The notes: a model not told the origin generated them from the sequence alone. Shown: positions 1 to 54,818, counted from the stretch's first letter. The stretch is DNA of 54,818 nt from a virus (IMGVR_UViG_3300037833_000027:1-54818), one strand, 5' to 3'. A program made the numbers and translations.

Positions 1-483
1 ATGATTTACACGGGCGCCCGCGTGGGTGCGGTCGCGAAGCTCACCATTCAGAGCTTCTACAACGACGCCGACCAGTGGTTTTTTCGCTTCGATGAGAAGG
101 GCGGCAAGAGCCGCGAGATTCCGTGCCGCCACGACCTGGAGCTCTCCGTCAAGCAGTACAAGCAGGCCGCCGGCATCGCCGGCGAGAAGGTCGGACCGCT
201 CTTTCGCTCGGCCGTGCGTCGCGAGAAGAAGCTCACCGCCCAGGCGATGAGCCCATGGGATATGTGCCGCATGGTGAAGCGGCGGCTCAAAGACGCAGAG
301 CTCCCGCCCCAGATTTCGCCCCACTCCTTCCGCGTCACCCTCGCCACCGACCTGCTCAAGCAAGACGTGCCGCTTGAGCAGGTGCAGTACCTTTTGGGCC
401 ACTCGGACGCCCGCACCACGAAGCTCTACGACCGGCGGAAGCGCCAGGTGACCCGGAACGTCGTCGAGCGGATTTCGGTCTGA
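1..483 (+). CDS. Tyrosine recombinase/integrase, catalytic C-terminal part (probably 5'-truncated)
   Basis: YTGARVG (catalytic R), EKGGK, HSFR, LGHS and TTKLY (catalytic Y) motifs; the N-terminal core-binding domain is absent. Confidence 0.93.
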   Translation: MIYTGARVGAVAKLTIQSFYNDADQWFFRFDEKGGKSREIPCRHDLELSVKQYKQAAGIAGEKVGPLFRSAVRREKKLTAQAMSPWDMCRMVKRRLKDAELPPQISPHSFRVTLATDLLKQDVPLEQVQYLLGHSDARTTKLYDRRKRQVTRNVVERISV

Positions 484-485
484 GG
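324..485 (+). repeat. Direct repeat copy 1 (integrase 3' end); pairs with 1897-2058
   Basis: 162 bp with 17 mismatches by eye, mostly synonymous. Confidence 0.95.
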
Positions 486-489
486 GCAT

Positions 490-534
490 GCAAAAGAGAA
501 CGCCTGGCCGCTTTGGCCAGGCGTTCTCTTTTGC
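490..534. terminator. Bidirectional intrinsic terminator
   Basis: Perfect 20 bp stem gcaaaagagaacgcctggcc/ggccaggcgttctcttttgc with 5 nt loop, between convergent genes. Confidence 0.85.
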
Positions 535-573
535 GGTCCTGCTCATTTAGCGAGGGTACACCCCTCCACCGGA

Positions 574-1767
574 TCACGACAGCAGCAGCTTAAACACCAG
601 CTTGGGATCGACCCCCAGATCCTTGAGCCCCTGTTCCGTCTCGTCGACGATCTTCTTCAACTCCTTCCAGGGGTTGACCGGCGCGAGGTTGTGTCCGGCG
701 AAGATGTCCACCTGGTGCGTGTTCACCAAGACCTCAATGGGCAGCTCCGCCTCGAACGTGTCCGTCCGCGAGTGAGCGGCACCCGGCACATACTCGCCGT
801 TGACCCCGTACTTCGGCGTCGTGACGCTGTACAGGACGTTGCCGGCCTTGTCCCTGAAGACGAACATCGTCTCGCTCTTGAAGCCGGCGAGCGCCTCACG
901 CGACCGGGTGTTGATCCGCGCGAAGATCTTCCCGTTCTTTGTCTTATTCAACAGCACCTGGGAAAGACGCAGGACGTTGAACCAGTGCCCGTCCTCGTTC
1001 GGGTGATCGGTTCGGAGAGCCGGTTCGATTAGCTTCTGGCACAGCGAGTCGTGCACTCGCAGATCGGCTTGGATGCCGATCCAAACCAGTCCGATGCCAA
1101 GGTATCCGCCGGCTTTGATCTGCTGATGACGGGTCTTTGCACAATCGTTCGAGGGAAGTTGTTCGACTTTGGCGGCCATTTCCAAGGCCATCGCTTCGGC
1201 AGACTTGACCTGCTCCGGCGTGGCGTCCTTGGCGATGGATTCCTTGTCCGCCGTGTTCATCAGCGCCAAGGAAAAATGTGCGAAGGTGGCGGCTTGGTTT
1301 TCCGCGTCCAGAGGGGTCCGACTGTCGGTGTACAAGTCCGCAAGGTGCGTGTACGCGGCGGGCGAAGTCAGGAACGCCTCATGGAACTGCTTGACTCGCC
1401 ATCCGTACCGGATTCGGAAGCGACAATTTGGATCGGTGATCTCGTCGAGGTCTTTCACTTGTGAAACGTCGATGAAATCCAGCCCGCAGTTCCCCTCCAC
1501 CCACTCGATAAGCTTGAAAGCGTTGGACGTTCTCTTGTCGTTGCTGGGCCATACCTCGCTGTAGTTATCGAGTGCCAGAGCACCGTCAAGCGACGGCTGA
1601 GCCCCGACAGCTTCACTCTTTCGGATGAACGAGGAGCTGACGCCGACTTTTTTGGCGACAAGCCCTGCGCTCACGCCGGTGTTGCCGCGCCATTTCACTA
1701 GGCGGCAGCATGCCTTGTAATACCGCTCGATCAGGGCCCGATTGAGGAACTTGGCGTACGCACTCAT
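574..1767 (-). CDS. Hypothetical protein (397 aa), possible N-terminal HTH
   Basis: Long ORF; ATG at 1767 preceded by gaaagga RBS; GVSAGLVAKKVGVSSSFIRKSE resembles an HTH. Confidence 0.75.
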   Translation of the reverse strand: MSAYAKFLNRALIERYYKACCRLVKWRGNTGVSAGLVAKKVGVSSSFIRKSEAVGAQPSLDGALALDNYSEVWPSNDKRTSNAFKLIEWVEGNCGLDFIDVSQVKDLDEITDPNCRFRIRYGWRVKQFHEAFLTSPAAYTHLADLYTDSRTPLDAENQAATFAHFSLALMNTADKESIAKDATPEQVKSAEAMALEMAAKVEQLPSNDCAKTRHQQIKAGGYLGIGLVWIGIQADLRVHDSLCQKLIEPALRTDHPNEDGHWFNVLRLSQVLLNKTKNGKIFARINTRSREALAGFKSETMFVFRDKAGNVLYSVTTPKYGVNGEYVPGAAHSRTDTFEAELPIEVLVNTHQVDIFAGHNLAPVNPWKELKKIVDETEQGLKDLGVDPKLVFKLLLS

Positions 1768-1896
1768 GTGATTCCTTTCGTTGGGACGGACCGATGCTAT
1801 GCACGGAAACACAGGACACAGAACATTTGTGTTCGTTGATAAGGCTAAGAGCCACCAGATGAAGGAGATCAGGAATCACCAGACTCTCTGCGCGGG

Positions 1897-2058
1897 CTCC
1901 TTCCGCGTCACCGTCGCCACCGACTTGCTCAAGCAGGACGTGCCGCTAGAGCAGGTGCAGTACCTCCCCGGCCACGCCGATGCCCGCACCACCAAGCTCT
2001 ACGACCGGCGGAAACGCCAGGTAACCCGCAACGTCGTCGAGCGAATTTCCGTCTGAGG
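1897..2058 (+). pseudogene. Orphan 3' fragment of the tyrosine integrase (direct repeat copy 2)
   Basis: Encodes SFRVTVATDLLKQDVPLEQVQYLPGHADARTTKLYDRRKRQVTRNVVERISV, about 90% nt identity to 324-485. Confidence 0.92.
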
Positions 2059-2280
2059 CCGTTGCACACGTGTGCACTCCCAAAGCCCCACATCCCAGCA
2101 GATTAAATCGGTGTGCCGAGGAGTATATAGACTCTACGGCACCGCAAACTGACGTGTAGACGTGATTTCGGAAGCCCCTGGCCTGTAATCAGACCGCTTT
2201 TTTATTCCAGAATCAAAAGCGAGTGCAGACGTGTGCACTTCTAAGTGCTGATTTCACGGGGGCTTGCAAAGCTTCCAACC

Positions 2281-2316
2281 ACAGTATCGTGCAGACCATA
2301 TACAGCACGATACTGT
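2281..2316. repeat. 12 bp perfect inverted repeat with 12 bp spacer (operator or recombination-site-like)
   Basis: acagtatcgtgc-N12-gcacgatactgt. Confidence 0.7.
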
Positions 2317-2349
2317 CGTTGGATTCGTGATTTTGGAATCAAAGAGCCC

Positions 2350-2835
2350 TTAAACCGCTGAATCACGAGGCCTCTGCCGCTCCAGCTCAAGCGGTTCGAC
2401 TTCCCTTTCCCCTACCGCGGTGACCGCCCCCGGGCCGACCCGAGGCCTGTACCCCTCCGGGATCCACCAACCGTGAAGTCCGTAGGCCTCAACGGCCGCA
2501 AATAGGCGTTGGCCAGCGTGAGCGTTGGGCGCTCCGATGGGCGTCAGACCGCGGATGCGGCCAACCTCGGTTAGGAGTTCCGTCGGCAAGTGTCGGCATC
2601 GCATGAACTCGTGGGTCTCGACCATCTCAAATCGCTCGCGGCCGCCCTCGAACTCGTCCGCGACGCTGGTCGCGGTGACGGGCACACAGTTCCACTCGTC
2701 GTTCCGCAGGAACGACACGTACAAGTTCCGCTCCCGCCCTGTCCCCGTCGGCTGGATCCGAAGCTGGTAGACATCTAGCCGCGGAGTCACCATCAGGGGT
2801 CGGTTTAGTTCCATGTCGAGTTGCGTGGTGTCCAT
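2350..2835 (-). CDS. Hypothetical protein, possibly degenerate GNAT fold
   Basis: ATG with gaggag RBS; VETHEFMRCRHLPTELL weakly resembles the acetyl-CoA-binding motif A. Confidence 0.6.
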   Translation of the reverse strand: MDTTQLDMELNRPLMVTPRLDVYQLRIQPTGTGRERNLYVSFLRNDEWNCVPVTATSVADEFEGGRERFEMVETHEFMRCRHLPTELLTEVGRIRGLTPIGAPNAHAGQRLFAAVEAYGLHGWWIPEGYRPRVGPGAVTAVGEREVEPLELERQRPRDSAV

Positions 2836-3600
2836 CGTGTCTCCTCGTGGATAGTCCCCGGGCCTTTATCCCCAACACTCCCCGTTCCCATCCGCAAGAC
2901 CCCTCGGGCCGGGCGGTGGAACGGGCTGTCGGTCGGGGACGGACGGGCCGGCAACTGCTCGTCGGCCCGGGGTACGGTGGAGGACTGGTAGGGGCGGTTA
3001 GAAACGGCCCGGCTGTTGGGGCACCAGGTCAGGCCCGGGGGAGGCTGGAGCCTGGTTTGATCGCCGGGGCGAAGACCGCCCTCTCCCCATCCCGTCGCCC
3101 GGGTGCACTGCACCTGTGCGGGCGCCTCGTCAACTTCGAACGCGAGGGGCGGGTTTGGCTACCCGCCGGGGAGCTTTTACGTCGTGTTGGTTGCCGACCT
3201 TTGCCTGGTCGGGGCCGGGACGAACTTGGCCGGCCTTCTCCACCGTCTTCAGTTGTCGGTCGGAGGCCGCACATCGCGACCTCTCCACCCTCCGACGGCC
3301 GGGTAAAGTCGCTCGGCTAGTGGTGCCCGGTACGGACGGGGTGGACGGCAGTTCGCAGGGGCCCCGTCGCCCTACAGACCCGTCTCCGCTGCACAGGAAG
3401 GTACTTCGGAGGCACGGGAACGGGTCGGATACTACCAGGGTAGCCCGGGCGCGACCTCCGGCTTCCCGATGCGGTCTCCGAACAAACCCGCCGTCGGCCG
3501 CCCGATTCACTGTCGTGCGTTGATGCCTGTCGCTGACCCCGTGTTAGAGAGGCGGTGCCCTCTCATAATGGACCGAGCCTATATCGCTCTGTTCTAATAG
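2836..3600. ncRNA. Candidate large structured RNA or long leader (unverified)
   Basis: About 750 bp with no credible ORF and a run of adjacent 5-8 bp hairpins. Confidence 0.3.
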
Positions 3601-3651
3601 TGTCACCATCGACCGCTGGGGTCGGTTGACAGGCACCCGCACCGGAGACAC

Positions 3652-3885
3652 GTGATGCAGATCCAAGTGACCCAGACCCTGACCCACAGCGACGAGTCAA
3701 GCGGCACCACCATCTTCTCGGACGGCACCCGCGCCTACTGGACTGAGGGCGACTCCCCCGTCGTCTACAGCCCTACTCCTGTGGATTCGCGCCCCTACTC
3801 CGCCCTGCTAAGCAGCGGCGAGATGGGCGACATGCGGGAGATGACCGAACGCGAGGAGCACGAGTGGGAGGCCGCGCGCGAGTAG
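3652..3885 (+). CDS. Small acidic hypothetical protein
   Basis: ORF with ggag RBS and protein-like composition. Confidence 0.6.
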   Translation: MMQIQVTQTLTHSDESSGTTIFSDGTRAYWTEGDSPVVYSPTPVDSRPYSALLSSGEMGDMREMTEREEHEWEAARE

Positions 3886-3896
3886 TAGTGCACCCT

Positions 3897-4598
3897 CTAC
3901 CCTTTGTCGCGTCGGCCGACGTGCCGGTTGACAATTCTCCGAAGTTGATCGATGGACATGGGAGGAACGGTGCGGTGCAGGACGGCGTGGCAGTTCGGGC
4001 ACACCGGTACGAGGTCGCGGACAGGGTCTACCTGGTAGCTGACACGGATCTCCGACAGCGGCTTGATGTGATGCACTTCAATAAGGTGCCAGCCAGCGAT
4101 CCCGTAGACGGTTTCGAGGTCGATGCGGCAGACCGCACACTGCCAGCCGTGGTGCCGGATGCACGCGGCCCGGGCCTCGGGACACCTCTCGTAAACGGTC
4201 ACGGCGACACGGGCGGCAGCCCCCTCTACGTATCCCGCCGTGTCCGGCACCGCTTCCGCTTGCCCCGTTGCCACAGGCGGAACGACGGGCGGTGCCACCG
4301 GAACCGTCGGCGCCGAAGGTCGCACGCGTATGAGCCGGAGTGCGACGTCTGCGGGAGTGATTAGAACATAGCGGTCTTTCGCCACCAGCCGAAAGTACTT
4401 GGGTACACCTTCGCGGGCTGCCCAATCCTTTCCCTCGCAGTGACGGCCGATCTCCGACCGCAACGGCTTAACGGGGTCATCACTATGGGAACTCATCAAG
4501 TTCCCCTGCTCGATCAGCTCCCATATCTCCCGGGCGCTAAGTGGACGCTCGGAGCGGTATAAGACTTGGATCGCGGCCCTCACGTATAATCCGGCCAT
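3897..4598 (-). CDS. HNH endonuclease (McrA-like) with N-terminal winged HTH (HARE-HTH-like)
   Basis: YERCPEAR...CAVC...IEVHHIKPLS...DLVPVCPNCHAVLH; N-terminal AAIQVL..SERPLSAREIWELI. Confidence 0.85.
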   Translation of the reverse strand: MAGLYVRAAIQVLYRSERPLSAREIWELIEQGNLMSSHSDDPVKPLRSEIGRHCEGKDWAAREGVPKYFRLVAKDRYVLITPADVALRLIRVRPSAPTVPVAPPVVPPVATGQAEAVPDTAGYVEGAAARVAVTVYERCPEARAACIRHHGWQCAVCRIDLETVYGIAGWHLIEVHHIKPLSEIRVSYQVDPVRDLVPVCPNCHAVLHRTVPPMSIDQLRRIVNRHVGRRDKG

Positions 4599-4752
4599 TC
4601 CGACCTCCGCGCGTTGCTGCCGACCCCAGTCGTACGACCGCTCACGCAAGCAATTCCTGGCAGGTCGGGATGAGAGTGTCGCGACGTCGGGCTGGAGCAG
4701 TTGATCCCGCGGCACTCCGTTGCGCCGCCGACTGAACCGTCTGCAGCGGAAC

Positions 4753-4953
4753 CTACCAGTCTCGATACGGATGGCACCTGCGGCATGGCTTCATCGGCAC
4801 CCCCGAGACCTTCGCGTCCCCGAGCGACTCGAACGGGCCGTGCCACTGCCCCGTCGGCCGCCCGCTCGTTCGCTTTCCCAGCCCGTCGTTGCAGTCCACG
4901 TACCCAGCCTTGTGCAAGGTCGCTTGGGCTTTGTTGACGTAGATCCAGTACAT
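4753..4953 (-). CDS. Small putative metal-binding protein (W-GPF...PCxxCHP), 66 aa
   Basis: MYWIYVNKAQATLH...WHGPF...PCRRCHP; TGATG coupling to the upstream gene. Confidence 0.65.
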   Translation of the reverse strand: MYWIYVNKAQATLHKAGYVDCNDGLGKRTSGRPTGQWHGPFESLGDAKVSGVPMKPCRRCHPYRDW

Positions 4954-5195
4954 CACCCCTCCAGATCGATGCCACACTGAAGGGCGAGCTGGCACACCGC
5001 CTGATACCGGGTGTCCTCGTCCGCCCCGTCGATCCGCACCATCTGCCGGAACCGGCGGGGCGTCGGCGGAGCTTCCGGGTCGATGCTGACCGTTGGTTCT
5101 GCCACGAGGGCCATGGTGCCCGCCGCCTCGTTCACGGTGGCGGTCGTGTAGCCCAAGGACTCGATCTGTTTCAGGATAATCTCGGTGATGGGCAT
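4953..5195 (-). CDS. Hypothetical protein (80 aa)
   Basis: ORF in a tightly packed minus-strand gene run. Confidence 0.65.
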   Translation of the reverse strand: MPITEIILKQIESLGYTTATVNEAAGTMALVAEPTVSIDPEAPPTPRRFRQMVRIDGADEDTRYQAVCQLALQCGIDLEG

Positions 5196-5206
5196 TCAGC
5201 CGTCCG

Positions 5207-5851
5207 CTAAGCAAGTGGATGGCACAAGTTGCACGGTACAGCTCCGCTCGAATCTGTCCGGATATTCTTAAGTGCAAATGGACCGCGCCACATCTTTGAT
5301 CCGTCACCGTCAAAAGGTGTACAAAGTCGCGACCTGTTAAGACACACTTCGCGGTGGATGGTGGGCCTTTCACTACCCACGCTAATCCAGAACTGACAGA
5401 TGCCTGGGAGGCATAACTCCTCCGCCGATTCGTTCGTCATTCGAAGCAAACTGACTGTGAACTTCAGAAAGTCCCGAATCTGGAAAAACCCCTTCTGAAT
5501 CAATTGAACATGGCCTAACTCAAACAGCTGAAAATCGCGGCTCTCAATCTGGCCGGATAAGATGACGAGAGGAAGAGCATGTGTGTTCATGTCATTCATC
5601 TCATGGTTCAGCTGCCCCTTTTTTAGTTGCTTAACGAATGATCTAGCATCCTTGAAACGTTCATCATCTGGAAGACCAAGATCTGATATCAATAGGTCAT
5701 ATTTCTCCGTTTTCAACTTGTAAAGTCCGGTAGCCATCGTGAGGGCGAATTGCAACTCTAAGTCGGGTGAATACCGTCTAAATGATTTTTCCGACATCTC
5801 ATTGGCCTGTGCCGAATCCTCAATCCAAAGTATCTTATAGCCCTGCTTCAT
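5207..5851 (-). CDS. Response-regulator receiver domain fused to a small CxxC domain
   Basis: ILWIED, YDLLISDLGLP, LVILSG, IQK receiver motifs; C-terminal WRGPF...PCNLCHP. Confidence 0.8.
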   Translation of the reverse strand: MKQGYKILWIEDSAQANEMSEKSFRRYSPDLELQFALTMATGLYKLKTEKYDLLISDLGLPDDERFKDARSFVKQLKKGQLNHEMNDMNTHALPLVILSGQIESRDFQLFELGHVQLIQKGFFQIRDFLKFTVSLLRMTNESAEELCLPGICQFWISVGSERPTIHREVCLNRSRLCTPFDGDGSKMWRGPFALKNIRTDSSGAVPCNLCHPLA

Positions 5852-6440
5852 GCCTTGTCGTCCTTCTAACCACCCGATCCATGCGAAAGTCTCTTAAAGA
5901 GTTTTGGTAGTCGGTCAATCGACGCCTCGCTTCGGACAGCTGCCGCCGTGCAGCTTCAGGCATCTGGGCAGTCCATTCCTTGCCCGCCAATTCGATGGAG
6001 ATGACTTGTTCAACGTCAACGGCAGTGTTTTTGGCAGAATGGAACGTTTTCCTCTCATTCTCCGCGAGTGTGACGTGGTGCTTTTCATAACAGCCCAAAA
6101 AATGATCCCGGGTCTTGAGTGCTCGTTCGATCGCTTCGGGAGCACGAAGGCTGTTGGGGGGGGTGGCGAGCACCAGTTGAATCAGATCCTTGAGCTGTTG
6201 AATAGATTCTGAAGCACTTGCTAGTCCTTGGACGCTTGTGGCCAGCTCCTTGTCCGCCTCTTCGTTCAGCCTTGCCCGCGATGCGAGCTCCTGCCGTAGG
6301 CGCTCTAAATTCTCCTGTGCTACCGCGGATTTACGGCTCGACATTATTGCCGTCAGAAGACTAAGCAGAGACACAATTACTGCGGCTGCGGCTGCTACAA
6401 GGGCAGCATCGACGGACGAGCTAGGTGTTTGACTCAGCAT
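5835..6440 (-). CDS. Hypothetical protein with N-terminal TM helix and coiled coil
   Basis: AALVAAAAAVIVSLLSLLTAIM hydrophobic stretch followed by helical region; overlaps next gene. Confidence 0.7.
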   Translation of the reverse strand: MLSQTPSSSVDAALVAAAAAVIVSLLSLLTAIMSSRKSAVAQENLERLRQELASRARLNEEADKELATSVQGLASASESIQQLKDLIQLVLATPPNSLRAPEAIERALKTRDHFLGCYEKHHVTLAENERKTFHSAKNTAVDVEQVISIELAGKEWTAQMPEAARRQLSEARRRLTDYQNSLRDFRMDRVVRRTTRHEAGL

Positions 6441-6446
6441 TTGTCC

Positions 6447-6907
6447 CTAGAGCGTGTTACGCACTTTCAGTCCAGTTCGCCAGTCCAGCCGGCATGACGA
6501 TCGCGACAGCAGCGAGTTGCATGTTCCAGAGCGTCGACGCGAGCCGCTCGTAGTCCCGGGTCAACCAGCGGAACCGTACCAGCCACGCGAAGCTCCGCTC
6601 GACGACCCACCGCCGCGGGAGCATCGCGAAGCCGTTTCCGCCGGCTTCTCGCCCGTGTACCCCTGGTTGTCGCACGCCGGGTCGACCGACTCGCTGCTGC
6701 GCCTGCTGGTATACGGCGGACCACGGCGGCAGGTCGTTCGGCATCATCCGCCAAGCCTGGCCGCCGCGAACCATGTACCGCATCCCGTCGAACACCTCGC
6801 GGAGGTCGTGCGCCCGCTGCGGCGCGTTCGCGACCATCAGCGTCAGGTGCGGGGCCACGAACTCCCACTCCGCGTCCGTCACGTCGCTCGGGTACGGCTC
6901 CGGCCAT
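6447..6907 (-). pseudogene. IS5-family transposase remnant (frameshifted, internally deleted)
   Basis: [10 protein letters not shown]...LREVFDG...[17 protein letters not shown] joined almost directly to [12 protein letters not shown]...RDYE; DDE core missing; terminal aaagtgcgtaacacgctctag on minus strand. Confidence 0.85.
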
Positions 6908-6911
6908 GCTG

Positions 6912-7286
6912 CTAAACTTGCCGCGCGCGTGCCCCGGCGTCAATCACGGGACGCGTGTGGCGGCCGAGGCAGAGTAGCATGAGCTGGACTGCCGGCAGGC
7001 CGGTCCGCCGTCGGGCGTGGTTGATCCGCCCCACCAGGTTGTCGTCGAGCGGCACGCGGACCAACTTGTTAGCGGGTACCGTGTCCTCCCCCACGAGGCC
7101 GATGCCGCGTAACGCCTCGACCAGCTCCCCGAGCTCCCCGTCGAGCGCGTCGTGCAGAACTTCGTGCAACGTCTTGCCTTCCTCGGCCGCCCGGGCCTTC
7201 ACCCCCTGCCACAGCGTTGCCGGCATCCGGACCGTCCGGTGGAACTGCGGGAGGTCGTCCTCACCATCGTCGTCGGGGAGGGTCAC
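6912..7286 (-). CDS. Ribbon-helix-helix-like DNA-binding protein
   Basis: [32 protein letters not shown] plus a second RHH-like unit. Confidence 0.65.
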
Positions 7287-7600
7287 CGATCACCTCCCTG
7301 CCGCCCGGCAACGCACTCGGCAACCGGCTTGGGCGTGAAGTGGAGGTCCCGCTCGACCCGCAGACCGCCCGGCCCACGGACCTGCTCCAGCTCGTCCAAG
7401 CTGAAGTACCCCCACTCGGTCTCCAGGCCCTCGACGAGGCCGAAGAACAGCCGGTCGGCCGGGTCGTACTCAGTCGCGCACCACGTCCAGGACGTCCACG
7501 GCGTGAAGAACTTGGCGCGGGCGACGGCCGCGGCGCCGAGCGACTCCTGCGAGTAGAGGGGCGGCAGCGACGCCTCCAGTTCGTCGGTCATCAGCTTCAT
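7283..7600 (-). CDS. DUF2958-family protein
   Basis: LPPLYSQE...KFFTP...WTWCATEYDP...FFGLV...EWGYFSLDELE...VERDLHF. Confidence 0.85.
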   Translation of the reverse strand: MKLMTDELEASLPPLYSQESLGAAAVARAKFFTPWTSWTWCATEYDPADRLFFGLVEGLETEWGYFSLDELEQVRGPGGLRVERDLHFTPKPVAECVAGRQGGDR

Positions 7601-7794
7601 CGCCGGCCCTCCGGGTGGAGCACGCCCTTGGCGGCCTCGTTCACGTCGTCCGTGCACAGCACGAGCTCCGCGACCGGGATCCGCTCCGCCGCCGCCCGGG
7701 CGCGAAGGGCGGTCAGCACGTCCGCCGCCTGCTGGTCGGTCAGCGGGTAGTGGGAGGTCGAGACCAGCTCCTCGATCAGCCGCCCGTCGCTCAT
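7597..7794 (-). CDS. Small hypothetical protein
   Basis: ATGA overlaps on both sides; MSDGRLIEELVSTSHYPL... Confidence 0.55.
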   Translation of the reverse strand: MSDGRLIEELVSTSHYPLTDQQAADVLTALRARAAAERIPVAELVLCTDDVNEAAKGVLHPEGRR

Positions 7795-8768
7795 GACCGC
7801 ACCCCCCTGCCGCCGCCGCGGGCGGCCGGCCGGACGGCGGCGACGACGAACTCGGGCCAGTCGGTCACGTCGACCTCCTCCATCGCCACGGCCTTCCGAG
7901 CGACGACCGCCGGCTTGGCCGGGAACGTGTAGTGGGCCGGGTCGTAGCTGGCCTTCAATCGGTCGTTGTACGTGTTCGCGTACGTGACCGTGCCGGCGAC
8001 CTCGTTGACCGCCATCCAGCAGGCGGCCCGACAGTTCGTGAACTCCGGCATGTCCCGCCGGTACAGCTGCGTCGCCTGGATGGGCGGGCCGGCGTAAGCC
8101 CGGGCCGGCCGTGCCGGCTCGGCCGCCTTCACCCTCTTGACGCTTCGCTTCGCGCGCATGGGGTGCTCCTTCCGAAACGGGGTCGCGGCCGGGTGGCAGG
8201 GAACGCCCCCGCCGCCGACGACGACATCTGTGATGACTCGCTTGTAGGCCACCAGCTGCTCGCCGATCGGCAGGCCGCGGACGGGCAGCCGGACGGCGAC
8301 GCCGTCCGGCAGATACGGGTTGTCGGCCAGCAGCCGCGCGTAGCGGGCACCGGCGTGCAGCTCGATCACCGCGCCCGCCGGCAGGCCGAGGCCGCGGAGC
8401 GTGCGGGCGACGGCGAACGCGAGGCCGTCCCGCTGCTCGCGGCTCAGGTCGGCCAGCTCGACGTCGTACGGCGGGATCGGCTGCTGCGGGTGGACCAGCC
8501 CGTGCTTCGCCGACAGGATCCGCCACGGCCGGCCGCTCGCCTCGGCGTACGCCCGCCGCTTGGCGAACAAGCCGGAGGTGTACAGGTCGGCGGCCGGCAC
8601 GCGGTCGTCGGTCGCCCGCTTCGACTTCGCGCAGCCGACGACGATCAGGTCGGCCTCGTTGCCGGCCGGCGGGAGGAGGTCGCCCTTGCCGTAGCGGGCG
8701 CGGACGCGGTCGAGGTGGCGGCAGATCGGATCGGGCTCGGCGATGGCGGACGGGTAGGTTGCGAGCAT
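7791..8768 (-). CDS. DUF6884-family protein, with possible second gene from internal ATG 8159
   Basis: VVGCAKSK...PAADLYTSGLF...WRILSAKHGLV...IPPYD; aggag RBS at the start and ggaaggag RBS before 8159. Confidence 0.75.
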   Translation of the reverse strand: MLATYPSAIAEPDPICRHLDRVRARYGKGDLLPPAGNEADLIVVGCAKSKRATDDRVPAADLYTSGLFAKRRAYAEASGRPWRILSAKHGLVHPQQPIPPYDVELADLSREQRDGLAFAVARTLRGLGLPAGAVIELHAGARYARLLADNPYLPDGVAVRLPVRGLPIGEQLVAYKRVITDVVVGGGGVPCHPAATPFRKEHPMRAKRSVKRVKAAEPARPARAYAGPPIQATQLYRRDMPEFTNCRAACWMAVNEVAGTVTYANTYNDRLKASYDPAHYTFPAKPAVVARKAVAMEEVDVTDWPEFVVAAVRPAARGGGRGVRS

Positions 8769-8796
8769 CGGTTTCTCCTAGTGGGTCGGTGGGGAA

Positions 8797-9090
8797 TCAG
8801 CGCAGGACGAGGTGGGCGACGGCACGTTCGAGGGTGGAGGCGACCGCAGTTCGCGAGCCTTGGTGGAAAGCTTGGCAGGCTCCGCCGGGGCTGACGGCGA
8901 TCAGGCCGAGGTAGCGTCCACCGCGGAGCGCGACCCACGACTTCACCCGCGACGCCGTCCAGTCGTACGGGTGGAGGTCGACGCCGGAGACGACCCGGGG
9001 CCGGTGGGGCGAGGCCGAGTACGGGTGGAGGTGTGCCGGCCAGCCGGCCGGCACGCGGTTCGAGTTCCGTTGCTTTAGCTGCATCAACAC
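8797..9090 (-). CDS. Hypothetical protein
   Basis: ORF leading the minus-strand run; no recognised motif. Confidence 0.4.
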   Translation of the reverse strand: MLMQLKQRNSNRVPAGWPAHLHPYSASPHRPRVVSGVDLHPYDWTASRVKSWVALRGGRYLGLIAVSPGGACQAFHQGSRTAVASTLERAVAHLVLR

Positions 9091-9209
9091 GAATTAGAAC
9101 AGACGGTGTTTTGGCCCACAATCATGAGCGAAGCTGCCGTCTCTAACGTGTTGCCGGGCCGGAGGCGGTCGCGACAATGCACACCCCCGAAAGGTAGGGT
9201 CACAACCAC

Positions 9210-9992
9210 ATGTCCACGGGCCACAAACCAAAGTTCAGGCCGGAGATGCTCGACCGGGGCCCCATGCAGTACGCCCCCGAGAACGAATTGGGTGTCGTGT
9301 TCCTCTTCGCAGAGCTGTCGCGTCGGTGGCGCCTGCGGGTGGAGACGATTCGGCCCGGGTACCCGGACTGCATCGCGTACCAGAAGGTCGGCGGCCGCGA
9401 ACGGCAGGTGCGGATCGAGTTCGAGTTCCGATCGCGGAACTTCTTCAGCCACCGGCACAAGGCCCGCGGGTGTGACTGGCTCGTCTGCTGGGAGCACAAC
9501 TGGCCGGCGTGCCCGGAGCGGATCCGCGTCGTAGAGCTGCGACGGGAGTTCGGTCTCGGATTTAACGTATGGGTGCAACCCGTGTCGGGCGAGTACAAGC
9601 AGCGGATCTCCGCCATCGACTCCGATCCAGATTGGAGCGCGCCCAGCCGGGCGCAGAAGGGGGACCTCCTGTTGTTCTATCACAACCGCCCGGACATGAG
9701 CATCAAAGACCTGTTCGTCCTCCGGGGTCCGGTCAGGCGCAAGCGTGCCGGGTGGCGGCCGGGCATGGACTACATGGCCCCGATCCGGCGGGTCTGCCGG
9801 TTGGACGCTCCGGTCTTCTTGGAGGACCTGAGACGCGACCGCATCGTGCGCACCGCGGGCTTCGTCAGAAAGAACATGCTCGGGCGGCCGAACGCCACCG
9901 AGCATTGGCCATACGTGTACGACATGATCGTCCGGCGCAACCCCTCGGTGCGGCGGCGCCTGGCTAAGTTCGCGCCCGATCAGCTTGGGTGA
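9210..9992 (+). CDS. PD-(D/E)XK-like nuclease fused to EVE/PUA-like domain
   Basis: NELGVVFLF...YPDC...RIEFEFRSRNF..H.H...DWLVCWEHNW; C-terminal WSAPSRAQKGDLLLFYH. Confidence 0.7.
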   Translation: MSTGHKPKFRPEMLDRGPMQYAPENELGVVFLFAELSRRWRLRVETIRPGYPDCIAYQKVGGRERQVRIEFEFRSRNFFSHRHKARGCDWLVCWEHNWPACPERIRVVELRREFGLGFNVWVQPVSGEYKQRISAIDSDPDWSAPSRAQKGDLLLFYHNRPDMSIKDLFVLRGPVRRKRAGWRPGMDYMAPIRRVCRLDAPVFLEDLRRDRIVRTAGFVRKNMLGRPNATEHWPYVYDMIVRRNPSVRRRLAKFAPDQLG

Positions 9993-10609
9993 TCAGCAGC
10001 TGCCACCACTGGCCCGAACGACACACCTGCGCGACCGGTCCGGCGCTCCGCCCGACGAGCCCCCGTGGCTGAACCGCTCCTTGAAGATGCATAGGAAGTC
10101 CTCGACCCCGTCGCAGGCGAGCCGCCGCAGCTCGCGCGGCAGCTGCGCCCGGGTCAGGTGGTCATCGGTCGCTTCCAGGCCGAGGGCCGCCGCCCCCTTC
10201 CGTACGCCAGCATGCAGGTAGACCTTGTCCGGCGACAGGTACAGCCATGCGCCCGGTCGGACTGCGGCGTCGTAGACGGACAGGTCGGCGAAGCCGGGGA
10301 CGCGGCAGCCGTCGACGATCGCCAGCAGCGCGTCGAAGTCCGCGGCCCGCTTGACCGCCTTCCGGCGGGCCCACAGGTTGTCGCGGACCTCCTCCAGGAC
10401 GTCACGCGGGATCCTGCGTTGGTGGTCACACCGCTTGCCGTCCGGCCGGGTGCGGTCCGGAGGCTGGGGAGCGACCGGTAGAACGCGGCCTGCTGCCGGC
10501 GAAGGGCGCGTCGGCTCTCGACGAACTGGTCGACCAGCCGCCGTAGGACGACCGGGCCCGTTACCGGCGTGGATATTGTCGTCGAGGTCGAACGCGATGG
10601 CATCGTCCC
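9993..10609 (-). pseudogene. Frameshifted conserved hypothetical protein (HhH-like VPGFADLSVYD...VYLHAG...EDFLCIFK)
   Basis: Manual translation; frame changes near 10455 and the C-terminal frame is absent from the ORF track. Confidence 0.65.
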
Positions 10610-10835
10610 CATTCTACCGATGCGCGGATCAGCGCGTTTCGAATGTGGTGACTGCATACCGCGGTTGGGCCTTCAGTTCAGGCGTCCCGACGGCGACGAA
10701 TGTGGAGCTTCGATCGGCGGTGGCGTCTGTTAACCCCTATTTGGCACATGCGGCCGTCCCCGGGCTCAGCGGGGATGGCAAGCCCGCAGCCGGCCGGCGC
10801 AGCCTTTGTGCCTTTGCCAACTGGTCGTCGGGCAA

Positions 10836-11216
10836 TCAGCCGTTGCGGGTGCCTAGCTTCCGGGCGGCGGCCAGGACGTCGCGGACGAACCGCTTGACCG
10901 GCTCGTCGGACAGCCGCTCGAGGTCGCGGATCGCCGCCCGGGTCGTCGCGTCGACCGGCCCGTCCGGGATCTCGTCGGGCAGGAACAGCTCGTAGTAGCT
11001 CGCCCCAAGCGCGTCGGCCAGCTTCGCGACGGCCTCCAACGACGCGGCCTTCTCCCCCCGCTCGATCGACCCGACGTGCTTGAAGTCGACGCCGGCGGCC
11101 GCGCCGAGCTCCTGCTGGGTCAGGCCCGCGGCCTCGCGGAGCAGCCGCACGCGGCGGCCGAACAGGGCCGGCAGCGGCTCGGGGTTCGGGCTGTCCTTCG
11201 GCGGTCCCTTGGCCAC
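10836..11216 (-). CDS. XRE-family HTH transcriptional regulator
   Basis: FGRRVRLLREAAGLTQQELG...HVGSIERGEKAASLEAVAKLADALG. Confidence 0.9.
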   Translation of the reverse strand: MAKGPPKDSPNPEPLPALFGRRVRLLREAAGLTQQELGAAAGVDFKHVGSIERGEKAASLEAVAKLADALGASYYELFLPDEIPDGPVDATTRAAIRDLERLSDEPVKRFVRDVLAAARKLGTRNG

Positions 11217-11322
11217 GCCCCCCAGATTAAGGGGTGCCGGAGATTGCAAAACCGTCCGTTTGGCGTCTTCGCCGGTGTCATTGCAGCCATTATGGCGGTA
11301 TCGTGCCGGCGGATACCGCCTG

Positions 11323-12012
11323 ATGGACTACCTGTGGCACGTCGGCGTCGACCTGGGGTGCTCCGCGCAGAGCGGCAGCCCGTCGTCCGCCGTCGCCGTG
11401 CTCGACGCGGCCGGGAAGCTGACCGGGCCGCCCCGCCACTTCCGCCGGGCGGCCGAGCTGGTGGCGTTCCTGGCCCCCCTGCCCCGCGGTTCCATGGTGA
11501 TCGCGGTGGACGCGCCGCGGTCGGTGCCGGACCACACGAAGGAGAACTACGCCCGGCGGAGCTGCGAGACGCTGCTGGCCCGGCACTCGGGCGAGCACGT
11601 CGGCTCGTTCGCGGGCGTCGCGTCGCTGTTCGTGCGGTGGCACGAGATCGAGGCCGCCCATTTCGCCGACGTCCGGGTGATCGAGACGTACCCGCGGGCG
11701 GTGTGGGCGAGGCTCGGCGTGCCCCACAAGCCGAAGGACTATAAGGACAAGGGCAAGACCGCGGAGATCGCGGCCGCGATCGAGCGGCTTACGGGCGTGT
11801 GCTGCGCCGGGTTCACGTCCCACCAGGTCGACGCCCTCCTCTGCGCGTACACGGCCTGGTGCTACGCCCGGGGGCGGGTCGAGTGGCACGGGGAGCCGGG
11901 GGAGGGGCTGATGATCCTGCCGTCCGGCACGGGGACGGGGCGGCCGCCGCCGGACGCGGAGGCGATCGGCGATCCCTTCCGCCGGTTTGGGTCGCAGGAA
12001 TCCGGCCGCTGA
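11323..12012 (+). CDS. DUF429-family RNase H-fold predicted nuclease
   Basis: VGVDLG...IAVDAP...R.CE...IETYP...VDALLCA. Confidence 0.8.
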   Translation: MDYLWHVGVDLGCSAQSGSPSSAVAVLDAAGKLTGPPRHFRRAAELVAFLAPLPRGSMVIAVDAPRSVPDHTKENYARRSCETLLARHSGEHVGSFAGVASLFVRWHEIEAAHFADVRVIETYPRAVWARLGVPHKPKDYKDKGKTAEIAAAIERLTGVCCAGFTSHQVDALLCAYTAWCYARGRVEWHGEPGEGLMILPSGTGTGRPPPDAEAIGDPFRRFGSQESGR

Positions 12013-12357
12013 GCGAACAGCTGTTGCCCCCCTTGCCCCGACTGTCCCAGAAACCCTCGTGGTACATTCATCGCCCGTTGGCCACCCGCTCGCGGGAACC
12101 GATCGACCGGCGCGACCTACGTCGTCTGTCCCGCATCGCGGCCGACGACCGACGCGAGTTCTTAGCTCGGCGGCCCCGCTGGCACGCGATGGCGGGTCGC
12201 GCTCTGCGCGTCGCGCCCTGCCAAGGCGGCTCCCTCGATTCGCGTGGCCCCGTGTGATGAGGCTACCTGTCATCGGACCCGTCCATGGCGCAATCGCCGA
12301 ATCGGTGATGCTGCGACCTCTGTTGTTGCCGCGGCTGGTGTCATCCCAGAATCGTGG

Positions 12358-12675
12358 TCAGTCGCCGGCGCCTTCCTCGTAACGGAATGAGTCGTCCCAG
12401 ATCGTCCAGCTGTCCACCCAATCCAACGTTGCCCCGTCCACCTTGGCCACGTACAGGGTCAGATATTCAGGTTCCCCGCTGCTCAGGTTGTCCACATACC
12501 TCTTGGCTGTGTTCCAATCGTCCAAGAGGTGCTGCGCCTTCATGCGGGCGGCAGCCTCGGTGCGGTAGACGCCGACGAACGCATCGCCCGCGTCCCCTTG
12601 ATACCCAACCATGAAACAGGACAGGAAGTCGCTGTCGTGCGGCTGTCCTACAGAATTTACTTCGCGTGCCATCAC
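12358..12675 (-). CDS. Hypothetical protein (start uncertain)
   Basis: Protein-like ORF downstream of the methylase. Confidence 0.45.
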   Translation of the reverse strand: MMAREVNSVGQPHDSDFLSCFMVGYQGDAGDAFVGVYRTEAAARMKAQHLLDDWNTAKRYVDNLSSGEPEYLTLYVAKVDGATLDWVDSWTIWDDSFRYEEGAGD

Positions 12676-12763
12676 ATCCTCCCGCGGAGATCATCCGCAG
12701 ATAGACCCGTCAGCAGGGATCCTACGAGTTCCCCCAGATGAGCCAACGGGATCACAGTTCAGT

Positions 12764-13561
12764 TTAGAAGTTCATCCACAGACCTTCGGTCTCCCGACGC
12801 TTTTGGCCACCACCGGCCGCGTGGTTGGCGATGTCCCGCGTCACGCACCGCCAATCACGGTAGAGCTTCCGATAGAGCTCGGACGGGTACCCGCTCAACA
12901 CCACCTTGGACCGGCACCCTCTCAGGGCGTCCGCCAGGTCAACGTGGTCGTCGTCCGTCATCTCGTGCCCGTACACCGACGTGCTCGCCCGCGTCCCGTG
13001 GACGTACGGCGGGTCGCAGTAGATCAGTGCCTCGGCGTCGTCGAACTTCCGGATCGCGTCGACCGCAGGCATGCACAGGAGCTCGACCCGCCGGAGCCGG
13101 GTGACGACCTGCGGCAACCCGTCGATCGCCGTCCACCACGCGTTGACGTCGCCTGCCATCCCGCCCCGGGCGCGGCGGGTCGTGCAGCTCCAGCTGCCGC
13201 CGCGGCCGCCGAACGACTGTCGCCACCGCACGAAGTCCCGCCGGGCCTCGTCGACCTCGCCCGCCCCGCTCGGGCGCCCGTCGGCCGCGGCGGCGTCAAA
13301 CTCGGCCTGAGCGTACGGCGTGAGCCGGAGCCGGTCGGCCAGCTCCGCCCCCCGCTCGCGCAGCACGCGGAACAGCCGCACGATCCGCCCGTCCAGATCG
13401 TTGTACGCCTCGACGTCGGCCGGCTCCTTGTTCAGCAGGACCGAAGCCCCGCCGCCGAACGGCTCAAGGTAGATCCGGTGTGGAGGGAAGTGCCCGATGA
13501 TCCAGTCGCACAGGTAGAACTTCCCTCCGTGCCATTTCACCGGCGGTCGTAACTTGGCCAT
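12764..13561 (-). CDS. Dam-family (D12 class) DNA adenine methyltransferase
   Basis: KWHGGK, YLEPFGGGASV, YNDLD, IYCDPPY, VVLSGY. Confidence 0.93.
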   Translation of the reverse strand: MAKLRPPVKWHGGKFYLCDWIIGHFPPHRIYLEPFGGGASVLLNKEPADVEAYNDLDGRIVRLFRVLRERGAELADRLRLTPYAQAEFDAAAADGRPSGAGEVDEARRDFVRWRQSFGGRGGSWSCTTRRARGGMAGDVNAWWTAIDGLPQVVTRLRRVELLCMPAVDAIRKFDDAEALIYCDPPYVHGTRASTSVYGHEMTDDDHVDLADALRGCRSKVVLSGYPSELYRKLYRDWRCVTRDIANHAAGGGQKRRETEGLWMNF

Positions 13562-13748
13562 AGCTCCTCCACTCTCGACGTCACGCTGTGCTCCGGTCGC
13601 GAACTGCGGACCGGCCGACCTTACGAAAGGAATATGCTGCGAACTCGAACGGTGTTGCGCACCCGCAAGGAAACGTGCTCCGCACGTCGTCGGCCACCAG
13701 ACGAGTTTGTCCGGGAGGGCACCGCGGAGCCGCCGACCACCCCGAGGG

Positions 13749-15926
13749 CTACCCGGATGCTCCTCGGCCGCGCCGCGGGCTCCCGCATGCCCGTCCGTGC
13801 CGTCGGGGGCCCGTGGACCGGCCAGGCGGATCGGGCGGTGACGCCGCCCGCGCGGCCACGAGCGGGTCGATGGCCGCCGGGTCGAACAGCAGCATGCCGG
13901 AGATCGACCGCGTGGGCTGCGGCAGCTTGCCCGTCGTCAGCCACCGCCCGAGCGTCGTCCGCCCGATCCCGAGCAGCGTCGCGACCCGCTGGCCGGTGTA
14001 GAGATCCTTCGCCAGCTCCCAACGCTTCCGCGCCATCCCCTTGTGCCGACACTGGTCGTGGAACTGCGGGACGCCGGCCCAGTAGTGCTTGCGGCGGATC
14101 GGCAACGCCCGCCCGCACCCGCACGAGCAGACGTGCTTGCCCTCCTGCCCGCGCATCCACTCGGTGATCCGGTCGCCCGCCATCCGCGCGTCGCCGCGGA
14201 TCTCGACCGCGAACGCGGCGTCCGTCGCGTCGGCCGGGTCGGCGCCCGGCGGCGCGAGGCGGAGCCGGATCGACAGGTGCGACGCGTCCTGCGCGTCCAC
14301 AGTCAGCCCGTGGTGCTCGACCAGCGACCGCACGAACGCGCGGCCGGCGTCGGCCGTCTGGCCGACCAGGGCGTGCAGGCTCTTCAGGTACCGCGCGACC
14401 CGCTCGCGCGACATCGGCGGCCCGGCCGACTTGGCCGCCGCCGCGTCCGCCCGCTTGGTGTCGTCCCGCTCGCGCAGCTGCTTGGCCCGCTGGGTCAGCT
14501 CGACGATCCGCCGCCACGCCGCCTCCTGCTCGGCCTCCGCCCGCGCCCCGTCGTGCCGGCGGTACCACAGCTCGAGGTCCGCCTCGACCTTCCGCAGCGA
14601 GGCCACGGAATCCTCACCCCGCTCCTGCTCCCGCCGCCGGGCGTCGGCGAGCCGGCGGGCGGCCTCGTGGACGCGGTCGACCAGGTCGCCCGACGCGATC
14701 AGTTCGCCGACGCCGCCCCAGAACGCCTCGTGCACCTTGTCGGTGTTCAGCGGCGGGAACTCGCACCCGCCGACCGCGGCCGGGCCGCGGTACTTGCGCT
14801 TAGAGCAGACGTAGTACCCGTAGCTCCCGCCGGTGCGGCCGGGCCGGGCGGCCATCGCGGCCCCGCACGTGCAGCGGAGCACGCCGGTCAGCGGGTACCG
14901 GCGGCTCGCGTACGCCGCCGTCCCGCGGCCGAGGTGCTGGCACGTGTTCGCCGCCTTGATCGCTTGGGCGCGCCGCCACGTCTCCTGGTCGACGATCGGC
15001 TCGTGGCGGCCGCGGTGCAGCTCCTGGCGGCTCTTGGCCGCCCGCCGCCCGCGCTGGGTCTGGAACAGCTGCTCGTCGAAAGGGATCCACCCGGCGACCA
15101 CCGGGTCGTTGACGATCCGCCGGACCTTCTCCGGGCACCAGAGCAGGCCGGAGCGGCGGCGGTGGCCGAGTTGGTTCAGCTCGTTCGAGATCCGGCGGAC
15201 GCCCCAGCGGTCGTGCACGTACCGGTCGAAGACGAGCCGCACCACCTTGGCCTCGGCCTGGTCGACGTACAGGTGCCCCCGCTGGGGGTACTCGGTTTGC
15301 GCGGTGACGCTCGCCAAGTCGGTGTCGGTGCCGGCGGCGACCAGGTCGGCCCGCCGCCGCGCCTGGCTCGTGTAGCCGTACGACGGCGGGCCGCCGACGT
15401 GCCGACCGTCCTGGGCCATCGCCCGCTTGACCCGCCGGACGCGGTCGCCGACCTGATCCTTCTCCAGCTCGGCGGCCGCGGCCCGGACGCGGCCGGCGAA
15501 CTTGTCGGACGGGCTGCGGAGCGCGAGCGGGCCACTCAACGTGTGCAGCTCGACGCCGTGGTCGGTGCAGAGCTGGCGGAGCTGGTCCCACAGGGCGAGC
15601 TTCCGCGTTAGCCGGTCGACGTCGCGGACGACGATCGCACCGACCCGGCCGGCGACGACGTCGTCGATGAGCCGGCGCCCGGCCTCCCGGAGCTCGAACG
15701 GGACGTCGCCACCGACCGCCTTCAGCTCCTCGTACATCGTGACCGGGCCGAGGCCGGCGCGGAGGACGTAGGCGGTGATGTTCTCCCGCTGCGCCGACGC
15801 CGACAGGCCCTTCAGGCTCTCGTCTTTTGTCAATCGGATGTAGCCGGCGGTGACGCGCCGCTCACCGGCCGCCGCGGGCGGAGCCGGGGCTGGAACGCTT
15901 CGAACTTGTCCGACGGTCGCGTTCAT
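13749..15926 (-). CDS. Large serine recombinase with extra C-terminal CxCGCG and excisionase-like HTH
   Basis: YIRLT...SASAQ, VRDVDRLTR, PSYGY, recombinase domain, HEPIV, LTGVLRCTCG zinc ribbon, coiled coil; tail LYTGQRVATLLGIGRTTLGRW. Confidence 0.9.
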   Translation of the reverse strand: MNATVGQVRSVPAPAPPAAAGERRVTAGYIRLTKDESLKGLSASAQRENITAYVLRAGLGPVTMYEELKAVGGDVPFELREAGRRLIDDVVAGRVGAIVVRDVDRLTRKLALWDQLRQLCTDHGVELHTLSGPLALRSPSDKFAGRVRAAAAELEKDQVGDRVRRVKRAMAQDGRHVGGPPSYGYTSQARRRADLVAAGTDTDLASVTAQTEYPQRGHLYVDQAEAKVVRLVFDRYVHDRWGVRRISNELNQLGHRRRSGLLWCPEKVRRIVNDPVVAGWIPFDEQLFQTQRGRRAAKSRQELHRGRHEPIVDQETWRRAQAIKAANTCQHLGRGTAAYASRRYPLTGVLRCTCGAAMAARPGRTGGSYGYYVCSKRKYRGPAAVGGCEFPPLNTDKVHEAFWGGVGELIASGDLVDRVHEAARRLADARRREQERGEDSVASLRKVEADLELWYRRHDGARAEAEQEAAWRRIVELTQRAKQLRERDDTKRADAAAAKSAGPPMSRERVARYLKSLHALVGQTADAGRAFVRSLVEHHGLTVDAQDASHLSIRLRLAPPGADPADATDAAFAVEIRGDARMAGDRITEWMRGQEGKHVCSCGCGRALPIRRKHYWAGVPQFHDQCRHKGMARKRWELAKDLYTGQRVATLLGIGRTTLGRWLTTGKLPQPTRSISGMLLFDPAAIDPLVAARAASPPDPPGRSTGPRRHGRACGSPRRGRGASG

Positions 15927-16074
15927 CCTGTTCAACCACGAGTCGTGCGAGCATCTCAACCAGCTCGTCCGCGACCGCCGCGGACGACGAGTTGAGTTTG
16001 TCGGGAGGGGAACACGCCGGTTGAGGTTCAGTAATGTTTTGCCTGCGAACATGGTCGGGCGGCGTGCCCGCGCG

Positions 16075-16101
16075 TCCGGAACGCTGGAACACTGGAACAC
16101 C
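16075..16101 (+). repeat. Iteron-like 27 bp element, inverted partner of 19795-19821
   Basis: tccggaacgctggaacactggaacacc: three ggaac units at 8 bp period. Confidence 0.85.
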
Positions 16102-16109
16102 TCCGCCGA

Positions 16110-18611
16110 TCAGGGCTTGACGTCCTCGTGGCCGAGCGAGCGTACCGGGATGAGCAGGCCCCACGCGTTCACGCCGGCCGCCCGCAGGCGATGCCGCTCC
16201 GCCCCCGGCACGCGGGCCAGGACGTAGCCGGTGTTGGCGCCCGACCAAGCCGTCCCCCGCAGCAGCTTGTGCTCCACGGCCTTCGGGTTGAAGAAGACCT
16301 TGTCGCCGACGAGCTTGATCCCGACGGCGTTCAGCTCGGCGGCGCCGCGCCGCTCGCGCAGCAGGTCGCCGACCGGGACGTCACCGCCCCCTCCGTTCTC
16401 CCCGTACCTCACGGTCGCCGAGAGGATCGCCTGCAACAGCTCCTGCTCGTCGGGCTCCCCCTGCTGCTCCAGCACGGTCTGCCGCTCGGACAGGACCTGG
16501 CCCAGCCACGCCCGCGCGTCCGCCTCCGACAGGCCGCACATGACCCCACGGACGGTCGCGGGCAACGCCAATAGCTCGAGCAATCGGCCGTACCGCTGGA
16601 ACTCGGGGTCGACGCTGAGCACCGCCACGCGCCGACGCACCTCCGCGGCCGATACGAGGGCGGCCGCCAAGAGCTCAAGACCGAGTCCGGCCAGGTCGTC
16701 GGCCGGCGGCATCGGGGCCGCCTCCCGTCCCGTGAGCTCGAAGACGACGAACCGGTTCCGGTCCACCGCGTCCCGGAGGCCGACGCTGACCGCGGCCATC
16801 CAGAACATGTGGTGGACGTAGAACCGCAGCGGCCGCCCGCTCGGCGTCCCCTTGCTGATCGGCGCGGCGCCGCGCCGGGTGGCGGAACGGGCCAGCTTGA
16901 TCAGGCCGCGGCGGCCGTGCCAGTTCTCGCACTCGTCGATCAGGCACGGGACGGAGGTCGCGCCGATCTGCTGGCGCACGGCGGCCTCGCTCGTCTCGTT
17001 CTCGAACCGCCGGGCGAACGGCCAGAGCCGGTTCAGCAGGGTGACCAGGGCCGTCTTGCCCGTGTTCGTCGCGCCGGTCAGCCACGCGTGCGGCCGGACG
17101 TCCCAGGTCTGCTGCAGCGGCGTGGCGACCGCGAGCGCCGCCAGCAGCTCGCGGTCGTGCCCGTGGCTGAACTTCCACGGCGCCAACGTGTCGAGCAACT
17201 GGCACCATAACAACTGCAGGTGATCGGCCGTACACGCTTTGGAGGCCTCAACGAGCCTTCCGACGTCGATGAACGGCGCGGGCCCCGTCAGCTCGAGGAG
17301 CTTCCCGTTCACCAGCGGGATCTCGATCGGCGAGCTAGCTAATCCGGGCGCAGCAGGGTCGGGCCCGATCCGGTACGCGCGGTTACCCACATTCAGGATG
17401 AACGTCGCATCGCCGTCGAGCCGCCAGACGCCCGCGCCCAGGACGTCGTCCGCGCCGAACACGCGCTTGCGTGACTCGGCGGCGATCGCGTTACGGTAGA
17501 TCGCCGCGTCGACTTCCAGGTCCACCGCCGCCGGCCCCGCCATCTGGATGAGCGTCGCATGATCCAGCTCGCGGAGCTTCCCGACCCGCCACAGCCGCTT
17601 GGTGTCCCGGGACCAGATCAGCGTGTCGCCCCGGTCGTCGAGTCCGAGCACCTCGATCGAACCGGGGACGATGCTCCTGCTGCCCGCCTCCCCTTCCTCT
17701 CGGGCGGCTCCGTCTTTTGCGACTTCGGCCGCCGCGGCACTCCAGGTGCGGTCGAAGTAGTCGTCGCGAGGGTCACCGAACTTGCTCTTCCCCGACAGCC
17801 AGCCGCGGGCGCGCTCGCGGTCGACGCCCGCACGGATCAGGTCACAGCACGCCCGGAAGTCCGCCCTGCTGCGATCGCCACCCGGCGCATCGAGCCCTGC
17901 CAGGACGCGGAGCACGTCGGGGGGCGGCGGATCTCCCGCGGGCACGGCCCCCGCAGCCGGTCCCGGCCCGTCGCCCGCCTCGGGGAACGCTTCAATGCCG
18001 TGGCGTCGGGTCGCATCCGCTGAGACGAGCACACAGGGGGCCGGCGGGGCGCCGTTTCGGGCGTCCTTCACGTTGTCGAACTCGGGCAGGCGAAGGAGCC
18101 GAGCGACGTCGTTCGTGTGGTCTCCGCCGACGGCGCGCCGGACGGCCTCCAGGATCCGCGTGGCCTTCTGCCGGTTACCCGCCTCGTCCAGTAGTAGCGG
18201 TGCCTCAAGGCGCCAGTAGAGGTGTGTGCCGTGCCCGCTGTTCACGACCGCCGAGGGGGCCGGGAGGCCAGCCTGCTCCGCCCGAGCGAGCGCGGTTTGA
18301 GGCGGGCAGCCGTCGACGTCCGCCCACAGCACTCGGAGCAGCGACACATCCTTCGAGGTTCCACCCCCATGTGCTCGTCGGGGACACACCCCGAAGAAGA
18401 CGTTCACCCAATGGGGTGCGGAGTTGATCTGGAGAAGGTCAGGGATCAGGTCTGACAACCGGTCGCACCTCGACCAGTGTCGACATGCTGCGCGGGTGCG
18501 ATTGGCACCCCCGGAACGCCACGTTTCGATCCCGCGGACCTCGACGAGGTCCTCCGGCTCGAACAGCGTGTTTAGGAATCGGGCCAGACCCGAGCGAACA
18601 GCCTCATTCAT
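16110..18611 (-). CDS. RepB-type primase fused to P-loop helicase/ATPase
   Basis: NVFFGVCPR, LWADVD, VNSGHGTHLYW, DVARLLRLP; Walker A GATNTGKT, Walker B LIDE. Confidence 0.85.
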   Translation of the reverse strand: MNEAVRSGLARFLNTLFEPEDLVEVRGIETWRSGGANRTRAACRHWSRCDRLSDLIPDLLQINSAPHWVNVFFGVCPRRAHGGGTSKDVSLLRVLWADVDGCPPQTALARAEQAGLPAPSAVVNSGHGTHLYWRLEAPLLLDEAGNRQKATRILEAVRRAVGGDHTNDVARLLRLPEFDNVKDARNGAPPAPCVLVSADATRRHGIEAFPEAGDGPGPAAGAVPAGDPPPPDVLRVLAGLDAPGGDRSRADFRACCDLIRAGVDRERARGWLSGKSKFGDPRDDYFDRTWSAAAAEVAKDGAAREEGEAGSRSIVPGSIEVLGLDDRGDTLIWSRDTKRLWRVGKLRELDHATLIQMAGPAAVDLEVDAAIYRNAIAAESRKRVFGADDVLGAGVWRLDGDATFILNVGNRAYRIGPDPAAPGLASSPIEIPLVNGKLLELTGPAPFIDVGRLVEASKACTADHLQLLWCQLLDTLAPWKFSHGHDRELLAALAVATPLQQTWDVRPHAWLTGATNTGKTALVTLLNRLWPFARRFENETSEAAVRQQIGATSVPCLIDECENWHGRRGLIKLARSATRRGAAPISKGTPSGRPLRFYVHHMFWMAAVSVGLRDAVDRNRFVVFELTGREAAPMPPADDLAGLGLELLAAALVSAAEVRRRVAVLSVDPEFQRYGRLLELLALPATVRGVMCGLSEADARAWLGQVLSERQTVLEQQGEPDEQELLQAILSATVRYGENGGGGDVPVGDLLRERRGAAELNAVGIKLVGDKVFFNPKAVEHKLLRGTAWSGANTGYVLARVPGAERHRLRAAGVNAWGLLIPVRSLGHEDVKP

Positions 18612-18692
18612 AGTGGTCTCCTTTCACGACGGTTCGTGCGGAAACCTAAGCTGTCTTGGGACTGGGAATCGGGAAGAGAATCGTGAATTCCG

Positions 18693-19733
18693 TTACGCCG
18701 CGCCCCCTCCGCGAGGATGGCGCGTCGTGCGCACCGCTGTTAGCGGCGCGCACCGCTCGATCAGCGCAAGGAGCTCGCGGTCGGCGCGAACCACATACAC
18801 GGCCTGACTTTTTAGCTTTCCCACCCGCAGCTGAGATCTGCGCCCGGCTGGCGCCTTTGGTAGGAAGTGATCCGCGGCAAAACCGAGCTGACGACGGATT
18901 TCTTGAAGCCTCTTTCTGTACGTGGCCGGGTCGAGCGGGTCGTCCGCGTAGAGCGTAGCGTCCGTGGGGGGCAGCGGGCGCCGCGCGCTTAGCATCAGGG
19001 CGAGTAGCGTATCGACCCACGCCGCCAAGTGATGCTTGGGACCACCGCTGTAGAGGCCCGCCATGGGACGAACGTTTGACTCGCCACCCGACGGCGACAT
19101 GAAAATCTGTCGCCTCACCACGTCGACGAGGAGCAGGGGCCGGTTGCAGGCCCAGCTAATGAGGTCCTCTCGCGTTACCTGCTGAAACCGCGTGACGTCG
19201 CCTACGAACGCGTCGAACGGCTGCTCACTCGCGCACTTGAGCCCGTTGAAGTCCGCCCCGCCGGCGACGGGAAAACCACGATTGAACGCCTCCTCGTACA
19301 CCGCCGACCAGTTGACAGAAGCCGCGCCATTGAACGCCCGTGTGGTCTCCAGAATTGGCACGTGCCGCCCGTAGCTGCCCGGGACCTCCTCCAGCTGTGC
19401 CAAGAACACCAGTCGGTTGAGCCTCGAAAGGTCCAAATAACTGTCAGCGGGGCGCAACGCCAGCCCGGTGGACCGGCACATCAAATGCAAGAACCGCAGG
19501 TCAGCCTGCAAAGGAGTGTTTGCCGCGGGAAGCGCCAATGGCCCGGTTGGCACATTGACATGTAGAAGGCCTACGCAATCAGGCCGTGGTGCAAGACTGG
19601 TGAAGACGAGGATCTGCAGCGTGGCGTCTCGACAGCCCAGCCTCCCCGGGTAGACGCTGTCCGCGCGGCGGGCGCCTAGTACGCAACAAATCAGTTCCCG
19701 CCCGACCGGTACCGGTATGGGTTTCTCGGTCAT
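18693..19733 (-). CDS. Hypothetical protein (346 aa)
   Basis: Long ORF with gagga RBS, co-oriented with the primase. Confidence 0.65.
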   Translation of the reverse strand: MTEKPIPVPVGRELICCVLGARRADSVYPGRLGCRDATLQILVFTSLAPRPDCVGLLHVNVPTGPLALPAANTPLQADLRFLHLMCRSTGLALRPADSYLDLSRLNRLVFLAQLEEVPGSYGRHVPILETTRAFNGAASVNWSAVYEEAFNRGFPVAGGADFNGLKCASEQPFDAFVGDVTRFQQVTREDLISWACNRPLLLVDVVRRQIFMSPSGGESNVRPMAGLYSGGPKHHLAAWVDTLLALMLSARRPLPPTDATLYADDPLDPATYRKRLQEIRRQLGFAADHFLPKAPAGRRSQLRVGKLKSQAVYVVRADRELLALIERCAPLTAVRTTRHPRGGGAA

Positions 19734-19794
19734 GTCCTCTGCCTCGCCGTCGTTCTGCCGGGACGCCGTCCGAATCCGACTTATCTCGGCCCCG

Positions 19795-19821
19795 GGTGTT
19801 CCAGCGTTCCAGCGTTCCGGA
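19795..19821 (-). repeat. Iteron-like 27 bp element, inverted partner of 16075-16101
   Basis: ggtgttccagcgttccagcgttccgga; reverse complement matches 26/27. Confidence 0.85.
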
Positions 19822-20611
19822 TTCGGGCTAACGCCGAGTTTAACCTGACCGCATGGTTACGCAGCGTCCGGACCGTCACCGGGACGTTCACCCGCTACTT
19901 GACAAGGGCAGGCCGTACCACCGTGTGCTCGTTAAGGCTGCCGCCACCGCAGAGGCTGATAGTTCCGGTGCAACGACGACCGAGATAGCCACGATGGCGT
20001 TCTACGTTCAGCGTCTCACACTGGGAATTCGCGGTCCCAGCAGCCATTCGGTTATCAATTCGACCGGGCCTTCGCGACTCCACCGGCCGCCACTCGTGAC
20101 TCAATTGTGGCCGCGGTTGTCCCGCCTCAACCCTGACTTTCTAGTCTTCCCCGAGTTGGGCGTGAACACTCGGTAGTCGGGGTCAAACAGCGACTCCCAG
20201 TTGACCTCCTTCGTTCCGATGGTTGGGCGCGCGCCGGCGCGGTTGCCGAGCAACTCCGGCAGCCAGTCGCCGACAAACGAGTTCCAATGGACCGCTTTGT
20301 GCAGACCCGCCTATTGCTGATCCCTTGCGTACCAGACGTTGAGGAACAGGGCCGGTGCAGCCAAACGCTCGGGGTGGTGCCTGTCGCCCCAGGACCACCG
20401 GGACAAGTTCAACGGCGGGTTCGCGTTCAGCGTTTTCCACCCCGGCACCAGCGTTCTGACACTGCCGTTCTCGGTCTCCAAGCTGATCGGCAACGATTAA
20501 TTCTTGTTGCAACATGAGTTAGGACGAAGTTTGATTCATACTGGATGACTGGTAGCATGACACAATCGCTAGCGGTGGGTTCACCTCCAACCGCCGCGGC
20601 TTGGACTGCCC

Positions 20612-21976
20612 ATGACGAAAGCTGTTTATCTCCCCGCTATAGAAGAGGTACGAGGGCGCGTGCTTGGCAGCCCGATTCAGCAGTACCGTTGGGTCGCCGG
20701 ATCCGTGGACGGATCCATTCAAGCTTACAACAGGGGGGTAGTGAACGGGCATGCGTTCACCCCTGTCGCTGGTTGTACCCACGCGTGCGGGGAGTTCTTG
20801 ATTCTGGGTAAGCCGTCCAGCTCGCGCGCTCTCCCCAAGCTGGTTCTGCTCGCCCCGAACGGCCCACCGGCCGATGCCGCCGGAGCCCGGGCGTGTCGGT
20901 GGCTGCAACCACACCCGGCCGGACTGCCTGACGTCGTGCAGTGCGAGGCAGCGGCCGACGCGGTCAGGAAATCGTGGACAGGACAGTTCCAATTTAAGGC
21001 GGAACGTCGCGAAGGCGATCGACTCATCGAAGAAGGACTGCGCCCACCGCAGATCGGCGCGTTGCACAACGTGCTCGGGCACTGGACGGTCTCGAACGAT
21101 CCAGCCACGATCGTGATGCCGACCGGAACCGGCAAGACGGAGACGATGTTGGCCCTGCTCGTCGCGGAGCGGCTCGAACGCGTGCTCGTCATCGTCCCCA
21201 CCAACGCGCTGCGCGAGCAGATCACGGGAAAGTTCCTGACGCTCGGCGTGCTCAAGGCGGCGGGAGTCATCGCCGCCGGCGCGCGGCTGCCGATCGTCGG
21301 CACATTGTTGCAACGCCCGAAGACTGTCGCCGAGGCGGGCGAGTTCTTCCGGCGGTGCAACGTCGTGATCACGACCGCCGCCATCGTCGGCAACTGCTCG
21401 GACGCGGTACGGCGCAAGGTCGCCGAGTATTGCAGCCATCTGATCGTTGACGAGGCGCATCACGTCACGGCACCCACATGGGAGTGCATCCGAGCCGCAT
21501 TCAAAGGGAAGCCGGTCCTGCAATTCACTGCCACGCCGTACCGCGGGGACGGGAAGCTGGTCGACGGCAAGGTGGTCTACAACTACCCCCTGCGGAAGGC
21601 CCAGGCGGAGCGGTATTTCCAGCCGATCCGATTCAAGGCCATCCAGGAGTACAACGACGACAAGAGCGACGAGAAAATCGCGGGTGCGGCCATCGCGCAG
21701 CTGAACGCCGATCTTGCTGCCGGCCGGGACCACCTGATGATGGCGCGGTGTTCGACCATTCAGCGGGCGGAGGAACTTTACGCCCTGTACACAAAGCTCG
21801 CCGCCGCCCACAAGCCGGTGCTGGCTCACAGCCAACTCGCGACATCGACAAATCGCGAGGCGGTGCGACAACTCCGCGAGCGGGAGAGCCGCATCGTCGT
21901 CTGCGTCGATATGTTCGGGGAGCCGCGCAGTGCGATTTACGATGCACGTGGGGGCGGATACCCTCGTGCTGCTTAG
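20612..21976 (+). pseudogene. SF2 DEAH helicase (ResIII-like), C-terminally truncated
   Basis: LRPPQIGA, MPTGTGKT, IVDEAHH, FTATPYR; helicase sequence stops at VCVDMFGE before motif VI. Confidence 0.85.
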
Positions 21977-22875
21977 AGCCTCTAACACAACCGGCAAAAC
22001 GTGGGTTCGCGCCGCGGCCGGCCCGGCGGACGATGCGGCGAGCCAGTCACGGAGGACGCCATGGCCAAGCCGCTCGTCCCGGACGAACTTTGGGCGATCG
22101 TCGAACCGCTGCTCCCGCCGCACGCCCCGCGGCCCAAGGGCGGCCGCCCGCCGGTCGAGGACCGCGCGTGCCTGGCCGGCGTCCTGTTCGTGCTCAAGAC
22201 GGGCATCGGGTGGGAGGACCTGCCGGCCGAGATGGGGTGCGGGTCGGGCATGACGTGCTGGCGCCGCCTGCGCGACTGGCACGCGGCCGGCGTGTTCGAC
22301 CGGCTGCACGCGGCCCTGCTGGCCGAACTGCGCGCGGCCGGGTGCGTCGACTGGGAGCACACGGTCGTCGACAGCGCGAGCGTCCGCGCGGTTTTTGGGG
22401 GGGCCTCACCGGACCCAACCCGACCGACCGGGTCAAGGCCGGCACGAAGCACCACGTCGCGACCGACGCCGGCGGCGTCCCGGTGGCGGCCGTCGTCACC
22501 GCGGCGAACCGGAACGACGTGACGCAGTTGATCCCGCTGGTCGACGCGATCCCGCCGATCCGCGGGGCGGTCGGCGCGCCGCTGACCAAGCCGAAGGAGG
22601 TGATCGCCGACCGCGGGTACGACAGCGACCCGCTCCGGATGACGCTGTCGGGGCGTGGCATCCGCCCGACGGCCGCGCGGCGGAACACGGGCCATGGGAG
22701 CGGGCTGGGCGTGCTGCGGTGGGTGGTCGAGCGGACCCTGAGCTGGCTGCACCAGGCCCGGCGGCTCCGCGTCCGGTACGACCGGACGGCCGCGATCCAC
22801 GAGGCGTTCGTGAAACTCCGGTGCGGGGTGATCTGCTTCAGCCTGCCACAGTCGGAGGCGTTTTGTTAGACGCTC
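21976..22875 (+). mobile_element. IS5-family insertion sequence, 900 bp, TTA target duplication
   Basis: Terminal IRs gagcctctaacacaa / ttttgttagacgctc, flanked by tta at 21973-21975 and 22876-22878. Confidence 0.9.
22061..22869 (+). CDS. IS5-family transposase, two ORFs joined by probable -1 frameshift near 22392-22403
   Basis: ELWAIVEPLLP...GIGWEDLP...TCWRR...VDS; then GTKHH...ADRGYDS...RWVVERTLSW; slippery TTTTTGGGGGGG. Confidence 0.9.
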
Positions 22876-23028
22876 TTAGGGCACGCGGGCGACCGACCAT
22901 TTGAAAGTCGTTCACCACGCGTCCCTTTACGGGCTCATAAAATTACGCCCAACCGCCTGTTCTGATCTGCTGGATCCTTTGCGGGGCTGACGCCTCCGCC
23001 GTAACCTTTGCAGATAGGACAGGAGCCG

Positions 23029-24495
23029 ATGGCATCGATGCAAGCCCGTCTGAAGCAACATTTTACGGACGCCAAGCAGATCAATCAGATGATGTGCCAC
23101 CTGCTTGGCCCCGTCGATGGCTGTACAGTGCTAGAACCTTGCGTCGGACATGGGGCCTTCTTAAAGGGCCTCAACGGACGTCCGAAGCTGGTGGACGTAA
23201 TCGACGTGGATGATGCAGCCCTTGAAGTGGTCCGTTCGCAGTTTGAGCACCTGCCACTCAGAACTTTCCATGCTGATTTCGTAGATCTCTTCGTCAATAG
23301 CCTGCCGAACAGCCGTCACCCAATCAATCAAACGGCCTACGACCGAACGATTTGTAACCCACCGTATGGTTTATTTTTCGACCTTTCGTATCGAAAAGAG
23401 ATCAAGCGGGCGTTTCCTAACGTCTATGCACGCGAGTCCTACGGCCTCTTCTTCAGTTTCGCACTTTCGAGATTACGGCCGGGCGGTACGTATGTTTTTC
23501 TGCTACCTGACACTTTTTTGTCCAGCCGGAATCACCGGCCACTGCGCGCGTTTGCCTGCACTGACGCCGCACCTACTCACGTAATCAGGTTTCCATCGAA
23601 GTTGTTTGAGACCGTTAACTTCGGTTACGGCAACTTGTGCATCATCGCAGGGGAGCGGAGAGAACTTCGTAGCACCGATCAAGTGCAATGGCTTGACCTC
23701 TTCGGAAATGACGCAGACTTGTCGTTAAGTCGGCTAGAGGATGCACGGTACGTACCGGGGTCGGTTTTACTGGCGGGCGTTCAAGACGGCTGGTCGTCCA
23801 GCACGTTATCAGCAGCAGATACGGCTTCGCAGACCTTGGCGGAAGTGGCCGACTGCAAGACGGGGATCTATTCGGGAGACAATGAACGATTTCTAGGCTT
23901 CGACGTGACGCGGGCCGCAAGGCAGCTTAATGGCCACAAGATCGATTGGGACCGTCAGGTATACGTCGAGCCGTTGAGCGACGATCAAAGGCGAAATGGA
24001 CTTGAAGGCCAGCGATGCTACGTGCCCCTCATTCGTGGCGGTCACCGTCTCCCCTTTGAGTTCACTGCTTGGGCGATTGATTGGTCGCTGGAAGCGGTTA
24101 AGCACTACCGAGAGGATAAGAAGGCCCGACTTCAAAATGCTCGATTCTACTTTAAGTCGGGCTTGTCTGTCCCGATGGTGACGACCAAGCGTATCTCGGC
24201 AGCGTTGCTTGAAAGTGCTGTTTTCGATCAGGGCGTGGTCGGGGTCTTCCCCCACCGTGCATCGCAACGAGCGGCTCTCCTCCTGTACCTGAACTCCGCG
24301 ATAGCTTCGCAGAAGATGAAAGCGCTCGTGAACGGGAGTGCGAATAACTCCGCCAATTACCTGAAGCGGCTTCCGGTTCCCCGGTTTAGCGAAGCTGATG
24401 AGCTGCGTGCAATTGCGATTGTTGACGCTGCCCAGCACTCGGGGCAGCTCCTCCAGGAGACGTGCGACGCTTTTATTCGTGGTTTACCAACGTAG
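23029..24495 (+). CDS. N6-adenine DNA methyltransferase (gamma class, TaqI/Eco57I-like)
   Basis: QHFT, VLEPCVGHGAF, ICNPPY, C-terminal target-recognition region with YLNS. Confidence 0.9.
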   Translation: MASMQARLKQHFTDAKQINQMMCHLLGPVDGCTVLEPCVGHGAFLKGLNGRPKLVDVIDVDDAALEVVRSQFEHLPLRTFHADFVDLFVNSLPNSRHPINQTAYDRTICNPPYGLFFDLSYRKEIKRAFPNVYARESYGLFFSFALSRLRPGGTYVFLLPDTFLSSRNHRPLRAFACTDAAPTHVIRFPSKLFETVNFGYGNLCIIAGERRELRSTDQVQWLDLFGNDADLSLSRLEDARYVPGSVLLAGVQDGWSSSTLSAADTASQTLAEVADCKTGIYSGDNERFLGFDVTRAARQLNGHKIDWDRQVYVEPLSDDQRRNGLEGQRCYVPLIRGGHRLPFEFTAWAIDWSLEAVKHYREDKKARLQNARFYFKSGLSVPMVTTKRISAALLESAVFDQGVVGVFPHRASQRAALLLYLNSAIASQKMKALVNGSANNSANYLKRLPVPRFSEADELRAIAIVDAAQHSGQLLQETCDAFIRGLPT

Positions 24496-25341
24496 GTAGC
24501 CCCGAAGGTTGTTAGCCCCGAGGAAGGCAACGAAGTCCGGCGAAAGGTCGGCGTCCCAATCGATTACATCACGCCGGACTGCCTGCATGTCGGCACCGGT
24601 CAGTTGCGAGATTTGTGCGTAGGCGTTGTCGCCGGTGTGTACATCCCACAAACCTGACCTCTTCAGCACCTTCAAGTAGTTATTGTTCTCGTCCTGACGA
24701 ACAAGCAGCATCAGCCGCGTGTCTGGATTCCATATTTTGTATGCCCGGCCAACCGTAAGGAGCCGGACCATATTGCCCTTTTCGTTAGACCCAAATCCGC
24801 TTTTGAAGTCGATCACATGCGGTACGTCGTCCACCGAGAACACTTCATCTTCGGACATGTTGATGTCGCCCACGATCTCGAACAGAGTGGCTACGTCCTT
24901 CAACACGTCGTCCCGTTTTTCATGACCGTCGAGGTTGTCAGTGATCCGTCCAAGCAGTTCCCCACGTACGGTATCAAATGAGGGCATTGCGATACGTTTT
25001 ACTCCGGGGCGGCTGGGGAGGTCCCAGGCGGAGTTGCAGAATGCCTGCCAAAGTTCTCCTACTCGTCGAGAGAAGGCCATGTACTCGTATGGCCAGACGC
25101 TGTGGCGGTATTCGAGGCTTGCCACCGAGCAGCAGTATTGAAGCGTTAGTGCGGCATCCGGTCGCTCAGCAACCGGAAGTGCGGCGATGCGATGGACAAA
25201 TCCTTGGCGAGCGGCGCTAATGGCTGCGTTCACCAACTTCGCCTTGTCCTCCCGCTCACCGCCACCATTAGCGATTCGTGCCACTTGCGGCTGGACCTGC
25301 TGGTGTATTCTCTCAAGAATTTCGACCTTGGCGACGGGCAT
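24484..25341 (-). CDS. Putative type II restriction endonuclease
   Basis: Convergent with and overlapping the methylase; EDEVF...VIDFKSGF PD-(D/E)XK-like motif. Confidence 0.65.
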   Translation of the reverse strand: MPVAKVEILERIHQQVQPQVARIANGGGEREDKAKLVNAAISAARQGFVHRIAALPVAERPDAALTLQYCCSVASLEYRHSVWPYEYMAFSRRVGELWQAFCNSAWDLPSRPGVKRIAMPSFDTVRGELLGRITDNLDGHEKRDDVLKDVATLFEIVGDINMSEDEVFSVDDVPHVIDFKSGFGSNEKGNMVRLLTVGRAYKIWNPDTRLMLLVRQDENNNYLKVLKRSGLWDVHTGDNAYAQISQLTGADMQAVRRDVIDWDADLSPDFVAFLGANNLRGYLRW

Positions 25342-25574
25342 CCCCGCACCTCCTGGCGAACAGCCGCTCACAAGCGGCAGGTTCGCAGAAAGTCTATGGG
25401 GTACGGGTCGGATGTAAAGAACGGGCGCGCGGCTAGGGCGACGAACTCGTTAGAACGCTGGGCTCCTCTCTGTCCCCCGGCACGGGAAGTACCGTGGACG
25501 CAACGCTTAGCCTGTAGTGTGTGCTTATGCTGGACGTGTCGTTGAGACGGTTGATGACTACGTCCATGGTTTGG

Positions 25575-26081
25575 GGGAAATCGATGTTGGCCGCCCGTGT
25601 TCCCGGCATCCTCCCCCCGCTCTCCCGCGCCGAGTCTCTCGAGACCACACGGATCTACTCCGCGCTCGGCCTGCTGCCGGACGGCGTTGCCTTGATGGAT
25701 CGCCGCCCGGTCCGCACCCCCCACCATTCCGCGACGGCCCAGTCCCTCGTCGGCGGCGGCACGATCCCCAAGCCCGGCGAGGTCTCGCTCGCCCACCACG
25801 GCGTCCTGTTCCTCGACGAGCTTCCCGAGTTCTCACGGTACGTCCTCGAGATGCTCCGCCAGCCGCTCGAGTCGGGCGAGGTGACCGTCGCCCGCGTCCA
25901 CTCCTCGATCAAGTTCCCCGCCAAGTTCATGCTCGTCGCCGCCATGAACCCGACCGCCTCCGGCCACAACGCCAGCGACCCGAGCAAACGCAACAAGTAC
26001 CTCGAAAAGCTCTCCGGCCCCCTGCTCGACCGGATCGACCTCCACGTCGAGGTGCCCGCCGTCCCCTACTCCGAGCTGACC
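25575..26081 (+). pseudogene. comM: Internal fragment of ComM/YifB Mg-chelatase-like AAA+ ATPase
   Basis: [53 protein letters not shown]; both termini missing. Confidence 0.92.
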
Positions 26082-26418
26082 CAGTGTCACCCGAAGTGTG
26101 ACTCGGCTGCGCATCGACGTGCGGCTTGAGTTCCCCCGCATTTCCCACCGTCCCCGCATCGACCCCAACATCAAGAAGGCCAACGACAAGGCCCGCAACA
26201 GGCGCTGGCAGATCGCCAACAAGGCGAAGCTCGCCCTCTGGGCACGGCTCAACCGTGCCAAGAAGCGGGCGGCGACGTGTGAGCACTGCGCCCCGCCCTC
26301 CCCGCAGCATCAGGCCGCAGCCTACGCCCGGTGGGGCAAGCCCACTGCCCAGACCAAGTAACCCCGCTCCGAGGCCACACGCCACCTTGGCGTGTGGAAC
26401 CGTTTTGACAAGGAGGCC

Positions 26419-26625
26419 ATGACCATGCCCGACCGCGACACTCCCGCAACCGAACTAGCCGCCCTTGCAGATGGGTTGATCGACCAGACCGCCAGCGAGA
26501 TCGGCAGCGACGACCCCGAGGCCGTGGCCGACCAGTTGAAGGCCGACCTCGACCAGTTCCCCGAGCACGCCGTGACGATTCGGGCGGCGCTTGAACGTCT
26601 CAAGGTCAAAAGCGTGTCGGCCTAA
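26419..26625 (+). CDS. Small hypothetical phage protein
   Basis: ATG with aaggagg RBS. Confidence 0.6.
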   Translation: MTMPDRDTPATELAALADGLIDQTASEIGSDDPEAVADQLKADLDQFPEHAVTIRAALERLKVKSVSA

Positions 26626-26784
26626 GTCGTCATCGCGGGCATAGTCGATGAGACCTACATGCCCGCGACGTGCGGGCAAAACGGCAGTCTGCAAAACCGC
26701 CGAGCCGAGCAACCAACTATGAGCCGACAGACCTGAACGGACTGCCGACATAATCTTCATCGCGCTCATGGCGATGGTTGCTCC

Positions 26785-26826
26785 GACTCGGAAGGGCTTG
26801 CAGACCCCTTCCGAGTCTCTTTTTTT
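26785..26826 (+). terminator. Intrinsic terminator or attenuator upstream of replication genes
   Basis: 12 bp stem gactcggaaggg/cccttccgagtc followed by a T run. Confidence 0.75.
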
Positions 26827-26837
26827 GGAGCACACAC

Positions 26838-27074
26838 ATGCAACAGCATGAACCGACCGAGACCGAATACTTGGACGCGATCCTCGCCGTCGAGAAGATC
26901 GGCGAGATCATCGCGGAGTTCTCCCGCACCACGTCGCAGTGGACCGACTTCCGCGACAACCTCTTCGACCGGCTCGCCGAGATCGTGGCCGAGCACCGCA
27001 CGGGGTGCGACACGTTCAACCGGATCGACCGCATCATCACCGCCATCACCACCGGCGATATGGAGGGCAAGTAA
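26838..27074 (+). CDS. Small hypothetical phage protein
   Basis: ATG with ggag RBS; stop abuts next start. Confidence 0.6.
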   Translation: MQQHEPTETEYLDAILAVEKIGEIIAEFSRTTSQWTDFRDNLFDRLAEIVAEHRTGCDTFNRIDRIITAITTGDMEGK

Positions 27075-28790
27075 GTGGCCCCCATCGACCCCGAAACACA
27101 GAAGGCCGAGGACTGCTTCCTCCAACTCGTGACTACCGACCGCGAGGCGTGCGCCCGGTGGGTCGAGACGAACGACCCGCCCGTCGAGAACTTCCACGAG
27201 AAGCACCGCAGGCTGGCGGGGAACGTCTACGAACGCTGGGAGAAGCATCAAGCCCTGTACACCCGCGAGGCCGCGAACGAGGACGCCGAGGCCCTGCCGA
27301 GGCGGGAGCGGATCGGCTACCTGTCCGCGTTCTCCGGGACCAAGTTCGTTGACACCCGCGTCAAGAAAGACAACCAGCCGACCTACGCCGCCGCCGTCAA
27401 CGAGGCGGCGAGGAAGCGGGCGACCCTCGCCGCCGTCGAACTGATCCGGGAGGGGAAGGCCGTCGAGGCAGCCGAGGCCATCCTCTCGGCCGCACGCCCC
27501 GAGCCACCCAAACCGCAGGAGCGCCCGCCCCTGTCGTTCGACCTGTCCCGACTCCCCGCGAAGCTCGTGAAGGGGTTTGCGGGGTTGACCCGGTTGAACC
27601 CCCTGTTGTCCGCAAGCGGGCAGATCATGGTTCCGTTCGCCGTCGCGGGCACGATCATCGGGAAGCGAATGGAACTCGACAACTTGTGCAACCTGTACTA
27701 CCCGAACATCTGGACAGTGGTCATTGCCCCAACCAACAGCAACAAGACGGGAACCCGCAACCTAGTTCTGCGGTCACTCCCGGACCACTTGAAGTTGCCC
27801 GACTCCCCGACGTGCGAAGCCCTGATTGACCGGATCGGCGGCACGTTCAAGAAGGAATCGGGTGAAGAGCTTACCCTCGCCCTTGCCGCAGCCGCGACGG
27901 CCAGCAGGGCGAACCTCAACGGCGGGTGCATCGTGGCCGACGAGGTGACGGGGACGCTCCGCAAGCTGATCGGCGAGCCGATGGGGAACGGCAAGGGGGA
28001 GCAGAACTTGGAGACCGTGTTGAAGCTCGCCACCTCGGGCGAGTCTATCGAGCAGCCCCGGACCACGGCGGGCCACCGTGCCGCCTACGACTGTTGCGTG
28101 AGCCTGATCGGGTTCACCCAGAACGACACGTGGCAGGCGTGCTACGGGGACGACAAGTACCGTTCGGTGGGGTTGATCGGCCGCATCATCACCTGTTGCG
28201 ACGGGTTGCAGTTCACCAACATGCCCGAGGCCGACAGGGACGACTGGACCGCGTTCGTAGCCGCCGTGTCCAACATGGGCGACCCGTTCGACGAGGCGGA
28301 CCACCGCGACCACAGGAACCGTGCCGTCATCACGGCCGAGAACGACAGCATCGGCCCCGTCATGCGGGAGATCAAGAAAACGCCCGCGTGGGAGGCGTTG
28401 CGCTACGCCGTGGGCGACTACTCGGACAGCCTCTATGGGAAGGTCATCGCTCAGGGGGCCAAGCTCGCGATGGTGTGCGCGTGGATCGAGCGGACAGGCC
28501 CCGCCAAGTGGCTCGCGGCCTGTTGCGAGCTTGTGGCCTGCTGCTGGGCCAACTACTTCACGAGGACGGCGGGCAGCACGGCCAAGCTGGGGGCGAGGGA
28601 CTACGCCGCCCTCGTCTACATCAGGGAGAACCCCGGTTGCACGCCCAACCAGTTGCGAAGGAAGCTCAGCCTGCGGGACATGCGGGAGGTGTGGCTCATC
28701 GTCGGCACGTTGGAGGAAGAAAACCTCATCGAAGTCAGGGAGGGCAAGCGTAAGGACAGCCCCGCCCTCTTCGCCAAGAGAGTGGCGTAG
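27075..28790 (+). CDS. DUF3987-family replication protein (P-loop, C-terminal winged helix)
   Basis: YYPNIWTVVIAPTNSNKT Walker A-like, SPTCEAL, CIVADEV, SLIGFTQ, GLIGR. Confidence 0.75.
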   Translation: MAPIDPETQKAEDCFLQLVTTDREACARWVETNDPPVENFHEKHRRLAGNVYERWEKHQALYTREAANEDAEALPRRERIGYLSAFSGTKFVDTRVKKDNQPTYAAAVNEAARKRATLAAVELIREGKAVEAAEAILSAARPEPPKPQERPPLSFDLSRLPAKLVKGFAGLTRLNPLLSASGQIMVPFAVAGTIIGKRMELDNLCNLYYPNIWTVVIAPTNSNKTGTRNLVLRSLPDHLKLPDSPTCEALIDRIGGTFKKESGEELTLALAAAATASRANLNGGCIVADEVTGTLRKLIGEPMGNGKGEQNLETVLKLATSGESIEQPRTTAGHRAAYDCCVSLIGFTQNDTWQACYGDDKYRSVGLIGRIITCCDGLQFTNMPEADRDDWTAFVAAVSNMGDPFDEADHRDHRNRAVITAENDSIGPVMREIKKTPAWEALRYAVGDYSDSLYGKVIAQGAKLAMVCAWIERTGPAKWLAACCELVACCWANYFTRTAGSTAKLGARDYAALVYIRENPGCTPNQLRRKLSLRDMREVWLIVGTLEEENLIEVREGKRKDSPALFAKRVA

Positions 28791-28833
28791 ACCGGGCGCA
28801 CAACTGGTGGACAGGCAGACAGAGAGGCCCATC

Positions 28834-28880
28834 ACGGGGGTTTCAACAGGCAGGACTCTGCCGGTTGAGACCCCCGTTTT
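28834..28880 (+). terminator. Long hairpin with T tail after the replication gene
   Basis: acgggggtttcaacaggcag/ctgccggttgagacccccgt followed by ttt. Confidence 0.65.
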
Positions 28881-28899
28881 GCTAGTTGCTACGCCAGTC

Positions 28900-29050
28900 G
28901 ATTTTGACCCCAGATATGCTGTATTTCATAGGGATATTAGTAGTAGTAGAGGAGTAGTAGTATTAACAGGTGTAAGAGGTGTATCCCTTCCTGCTACCCT
29001 CTGAAAGCTGACTTCCCTTTCTAGGCCCCCACCTGTTCTCCCTGTTCCAC
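28900..29050. other. Candidate phage replication origin
   Basis: AT-rich stretch with (tag)n runs and aacagg/cctgtt repeats directly after the replication gene. Confidence 0.45.
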
Positions 29051-29113
29051 TTGTTGACCGTTAATTGCGTGTCCGAGGCATCCCAGAGACGGGGGCGCGT
29101 CGATGAACTAGAC

Positions 29114-29374
29114 ATGACCCAACACGAACGAGACCTCACCTACTTGACCCGACACGGGGCCACCGTTCCCCCTCGCCCGCAGAAGCCCGCTAGTCGCTCA
29201 CAGTGGGCCGTCTGGCGCTCCGAGGTGTCCAGAGCCGCTGACGAGCTTTGCGAGGCTCTTATCGAACGGGAAGAGCGGGAAGAGGCCGCGTGGTTGGAAC
29301 TGCTGAAGAACTCGGAACCCGTCCACCGCAAGTGGGTTCGCAACCGACGCACAACGGTAGGAACCGGTCGATAG
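29114..29374 (+). CDS. Small hypothetical phage protein
   Basis: MTQHERDLTYL... ORF between the origin candidate and HNH-AP2. Confidence 0.45.
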   Translation: MTQHERDLTYLTRHGATVPPRPQKPASRSQWAVWRSEVSRAADELCEALIEREEREEAAWLELLKNSEPVHRKWVRNRRTTVGTGR

Positions 29375-29382
29375 GTGATAAC

Positions 29383-29928
29383 GTGAGCAGCGACTACATC
29401 AAGAAAGTTCCCGACCGCAACGTCTACCAGCCCGACGCCAACGACCCGAGCTTGACCCGCCTCGTCATCACCCGGAACGACGGCAGCCAGTACACGGTGA
29501 TGCTCGACACGGGCGACGTGGCGAAGGTCCGCCGCCACGTCTGGCGCGTGCAACCGTACTTCCACGGCCAGTACGTCTACCCTTGCACGGGCACGGCGGG
29601 GGCGATGTTTTCGGTGGGCCAGTACCTGCTAGGACTAGGACCGGCAGACCCCGACAACCGTTGCGCCGCGTACCGCGACCGCGACGGCATGAACTGCCGC
29701 CGGTCCAACCTGTTGATCGCTTCACGTAGCGAGATCAAGCGCAAGGCGAAGCTCCCCCCGAACACCAGCAGCGGCGAGCCGAACATCTTCCGGTTCCCGA
29801 ACGGCAAGCGGTTCAGGGTGAACATCCAGCACCGGGGGCACCTCTACGTGTCCACCCACACCAGCCTTGGCGAAGCCGTCGCAGCCCGTGACGCCATGAA
29901 GGCCAAGCTCTTCCCCGACGCCGCCTAG
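29383..29928 (+). CDS. HNH-AP2 domain protein, probably catalytically degenerate
   Basis: MLDTGD..KV....W, DGMNCRRSNL, NTSSGEPNI...FRVNI...EAVAARD. Confidence 0.7.
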   Translation: MSSDYIKKVPDRNVYQPDANDPSLTRLVITRNDGSQYTVMLDTGDVAKVRRHVWRVQPYFHGQYVYPCTGTAGAMFSVGQYLLGLGPADPDNRCAAYRDRDGMNCRRSNLLIASRSEIKRKAKLPPNTSSGEPNIFRFPNGKRFRVNIQHRGHLYVSTHTSLGEAVAARDAMKAKLFPDAA

Positions 29929-30067
29929 GAATTGAAACTCGGATGGTCGATAGAGAGAACGTCGCCACTCGCCGTGGCAGGTCTTCCCACGGTGGCGATG
30001 TTGTGCTCAGCGCCCGCCCTCGCGCCCTAACGCGAGGGCGGGTTCGTTTCGATGGGCAGTCAGACCA

Positions 30068-30150
30068 CCGGGGGAGGGTTCCTAGGAAAAGGGCCGGGAA
30101 CGGAAGACCGAACGACGCCTGTTCGCCGTTTTTGAGCCACTTTTGAAGGA
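30068..30150. other. Candidate cos packaging site
   Basis: ccgggggagggt...agaccg...cctgttcg...ttttt in the intergenic gap upstream of the packaging operon; resembles 3'-cos regions of HK97-like phages (inference). Confidence 0.35.
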
Positions 30151-30180
30151 ACCCGGTATCCCCCGCTTGAACCACTAGGC

Positions 30181-30987
30181 ATGCGAGTCGCGGTTCAGAC
30201 CACCACGCTCCCGAGGGAGCAAATCTACTGGCTTGAAGAGTGGGTCAAGTACCACCTGTGGCTCGGGTTCGACCACGTGTTCATCTACGACAACACGGGC
30301 AGCGTGGCCTACGAGTACAGCGCGTTGTTCGGGCAGCCGACCGTCACCACGGACGGCCGCAACTACAAGGGCCACGAGATCAGGGCAATGACCGGCCACC
30401 TCACCGATGCCGACGTGGCCGACATCGTGAAGCAGATCGGGGAGAAGTACGCCGGGCGGGTGACCATCACGCCGTGGTTGCCGCTTAACGCGGAGGGGAA
30501 GCCCTTCTACGGCCAGACGGCCGCGATGGAACACTTCCTCGTGAACCACGGGCCGCACTACGACTGGGTGTTGTTCGTGGACCTCGACGAGTACCTCGTG
30601 AACCCGGACTGGCGGACGTGGTTGGAGCACTTCGAAGCCCACGGCCGCAACGAGGTTCTCGTCGGGGCGAAGTTGTTCCGGGAGCGCATCACCGGGGCGG
30701 TCCCCACGATCCCCACCCAGAGCATCACCCAGAGCTACCCCGACCACTGGGACCGGCAGCCCAAGCGGTTCGCGAAGTGCGCCGACGTGATCCAGCCGGG
30801 AGTTCACTACGGGGGCAAGTGGAGGCAGTACCACCCCGCCCACGACACGTGCCTTTACCTCCACCACTACCGAGTGGAGCGGCGGCAGGAAATCACCCGC
30901 ATGGAGCATGACGACACGCTCGCGAAGATCATCCCCGAACTGCGGCTTGACGGTTGCGTGCCGGTGCCGAGGAAGGCCACGGCGTGA
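30181..30987 (+). CDS. GT-A glycosyltransferase (GT92/GT2-like)
   Basis: LEEWVKYHLWLGFDHVFIYDN, Q, WVLFVDLDEYL (DxD), HHY. Confidence 0.85.
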   Translation: MRVAVQTTTLPREQIYWLEEWVKYHLWLGFDHVFIYDNTGSVAYEYSALFGQPTVTTDGRNYKGHEIRAMTGHLTDADVADIVKQIGEKYAGRVTITPWLPLNAEGKPFYGQTAAMEHFLVNHGPHYDWVLFVDLDEYLVNPDWRTWLEHFEAHGRNEVLVGAKLFRERITGAVPTIPTQSITQSYPDHWDRQPKRFAKCADVIQPGVHYGGKWRQYHPAHDTCLYLHHYRVERRQEITRMEHDDTLAKIIPELRLDGCVPVPRKATA

Positions 30988-31778
30988 GTGACCCGCTTGC
31001 GAACCTGAAGGCGTTCGACCCCGCCAGCTTGCCCGACGTGTCGCTCTACACCGCCGACATGCCCACCCACGACGAGTGGGCAGCGGAGGTGCCGCAGCCG
31101 TTCGACGACGTGCCCGACTTCGACCCCGAGGCCGACCCCGAGGTGAACGTCAACCGGCAGTTGTCGGGCGACAAGACCTACACCCGGTTGCCGGTGCGCC
31201 GCCTGTTCATCGACTACCGCGAGAACCCGGAAGCCTACAGGCACATCGCGCACCTGCCCGCCGAAGGGGAGGACGTGGAGATGCTCATCTCCGGCAGGTA
31301 CGCCATGTGGGAACTTGTGCCCTCGCTCATCGTGAAGACGGGCCAGAACATCGACACGTTGACCATCGCCACGTTGAGCTACAGCAAGCAGAACGCGGCC
31401 GAGCTTCTGGGGCTACTGGATGACGGGCGGATCGGGCGGTGTGGGTTGCTCGTGAGCTACTTTTTTAAGGCCCAGAACCGCCCGCTTTACGACAGCCTCG
31501 TGCCGGGGTTGCGGGAACGCGGGTGCAAGGTGTTGGCCATGCGGACGCACGCGAAGGTGTTCCTCGTGAAGATGGTTGACGGCACGTGCTACGTGATCCG
31601 GGGCAGCCCGAACATGCGCTCATCGAAGAACTTCGAGCAGTTGACCATGAGCCGTGACGCGGGGCTTTACGAGTTCTACGCCAAGTGGATCGAAGGAGAG
31701 CTACTGCACGGCGTGGAACTAGGTAAGGATGCCGACGAAGAAACAGACAGAGACAAAGCGACCGACACCGCCCCCTGA
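30984..31778 (+). CDS. Phospholipase D-fold (single HxK) phage protein
   Basis: LTIATLS, RTHAKVFLV, GSPNM...NFEQ. Confidence 0.75.
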   Translation: MSDPLANLKAFDPASLPDVSLYTADMPTHDEWAAEVPQPFDDVPDFDPEADPEVNVNRQLSGDKTYTRLPVRRLFIDYRENPEAYRHIAHLPAEGEDVEMLISGRYAMWELVPSLIVKTGQNIDTLTIATLSYSKQNAAELLGLLDDGRIGRCGLLVSYFFKAQNRPLYDSLVPGLRERGCKVLAMRTHAKVFLVKMVDGTCYVIRGSPNMRSSKNFEQLTMSRDAGLYEFYAKWIEGELLHGVELGKDADEETDRDKATDTAP

Positions 31779-32103
31779 GATCGAGGGTGAGGCCCTACTC
31801 GAATGGGACCGGTGTTGCGAAGAGCTTGAACAACTGGGGCGACTGAACACGGTGGACCGGGGGATTCTCACGGTTCACTGTCAAATCTACGCAGCAAATC
31901 AGGCCGCATTTAAGCACGTGGCGCAGTGGGGGCCGGTGTTGAAGGCCGCGAACGGCGTGGTGGGACAGGGGCCGTTCTGGAAGACCATGAAGGACGCCAC
32001 CGCCCTGTTGCAGAAGAGCTACGCCGAACTCGGACTCACCCCGAAAGCTCGTGGGTTCGACGCCAACCAAAGGGATGACGAGGGCGACGACCTCGACTTT
32101 TAG
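31729..32103 (+). CDS. terS: Terminase small subunit (P27 family)
   Basis: PP...EALLEW...L...VD..IL..HC...ELGLTPKAR. Confidence 0.88.
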   Translation: MPTKKQTETKRPTPPPEIEGEALLEWDRCCEELEQLGRLNTVDRGILTVHCQIYAANQAAFKHVAQWGPVLKAANGVVGQGPFWKTMKDATALLQKSYAELGLTPKARGFDANQRDDEGDDLDF

Positions 32104-32105
32104 AA

Positions 32106-34004
32106 GTGGCAGAGACACCCGACGAGAAACACAAGGCCGCACGCAACGCCTACTACGACCAGCACGCCCGAGACCCGGACGCGAAGCGCTTCTACAACAG
32201 CGCGGCATGGAAGCGGGCACGGAAGGCGAAGCTCGCCCAGTACCCCGTGTGCCAGCGATGCGAGAAGGTGTTCGCCGAGCACGTTCACCACGTCATCCCC
32301 CTGAAGGATTGCACCGACGCCCAAAAGCTCGACCCCGGCAACCTGTTCAGCACGTGCGCCCCATGCCACAACATCATGGAGGCCCAGACGCAGAGCGCCG
32401 CCGCCCTCACGGTGTCGGGCACGCTCGTGGTGGCCGAGGACGAGAACTACTTCTACGACGCCGAGGCAGCCGAGAAGCCCGTCCGGTTCATCGAAACCTA
32501 CTGCCGCCACTACGAGGGCCTGTTCGCCGGGCAGCCGTTCACCCTGTTGGACTGGCAGAAGAGCATCATCCGCACCCTGTTCGGGTGGAAACACCGGGGG
32601 ACGGGACTACGCCGGTTCAGGGAGTTGTGGCTTTTGACGGCCAAGGGTGCGGGCAAGACGCCCATGCTCGCCGCCATCGCCCTCTTCATGCTGCTAGGAG
32701 ACGGGGAAGCGGGCGCTCACGTCGTCAGCATGGCCAGCAGCTTCGAGCAGGCCAATCTGACGTTCGACGCGGGCAAAAAGTACATCGCGCAGAACCCCAA
32801 GTTGTCCAAGGCCTGTGAGTCGCAGCAGTTCGTCATCAAGGGGCCGAAGTTCGGCAAGTGGACGACGATCTCCGGGAAACCGAACGGCAGATCGGGGCCG
32901 CGCCCCTCGTGCATCATCGCGGACGAGGTTCACGAGTGGCCCACGGGCACCGACAAGGCCTACGACCTGTTGACGGCCAACTTGTTCAAGCGGTCGCAGC
33001 CCCTGTTGCTCGTGGCCACGAACGCCGGGGCCGACCGCACCGGGTTCGCGTGGCAGTTGCACGAGCGGGCCATGAACGTGTTGTCCGGGAAGGTGACGGA
33101 CGACACGTTGTTGCCGGTCATCTACGAGGCCGACAAGTCGCTCGACTGGCGCAGCGAGGAAGCCGCCAAGGCCGCTAACCCGTCACTGGGCGGGTTCGTC
33201 AGGTTCGAGCAGTTGCAGCCGGAGCAGTTGAAGGGCGAGGCCCGCTACCGCCGCCTGTACCTGTCGCAGTGGGTGACGGGTTCCGACAAGGCGTTCGACA
33301 TGGAGTTGTGGGACTCGTGCGCCGCAGACCTCGACCACGGGAAGTTGAAGGCCCTCCCCCTCTACGTCGGCATCGACGCCAGCGCCGGTGACGACCTGTT
33401 CGCCGTCACCCACGTCTGGGTGACCCCGGAGCGTCACTACGTGGATGCCCACTTCTTTCTCCCCAAGGTGACGGCCCAAAAGTACGAGGACAGCCACCGC
33501 ATCCCGTTCACCCGGTGGGCGGAACAGGGGCACATCACCCTGTTGGACGAGCCGACCATCAACCACGCCGTTCGCCAGCGAATTGCGGCCGAGATCATCG
33601 CCACGAGCAAGGTGAACCCGGTTTTGAAGCTCGGCTATGACCGGGCATGGAAGGCCGACGAGGTGGTGGCCACGGTCGCGGCAGCGGGCATCGAGTGCGA
33701 ACCCATCGGGCAGGGCTGGGGCGTGTGGGAAGGCAGCCGCGAGCTAGACAACCGGTTGAAGGAGAAGGCCGTCACCGTGAGCCGGAACCCCGTGCTGCGC
33801 TGGTGCGCCGAGAACACGGAGTGGGAGCACGGTAAGCACGGGGGGTTCTGGCCGGTCAAGCCCAACGCAAAAGGCAGTTATGCGGGAAGGAGATCGGCCA
33901 AGATCGACGGAATTAGCGCACTGGTGACCTGTCTGACGGAAGCACGGAAGCACGCTTTCCCGAAGACCCAACAGCAATGGCGGGGGACGATCCATTTTGC
34001 ATAA
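32106..34004 (+). CDS. terL: Terminase large subunit with fused N-terminal HNH endonuclease
   Basis: N-terminal FYNSAAWKRAR...PVCQRC...VHHVIP...NLFSTCAPCHN; then LLDWQ, AKGAGKT, IADEVHEW, GIDAS, GYDR, KIDGISAL. Confidence 0.92.
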   Translation: MAETPDEKHKAARNAYYDQHARDPDAKRFYNSAAWKRARKAKLAQYPVCQRCEKVFAEHVHHVIPLKDCTDAQKLDPGNLFSTCAPCHNIMEAQTQSAAALTVSGTLVVAEDENYFYDAEAAEKPVRFIETYCRHYEGLFAGQPFTLLDWQKSIIRTLFGWKHRGTGLRRFRELWLLTAKGAGKTPMLAAIALFMLLGDGEAGAHVVSMASSFEQANLTFDAGKKYIAQNPKLSKACESQQFVIKGPKFGKWTTISGKPNGRSGPRPSCIIADEVHEWPTGTDKAYDLLTANLFKRSQPLLLVATNAGADRTGFAWQLHERAMNVLSGKVTDDTLLPVIYEADKSLDWRSEEAAKAANPSLGGFVRFEQLQPEQLKGEARYRRLYLSQWVTGSDKAFDMELWDSCAADLDHGKLKALPLYVGIDASAGDDLFAVTHVWVTPERHYVDAHFFLPKVTAQKYEDSHRIPFTRWAEQGHITLLDEPTINHAVRQRIAAEIIATSKVNPVLKLGYDRAWKADEVVATVAAAGIECEPIGQGWGVWEGSRELDNRLKEKAVTVSRNPVLRWCAENTEWEHGKHGGFWPVKPNAKGSYAGRRSAKIDGISALVTCLTEARKHAFPKTQQQWRGTIHFA

Positions 34005-35538
34005 CCTAACGACCATCAACGGCATCCGGGTTTACGACGCGAAGCCCGGTGACGTGATCGGCACGAGCATCATCAACGGCTACAGTGCCCTCACCGTCCC
34101 CGCCTACTGGCGGGCCATCAACTTTTTGGCCACCAACTTGGCCAGCTTCCCCCGCTCGGTTCATCGGGACGGGGCGAAGGCCGACGAGCCGCACCCGCTC
34201 GACCGCATCCTGAAGCGACGGCCCAACGCCTACCAGAACGCCACCCAGTTCTGGCGCACCCTGTTCGCGCACGCCGGGCACTGCGGCAACGGGTTCGCGG
34301 AGATCAAGCGGACGGCCACGGGCCGGGTGGACGCCGTTCACAACCTGTTGCCCGAGGACGTGGCCCCGTTCCGCTACGCCCCGGACGACGGGAGCGGGCC
34401 GCAGCAGTTCTATTACCACGCGACCACGAAGCGGATTCTCCCCGCAGCCGACGTGGTTCATCTTGCCGCGCTCAGTTGGGACGGCATGAGCGGGTTCGAC
34501 CCCGTGGAACTGTTGGCCGACACGTTCCAACAGGCCAAGGCCCACCAGAAGTATTCCACCCGCTACATCCAGACGGGCACCGTCATCAAGGGCGCGGTAG
34601 AGGTGCCGGGCAGCATGACGCCGGAGCAGTTGGCCCAGTTCACGACCCTGTTGCGGACCCACTTCAGCGGCAGCACGGCCGACCGTGACGTGATGATCCT
34701 GACGGACGGGGCGAAGCTCAACAACTCAACTATCACGCCCGTGGAGAGCCAGTTGGTGGAACAGGGGGCGAGCATCACCAAGGCCATCGCCCAAGTCACC
34801 GGCGTGCCGCCCCAGTTCCTCTACGAGTTCTCCGAGTCGAAATACAACGACAGCATCGAGCAGATGGGCCAAGACGTGGTGCGCTACACGTTCCGCCCGT
34901 GGATCGAACAGACGGAAGACGAGTTGATGGTCAAGCTGTTGACGGAACAGGAGCAGGAGCAGGGGTTCACCATCCGGTTGAACCCGGACGCCCTGTTGCG
35001 GGGCGACACGGCAGCCCAGACCGCCGCCGTCATCAGCACCGTGAACGGCGGGTTGCGGTCCCGCAACGAGGGCCGGGCGCTGCTGGACTTGCCGCCCGAC
35101 TCGGACCCCGAGTCCGACAAGCTGAAGACGTTAGGCGACACCACGGTCAACCAACCGAAGGCCCTGCCGCCCAAGTCGTCGGCCACGAGCGAGGGCGACA
35201 CGTTCGCCGCCCTCATGCCGGTCATCACCGCCGCCGTGGAGCGTGTGGAGACGAAGACGGCCAACGCGTTCACCAGCACGGCCGCGAAGAAGCCCGAGGC
35301 CGAGCGCGTCATCTGGGCCAACGTGTTCGCGGAGCAGCAGGCCAAGTACGTGGCCGACGCGCTCGCGCCCGTGGCCGAGACGTTGACGGTACTCGGTGGG
35401 GCAGCGTTGCCGGTGCCCCAGATCGCGGAGCGGTACGGGGCACAAGTTCGACGCCGGGCAGCATCCGGGGAAGGCACCGACCTAAAGGGAATCATCGCCG
35501 ACTTGATCGGCCGGGGGGAACATGGACAAGCCGAGTAA
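33997..35538 (+). CDS. Portal protein (HK97 family) with C-terminal extension
   Basis: AINFLA..LASFP, RPNAYQ, GNGFA, IAQVTGVPP, LLRGD, NEGR. Confidence 0.92.
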   Translation: MHNLTTINGIRVYDAKPGDVIGTSIINGYSALTVPAYWRAINFLATNLASFPRSVHRDGAKADEPHPLDRILKRRPNAYQNATQFWRTLFAHAGHCGNGFAEIKRTATGRVDAVHNLLPEDVAPFRYAPDDGSGPQQFYYHATTKRILPAADVVHLAALSWDGMSGFDPVELLADTFQQAKAHQKYSTRYIQTGTVIKGAVEVPGSMTPEQLAQFTTLLRTHFSGSTADRDVMILTDGAKLNNSTITPVESQLVEQGASITKAIAQVTGVPPQFLYEFSESKYNDSIEQMGQDVVRYTFRPWIEQTEDELMVKLLTEQEQEQGFTIRLNPDALLRGDTAAQTAAVISTVNGGLRSRNEGRALLDLPPDSDPESDKLKTLGDTTVNQPKALPPKSSATSEGDTFAALMPVITAAVERVETKTANAFTSTAAKKPEAERVIWANVFAEQQAKYVADALAPVAETLTVLGGAALPVPQIAERYGAQVRRRAASGEGTDLKGIIADLIGRGEHGQAE

Positions 35539-36151
35539 GCGCATCATCTTCACGAAGGGCGACCACGCCAAGGTGGAGTTCGTCGCTGCGCCCGAGGGCA
35601 CGGCCGACAGCATCGGCACGATCAAGGGCTATGCCCTCGTGTGGAACGTGTTGAGCAGCGACCGAGGGGGCTACAAGGTCCGCCTGTTGCCGGGCAGCGC
35701 CAAGTTCACCAGCACGGTTCACGCCCTGTACCACCACGAGTGGACGGGCGGGCCGTTGGGCGACACCCAGACGAACACGCTCCGCATTCTCCCCGCCGAC
35801 GACTACGGCATCCCCGTAGAGATCGACTTGCCCGACACGACCAACGGCCGCGACACGTTGGAGCTTGTCCGCACGGGCCGGATGACCGGCATGAGCTTCG
35901 CCATGATCGGCAAGCCCACCAGTCACGAGACGGAAGAGGACGGAGAGACCGTGTTGAACGCGGAGGCCTACGAGGTGGACGAGGTGACCGTCACCGCGTT
36001 GCCCGCGTTCACTCAGACGGTTGTGGCCGTGAAGCCGGACCCCGAGCCGGAGCAGTTGTCGGCCGACAAGAAAAATCCCGAGTCGGGGAAGGAGTCGGCC
36101 CGGCAGAGTCGGAAACTAAGTGAGCTACGCCTATCCGTGCTGAAGCTGTAA
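35522..36151 (+). CDS. HK97-family prohead protease
   Basis: IKGYALVWN, ALYHH, GMSF, EVTVTALPAF. Confidence 0.92.
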   Translation: MDKPSKRIIFTKGDHAKVEFVAAPEGTADSIGTIKGYALVWNVLSSDRGGYKVRLLPGSAKFTSTVHALYHHEWTGGPLGDTQTNTLRILPADDYGIPVEIDLPDTTNGRDTLELVRTGRMTGMSFAMIGKPTSHETEEDGETVLNAEAYEVDEVTVTALPAFTQTVVAVKPDPEPEQLSADKKNPESGKESARQSRKLSELRLSVLKL

Positions 36152-36227
36152 TCGTCGGCAGAGTTTCGACGCCCCCAGTGGCAGGAAGGACGGCATCGAC
36201 ATCAAACCCAAAAGGGGGAATCCGCTC

Positions 36228-37424
36228 ATGGATTTCATTTCAAAGCTACGTGAAGAGTTCGCAGCCACCCACGCCGAAGCCGCCACGGTCATCGAGACCG
36301 CAGGCACCGAAGGCCGCGACCTCACCGCCGACGAGAAGGCCGCGAACGAGAAGCGTTTCGCCCGCCTTGAGACCATCAAGAACGTCATCGACGACCAGAT
36401 GAAGTTCGCGAAGCTCGCGCTCGAAAAGGGCGAGGCCATCACGCCGAAGACCGCGCCGGGCAAGGCCGAGTACGAGGCCAACGAGGGCGAGCAGTTCGCC
36501 AAGGCCGACAAGATCGACAAGGCCGAGTTCAGCAAGGCCCTTTCCCAGTGGGCGCTGACGGGCCAGATGGCCCCGAAGTTCGCCACCATCACCACCGCCA
36601 CCTCGTCTGGCGCGTTGTTCCCGAAGCAGGTTGCCGCCCCCGTGGTCGCGACTCAGGGTTCGGCGCTCCGCGAGGCGATGGCAGCCGTTGGCGTGTCGCC
36701 CATCAAGACGGACGGCACCGCCGACCTCAACATCCCGGTCATCGCCGTTGCCGTTGGCAGCGACGTTTCCGAGACGGCATCGTCGGGCACGGACAACAGC
36801 CCGGTGCCGCCGGTCATCAACCTGAAGCCGGTCCCGATCCAGTCGGGTCAGGCGTGGGTGTCCAACTTGGAGTTGGGTTCGCTCGACTACGACCTGTTGG
36901 GCGAGATCGTCCCCGGTCTGGCCGACGCGAAGGAAATGCGTCTGGAACAGAAGGCGTTCGCGGCCATGATCGCCGACGCTGGCATCACCCAGACCGTGGC
37001 CACCGCCACCACGACCGGGTTCACGTTTGCGAACCTCGTGGACCTGAACCGCAAGTTCAACCGCCGCTATGACCGCCTGAAGGTCATCGTCCTGTCGGAC
37101 GCCGCCTACGCGGCAGCCGAGAAGCTGACGGGTTCGGACGGCCACCCCGTCCTGAACCGCGACCCCCAGAACCAGAGCCTGTTGCGCTTCAACGGCACGC
37201 CGGTAATTCGCAGCAGTTACCTTGAGGCGTTCGGCGCTTCCAAGGTGGTCGGCGTCATCCTGTCGTTCGTCGGCGTGAAGGTCCGCGACTGCGGCACGCA
37301 GCGGATCATCCGCCACGTGGACGACAAGGACAAGGTGGAGCAGACCGGGTTGAACCTCGTGGGCTACCACGCTGTGGGCTACACGCCCGAAGCCGTGGCC
37401 ACGCTGAAGACCCCGGTGAGCTAA
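36228..37424 (+). CDS. Major capsid protein (HK97 fold, delta domain)
   Basis: Position; N-terminal coiled coil GRDLTADE; GALFP; DGHPV; G.PVI. Confidence 0.88.
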   Translation: MDFISKLREEFAATHAEAATVIETAGTEGRDLTADEKAANEKRFARLETIKNVIDDQMKFAKLALEKGEAITPKTAPGKAEYEANEGEQFAKADKIDKAEFSKALSQWALTGQMAPKFATITTATSSGALFPKQVAAPVVATQGSALREAMAAVGVSPIKTDGTADLNIPVIAVAVGSDVSETASSGTDNSPVPPVINLKPVPIQSGQAWVSNLELGSLDYDLLGEIVPGLADAKEMRLEQKAFAAMIADAGITQTVATATTTGFTFANLVDLNRKFNRRYDRLKVIVLSDAAYAAAEKLTGSDGHPVLNRDPQNQSLLRFNGTPVIRSSYLEAFGASKVVGVILSFVGVKVRDCGTQRIIRHVDDKDKVEQTGLNLVGYHAVGYTPEAVATLKTPVS

Positions 37425-37452
37425 GCCAGCCGGAACCCACATCAGAGTCACG

Positions 37453-37487
37453 CCACTGGGGCGGTTAACAGCCGCCCCAGTGGTTTT
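37453..37487 (+). terminator. Intrinsic terminator after capsid gene
   Basis: ccactggggcgg/ccgccccagtgg stem followed by tttt. Confidence 0.8.
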
Positions 37488-37518
37488 CCGAGTCTCGTCA
37501 GGAACTAGGGGGCAGCAA

Positions 37519-37758
37519 GTGGCCAAGGTTCGTTTCATTCAGACGCTCAGCACGTTCCGCGAGGTCTACCTCGCGGGCAGCACCGCAGAACTATCGGCAG
37601 CGGAGGCCGAGAGCTACGTCCGCAACGGTGTCGCCGAGGCCGTGGAGGAAGACCCCACGCCAGAGGAAGTGAAGGAGGCCCTTCACAAGTTGCTCGGTCC
37701 GCCCACCGCCGTGAGGCCGAAGCCCGCACCGAAGCCGAAGGCCACCAAGGGGGAGTAA
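37519..37758 (+). CDS. Small head-associated protein
   Basis: KVRF...YLAG...EAESYVRNGVAEAV pattern common after capsid genes. Confidence 0.7.
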   Translation: MAKVRFIQTLSTFREVYLAGSTAELSAAEAESYVRNGVAEAVEEDPTPEEVKEALHKLLGPPTAVRPKPAPKPKATKGE

Positions 37759-37759
37759 C

Positions 37760-38287
37760 GTGAAGTACACCGTCACCACCCCGCCCAGTGGCAGGCCCGT
37801 GGACTACGCGACAGCCAAGAACCACCTACGTCTGGACTCCAACGAGGAACAGACCGTCGTGGAACTGGCCATCGACGCCGCCACGGACTTCGCACAGGAC
37901 GCGATGGGCACGAGCCTGTTGGCCCAGACCATCATGGCCACGTTCTACGTGGGCGAGGACATCGCGTTGCCCCGTGGCCCGCTCATCGCCATCACGAGCG
38001 TGACGGACGGTAACGGCAGGATCATCACGGACTACGACGTGTGGCGGGTCGGGCACTCGGATCGGCTGACGATCAACGAGGCCCACGAGCACCCCATCAC
38101 CGTGGCCTACACGGCCGGTTACCCGAACGTCGCCGCTATCCCGGCCAGCATCCGGCAGGCCATCCTAGTTCACGTCGGCACGCTCTACGCGATGCGGGAG
38201 AGCGTGATGGACGGCAGCCCCAAGCCCGTGCCCCACAGCTTGGCCGACTTCTACAAGTTGAAGGGCCGCAACACGGGGGCCGCGTGA
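37760..38287 (+). CDS. Head-tail connector (HK97 gp6-like)
   Basis: AKNHLRLD, YTAGY, IPASIRQAIL..V..LY..RE. Confidence 0.9.
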   Translation: MKYTVTTPPSGRPVDYATAKNHLRLDSNEEQTVVELAIDAATDFAQDAMGTSLLAQTIMATFYVGEDIALPRGPLIAITSVTDGNGRIITDYDVWRVGHSDRLTINEAHEHPITVAYTAGYPNVAAIPASIRQAILVHVGTLYAMRESVMDGSPKPVPHSLADFYKLKGRNTGAA

Positions 38288-38706
38288 TCCGAGCCGGGCG
38301 ACTACATCACCGCGTGACCATCGAGGCCCCCACCAGCACCCCAAACGAACTGGGGGAGGCAGTGCAGACGTGGGCGAGCATCGCCACCGTCTGGGCCGGG
38401 GTTCGTCCCCTGTCGTCGCGGGAACTAATCGCACACGCGCAGGTGGAACACCAAGTCACCCACGAGGTGACGCTCCGCTACACGCCAGCGCTCACGCCCG
38501 CGTGCCGGTTCGTCCACAGGGGGCGCGTCCTTCAGATCGTCGGCATCAAGAACGCCGACGAGCGGAACGTGGAACTACGAGTCACGGTTTGCGAGTCGGG
38601 CGAGATCGTCCCGGCCTCGCAGCCCGCCGCTCTGAAGTTCTCGACCCTCACCGCGCCCCAGTTCTCAACCCTCACGGCCGACCAGTTCGACCAGTTGGGG
38701 GCGTGA
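38284..38706 (+). CDS. Head closure protein (SPP1 gp16-like)
   Basis: RAGRLHHRVTI...GE...W...TVWAGVRPLSSRE...LRY. Confidence 0.9.
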   Translation: MIRAGRLHHRVTIEAPTSTPNELGEAVQTWASIATVWAGVRPLSSRELIAHAQVEHQVTHEVTLRYTPALTPACRFVHRGRVLQIVGIKNADERNVELRVTVCESGEIVPASQPAALKFSTLTAPQFSTLTADQFDQLGA

Positions 38707-39128
38707 TGGGCAAGATCGGCATGCGCATGAAGGGCGACAAGGCCCTGTTGAAGAAGCTCAACAACGTGGCCAAGTCGGGCGCTTACAAGGCGTGCCGCAA
38801 GGCCGTGGTGGCGGGCACCCAGCCGTTGTTCAAGGCCGTGAAGTCCAACGTCCCCGTTGACGAGGGGAACCTCAAGAAAGCGATGGTCAAGAAGGTCAGC
38901 GGCAAGCGAGGGAACTACAACGGCATCGTCGGCGCAGACGTGGATTTCGTCGGGGAGAACGGGGAGCAGCCCATCCGCTATGACCACCTCGTGGAGTACG
39001 GGCACGACGGCGTGCCCGCCCGGTCGTTCGTGCGCAAGGGGTTCGACGAGAGCGGAGCAGCCGCGCGGGCCGCGTACGAGGCCAAGCTCGCGGCCGAGAT
39101 CGAAAAGGAACTGACGAGGGGGAGCTAG
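38706..39128 (+). CDS. HK97 gp10-like neck/tail protein
   Basis: PVDEGNLKK, YDHLVEYG, PARSFVR. Confidence 0.85.
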   Translation: MGKIGMRMKGDKALLKKLNNVAKSGAYKACRKAVVAGTQPLFKAVKSNVPVDEGNLKKAMVKKVSGKRGNYNGIVGADVDFVGENGEQPIRYDHLVEYGHDGVPARSFVRKGFDESGAAARAAYEAKLAAEIEKELTRGS

Positions 39129-39132
39129 GAAA

Positions 39133-39552
39133 GTGGAAACGGCTGAAGGAGCAATCGTCGCAAAGTTGAAACTAGATGCAGGGGTTGCGGCGCTGGTGGG
39201 CACTCGTGTTCACCCGACCACATCCCCGCAGGCCGTGGCGTTGCCGAAGCTGACTTACCAAGTCATCGACACGCAACGGCCGCACAGCAACGACGGCCCC
39301 ATCGGGTTGGCCACGGCGCGTTGGCAGTTCGACTGCCGGGCCACGGACCTCATCGGGGCGAAGAGGTTGGCAAGGGCCGTGCGGCGTTGCCTGAACGGGT
39401 TCAGTGGGACCACGAGCGGGTGGGAGTTCGATTCCATCCGCGTGATTGACGAGAGGGAGTTCCCGGAGACGCCGCAGCCGGGAACCGAGAAACCGCCGCA
39501 GCGGGTGACGCTCGACCTGAGCGTGTCCTACGCGGACGACAGCGGCATCTAA
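39133..39552 (+). CDS. Tail terminator/completion protein (DUF3168-like)
   Basis: ALVGTRVHP...PQ...P.LTYQ...RWQFDC. Confidence 0.8.
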   Translation: METAEGAIVAKLKLDAGVAALVGTRVHPTTSPQAVALPKLTYQVIDTQRPHSNDGPIGLATARWQFDCRATDLIGAKRLARAVRRCLNGFSGTTSGWEFDSIRVIDEREFPETPQPGTEKPPQRVTLDLSVSYADDSGI

Positions 39553-39566
39553 CAGGGGGAAGGCAA

Positions 39567-40013
39567 ATGCCTACTAGCTACGTTCTGGGCTACAACAGCC
39601 ACGTCTACTACAGCACCAACGGCACGTCCTACACGAAGATCGGCCAGTCTCGTGACGTTCAGTCGCCCAACCCCGAGGTTGGCGAGGTGAACCTCACGAA
39701 CAACGACTCGCCGAACAACACCAAGGAGTACGCGCCGGGCATGATCGAGCCGGGCGAGCTTGAGTTCGAGTTGGTCTACAAGGCCAGCGCGACCACCACG
39801 CTCTACGGCCTGTTGGGCGACGGCAACATCTACCACTGGGCCGAGAAGTTCGCCGACGGTTCCGGGTTCACGTGCAAGGGCTTCATCAAGTCGTTCGGCG
39901 TCGAGACGGCCACCGAGGACGAGGCCAACATCACCAAGGTGACGATCAAGCTCACCGAAAAGCCGGTGTTCGCCGCCACCCTGTCCATCACCACGGGCAG
40001 CACGAGCCTCTAA
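39567..40013 (+). CDS. Major tail tube protein
   Basis: Position; KEYAPGMIEPGELEF; F.G.I..F motif. Confidence 0.85.
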   Translation: MPTSYVLGYNSHVYYSTNGTSYTKIGQSRDVQSPNPEVGEVNLTNNDSPNNTKEYAPGMIEPGELEFELVYKASATTTLYGLLGDGNIYHWAEKFADGSGFTCKGFIKSFGVETATEDEANITKVTIKLTEKPVFAATLSITTGSTSL

Positions 40014-40032
40014 TCGGGCGGAAAGGTAGCAC

Positions 40033-40365
40033 ATGCAACTGAACCGTGAATCGCTGCTGGGCAAGAGCCTAGCAAAGCAGGAAGTGAAGCTCGACGCGGG
40101 CAACGTCTGGGTTCGTGAACTGAAGGCGTCCGAGGTGGGCGAGTACATCAAGCGTCACAAGGGCAGCACTGACGAGCTTGACCAGATGGCGTGGCTCGTC
40201 ATCCGTGGCACGTGCGACGAGGCCGGGCAGCCGGTGTTCACGCAGGCCGACGCGGAGGCCGTGAAGGGCATGAGCCTGAAGACCCTGAAGGCCATCGCCG
40301 AAGGCGTGGCCAAGGTGTCCGGGTTGTCGGGGGAAGACGACCCAAAAAAGACGGAAGCGGACTAG
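40033..40365 (+). CDS. Tail assembly chaperone (gpG-like)
   Basis: Between tail tube and tape measure; ends at slippery A AAA AAG (40344-40350). Confidence 0.85.
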   Translation: MQLNRESLLGKSLAKQEVKLDAGNVWVRELKASEVGEYIKRHKGSTDELDQMAWLVIRGTCDEAGQPVFTQADAEAVKGMSLKTLKAIAEGVAKVSGLSGEDDPKKTEAD

Positions 40366-40709
40366 CAGACGGCCAGTGCGAGTTCGCGTTCCTGTTGTGC
40401 CGCACGCTCGGAAACGGCCGGTGGATTCATCCCGACGAGATGCTCGACGAGATGGGCCACCGGCAGTTTCTGGACTGGCAGAGAGCCTACCGCCTCAACC
40501 CGTGGGGTGAAGAGCGGGCCGACATGCGGATGGCCCGTCAAGTCTGGGCCACGCTACAGCCCCACGTGGGCAAGAAGAAGATTCGGGAGTCGGAGTTCGT
40601 CTTCGACTTCCGGCCGAAGCAGGCGCTCACGCCCGAGCAGTACAAGCTGAAGGCGTTGAAGGCCTACGCGGCCAATGGGGGGTTCCATGCCCGGAAAAAC
40701 GATCAGTAG
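40344..40709 (+). CDS. Tail assembly chaperone -1 frameshift extension (gpGT-like)
   Basis: -1 frame reads KKDGSGLADGQCEFAFLLC...NPWGEERAD.R. Confidence 0.8.
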   Translation, partial: KKDGSGLADGQCEFAFLLCRTLGNGRWIHPDEMLDEMGHRQFLDWQRAYRLNPWGEERADMRMARQVWATLQPHVGKKKIRESEFVFDFRPKQALTPEQYKLKALKAYAANGGFHARKNDQ

Positions 40710-42975
40710 CGTCAGCGTCGGGTTGTTCGGCAACGTCGGGCAGTTCACCAAGGCGTTCGGCCAGAAGGCCACGAGCGCCGTCTCCGGGTTCGTCGGCAGC
40801 GTCACCAGCGCGGCGGGCACGCTCGCCAAGTTCACCGGCGTGGGCGCGGCCATCGGTCTGGGCATGAAGGGCATCGACGCCGCCCTAGGGGGCGTCACCG
40901 GAGGCTTTAAGACCGCCGCCAGCATGGAACAAGCCCAAGTGGCTATGGAGACCATGCTCGGATCGGCCGACGCTGCTCGGAAGGTTCTAGGCGACCTCAC
41001 GAGCTTCGCAGCCTCCACCCCCTTCGAGATGCCGGAGCTTGTGGACTCCACGAAGAAGCTCGTGGCGTTCGGCATCGCGCAGGACAAGTTGATGCCCACG
41101 TTGAACGCCATCGGTGACGTGGCGTCGGGCGTGGGCGTGAACGTGTCCGAGTTGGCCGAAATCTACGGAAAGGCCAAGACGCAGGGCACGTTGATGGCCG
41201 AGGACATCAACCAGTTGACGGGCCGGGGCATCCCGATCATCGCGGAACTAGCCAAGCAGTTCGGGGTGACCGAGGGCGAGGTGAAGAAGCTCGTCAGCGA
41301 GGGCAAGGTCGGGTTCGGCAACCTTGAGAAAGCGTTCGCCAGCATGACCGGCCCCGGTGGCAAGTTCGCTGGGATGATGGAGAAGCAGTCGGGCACGCTC
41401 GCCGGGTTGTGGTCCACCTTGTCCGACACCATCGGCATGACGCTGGCGAAGGTCGCCCAGCAGATCATCGACACGTTCAACATCAAGGACGGGATCAAGG
41501 GACTGACGGCCGGGTTGGGCAACGCCGCTGGCGTCGTGACCGGGTTCGTGGCCAAGGTCGCGCCGATCATCAAGGGGTTCGCCCTAGCCGTCTACAACGC
41601 CTTCACCGCCGCCTACCAGTACGTGGCCCCCATCGTCACCCGCATCTACGAGGTGGTGGCCAACGTGTTCGGGTTGCTCGTGCCCAAGGTCATCGGGGTG
41701 ATGCAGGCCGTGTGGTCCGGCCTCGTGAGCGTGTGGAACGCCATCTACAAGTTCGTCGCCCCCATCGCCACGGGCATCTACCAAGTCATCACTTCCACGT
41801 GGGAGGCGAGCCTACAGACCGTGACCGCCTACGCACTCGGAATCTGGGGTGTGGTCAAGAGCGTGTTCGGCGTGGTTGCGAACGTCGTCTCCACATTGTG
41901 GAGCGGGATCGTCGCCGTGTGGAACTGGGGCAGCGAGTTGATTTTCGGCAAGACCACCACGGTGGGCAACGCGACGGTGACGACGTTCCAGAAGATGGGC
42001 GAGTGGTCCCGCTGGATGATGGACAAGCTCACGTTCGCGTTCAACGTGACGGAGTACGTCATCAGCCACTGGCGGGACGTTTTGGACTTGGCCGTCACGA
42101 AGGCGGCACTCGGCATCGTGCGGTTCGCGAATCAGGTTCAGTATTTCCTAGTGGACGTGATCCCGGCCGTGGCCTCGTGGTTCGCGGACAACTGGAAAGA
42201 GATTTTCATCGACCAGTTCAATTTCACGACCACGATCTACGCCAACCTCGCCCGGAACATCGTCAGGATCATCAAGAACATCCCGAAGCTCATCAAGGGC
42301 GACGTGACGTTCGGCGACCTGTGGACGCCGTTGACGGACGGGTTCAAGGCGACCCTGAAGGAACTGCCGAACATCCCGGAACGGCAGCTAGGCGACTTGG
42401 AGAAGGCCCTCGACCAGAACGTCAGCGACCTAGAGGGGCGGTTTTCCAAGGGGTTGGGCGACCACCTAACAGCGAAGCAGAAGGAAGCCGCCGACGCCGC
42501 CAAGGGCATCGCGGACGGCATCAAGGACGTGTTCAAGGAAGAGGTGAAGCCGCTCACCCCCGAGATCAAGCCGCCCGAGGCCCCGAAGGTGCCGCCGGTG
42601 AAGCTCGACGCAAACCTGAACAACGACAACCTGAAACTGACGGTGACGCCGGAGATCAAGCGAGCCAAGGCTATCACGTTCGGGAGCGCCGAGGCCCAGC
42701 TTCTGCGGCTGAAGGTTCCCGAGCTTGCGAAGGCGGCACCCAAGCCGGGGGCAGCGCCCGCCGCGCCCGCACCAGTTGCACCGGCAGCGCCGCAGCCCGC
42801 CGCGCCCACGGGGCCTGTGTCACCCGAGGCGCGGCAGGCCAGCTACACGGAATCGAAGGGCATGGAGAAGTGGTGGGCACAGTATCTGGCCGAGGCAAAG
42901 AAGCAGACGAGCACGCTCGACAAGATCGAGCAGAACACGAGGGCGGGGACCACGTTGGGCGTGGCCAGCTTCTAA
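40687..42975 (+). CDS. Tape measure protein
   Basis: Tape_meas N-domain FAASTPFE...EDINQL..RGIPI...QSGTLAG.WS; periodic aromatic repeats. Confidence 0.92.
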   Translation: MPGKTISSVSVGLFGNVGQFTKAFGQKATSAVSGFVGSVTSAAGTLAKFTGVGAAIGLGMKGIDAALGGVTGGFKTAASMEQAQVAMETMLGSADAARKVLGDLTSFAASTPFEMPELVDSTKKLVAFGIAQDKLMPTLNAIGDVASGVGVNVSELAEIYGKAKTQGTLMAEDINQLTGRGIPIIAELAKQFGVTEGEVKKLVSEGKVGFGNLEKAFASMTGPGGKFAGMMEKQSGTLAGLWSTLSDTIGMTLAKVAQQIIDTFNIKDGIKGLTAGLGNAAGVVTGFVAKVAPIIKGFALAVYNAFTAAYQYVAPIVTRIYEVVANVFGLLVPKVIGVMQAVWSGLVSVWNAIYKFVAPIATGIYQVITSTWEASLQTVTAYALGIWGVVKSVFGVVANVVSTLWSGIVAVWNWGSELIFGKTTTVGNATVTTFQKMGEWSRWMMDKLTFAFNVTEYVISHWRDVLDLAVTKAALGIVRFANQVQYFLVDVIPAVASWFADNWKEIFIDQFNFTTTIYANLARNIVRIIKNIPKLIKGDVTFGDLWTPLTDGFKATLKELPNIPERQLGDLEKALDQNVSDLEGRFSKGLGDHLTAKQKEAADAAKGIADGIKDVFKEEVKPLTPEIKPPEAPKVPPVKLDANLNNDNLKLTVTPEIKRAKAITFGSAEAQLLRLKVPELAKAAPKPGAAPAAPAPVAPAAPQPAAPTGPVSPEARQASYTESKGMEKWWAQYLAEAKKQTSTLDKIEQNTRAGTTLGVASF

Positions 42976-42990
42976 GGGGGGCGTGGGGGA

Positions 42991-43836
42991 ATGGCAGTAC
43001 ACCGTCAGTCAGCACTAGGAACCGCAGGCAGCACGAAGGACGAGAAGGGCGTGGTGGAGCGCACCGCCACGGAGTATTACCTCGTCACGTTCGGAAGCCC
43101 TTCCACGGCCGTGGCGGCATCCGCCGCCGTGGACGTGGCCACGCACCCCGATGACAGCGCCCTGAAGTTCAAGAGCAAGTCGGCCAAGATGGTTGACGAG
43201 AGCAACCGCCTTGAATGGCAGGTTCAAGTTGACTTCAGCAACAAGCGCCCCGAGGCCGAGCAGGAAGAGAACCCGCTCAACCGCCCCGCCGAATACTCGT
43301 GGTCGTTCGACCAGAGCAGCCAGCCGTATTTCATCGACGTGGAAGACAAGCCCGTGGTGAACACGTCGGGCGAGCCGTTCGAGGACTTGAAGGAACGGGA
43401 GATCAGCAACATCACGGGCAGCGTCAAGAAGAACGTGCCCGCCAGCTACAGCGCAGCCACGCTGGCGAACTACAAGCGGGCCATCAACAACGGCGCGTTC
43501 ACGTTCGACGGCGTGAGCATCGGTGACGGTCAGGCCCGGTTCGCGGGGGCGGACCTGTCCCCCGTGAAGAGCGAGAACGGCGTCAGCTACCGCGAGATCA
43601 GCGTCACGTTCAAATTCCGAGAGACATGGGACGATGAAGTAGAAGACCGGGGCTTCAACGAGTTGGGGGCGGGGAACAAGTTGAAGGAGATCGTCAAGGG
43701 CGTGCCGCCCACGAGGGTGGACAAGCCCTACCCGCTGGACGGGGCGGGCAAGGCAAAGCCGAACCCCACCGACGTGCCGCACAAGCTGACGTTCAAGCCC
43801 TACGACCGCTTGCCGTTCAACGTGTTCAACTTCTAA
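42991..43836 (+). CDS. Tail-tip (distal tail-like) hypothetical protein
   Basis: Directly after tape measure; beta-rich; PVVNTSGEPF. Confidence 0.7.
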   Translation: MAVHRQSALGTAGSTKDEKGVVERTATEYYLVTFGSPSTAVAASAAVDVATHPDDSALKFKSKSAKMVDESNRLEWQVQVDFSNKRPEAEQEENPLNRPAEYSWSFDQSSQPYFIDVEDKPVVNTSGEPFEDLKEREISNITGSVKKNVPASYSAATLANYKRAINNGAFTFDGVSIGDGQARFAGADLSPVKSENGVSYREISVTFKFRETWDDEVEDRGFNELGAGNKLKEIVKGVPPTRVDKPYPLDGAGKAKPNPTDVPHKLTFKPYDRLPFNVFNF

Positions 43837-43847
43837 GGGGCGGGGCG

Positions 43848-44834
43848 ATGCCGGAAAAGGTCTACGGGTTTGGTGCGGATGATGCGAAGCGCATCATCAA
43901 AGCCGCCAAGTTTATCGAGCAGCTTCCCACGAAGACGGGGGAGCGGGACAAGTTCCGCCTAGAGGAACCGCAGCGTGGGTTCTGGGCCATCATCGTTTGT
44001 TGTGGCCCCCGTGGCTGCCAGATCGACCCCGACTTCAAGGACAACCGCTACTGGTTCAAGCGGGCCTACGTCGCCAACAGCAACGGTTCCGACCCGGACG
44101 ACTTCAACGCGCAGGTGGACACCTCGAAAGAGAAGGTGTCCTACGTCATCGAACCCGCGACGTTGGACGGGAAGGCGAACCCCTACTACCTCCACCGGGC
44201 GGGCACGCACCACTTCGAGATGTGCAACTCGCACGAGTTGAAGCCCGGCGTCATCGTCTGGGTGAAGTGGGAGTACGACCGCAGCCCGAAAGCCAAGCCC
44301 CGCTACAGCATCTTTGCCGCCGACCGGTGGGCGGAATGTCTGGCCCCTTGTGACACGTCCAGTAGTTCCAGCGGATCGAGTTCCTCTAGCTCGTCGTCCT
44401 CGTCGAGCAGTTCGAGCAAGAGCCAGAGCGGAAGCTCTTCCAGTAGTTCGTCGGGCAGCGGTTCCAGCAGCAAGAGCAGCAAGAGCGGCAGCACCGTCAA
44501 CCCGAGTTCCAGCAGCAGCGGCAGCGGTTCGGGTAGCAGCAGCAAGAGCGGCAGCGGCAGCGGCAGCCAGCCGCCGCCTACGGGTTCATCGTCGGGCAGT
44601 GGGAGCGGAAGCCAGCCGAGTGGCGGCAGTGGCGGCAGTGGCGGCAGTGGCGGTTCCGGCGGAAGCGGTGGGAGTGGTGGTTCTGGCGGGAGCGGCGGCA
44701 GTGGCGGTTCCGGCGGCGGCAGTGGGTCCAGCGGGTGCAACTGCCCGTGGGAGTACAAGACCGTGGTGACCGGGGTGTCGTGCGTGAACGGCCAGATTCA
44801 GGTGACAACGGAAACGATCAAGGTTCTCACGTAA
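43848..44834 (+). CDS. Tail-region protein with long Ser/Gly tract
   Basis: Globular N-domain, about 125 aa poly-Ser/GGS linker, short Cys-containing C-domain. Confidence 0.8.
   Translation: MPEKVYGFGADDAKRIIKAAKFIEQLPTKTGERDKFRLEEPQRGFWAIIVCCGPRGCQIDPDFKDNRYWFKRAYVANSNGSDPDDFNAQVDTSKEKVSYVIEPATLDGKANPYYLHRAGTHHFEMCNSHELKPGVIVWVKWEYDRSPKAKPRYSIFAADRWAECLAPCDTSSSSSGSSSSSSSSSSSSSSKSQSGSSSSSSSGSGSSSKSSKSGSTVNPSSSSSGSGSGSSSKSGSGSGSQPPPTGSSSGSGSGSQPSGGSGGSGGSGGSGGSGGSGGSGGSGGSGGSGGGSGSSGCNCPWEYKTVVTGVSCVNGQIQVTTETIKVLT
44623..44722 (+). repeat. Degenerate 9 bp tandem repeat encoding (GGS)n
   Basis: ggcggcagt and ggcggttcc variants. Confidence 0.85.
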
Positions 44835-46243
44835 TGCCCGATCCTGTCATCACCACCATCGGCCCATGCGGTTGCTGCGGTTCCAGCAGCAGCAGCAGCA
44901 GCAGCAGCAGTTCCCGCAGCACGTCGTCATCCAGCGGAAGCGGGATGCGTGAGGCGTGTTTCGCCAAGTTCACGTGTGACCACGTGTGTGCGAGCGGAGG
45001 CGGGACTTTCGGCCCCGTCACCCACGTCGTGACCCAGTGCGGCAACACGTTCGGCCTAGGTGAAGGCGTCTGGGTCTACACGGGGCAGACCGGCAGCACG
45101 TGCCACTACGCCTACGTGAAGCGGGGTGCGTTCTGCGATCAAGTCCCATCGTGCGGGGAGGACACGTTCTTTCAGCCCACCCCGCCCGCCCCGCCAGCGT
45201 CCGCGTTCTCGTGCCCGTGTGGCCCGAGTAGTAGCAGCAGCACGAGCAGGAGCGGCAGCGGTGGCAGCAGCGGGAGCGGCTCGGGCAGCGTGACTCAGCT
45301 TTACACGCTGACGCCGTGTGGTGGAGGAACGGTCGTCAAGACGACCGAAGACCTTGAGTCGGTCATCATCACGGGTTCCATCGTTCGCTGGCAGGGCAAG
45401 TGCTACACGGTGGGCGGGCCGGTGCCGAACGACGGTACGGGCATCGCGACCGCGACGGAATCCACCGTCTACTCGACTTGCACCGGTTGCCAATCCGTGG
45501 GCAGCGGCAGTGCGAGCACGAGCGTCAGCACGAGCGGTTCCAACGGATCATCCAACACGACGGGCAGTAGCGGCGGCAGCGGGTCGGGTGGATCGGCCAG
45601 CGGGTCGGGCGGCAGCAGCAGCGATGGCGAGCCGCAGCGCTCGTGCTGGACGAAGTGGTACTACTGGTGGAACTGCCGCACCCGCCAACTCAGCGGGCCG
45701 TTCGCCGACTTCACGGACTGCCGCAACGCGGACGGCAGCGACGTTTACACGGACTGGTTGAACGAGGGGGAGACCGTCTTCGGCAACGAGGTCACGTACA
45801 TCCAGTGCAAGTTCAGCAGGTTCGTGAGCCGTGACTACAACTGCGTCCCGGACCCGGACGGCGGCGGGCCGCAGCAGAGCAGTTGCAGCGGCATGGCAGC
45901 GGGCAGCCCCCCTACCGGCCAGCCCACGCAGGCACAACTAGACACGTGCGGTTGCCCGCCGCTCAGTTCTAGCAGCGTCAGCGTCAGCGTCAGCAGCAGC
46001 AAGACCGGCAGCGGCAGCACGACGGGTAGCGGCAGCGGCAGCCATAGCACCGGCGTGAGTAGCGGCAGTCGGGGGGAGGGTAGCACCAGCACCACCACAC
46101 CAAGTAACGGCAGTGGCAGCAGGCCCGGTAGTGGCAGCAGCAGTGGCAGCGGCAGCAGCAGTTCCGGGGCTGGCAGTGGCGGGCCACCGCTGCAAGCCGC
46201 CCGGCCGGGGAACGACTGCGGATGCAGCCGGGCCAAGAGATAA
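44834..46243 (+). CDS. Cys-rich modular protein with Ser/Gly linkers (putative fibre or receptor-binding protein)
   Basis: TAATG coupling; about 26 Cys, mostly in three modules separated by Ser-rich tracts. Confidence 0.75.
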   Translation: MPDPVITTIGPCGCCGSSSSSSSSSSSRSTSSSSGSGMREACFAKFTCDHVCASGGGTFGPVTHVVTQCGNTFGLGEGVWVYTGQTGSTCHYAYVKRGAFCDQVPSCGEDTFFQPTPPAPPASAFSCPCGPSSSSSTSRSGSGGSSGSGSGSVTQLYTLTPCGGGTVVKTTEDLESVIITGSIVRWQGKCYTVGGPVPNDGTGIATATESTVYSTCTGCQSVGSGSASTSVSTSGSNGSSNTTGSSGGSGSGGSASGSGGSSSDGEPQRSCWTKWYYWWNCRTRQLSGPFADFTDCRNADGSDVYTDWLNEGETVFGNEVTYIQCKFSRFVSRDYNCVPDPDGGGPQQSSCSGMAAGSPPTGQPTQAQLDTCGCPPLSSSSVSVSVSSSKTGSGSTTGSGSGSHSTGVSSGSRGEGSTSTTTPSNGSGSRPGSGSSSGSGSSSSGAGSGGPPLQAARPGNDCGCSRAKR

Positions 46244-46267
46244 CGAAGACGCAAAGGGGGCGGGGAA

Positions 46268-47641
46268 ATGCGACCGGAAGACGTTTCAGAAGTCCACATC
46301 ATCAACTTGAAGACGAGGCCAGACCGTTGGGTCAACCTCACGTCCGCAATCGACAAGTGCGGGTGGCCCTTCCCCCAGCCGCAGCGGTTCAGCGCCGTCA
46401 GCGGCGACAAGGTGGGCGTCCCCGGTGACTACGCCTACCAGTACGGGGGCCGCGACATAGGCGCACGCGGGTTCTACGAGGGCGGCGGCGCGTTCGGGTG
46501 CAAGCAGTCTCACGTTGCTATCTTGCAGGACTGCTTGATGCGGGACGTGCCGTCCGTGTTGATCCTAGAAGATGACGCGCTCATCGCCCCGGACTTCGGA
46601 CAGCAGGTTCGGCAGTTCCTAGCAGAAGTCCCCGACGACTGGGAAGGCATCATGCTTGGAGGGCAGCACCACGCCGACCCCTCGACCATCGGGCCGAACG
46701 TGGTGAAGGTGAACTACGCCCAGCGCACCCACGCCTACATCGCCCGTGGCGAGTACATGCGGGAGTTGTACCGCCGGTGGGTTCACGCCGGTGCCCACGT
46801 TGACTGGTTGATGGAGAACTGGCAGCACACGCAGCGGGTCTACGCCCCGGTGAAATGGCTCGTGGCGCAGGCGGCGGGGAAGAGCGACATCAACGGCCGC
46901 ACGAACCCCGCCCAGAGTTGGAACGACCCCACGGGCGAGGAACCGGTCATCCACTTGCGAGCGCCCCGACACGTGGCGGAAGAGTTGCGGTTGTGGGGAC
47001 TCCACTACGGGTTCGACCGCGACCCGGAGACGGGAATCGACAAGGGGCTGACGCACGTGATGGCCAGCGGGAACGCGGAGAAGAGCGCCCCGCTTCGCAA
47101 CTGGGTGGCGACGATCCAGCGGGAGGCCATCAGCACGCCGGGCACCGTGGCCACGGTCTGGCACCCCGAGGTGACGACAGAACTCGCACGGCGGGCCGTG
47201 CCCGCCATCGCCAAGGTCTACAACATCGACGCGGACAACATCGCCGACGCCGTGGCCCAGTTGCCCCCCGAGTTGAACCTCGTGCGAACCACCACGTTCG
47301 CCCACCGGTTCACCGTGCTGTTGCGGTCATCTAGGGCCGTGATGGAGCAGTTGCGCGGCCACGGGTTCCACACGGGCTACTGGCGAGGCGGGGACGGCAT
47401 CGACAACGGCTTGAGGGACGTGATGGACTTGCAGGGGCCACCACGGGCCGACGCCCTACGCCAGTGGTGCGCATCGCTCGCCAGAGAGGCCGAGACGATC
47501 CACGAGGGCGTGGTCACTGTGTGGCATCCAGAGGCCACCAGAGAAGAACTAGAGGCCGCTACGGGCCACGCCGTGTTGGAGATCGCCGCCACGAGTGCCG
47601 ACGAGGTGTTGAACGCCTTCCAGCGACAGGTGGCCGCGTAA
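46268..47641 (+). CDS. GT25-like glycosyltransferase with tandem duplicated C-terminal domain
   Basis: IINLKTRPDRW, RFSAV.G, GC..SH, VLILEDDA, DW..IMLGG, THAY. Confidence 0.85.
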   Translation: MRPEDVSEVHIINLKTRPDRWVNLTSAIDKCGWPFPQPQRFSAVSGDKVGVPGDYAYQYGGRDIGARGFYEGGGAFGCKQSHVAILQDCLMRDVPSVLILEDDALIAPDFGQQVRQFLAEVPDDWEGIMLGGQHHADPSTIGPNVVKVNYAQRTHAYIARGEYMRELYRRWVHAGAHVDWLMENWQHTQRVYAPVKWLVAQAAGKSDINGRTNPAQSWNDPTGEEPVIHLRAPRHVAEELRLWGLHYGFDRDPETGIDKGLTHVMASGNAEKSAPLRNWVATIQREAISTPGTVATVWHPEVTTELARRAVPAIAKVYNIDADNIADAVAQLPPELNLVRTTTFAHRFTVLLRSSRAVMEQLRGHGFHTGYWRGGDGIDNGLRDVMDLQGPPRADALRQWCASLAREAETIHEGVVTVWHPEATREELEAATGHAVLEIAATSADEVLNAFQRQVAA

Positions 47642-47652
47642 CAGGGGGAGCA

Positions 47653-48972
47653 ATGCAGCGAACGGACATCATCAACGAGTTGATCGCACGCCGGGGGTTC
47701 ACGTCCTACCTCGAAATCGGCGTGAGGGACGTGGCAGCGAACTTTAACCACATCCGTGGCCAGAACAAGGTGGGCGTTGACCCGTCCCCCGACGTGTCCG
47801 AAGGCGTGACGCACCTAGTCACGTCCGACGTGTTCTTCGCCAACAACGTGCAGAAGTTCGACCTCGTGTTCATCGACGGGTTGCACACCGAGGAACAGGT
47901 GGGCCGCGACATCGACAACGCCTTGAAGGCCCTCAACCCCGGCGGCGTGATCGTCGTTCACGACGCCCTGCCGCCCACGGCGTGGCACCAGCGTGACCAC
48001 TACGACGGGCAGGACTGGACGGGGACAGGTTGGAAGGCCGTGGCCAAGGCGTTCGCCACGAGCCGCAGCCGGTGTTACGTGGTCGATGGCGACTGGGGGT
48101 GCGCCGTCATCGACACGGGCAGCCCCGTCGCCCACCGCTACGCGCCCGAGACGCCCCTCGACTACGACCGGGACTTCCCGAGCTTCCGGCAGACGTTCGC
48201 CGTGACGCCGGAACAGTTCACTGAGGGCCTGAGCACCGGCCCGCAGGCGAAGCCCAAGCGGGTGAGGATGTTCGTCTGGACGCCGGGGCACATCGCCATG
48301 AACCTGCACACGGAGATGGTCCGGGTTCAGAGCCTCGTGGCCCGCCGCCTACGCCGGGCGATGCCCGACGTGGAGTTCGTCCACGCGCTCGTGTGCGACC
48401 GGATCGACGAGCCGCAGGTGGAGGCCGTCAGGGAGATCGGGAAGGACTTCGACCAGTTCCACCACGGCATCCCGCCCGAGTACGGGCAGGCGTGGGGGAT
48501 TCGCAAGCCCACCCACTACGCCCTCGACCTTGCCAGAGCGGCCGGGTGTTCCCACATGCTCCGCGTCATTCAGGACACGTTCATCATGGACGTGGCCAAG
48601 TTCGCCGCCGACGTGGGCGAGGTGTTGAAGACGCCGGGCGACTGGTTGGGGGCCAACCGCCACGACTGGGAGACGGACGGGCACCGCAGCGTGTGCGAGG
48701 AAATGGGCATCCCGTTAAACACCAAGTTGCGTTACCCGAACGGGGCCGTGATGGTCGCCCCGTTGGCGACGTGGCAGCGGTTTTACGTGCCGATGCCCGC
48801 GAGGATCAACCACTACTGGGACGACATCATCATGGGCGAGTGGATGCTCCACGCGGGGGCCACGCTCGTGGACCTGCCGACGACGTGGGCGCACTTGCAC
48901 GACAGCCGCCCCGAGGTGAGCCGCAGCCACTACGAGGCCCACGCCGCCGAGCTTGCGACACACCCCACCTGA
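47653..48972 (+). CDS. Class I SAM methyltransferase (Methyltransf_24-like) fused to a possible GT-A-like domain
   Basis: SYLEIGV, GVDP, TSDVFF, FDLVFIDGLH, GGVIVVHD; C-terminal IQDTFI...NGAVM...DDIIMG. Confidence 0.8.
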   Translation: MQRTDIINELIARRGFTSYLEIGVRDVAANFNHIRGQNKVGVDPSPDVSEGVTHLVTSDVFFANNVQKFDLVFIDGLHTEEQVGRDIDNALKALNPGGVIVVHDALPPTAWHQRDHYDGQDWTGTGWKAVAKAFATSRSRCYVVDGDWGCAVIDTGSPVAHRYAPETPLDYDRDFPSFRQTFAVTPEQFTEGLSTGPQAKPKRVRMFVWTPGHIAMNLHTEMVRVQSLVARRLRRAMPDVEFVHALVCDRIDEPQVEAVREIGKDFDQFHHGIPPEYGQAWGIRKPTHYALDLARAAGCSHMLRVIQDTFIMDVAKFAADVGEVLKTPGDWLGANRHDWETDGHRSVCEEMGIPLNTKLRYPNGAVMVAPLATWQRFYVPMPARINHYWDDIIMGEWMLHAGATLVDLPTTWAHLHDSRPEVSRSHYEAHAAELATHPT

Positions 48973-49142
48973 GGCCCACCCTGTGGCGCTGTGCCTGAAC
49001 AGTCTGACGACGGCGTAGCGTGTTGGCCAACATGAAGTTACGCGAGTTGTGGACCGTCTGATCCCGTACGCCCGCTTTCTTGCGTACCCCATCGCCCCGG
49101 ATAGGATGGTCGGCTGTCATGCGGGGAGGCGTCGGAACAAAA

Positions 49143-51593
49143 ATGGCCAAGCTCAGCCGTCAGCAAATCGAGGAAATTAAAGCGCTTCTGGACGCCGGGC
49201 AGGAGCTTGGCGAAGAGCACCTAGACCTCCTGTTACCAGCCGAGCGACGGCGAGAATACGAGCTTGTATATGCGGGCAAGACCAGAGCCGAGGCCGTTCT
49301 CTCCGACACGTGGAGCGTCCCTCTTCAGCCCCTCAAGACGTTCGGCGTGCCCAAGGGGCAGGCCAGCCCCGAGTGGACAAACCGCCTGATCTTCGGGGAC
49401 AACCTTCAGGTTCTGAAGCGGCTGACGGACGACCCGGCCGTCGCTGGCCGGGTGAAGCTGGTCTACATCGACCCGCCCTTCGCGACCATGCAGGAGTTTC
49501 GGGGGAATGAGGAACAGAAGGCGTATCAAGACAAGATCGCCGGTTCGGCCTTTATCGAGTTCCTTCGGAAGCGGCTGATCCTGCTGCGTGAGCTTTTGCA
49601 CCCGAGCGGGGGCATTTACCTGCACTTGGACACCCGGAAGTCGCACTACCTAAAAGTCGTGATGGACGAGGTGTTCGGCGAGAACAACTTCCAGAACGAA
49701 ATCGTCTGGCGGAACACGAACACGCACAACAAGGCGCAGACCTTCGGTGAGATTCACCAGAACATCCTGTTCTACTCCAAATCTTCCGCCCTCGACTTCC
49801 ACAAGCTGAAAAGGCCACGGTTCAAGAAGTACGTCGAGCAACGGCACCGCTTTACCGATGACCGAGGGACTTACCGCTCATCCGACCTGACCGGCGAGGG
49901 CACCCGCACGGGCGACTCGGGCAGAAAGTGGCTCGGCTACGACCCCACGGCGGCGGGCAGACACTGGGCCATCCCTAGCTACGTGTATGACCTCATCGAC
50001 GAGGACATTTCTCATCTCCCTCTCTTGAAGAAGTTAGATTACCTGCTCGAACACGAACTCGTCATCCCGCCGTCGAAGCCCGGCGGTCAGCCGTCGATCA
50101 AGCGATACCGGAATGAAGATGATGGTTCCTTTGTGCAGGACATCTGGTCATATCAGCCGTACACGGAGGGCATCTACGCCAACAGTAAAGAGGCCATCGA
50201 CGAGGACGTGATTTACAGGGTGGGGCCGAAGGAGCATACCGGCTACCCCACCCAAAAGCCCGAGGGACTGTTGTCCCGGATCATCCGCTCTTGCACCACG
50301 GAGGGCGACCTCGTGCTCGACGCTTTTGGCGGATCGGGCACCACAGTGGCCGTGGCTGAAAAACTGGGCAGGCGGTGGATCGGGATCGACTGCGGCAAGC
50401 TCGCGATCTACAGCATCCAGAAGCGGCTGCTGAACCTGAGCACCGAGGTGGGCGGCAAGGGGAAGCCACTGCCGCCGCAGCCGTTCACGCTCTACAACGC
50501 CGGGCTGTACGACCTGCCGAGGATGCGGGATTTGCCTTGGGATGACTACCGCACCTTCGCCCTTCAACTCTTCCAAGTTCGTCACGAGCCGCACAAGCTA
50601 GGCGGCATCGCACTAGACGGGTTCAAAAGCACCGGGGACGTGCTCGTCTTCAACTTCCAGCAGAACGCCGGTGTTCAGCTTGACGAAGAGTACGTGCGGG
50701 AGTTGCACCGCCACCTAGGCGGACGCACGCGCGACGAGTTCTACATCATCGCCCCCGCCTCGCGCGTGACGTTCCTAGAGGACTACATCGACATCGACGA
50801 GACCCGGTACTACTTCCTGCGCATCCCGTACTCGATCATTGACGAACTACATGACCGCCCGTTCCGAGAGATTCGTCAGCCGATCAACGAAAAGGAAGTG
50901 AACGCCACCGTCGAGGCTGTCGGGTTCGACTTCATCCAGCCCCCGAGGCTGAAGGCCAGCTACGCCTACGAGAAGCCCGAACAGGAACTGTTCGGGGCTG
51001 CGACCATCCTCATCGAAGAGTTCCACAGCGAGGCGATGCTAAAGCGAGACCGGGAGTACGAAAACCGGGAGACGCTTTCGATGGTGATGGTGGACTACGA
51101 CTACAAGGGGAACGGCGAGGGCACGTTCGAATTGGACCTCGTGCTGTACCGGCACGAGATCGAAGAGGCGGGGTGGAAGGTGCGGTTGAACCCGAACAGC
51201 ATCGCCTCTCGGGTTATGATTATTTACATCGACATCTTCGGTAACGAACTCAGAGAGGTGAAGACACCGAACGACTTCGGCATCACGGAGTTGCCGAACG
51301 CGAAGGACGTAGACGCTGAGGGCACCGGGGACGTGGGCGAGCCTGTTGACGACGAGGACGATGACGACCGGGCAGGCGCGGGCGAGCCGGAGGCCTCAGG
51401 TCAGATGCGCCAGCGGAAGCCGAAGTCGAAGCCCACCAAAGCCGCAGCCAAGTCCGGCAACAACGGGAACGGATTGCACCGCAAGAAGCCAATCCGGCGA
51501 GCCAAGGTCAAACGGTCGCCGTTGCCGAAGCCGTCCAAGCAGAAGAAGGCGTTGACGAAGAGCGTATCGAGGAAGGCCACATCTCGAAGGTAG
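49143..51593 (+). CDS. mod: Type III-like R-M methyltransferase (beta class)
   Basis: LIFGDNL, YIDPPF, YPTQKPE, LDAFGGSGTT, WIGID. Confidence 0.9.
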   Translation: MAKLSRQQIEEIKALLDAGQELGEEHLDLLLPAERRREYELVYAGKTRAEAVLSDTWSVPLQPLKTFGVPKGQASPEWTNRLIFGDNLQVLKRLTDDPAVAGRVKLVYIDPPFATMQEFRGNEEQKAYQDKIAGSAFIEFLRKRLILLRELLHPSGGIYLHLDTRKSHYLKVVMDEVFGENNFQNEIVWRNTNTHNKAQTFGEIHQNILFYSKSSALDFHKLKRPRFKKYVEQRHRFTDDRGTYRSSDLTGEGTRTGDSGRKWLGYDPTAAGRHWAIPSYVYDLIDEDISHLPLLKKLDYLLEHELVIPPSKPGGQPSIKRYRNEDDGSFVQDIWSYQPYTEGIYANSKEAIDEDVIYRVGPKEHTGYPTQKPEGLLSRIIRSCTTEGDLVLDAFGGSGTTVAVAEKLGRRWIGIDCGKLAIYSIQKRLLNLSTEVGGKGKPLPPQPFTLYNAGLYDLPRMRDLPWDDYRTFALQLFQVRHEPHKLGGIALDGFKSTGDVLVFNFQQNAGVQLDEEYVRELHRHLGGRTRDEFYIIAPASRVTFLEDYIDIDETRYYFLRIPYSIIDELHDRPFREIRQPINEKEVNATVEAVGFDFIQPPRLKASYAYEKPEQELFGAATILIEEFHSEAMLKRDREYENRETLSMVMVDYDYKGNGEGTFELDLVLYRHEIEEAGWKVRLNPNSIASRVMIIYIDIFGNELREVKTPNDFGITELPNAKDVDAEGTGDVGEPVDDEDDDDRAGAGEPEASGQMRQRKPKSKPTKAAAKSGNNGNGLHRKKPIRRAKVKRSPLPKPSKQKKALTKSVSRKATSRR

Positions 51594-51603
51594 GGAGGGG
51601 ACC

Positions 51604-54138
51604 GTGAAGGACACTACCCAGTACAAGCACGAAGACTTGGTTCTCAAGGTCACGCCGAACATCGACCCGGCCAAGTTCGACATGAACAGGTTCGAGCCGT
51701 TCCTCGACAGCATTTCCGGTGACCGGGAGTACCAGAAGGCCACGATCCGCACGGTGTGCAACTACCTCTTCGGCGAAGCGTACCCGAACCTGCGGGCACT
51801 GGCCGGGCAGAATTACAAGGCAAACCCGGTGCTCCGCGAGAAGTACCCGACGCTGGCCGCGTTCGAAGCACAGCTTCAGCTACCGGAGCAGTTGGCGTGT
51901 TCCGTGGACCTCGCGACGGGGACGGGGAAAAGCTACGTCATCTACGCCATCGCCCGCATCGCGTTGGCGGCGGGCAAGGTTGACCGGGTACTAGTCCTCT
52001 GCCCGTCCAACACCATCGAGGCCGGGCTGCTCGACAAGTTCCATGCCGAGTCGAAACAGCCGGACCACACCGACGTTCTACCGGCGGATTCGGTCTACAA
52101 GGTTCCCCACGTGACCAACGCCACGGAGACCGTGCTCCCCGGCGGCGTTTGCATCGAGAACCGCCACGCGGTCTACGCCGGAACGAAAAGCGCTATCGAG
52201 GATTCGTTCAAGGGCATGGGTGACCGCACGCTGGTGTTGTGTGACGAAGCGCACCACATTTACACCCCGGAGCAGGAAGGCCTGCGGCGATGGAAGGAGT
52301 TCCTGCTTTCCCCGGAGTACGGGTTCCGCTACGTGGTCGGGTTCTCCGGGACGTGCTACGTCGGGAACGAGTATTTCACTGATGTGGTGGCCCGCTATCC
52401 GTTGCGGCAGGCCACCGATGACGGCCGTGTGAAGCAAGTCGAGTACACGGTGGACAACGGCACCAACGACGCACGGGAGAAGCTACAGCAGATTTACGAG
52501 AACCACCTCGACAAGCGGAAGAAGTACAAGCTCGTCAAGCCGGTGACCATAATCATCACTCGCGACATCCCGACGTGTAAGCGGCTCACGGACGAGTTGA
52601 TCGAGTTCCTCGCCGAGCAGGAAGGCATCACCGAAGATCAGGCAGCCGCGAAGGTGATGCGAGTTCACACGAAGCGAGGGTCGGGTCAAGGCGCTAAGGA
52701 AGACGCCCAAATCCCATTGAACTTGGCGAAGCTCCGCGCTGGGGAACCGGACCAGAAGGACAGCCCTGTCGAGTGGATTACGTCGGTCAGCATGTTGACC
52801 GAGGGCTGGGACGTGAAGAACGTGTTCCAGATCGTCCCGCACGAAGAACGTGCGTTCAATTCCAAGTTGCTGATCTCCCAAGTGCTCGGACGCGGGCTGC
52901 GGGTTCCACCCGAGTTCGCCGGTCAGAACCCGATGGTGACCGTGTTCAACCATGCGAAGTGGAGCGGGCGGATCAAGGAACTCGTGGAAGAGGTGCTCGA
53001 AGAGGATAAGAAGGTCACTTCCGCCGTCGCCAAGAAAGACCCTGCCTTTGACTTCTCGTTCCACCACATCGACTACGAGAAGTCTCAGCAGATTACCGAG
53101 ACCAAGCAGGAGTCCGAGTACAACTTCGACATGCCCTACGTGAACCTCGCCGTTCAGCGGAAGGTTCTGGATCGGCAGACGGTCTACGAGGCGGCGCTCA
53201 CCAGCCAGCGGCGCAACAAGACGACGGCCGTGCGGATCGAAATGTATTCCGTCGAGGAGGTGGTCAACGCCGTCTACAACAAGTTCAAGGCCATCGACCT
53301 TGAGGAACAGACGGAGTACGCCAAGAAGATGCCGAAGGACAAGATTCGGAACTTGATCCGCGCGTCCCTCGACCAGATCAAGTACGACGGGAACGACGTG
53401 AGCAAAGAGAACAAGCAGCGAATCCTGTCATCGTTCGGCAACCTGAAGCGGGCGGGGAGCAAGAGCATTCGTTACAAGGTCGAGGCCACGAACGTGCGGC
53501 CGATGAAGGCGTCGGGCCGGGGCGTGGAGAACGTCAGCACGTCGATGTTGCGGAGGGGCATTGCGACCGTCTTCTATGACGACCAGTCGAAGACGTTCGA
53601 CCCCGTGCTCGCACAGGTGATCGGGGAGATCGAAGACCAGTTTTCCGACCTGCCGAAGTCAGCCGGGTACAGAGTGCCGAACTCGTTCCTGTTCAAGACG
53701 TGCCTCTCCGTGGCCGTCACCGTGGGCGACCCGGAACGCAGGTTCCTTTACAAGCTGGTTCAGGCCGAGAACGCCGCCAAGATCGACGGTTGGCTGAAGA
53801 ACACGGACAGCGGGTTCTACGAGATCGAGTACTCGTACTCCCGTGGGGACTATTCGCGGCGCGGCATGTTCAACCCCGACTTCTTCATCAGCATGGGCAC
53901 CGACGTACTCGTCGTCGAAATCAAGGAAGACGACGAGGCCAAGAACCCGTCACCCGAGAACGCGGGGAAGCGGCGGGCAGCCGAGACCCACTTCGAGTTG
54001 TTGAACCAGTTGCAGGGTGAGATGAAATACCACTTCTGCTTTCTCACCCCGAGCGACTACGACCTTTTCTTTGCGGAGCTACGGGAAGGACGCGCCATGA
54101 CCTTCCGCAGCGGCTTGGACGTGGAGTTGATGAAGTGA
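51604..54138 (+). CDS. res: Type III-like restriction helicase-endonuclease
   Basis: LATGTGKS, DEAHH, LTEGWDV, QVLGRGLR, FNPDFFI...VVEIK. Confidence 0.9.
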   Translation: MKDTTQYKHEDLVLKVTPNIDPAKFDMNRFEPFLDSISGDREYQKATIRTVCNYLFGEAYPNLRALAGQNYKANPVLREKYPTLAAFEAQLQLPEQLACSVDLATGTGKSYVIYAIARIALAAGKVDRVLVLCPSNTIEAGLLDKFHAESKQPDHTDVLPADSVYKVPHVTNATETVLPGGVCIENRHAVYAGTKSAIEDSFKGMGDRTLVLCDEAHHIYTPEQEGLRRWKEFLLSPEYGFRYVVGFSGTCYVGNEYFTDVVARYPLRQATDDGRVKQVEYTVDNGTNDAREKLQQIYENHLDKRKKYKLVKPVTIIITRDIPTCKRLTDELIEFLAEQEGITEDQAAAKVMRVHTKRGSGQGAKEDAQIPLNLAKLRAGEPDQKDSPVEWITSVSMLTEGWDVKNVFQIVPHEERAFNSKLLISQVLGRGLRVPPEFAGQNPMVTVFNHAKWSGRIKELVEEVLEEDKKVTSAVAKKDPAFDFSFHHIDYEKSQQITETKQESEYNFDMPYVNLAVQRKVLDRQTVYEAALTSQRRNKTTAVRIEMYSVEEVVNAVYNKFKAIDLEEQTEYAKKMPKDKIRNLIRASLDQIKYDGNDVSKENKQRILSSFGNLKRAGSKSIRYKVEATNVRPMKASGRGVENVSTSMLRRGIATVFYDDQSKTFDPVLAQVIGEIEDQFSDLPKSAGYRVPNSFLFKTCLSVAVTVGDPERRFLYKLVQAENAAKIDGWLKNTDSGFYEIEYSYSRGDYSRRGMFNPDFFISMGTDVLVVEIKEDDEAKNPSPENAGKRRAAETHFELLNQLQGEMKYHFCFLTPSDYDLFFAELREGRAMTFRSGLDVELMK

Positions 54139-54260
54139 CCCCGCCATGCCCACCCAAGCCCTGATCCACGTTATCGAGCAATTTGGCTACGCCGTCCGCA
54201 CCAGCGCGATGACGGGCACCGACCGTTTACAAAACTAAACGGCGGTGTATAGCTTTCTAA

Positions 54261-54818
54261 ATGGAGTGCGACTTCAGCAAGCTGGTGCGGGACCGGATAA
54301 CCGACGTGGGCATGTCGCAGGCCGATCTGGCCAAGGCTCTCACGGGCACGGTCACGAAGGCCGCACTGTACTCGTTCCTGAAGGGCGAGTCCGGCCTGAA
54401 CTCGAAGCGGCTGGCCAAGGTGTTCGAGGTGCTGGCCATCGAGGTGCGTCCGAAGCCTCGCCCCGAGACGCCCGACCGCCACCTCGACACCACGGACCTG
54501 TTGAAGCGGGCGAGGGACTACCTCCTGACCGCGAACGACGAGCAGCGGAAGGTTTACCTGATGTGGCGTGCCGGGCAGTGCATCGCCGAGGCACGCCACC
54601 AGTGCGGCGGGGACTGGCCCGAGGTCTGGGACGCCCACGCCCCGCAGTTCGTGGACGCCCGGCTGATGCAGTACGCCGAGGGGGCGCTCCTGATGGCCGA
54701 CAAGTGCAAGGGCGAGTACGAGATTCGCAAGTTCCACAAGCTCGGCGATGCGCTGACGAACTACGAGATCACGAAGGAAAAGGTCAACGGCAAGTACATC
54801 CGCCGCGTGCGTAGGTAA
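54261..54818 (+). CDS. XRE-family HTH protein (possible phage regulator)
   Basis: GMSQADLAKAL...VTKAALYSFLKGES.L....LAKVF.VL. Confidence 0.75.
   Translation: MECDFSKLVRDRITDVGMSQADLAKALTGTVTKAALYSFLKGESGLNSKRLAKVFEVLAIEVRPKPRPETPDRHLDTTDLLKRARDYLLTANDEQRKVYLMWRAGQCIAEARHQCGGDWPEVWDAHAPQFVDARLMQYAEGALLMADKCKGEYEIRKFHKLGDALTNYEITKEKVNGKYIRRVRR

Follow-up and report, generated by a model that had tools for sequence, protein, structure and literature searches.

The element and its surroundings

The window analysed here is a single stretch of DNA of 54,818 nucleotides, the right-hand part of which was read in the preliminary description as a prophage. The genes of HK97-like tailed phages identified there by Pfam bear this out, given that those encoding both terminase subunits, the portal, the S78 protease, the HK97-type capsid, and the tape measure protein lie in their canonical order at 31729-42975. 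The element is predicted to be most of the prophage of an HK97-like siphovirus, inserted in comM. The features are as follows:

23008-25371: orthodox type II restriction-modification pair, to the left of the comM remnant in the unpurged stretch, with a methyltransferase at 23008-24495 (+) and an endonuclease at 24484-25371 (-) (Pfam Eco57I/N6_Mtase; PADLOC REase_II PDLC03405, E 6.6e-43)
25575-26087, +: internal remnant of comM (AAA+ Mg-chelatase domain only), at the left prophage junction (Pfam Mg_chelatase, E 1.9e-66)
26090-54818, +: purged region, with every gene on the + strand, running off the end of the contig
27075-28790, +: DUF3987 protein (primase/helicase-like), early module (Pfam PF13148, E 1.1e-07)
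29248-29928, +: HNH endonuclease (PHROG 99, E 1.7e-12)
30181-30987, +: glycosyltransferase, GT92/GT2-like (Pfam PF01697, E 2.2e-12; PF13704)
31729-32103, +: terminase small subunit (Pfam Terminase_4, E 1.4e-17)
32106-34004, +: terminase large subunit, with an N-terminal HNH in the same ORF (Pfam TerL_ATPase, TerL_nuclease, HNH)
33997-35538, +: portal protein (Pfam Phage_portal, E 2.5e-72)
35522-36151, +: prohead serine protease, S78 (Pfam PF04586, E 4.8e-24)
36228-37424, +: major capsid protein, HK97 type (Pfam Phage_capsid, E 1.3e-06)
40675-42975, +: tape measure protein (Pfam TMP_3, E 2.9e-29)
43848-44834 and 44735-46243, +: two Ser/Gly-repeat proteins, probably of the distal tail or fibre (repeat families D1 and D2; codon-position GC)
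46268-47641, +: glycosyltransferase family 25 (Pfam PF01755, E 1.4e-09)
47464-48972, +: Methyltransf_24-domain protein (Pfam PF13578, E 4.8e-12)
49080-51593, +: type III-like mod methyltransferase (Pfam N6_N4_Mtase, E 3.8e-44; PADLOC MTase_III and MTase_II)
51604-54138, +: type III-like res helicase-nuclease subunit (Pfam ResIII, E 1e-11; PADLOC REase_III, E 3e-14)
54261-54818, +: HTH protein, a possible repressor, whose ORF is cut off by the end of the contig (Pfam HTH_3, E 6.9e-4, below the curated cut-off)

The mod gene, with its N6/N4 methyltransferase domain, followed by the res gene, with its ResIII helicase domain, would constitute a type III-like restriction-modification pair, the best PADLOC match of mod being an MTase_II model. 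The Ser/Gly-repeat proteins have a weak similarity to a region downstream of the tape measure gene in a related metagenome contig (L027). A frameshift at 44390-44735 was considered and ruled out, given that the codon-position pattern there reflects the Ser/Gly codons of the 43848-44834 frame. Neither an integrase nor a second attachment site was found in 26090-54818, and the element is open at the contig end, so that the case for a temperate phage is based on the insertion in comM.

The comM remnant is 80% identical to residues 341-521 of a 614-amino acid ComM-frame ORF from a Tepidisphaerales MAG, and the strong similarity to ComM stops near position 26085. A search of the Atlas with the remnant recovered generic Mg-chelatase clusters only, without useful taxa. 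The left-hand 25.6 kb, which serves as the “host” baseline, is a patchwork of mobile elements rather than core chromosome, and contains integrase fragments, a large serine recombinase, a primase-polymerase, methyltransferases, and IS fragments, with a GC content that ranges from 58 to 74%. No solved structure was found for the type II endonuclease at 24484-25371, which has 1275 homologues, unnamed or “hypothetical” throughout the 120 listed.

The closest relatives of the phage are found in genomes of the Phycisphaerae (Planctomycetota), and matches at 37-57% identity were recovered from these genomes and from metagenomes. Relatives were gathered with the genome holding the locus L001 as the centre, and the related prophages and contig L027 share a syntenic module from the small terminase to the tail, with large terminase subunits that are 54-57% identical, while the capsid is 43% identical to the capsid genes of L001 and L027. 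Searches of viral contigs with the portal and of metagenome contigs with the capsid found no relative, and the best match of the portal among 50,697 phage records was less than 31% identical, which indicates that the phage has no named close relative. The host is probably a planctomycete bacterium, which, judging from sequence comparison, would be related to the Phycisphaerae/Tepidisphaerales (Planctomycetota).

Words lost and words kept

Eight recognition words had been reported as missing from the scanned parts of the prophage, and none of the eight has a single copy in 26090-54818. The copies expected in this region from shuffled sequences, followed by those counted in the left-hand region (1-25574), are 68 and 59 for CCWGG, 26.9 and 59 for GCCGGC, 21.7 and 51 for CCGCGG, 15.5 and 12 for GAGCTC, 11.0 and 27 for GTCGAC, 9.7 and 4 for CTCGAG, 9.3 and 15 for CAGCTG, and 5.6 and 4 for CTGCAG. 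The expectations are derived from 500 codon-preserving shuffles, in which synonymous codons were permuted within each gene, maintaining both the protein and the codon usage; the shuffled genes, based on GC3 calls made for the analysis, cover 92% of the right-hand region.

This comparison of the two regions, which the preliminary description had proposed as a check, came out as it predicted. Palindromic hexamers number 135 in the right-hand region versus 428.7 expected (sd 17.2, minimum 383), whereas the left-hand region is normal, with 584 versus 604 expected (sd 18.9). Forty-five of the 64 palindromic hexamers are absent from 26090-54818, compared with a mean of 13.2 and a maximum of 19 in the shuffles, while 10 are absent from 1-25574, where the shuffles average 7.7. 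Null models based on base composition and on maximal-order Markov chains gave the same outcome. When 617 distinct sites derived from REBASE, as taken from Biopython, were counted, 32 of the 524 with an expectation of at least 5 were at zero in the right-hand region, compared with one of 525 in the left-hand region. The depletion of words in the right-hand region is confirmed as real, and goes far beyond what chance would produce.

The elimination is word-specific and all-or-none, rather than graded. Among the 111 palindromic REBASE sites with an expectation of at least 8, the ratio of observed to expected copies (O/E) is bimodal, with 19 sites at zero, an empty interval between 0 and 0.1, and most of the remainder at 0.7-1.3, and the same test on the left flank yields no zeros. 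The words GCCGGC, CCGCGG, GGCGCC, and GACGTC are at zero while similar words are kept near expectation, such as CGGCCG (31 versus 33 expected), TGGCCA (28 versus 19), CACGTG (19 versus 16), and TCGCGA (11 versus 14). An unbiased screen of 6-mers returned, as the strongest depletions, 15 palindromes, words containing CCWGG, and other non-palindromic words. The non-palindromic words at zero include CAGCTC (25 expected), GGAGCC (17), and CTCCAG (15), and the further zeros of the region include, together with CCWGG, the degenerate GRGCYC, RGATCY, and RGGWCCY, the only degenerate families fully at zero. Most interrupted palindromes show no avoidance, with GACNNNGTC and CCTNNNNNAGG being the only interrupted zeros that are independent of words already purged. 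The four-letter palindromes are not avoided either, and each of them is present in the region. A purge of a few degenerate specificities (GRCGYC, CYCGRG, CMGCKG, GDGCHC, GGNNCC, and others) was also considered and ruled out, given that the depletion runs through their palindromic members only; in GRCGYC, CYCGRG, GGYRCC, and GWGCWC, for example, it is limited to the strictly palindromic members.

The depletion is uniform along the element and begins abruptly. The absent words occur 383 times in the window, always at or before position 25866, which leaves a run of 28,952 bases devoid of them, while the second-largest gap is 505 bases. Three of these copies are the CTCGAG sites that had been noted by eye in the comM fragment, and which are located at 25638, 25845, and 25866. 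The suggestion that the purge marks the boundary of the element was upheld, since the last avoided word lies no more than approximately 220 bases from the end of the comM homology. When each of 11 blocks was left out in turn, every one proved to be purged, including, as had been claimed, mod (0 versus 39.4 expected) and res (0 versus 39.9). Avoided words are likewise at zero in the block of the glycosyltransferase gene at 30181-30987 (19.7 expected) and in the non-coding DNA of the right-hand region (approximately 17 expected).

The claim that rare codons stand precisely at those positions where a site would arise from the preferred codon holds only in part. The codons CTT, TCA, CAA, TTG, and ATT are indeed enriched 1.5-5x at such positions, where 18.2% of the non-preferred codons are found, compared with 15.1% in the shuffles (maximum 16.4%), but the remaining 82% of the non-preferred codons are located elsewhere.

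Origin of the depletion

The most probable reading, to which a probability of approximately 0.8 can be assigned, is that orthodox type II restriction systems, in large number, selected a phage lineage for the loss of every copy of some 25-30 short words that enzymes of this type recognize. The selective agent would have been the enzymes of its hosts, both past and present. A single unmethylated site would suffice for cleavage when the phage enters a new strain, so that protection could be achieved only through the complete loss of a word, and words would be either eliminated or left untouched. The losses would have occurred mainly through the choice of synonymous codons, and extend to the non-coding DNA. 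The fact that the accessory mod, res, and glycosyltransferase genes are also purged implies that they have shared the history of the phage for long enough to be purged.

Purges that are weaker, although marked, are present in four of nine related stretches, with hexamer-palindrome O/E values of 0.40 in L027, 0.55 in both G129 and G236, and 0.63 in the second prophage of G081. The host DNA flanking the G129, G236, and G081 prophages has values of 0.81-1.06, while L027 has no host control. Two other stretches are barely below their own hosts (0.60 versus 0.70 in G271, and 0.73 versus 0.85 in G384), and three show no purge (1.18 in the first prophage of G081, 0.93 in G088, and 1.15 in G267). The word sets of the relatives are also partly different, with AGGCCT, CCTAGG, or CACGTG being lost there and kept in the present phage.

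The purge pattern may, as was proposed at the outset, record the restriction-modification repertoire of the host. The words purged from the phage were compared with those under-represented in host DNA through the Markov O/E of 34 palindromic hexamers (25 purged or nearly purged, nine kept), in eight host stretches totalling 160 kb from seven genomes of the same bacterial class. No link was found, with medians of 0.78 for the purged words and 0.81 for those kept (Mann-Whitney p = 0.64), although this test is weak, being based on class-level relatives only, and the identical test on the left flank of the window gave p = 0.94. A census of C5 methyltransferases, which detected them in 55 of 101 sampled genomes of the class, shows no sign of an exceptional richness of restriction-modification systems and is uninformative on the breadth of the repertoire.

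These results bear on a historical version of the purge, in which the list was accumulated during passage through numerous earlier hosts, or by an ancestor that was virulent or had a broad host range, and does not match the systems of the present carrier. This has a substantial chance of being correct, if one that falls short of even odds, as the purged sets differ between related phages, no correlation was found with word usage in the host class, and some 25-30 words exceed the usual content of one genome. Plasmids with a broader host range are also described as avoiding more targets by Shaw, Rocha and MacLean 2023 (PMC10359461). The present data do not separate past from present hosts, however, and a historical purge would be a refinement of selection by type II systems rather than its exclusion.

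A single nuclease of broad specificity, or a few, directed, for example, against G-N4-C palindromes, might replace the approximately 25 type II systems, and would be consistent with the 16 palindromes of the form G....C, 14 of which are absent, and which sum to three copies versus approximately 147 expected. No single rule fits the list, however, as lost and retained words have cores and outer bases in common (CGGCCG, CACGTG, and CCTAGG persist, whereas CCGCGG, CTCGAG, and CAGCTG have disappeared), and the degenerate families are depleted no further than their palindromic members. The word sets also differ in the relatives, and no known nuclease recognizes palindromy itself over a six-base-pair site, all of which makes this explanation improbable.

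It is similarly improbable, and slightly more so, that the 54.8-kb record represents a single element, having as its left half a recently acquired early or lysogeny arm, with an internal purge boundary. The source files the entire record as viral, and the integrase fragments, serine recombinase, primase-polymerase, and methyltransferases would suit such an arm, but the two halves are separated by a comM remnant with 80% identity to the Tepidisphaerales ComM, and the left half, with its IS fragments and variable GC content, is a patchwork of elements.

Selection by restriction systems would be unnecessary if a mutational or structural bias acted against inverted repeats, through hairpins, cruciforms, or packaging, as the predominance of palindromes among the lost words might suggest. 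This bias is largely refuted, and very unlikely, because the depletion affects only contiguous hexamers (for palindromes of 3+3 half-sites, the O/E is 0.32 without a gap, but 0.83-1.08 with gaps of 1-9), palindromes rich in GC, CGGCCG among them, occur about as often as expected, the distribution is all-or-none, and non-palindromic words are lost as well. Least likely of all is an artefact, either a chimera produced during assembly or a piece of synthetic or recoded DNA fused to bacterial sequence, which the very sharp compositional switch and the filing of the record as a virus might suggest, given that a 69,818-base contig from a second, independent assembler, although derived from the probable source run, spans the junction, matches 20000-34000 without difference at an even word depth of 75.8, and runs approximately 11.4 kb beyond the window, while the gene order is that of a normal phage, natural relatives exist in Phycisphaerae genomes and metagenomes, and the common cloning sites ACCGGT, CCTAGG, GCATGC, and AGGCCT are kept.

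Comparison with other phages and plasmids

The avoidance of restriction sites by phages is textbook knowledge, with T7 as the textbook case, reportedly described by Sharp in 1986 and in earlier mapping work on T7. The phenomenon is thus already known in kind, and it is in degree that the present case is extreme. The avoidance had been described beforehand as unusually broad, and it does exceed that of both T7 and phiC31 under identical measurement. Both T7 and the present element lack many six-letter palindromic type II sites, but T7 is virulent, with a hexamer-palindrome O/E of 0.42 and 19 of the 64 hexamers absent, whereas the present element is integrated and its purge goes further (O/E of 0.25), extending to five-letter, degenerate, interrupted, and non-palindromic words. 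The temperate actinophage phiC31 is also an HK97-like siphovirus, with the same GC content (63.6%), and lacks some sites, with six of the 32 words that have an expectation of at least 5 being absent, including CTCGAG, CTGCAG, GAGCTC, and GGATCC. Unlike the present element, however, its overall palindrome O/E of 0.96 indicates no global purge.

In their survey, Rusinov et al. 2018 (PMC6286503) report that avoidance in prokaryotic viruses concerns orthodox type II sites, and that complete or nearly complete elimination, which affects roughly one viral genome in ten, is mainly a feature of non-temperate phages, complete elimination being much rarer in temperate ones. The present element also loses orthodox type II sites, but is integrated and yet extreme, and would be atypical by the pattern described there. 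The plasmids of Shaw, Rocha and MacLean 2023 avoid 6-bp type II targets as a statistical under-representation, whereas the elimination in the present phage is nearly total.

The element thus represents an integrated phage that lacks 45 of the 64 palindromic hexamers, in addition to other classes of words, in a phylum with few described phages. It may be suggested, quite tentatively, that the tailed phages of the Phycisphaerae, including temperate ones, rely on removing six-letter type II sites wholesale as a main strategy against restriction, with each phage having its own list, and the present element being the most extreme seen. The lists might then be read as fossil traces of the type II systems present across an uncultured bacterial clade associated with algae (its pan-repertoire), and might also serve as a sharp marker of the boundaries of active prophages. 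If the lists match the systems of the host populations, the restriction repertoires of uncultured bacteria could be inferred from phage sequences alone, and temperate phages could face a restriction pressure as strong as that acting on virulent ones. In the present window, the all-or-none pattern locates the left boundary of the prophage to within approximately 220 bases, with no need for gene annotation.

Extent and word specificity of the elimination

The prophage in the right part of the window (26090-54818) had been described as silently purged of many restriction sites, its own restriction-modification (R-M) genes included, and the purge is borne out by a shuffle in which genes were called by GC3 periodicity and synonymous codons were permuted within each gene 500 times, preserving the proteins, the codon usage of each gene and the non-coding DNA. 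Shuffled codons make up 92% of the right part; in the left part (1-25574), which served as the comparison flank, the figure is 81%. Palindromic hexamers total 135 in the right part against 428.7 in the shuffles (sd 17.2, minimum 383), and 45 of the 64 are absent (shuffle mean 13.2, maximum 19). The left part is near expectation (584 against 604, sd 18.9), with 10 of the 64 absent. Expectations based on base composition and on maximal-order Markov models point in the same direction. The eight words named in the preliminary description (CCWGG, CTGCAG, CAGCTG, GTCGAC, CTCGAG, GAGCTC, CCGCGG and GCCGGC) have no copies in the right part, and all are present in the left.

An unbiased screen of the 2080 strand-symmetric 6-mer classes placed 15 palindromes among the 45 strongest depletions listed, together with eight further words that contain CCWGG, the remainder being other non-palindromic words. 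In a REBASE-derived list of 617 distinct recognition sites (Biopython), 32 of the 524 sites with an expectation of at least 5 are at zero in the right part, against one of 525 in the left. When the shuffle, 6-mer and REBASE-site results are grouped by the authors' own judgment, about 27 independent words are eliminated.

Some of the recognition sites absent from the right part and of the palindromes retained there
CCWGG: observed 0, expected 68
GRGCYC: observed 0, expected 47
CAGCTC: observed 0, expected 24
RGATCY: observed 0, expected 18
RGGWCCY: observed 0, expected 16
CTCCAG: observed 0, expected 15
GACNNNGTC: observed 0, expected 12
CCTNNNNNAGG: observed 0, expected 10
CGGCCG: observed 31, expected 33
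TGGCCA: observed 28, expected 19
CACGTG: observed 19, expected 16
TCGCGA: observed 11, expected 14
ACCGGT: observed 7, expected 9

The ratio of observed to expected counts (O/E) is bimodal in the 111 palindromic sites with an expectation of at least 8: 19 of them have no copies, the interval between 0 and 0.1 is empty, and the majority fall at 0.7-1.3; no palindromic site is at zero in the left part. None of the four-letter palindromes is absent from the right part, and their modest deficits are explained by the lost hexamers (authors' arithmetic from the shuffle counts), while the degenerate families GRCGYC, CYCGRG, CMGCKG, GDGCHC and GGYRCC are depleted solely through their strictly palindromic members. 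When 3-base half-sites were separated by gaps of 0-9 bases, O/E was 0.32 at gap 0 only, and 0.83-1.08 at gaps 1-9, and the only gapped zeros independent of the purged words were GACNNNGTC and CCTNNNNNAGG. A general aversion to inverted repeats is ruled out by the retention of some GC-rich palindromes, the restriction of the deficit to gap 0, and the word specificity; the signal fits selection on specific recognition words.

Rare codons had also been claimed to sit exactly where the preferred codon would create a site, which holds as an enrichment and fails as a rule. At-risk positions are those at which use of the preferred codon would give rise to an avoided word. They carry a non-preferred codon by construction, and the informative measure is the fraction of each rare codon located there. 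This fraction is 18.2% for all non-preferred codons, against 15.1% in 40 shuffles (maximum 16.4%), and the individual codons range widely, with 55% against 25% for CTT, 52% against 9% for TCA, 42% against 21% for CAA, 39% against 25% for TTG, 35% against 18% for ATT, and 24% in both cases for CTA. Some words are enriched in the right part relative to the codon shuffle, such as GAAC/GTTC (503 against 350), CACG (580 against 467), CAACAG (37 against 13) and AACTAG (11 against 3.8), and are probably by-products of the replacement of GAG, CAG, CTC and CTG by GAA, CAA and CTA beside risky neighbours.

Uniformity, the comM junction and the left flank

The words absent from the right part, a list defined on that part itself, have 383 copies in the window, all at or before 25866, followed by none in 28,952 bases; the next-largest gap between them elsewhere is 505 bases. 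When the list was instead derived, for each of 11 blocks in turn, from the DNA outside that block and counted within it, nine blocks had no copies and two had one, against 9-54 expected. The cross-validated counts are zero in the mod gene (39.4 expected), the res gene (39.9) and the two glycosyltransferase blocks (19.7 and 48.9). The 1546 bases of non-coding DNA have no copies, where their composition predicts about 17.

Features of the left part and the junction
1-483 and 1781-2056: C-terminal fragments of tyrosine integrases
6900-19000: island of 67-74% GC
23008-24495, + strand: type II N6-adenine methyltransferase
24484-25371, - strand: type II endonuclease (PADLOC REase_II, E 6.6e-43)
about 25575-26087: internal remnant of comM, between the left and right parts

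Similarity to comM ends near 26085, so the onset of the purge lies no more than about 220 bases from the junction. Over residues 341-521 of a ComM-frame ORF in a Tepidisphaerales metagenome-assembled genome (MAG), the remnant shows 80% identity, and its identity to the ComM of this MAG is given overall as 77-80%. On a 614-aa homologue the match spans residues about 341-508, and the N-terminal and C-terminal parts of comM are both missing, which is why the gene appears to have been hit by two different mobile elements at two positions. The junction is also found in one public run labelled as an algae metagenome, probably the source sample. A second assembly, made with a different assembler from this run and not from independent data, gave a 69,818-base contig that is identical to the window throughout 20000-34000, where the word depth is an even 75.8, and overhangs the window by about 3.6 kb on the left and about 11.4 kb on the right.

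The left part is a patchwork of mobile DNA rather than core chromosome, with fragments of tyrosine integrases and IS4/5 elements, a ResIII helicase, and a high-GC block (70-74% GC) that encodes a Dam-class methyltransferase, a large serine recombinase and a primase-polymerase. The two integrase fragments have a common 162-nt repeat (324-485 and 1897-2058, 90% identity). The island at 6900-19000 encodes DUF6884 and DUF429 proteins, the Dam-class methyltransferase, the serine recombinase (783 aa) and the primase-polymerase-like protein (833 aa), is abundant in the words missing from the prophage, and is probably a separate integrative element. The methyltransferase and endonuclease at 23008-25371 form an orthodox, convergent type II R-M pair directly to the left of the comM remnant. 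Among the matches listed for the endonuclease, no homologue is named and none gives a specificity; an identical copy lies on a 284,936-base contig, which fits a chromosomal setting.

Gene content of the prophage

The window is an entire record of 54,818 bases, classed as a virus record. The gene order of the right part is canonical for a tailed phage, with every gene on the + strand. It opens with genes for a DUF3987 protein that resembles a primase/helicase, for an HNH endonuclease and for a glycosyltransferase. Next come packaging and head genes (small and large terminase subunits, portal, S78 prohead protease and an HK97-type capsid), followed by the tail genes with a tape measure protein, and then two Ser/Gly-repeat proteins. 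The post-tail genes encode a GT25 glycosyltransferase, a Methyltransf_24 protein and a type III-like mod/res pair. The last ORF, an HTH protein, continues past the end of the window, beyond which the right boundary of the prophage lies, and no integrase was found in 26090-54818.

The large terminase (TerL) ORF (32106-34004, + strand) has an N-terminal HNH domain (aa 49-90) in a single frame, whereas in the relatives G081, a Phycisphaerae-class genome, and L027, a metagenome contig, the HNH part and TerL are in separate frames, adjacent or overlapping. At 43848-48972, the Ser/Gly-repeat proteins (AGC/GGC codon repeats) adjoin the GT25 and Methyltransf_24 genes, and it might be speculated that this cluster serves glycosylated tail fibres or is a cassette for modification of the host surface. 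The AT skew is strongly positive in 26001-54818, at +0.11 to +0.24 in 2-kb steps, compared with about -0.05 in the left part; the coding strand thus has far more A than T.

Restriction as the probable selective agent, and related phages

The classic work on the avoidance of restriction sites is reportedly that of Sharp, of Gelfand and Koonin, and of Rocha and colleagues. One site would be enough to kill a phage that enters a strain possessing the cognate enzyme, and words would therefore either go to zero or remain untouched, with every phage lineage carrying its own list. The pattern observed here is the one expected under strong selection by orthodox type II restriction. According to PMC6286503, the sites avoided are those of orthodox type II systems, and complete elimination is found mostly in non-temperate phages, so an integrated phage with such broad loss is unusual in degree, of a kind already known; PMC10359461 reports stronger avoidance of 6-bp targets in broad-host-range plasmids. 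The further proposal that the avoidance records the repertoire of the host is a conjecture: a test of host word usage at the class level was negative, and nothing remarkable emerged from counting a single methyltransferase family. The preliminary observation is therefore confirmed, while its interpretation finds support in part. Among the papers listed in the open-access literature searched there are general surveys and no planctomycete case of a comparable purge. The prophage represents a new and extreme instance of a phenomenon already known, from a poorly known phage-host group.

No close named phage was found in 50,697 phage records, where the best portal match is below 31% identity; a portal relative with 39% identity is found in the Tepidisphaerales MAG, and TerL relatives in 35 of the 401 genomes sampled from the class of this MAG. 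The TerL of L027 is 57% identical, and this contig is syntenic with the window from the small terminase subunit to the distal tail. Prophage-side and distant host stretches were taken from seven of the 35 TerL-positive genomes, chosen as the best hits on long contigs.

Hexamer-palindrome O/E of the relatives, computed by base composition
L027: prophage side 0.40, no host value
G129: prophage side 0.55, host 0.89
G236: prophage side 0.55, host 0.81
G271: prophage side 0.60, host 0.70
G081 prophage 2: prophage side 0.63, host 1.04-1.06
G384: prophage side 0.73, host 0.85
G088: prophage side 0.93, host 0.97
G267: prophage side 1.15, host 0.84
G081 prophage 1: prophage side 1.18, host 1.04-1.06

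The sets of eliminated words vary by phage, with AGGCCT, CCTAGG, CACGTG, AGCGCT or CGTACG, for example, lost in relatives and kept in the window prophage. By the same measure, T7 has an O/E of 0.42 with 19 of 64 palindromes absent, and phiC31 0.96 with 17, compared with 0.25 and 45 in the window prophage. Among 50 phage-like loci of 4 kb or more, the window prophage has the lowest O/E, in a ranking that includes six exact duplicates between collections and leaves aside host controls, 20 short TerL-centred loci and loci under 4 kb.

Two related prophages lie about 20 kb apart in G081 (C20, 226-284 kb; L066 and L067), each with a TerL 54% identical to that of the window, and are very unlike in their palindrome content (O/E 1.18 against 0.63).
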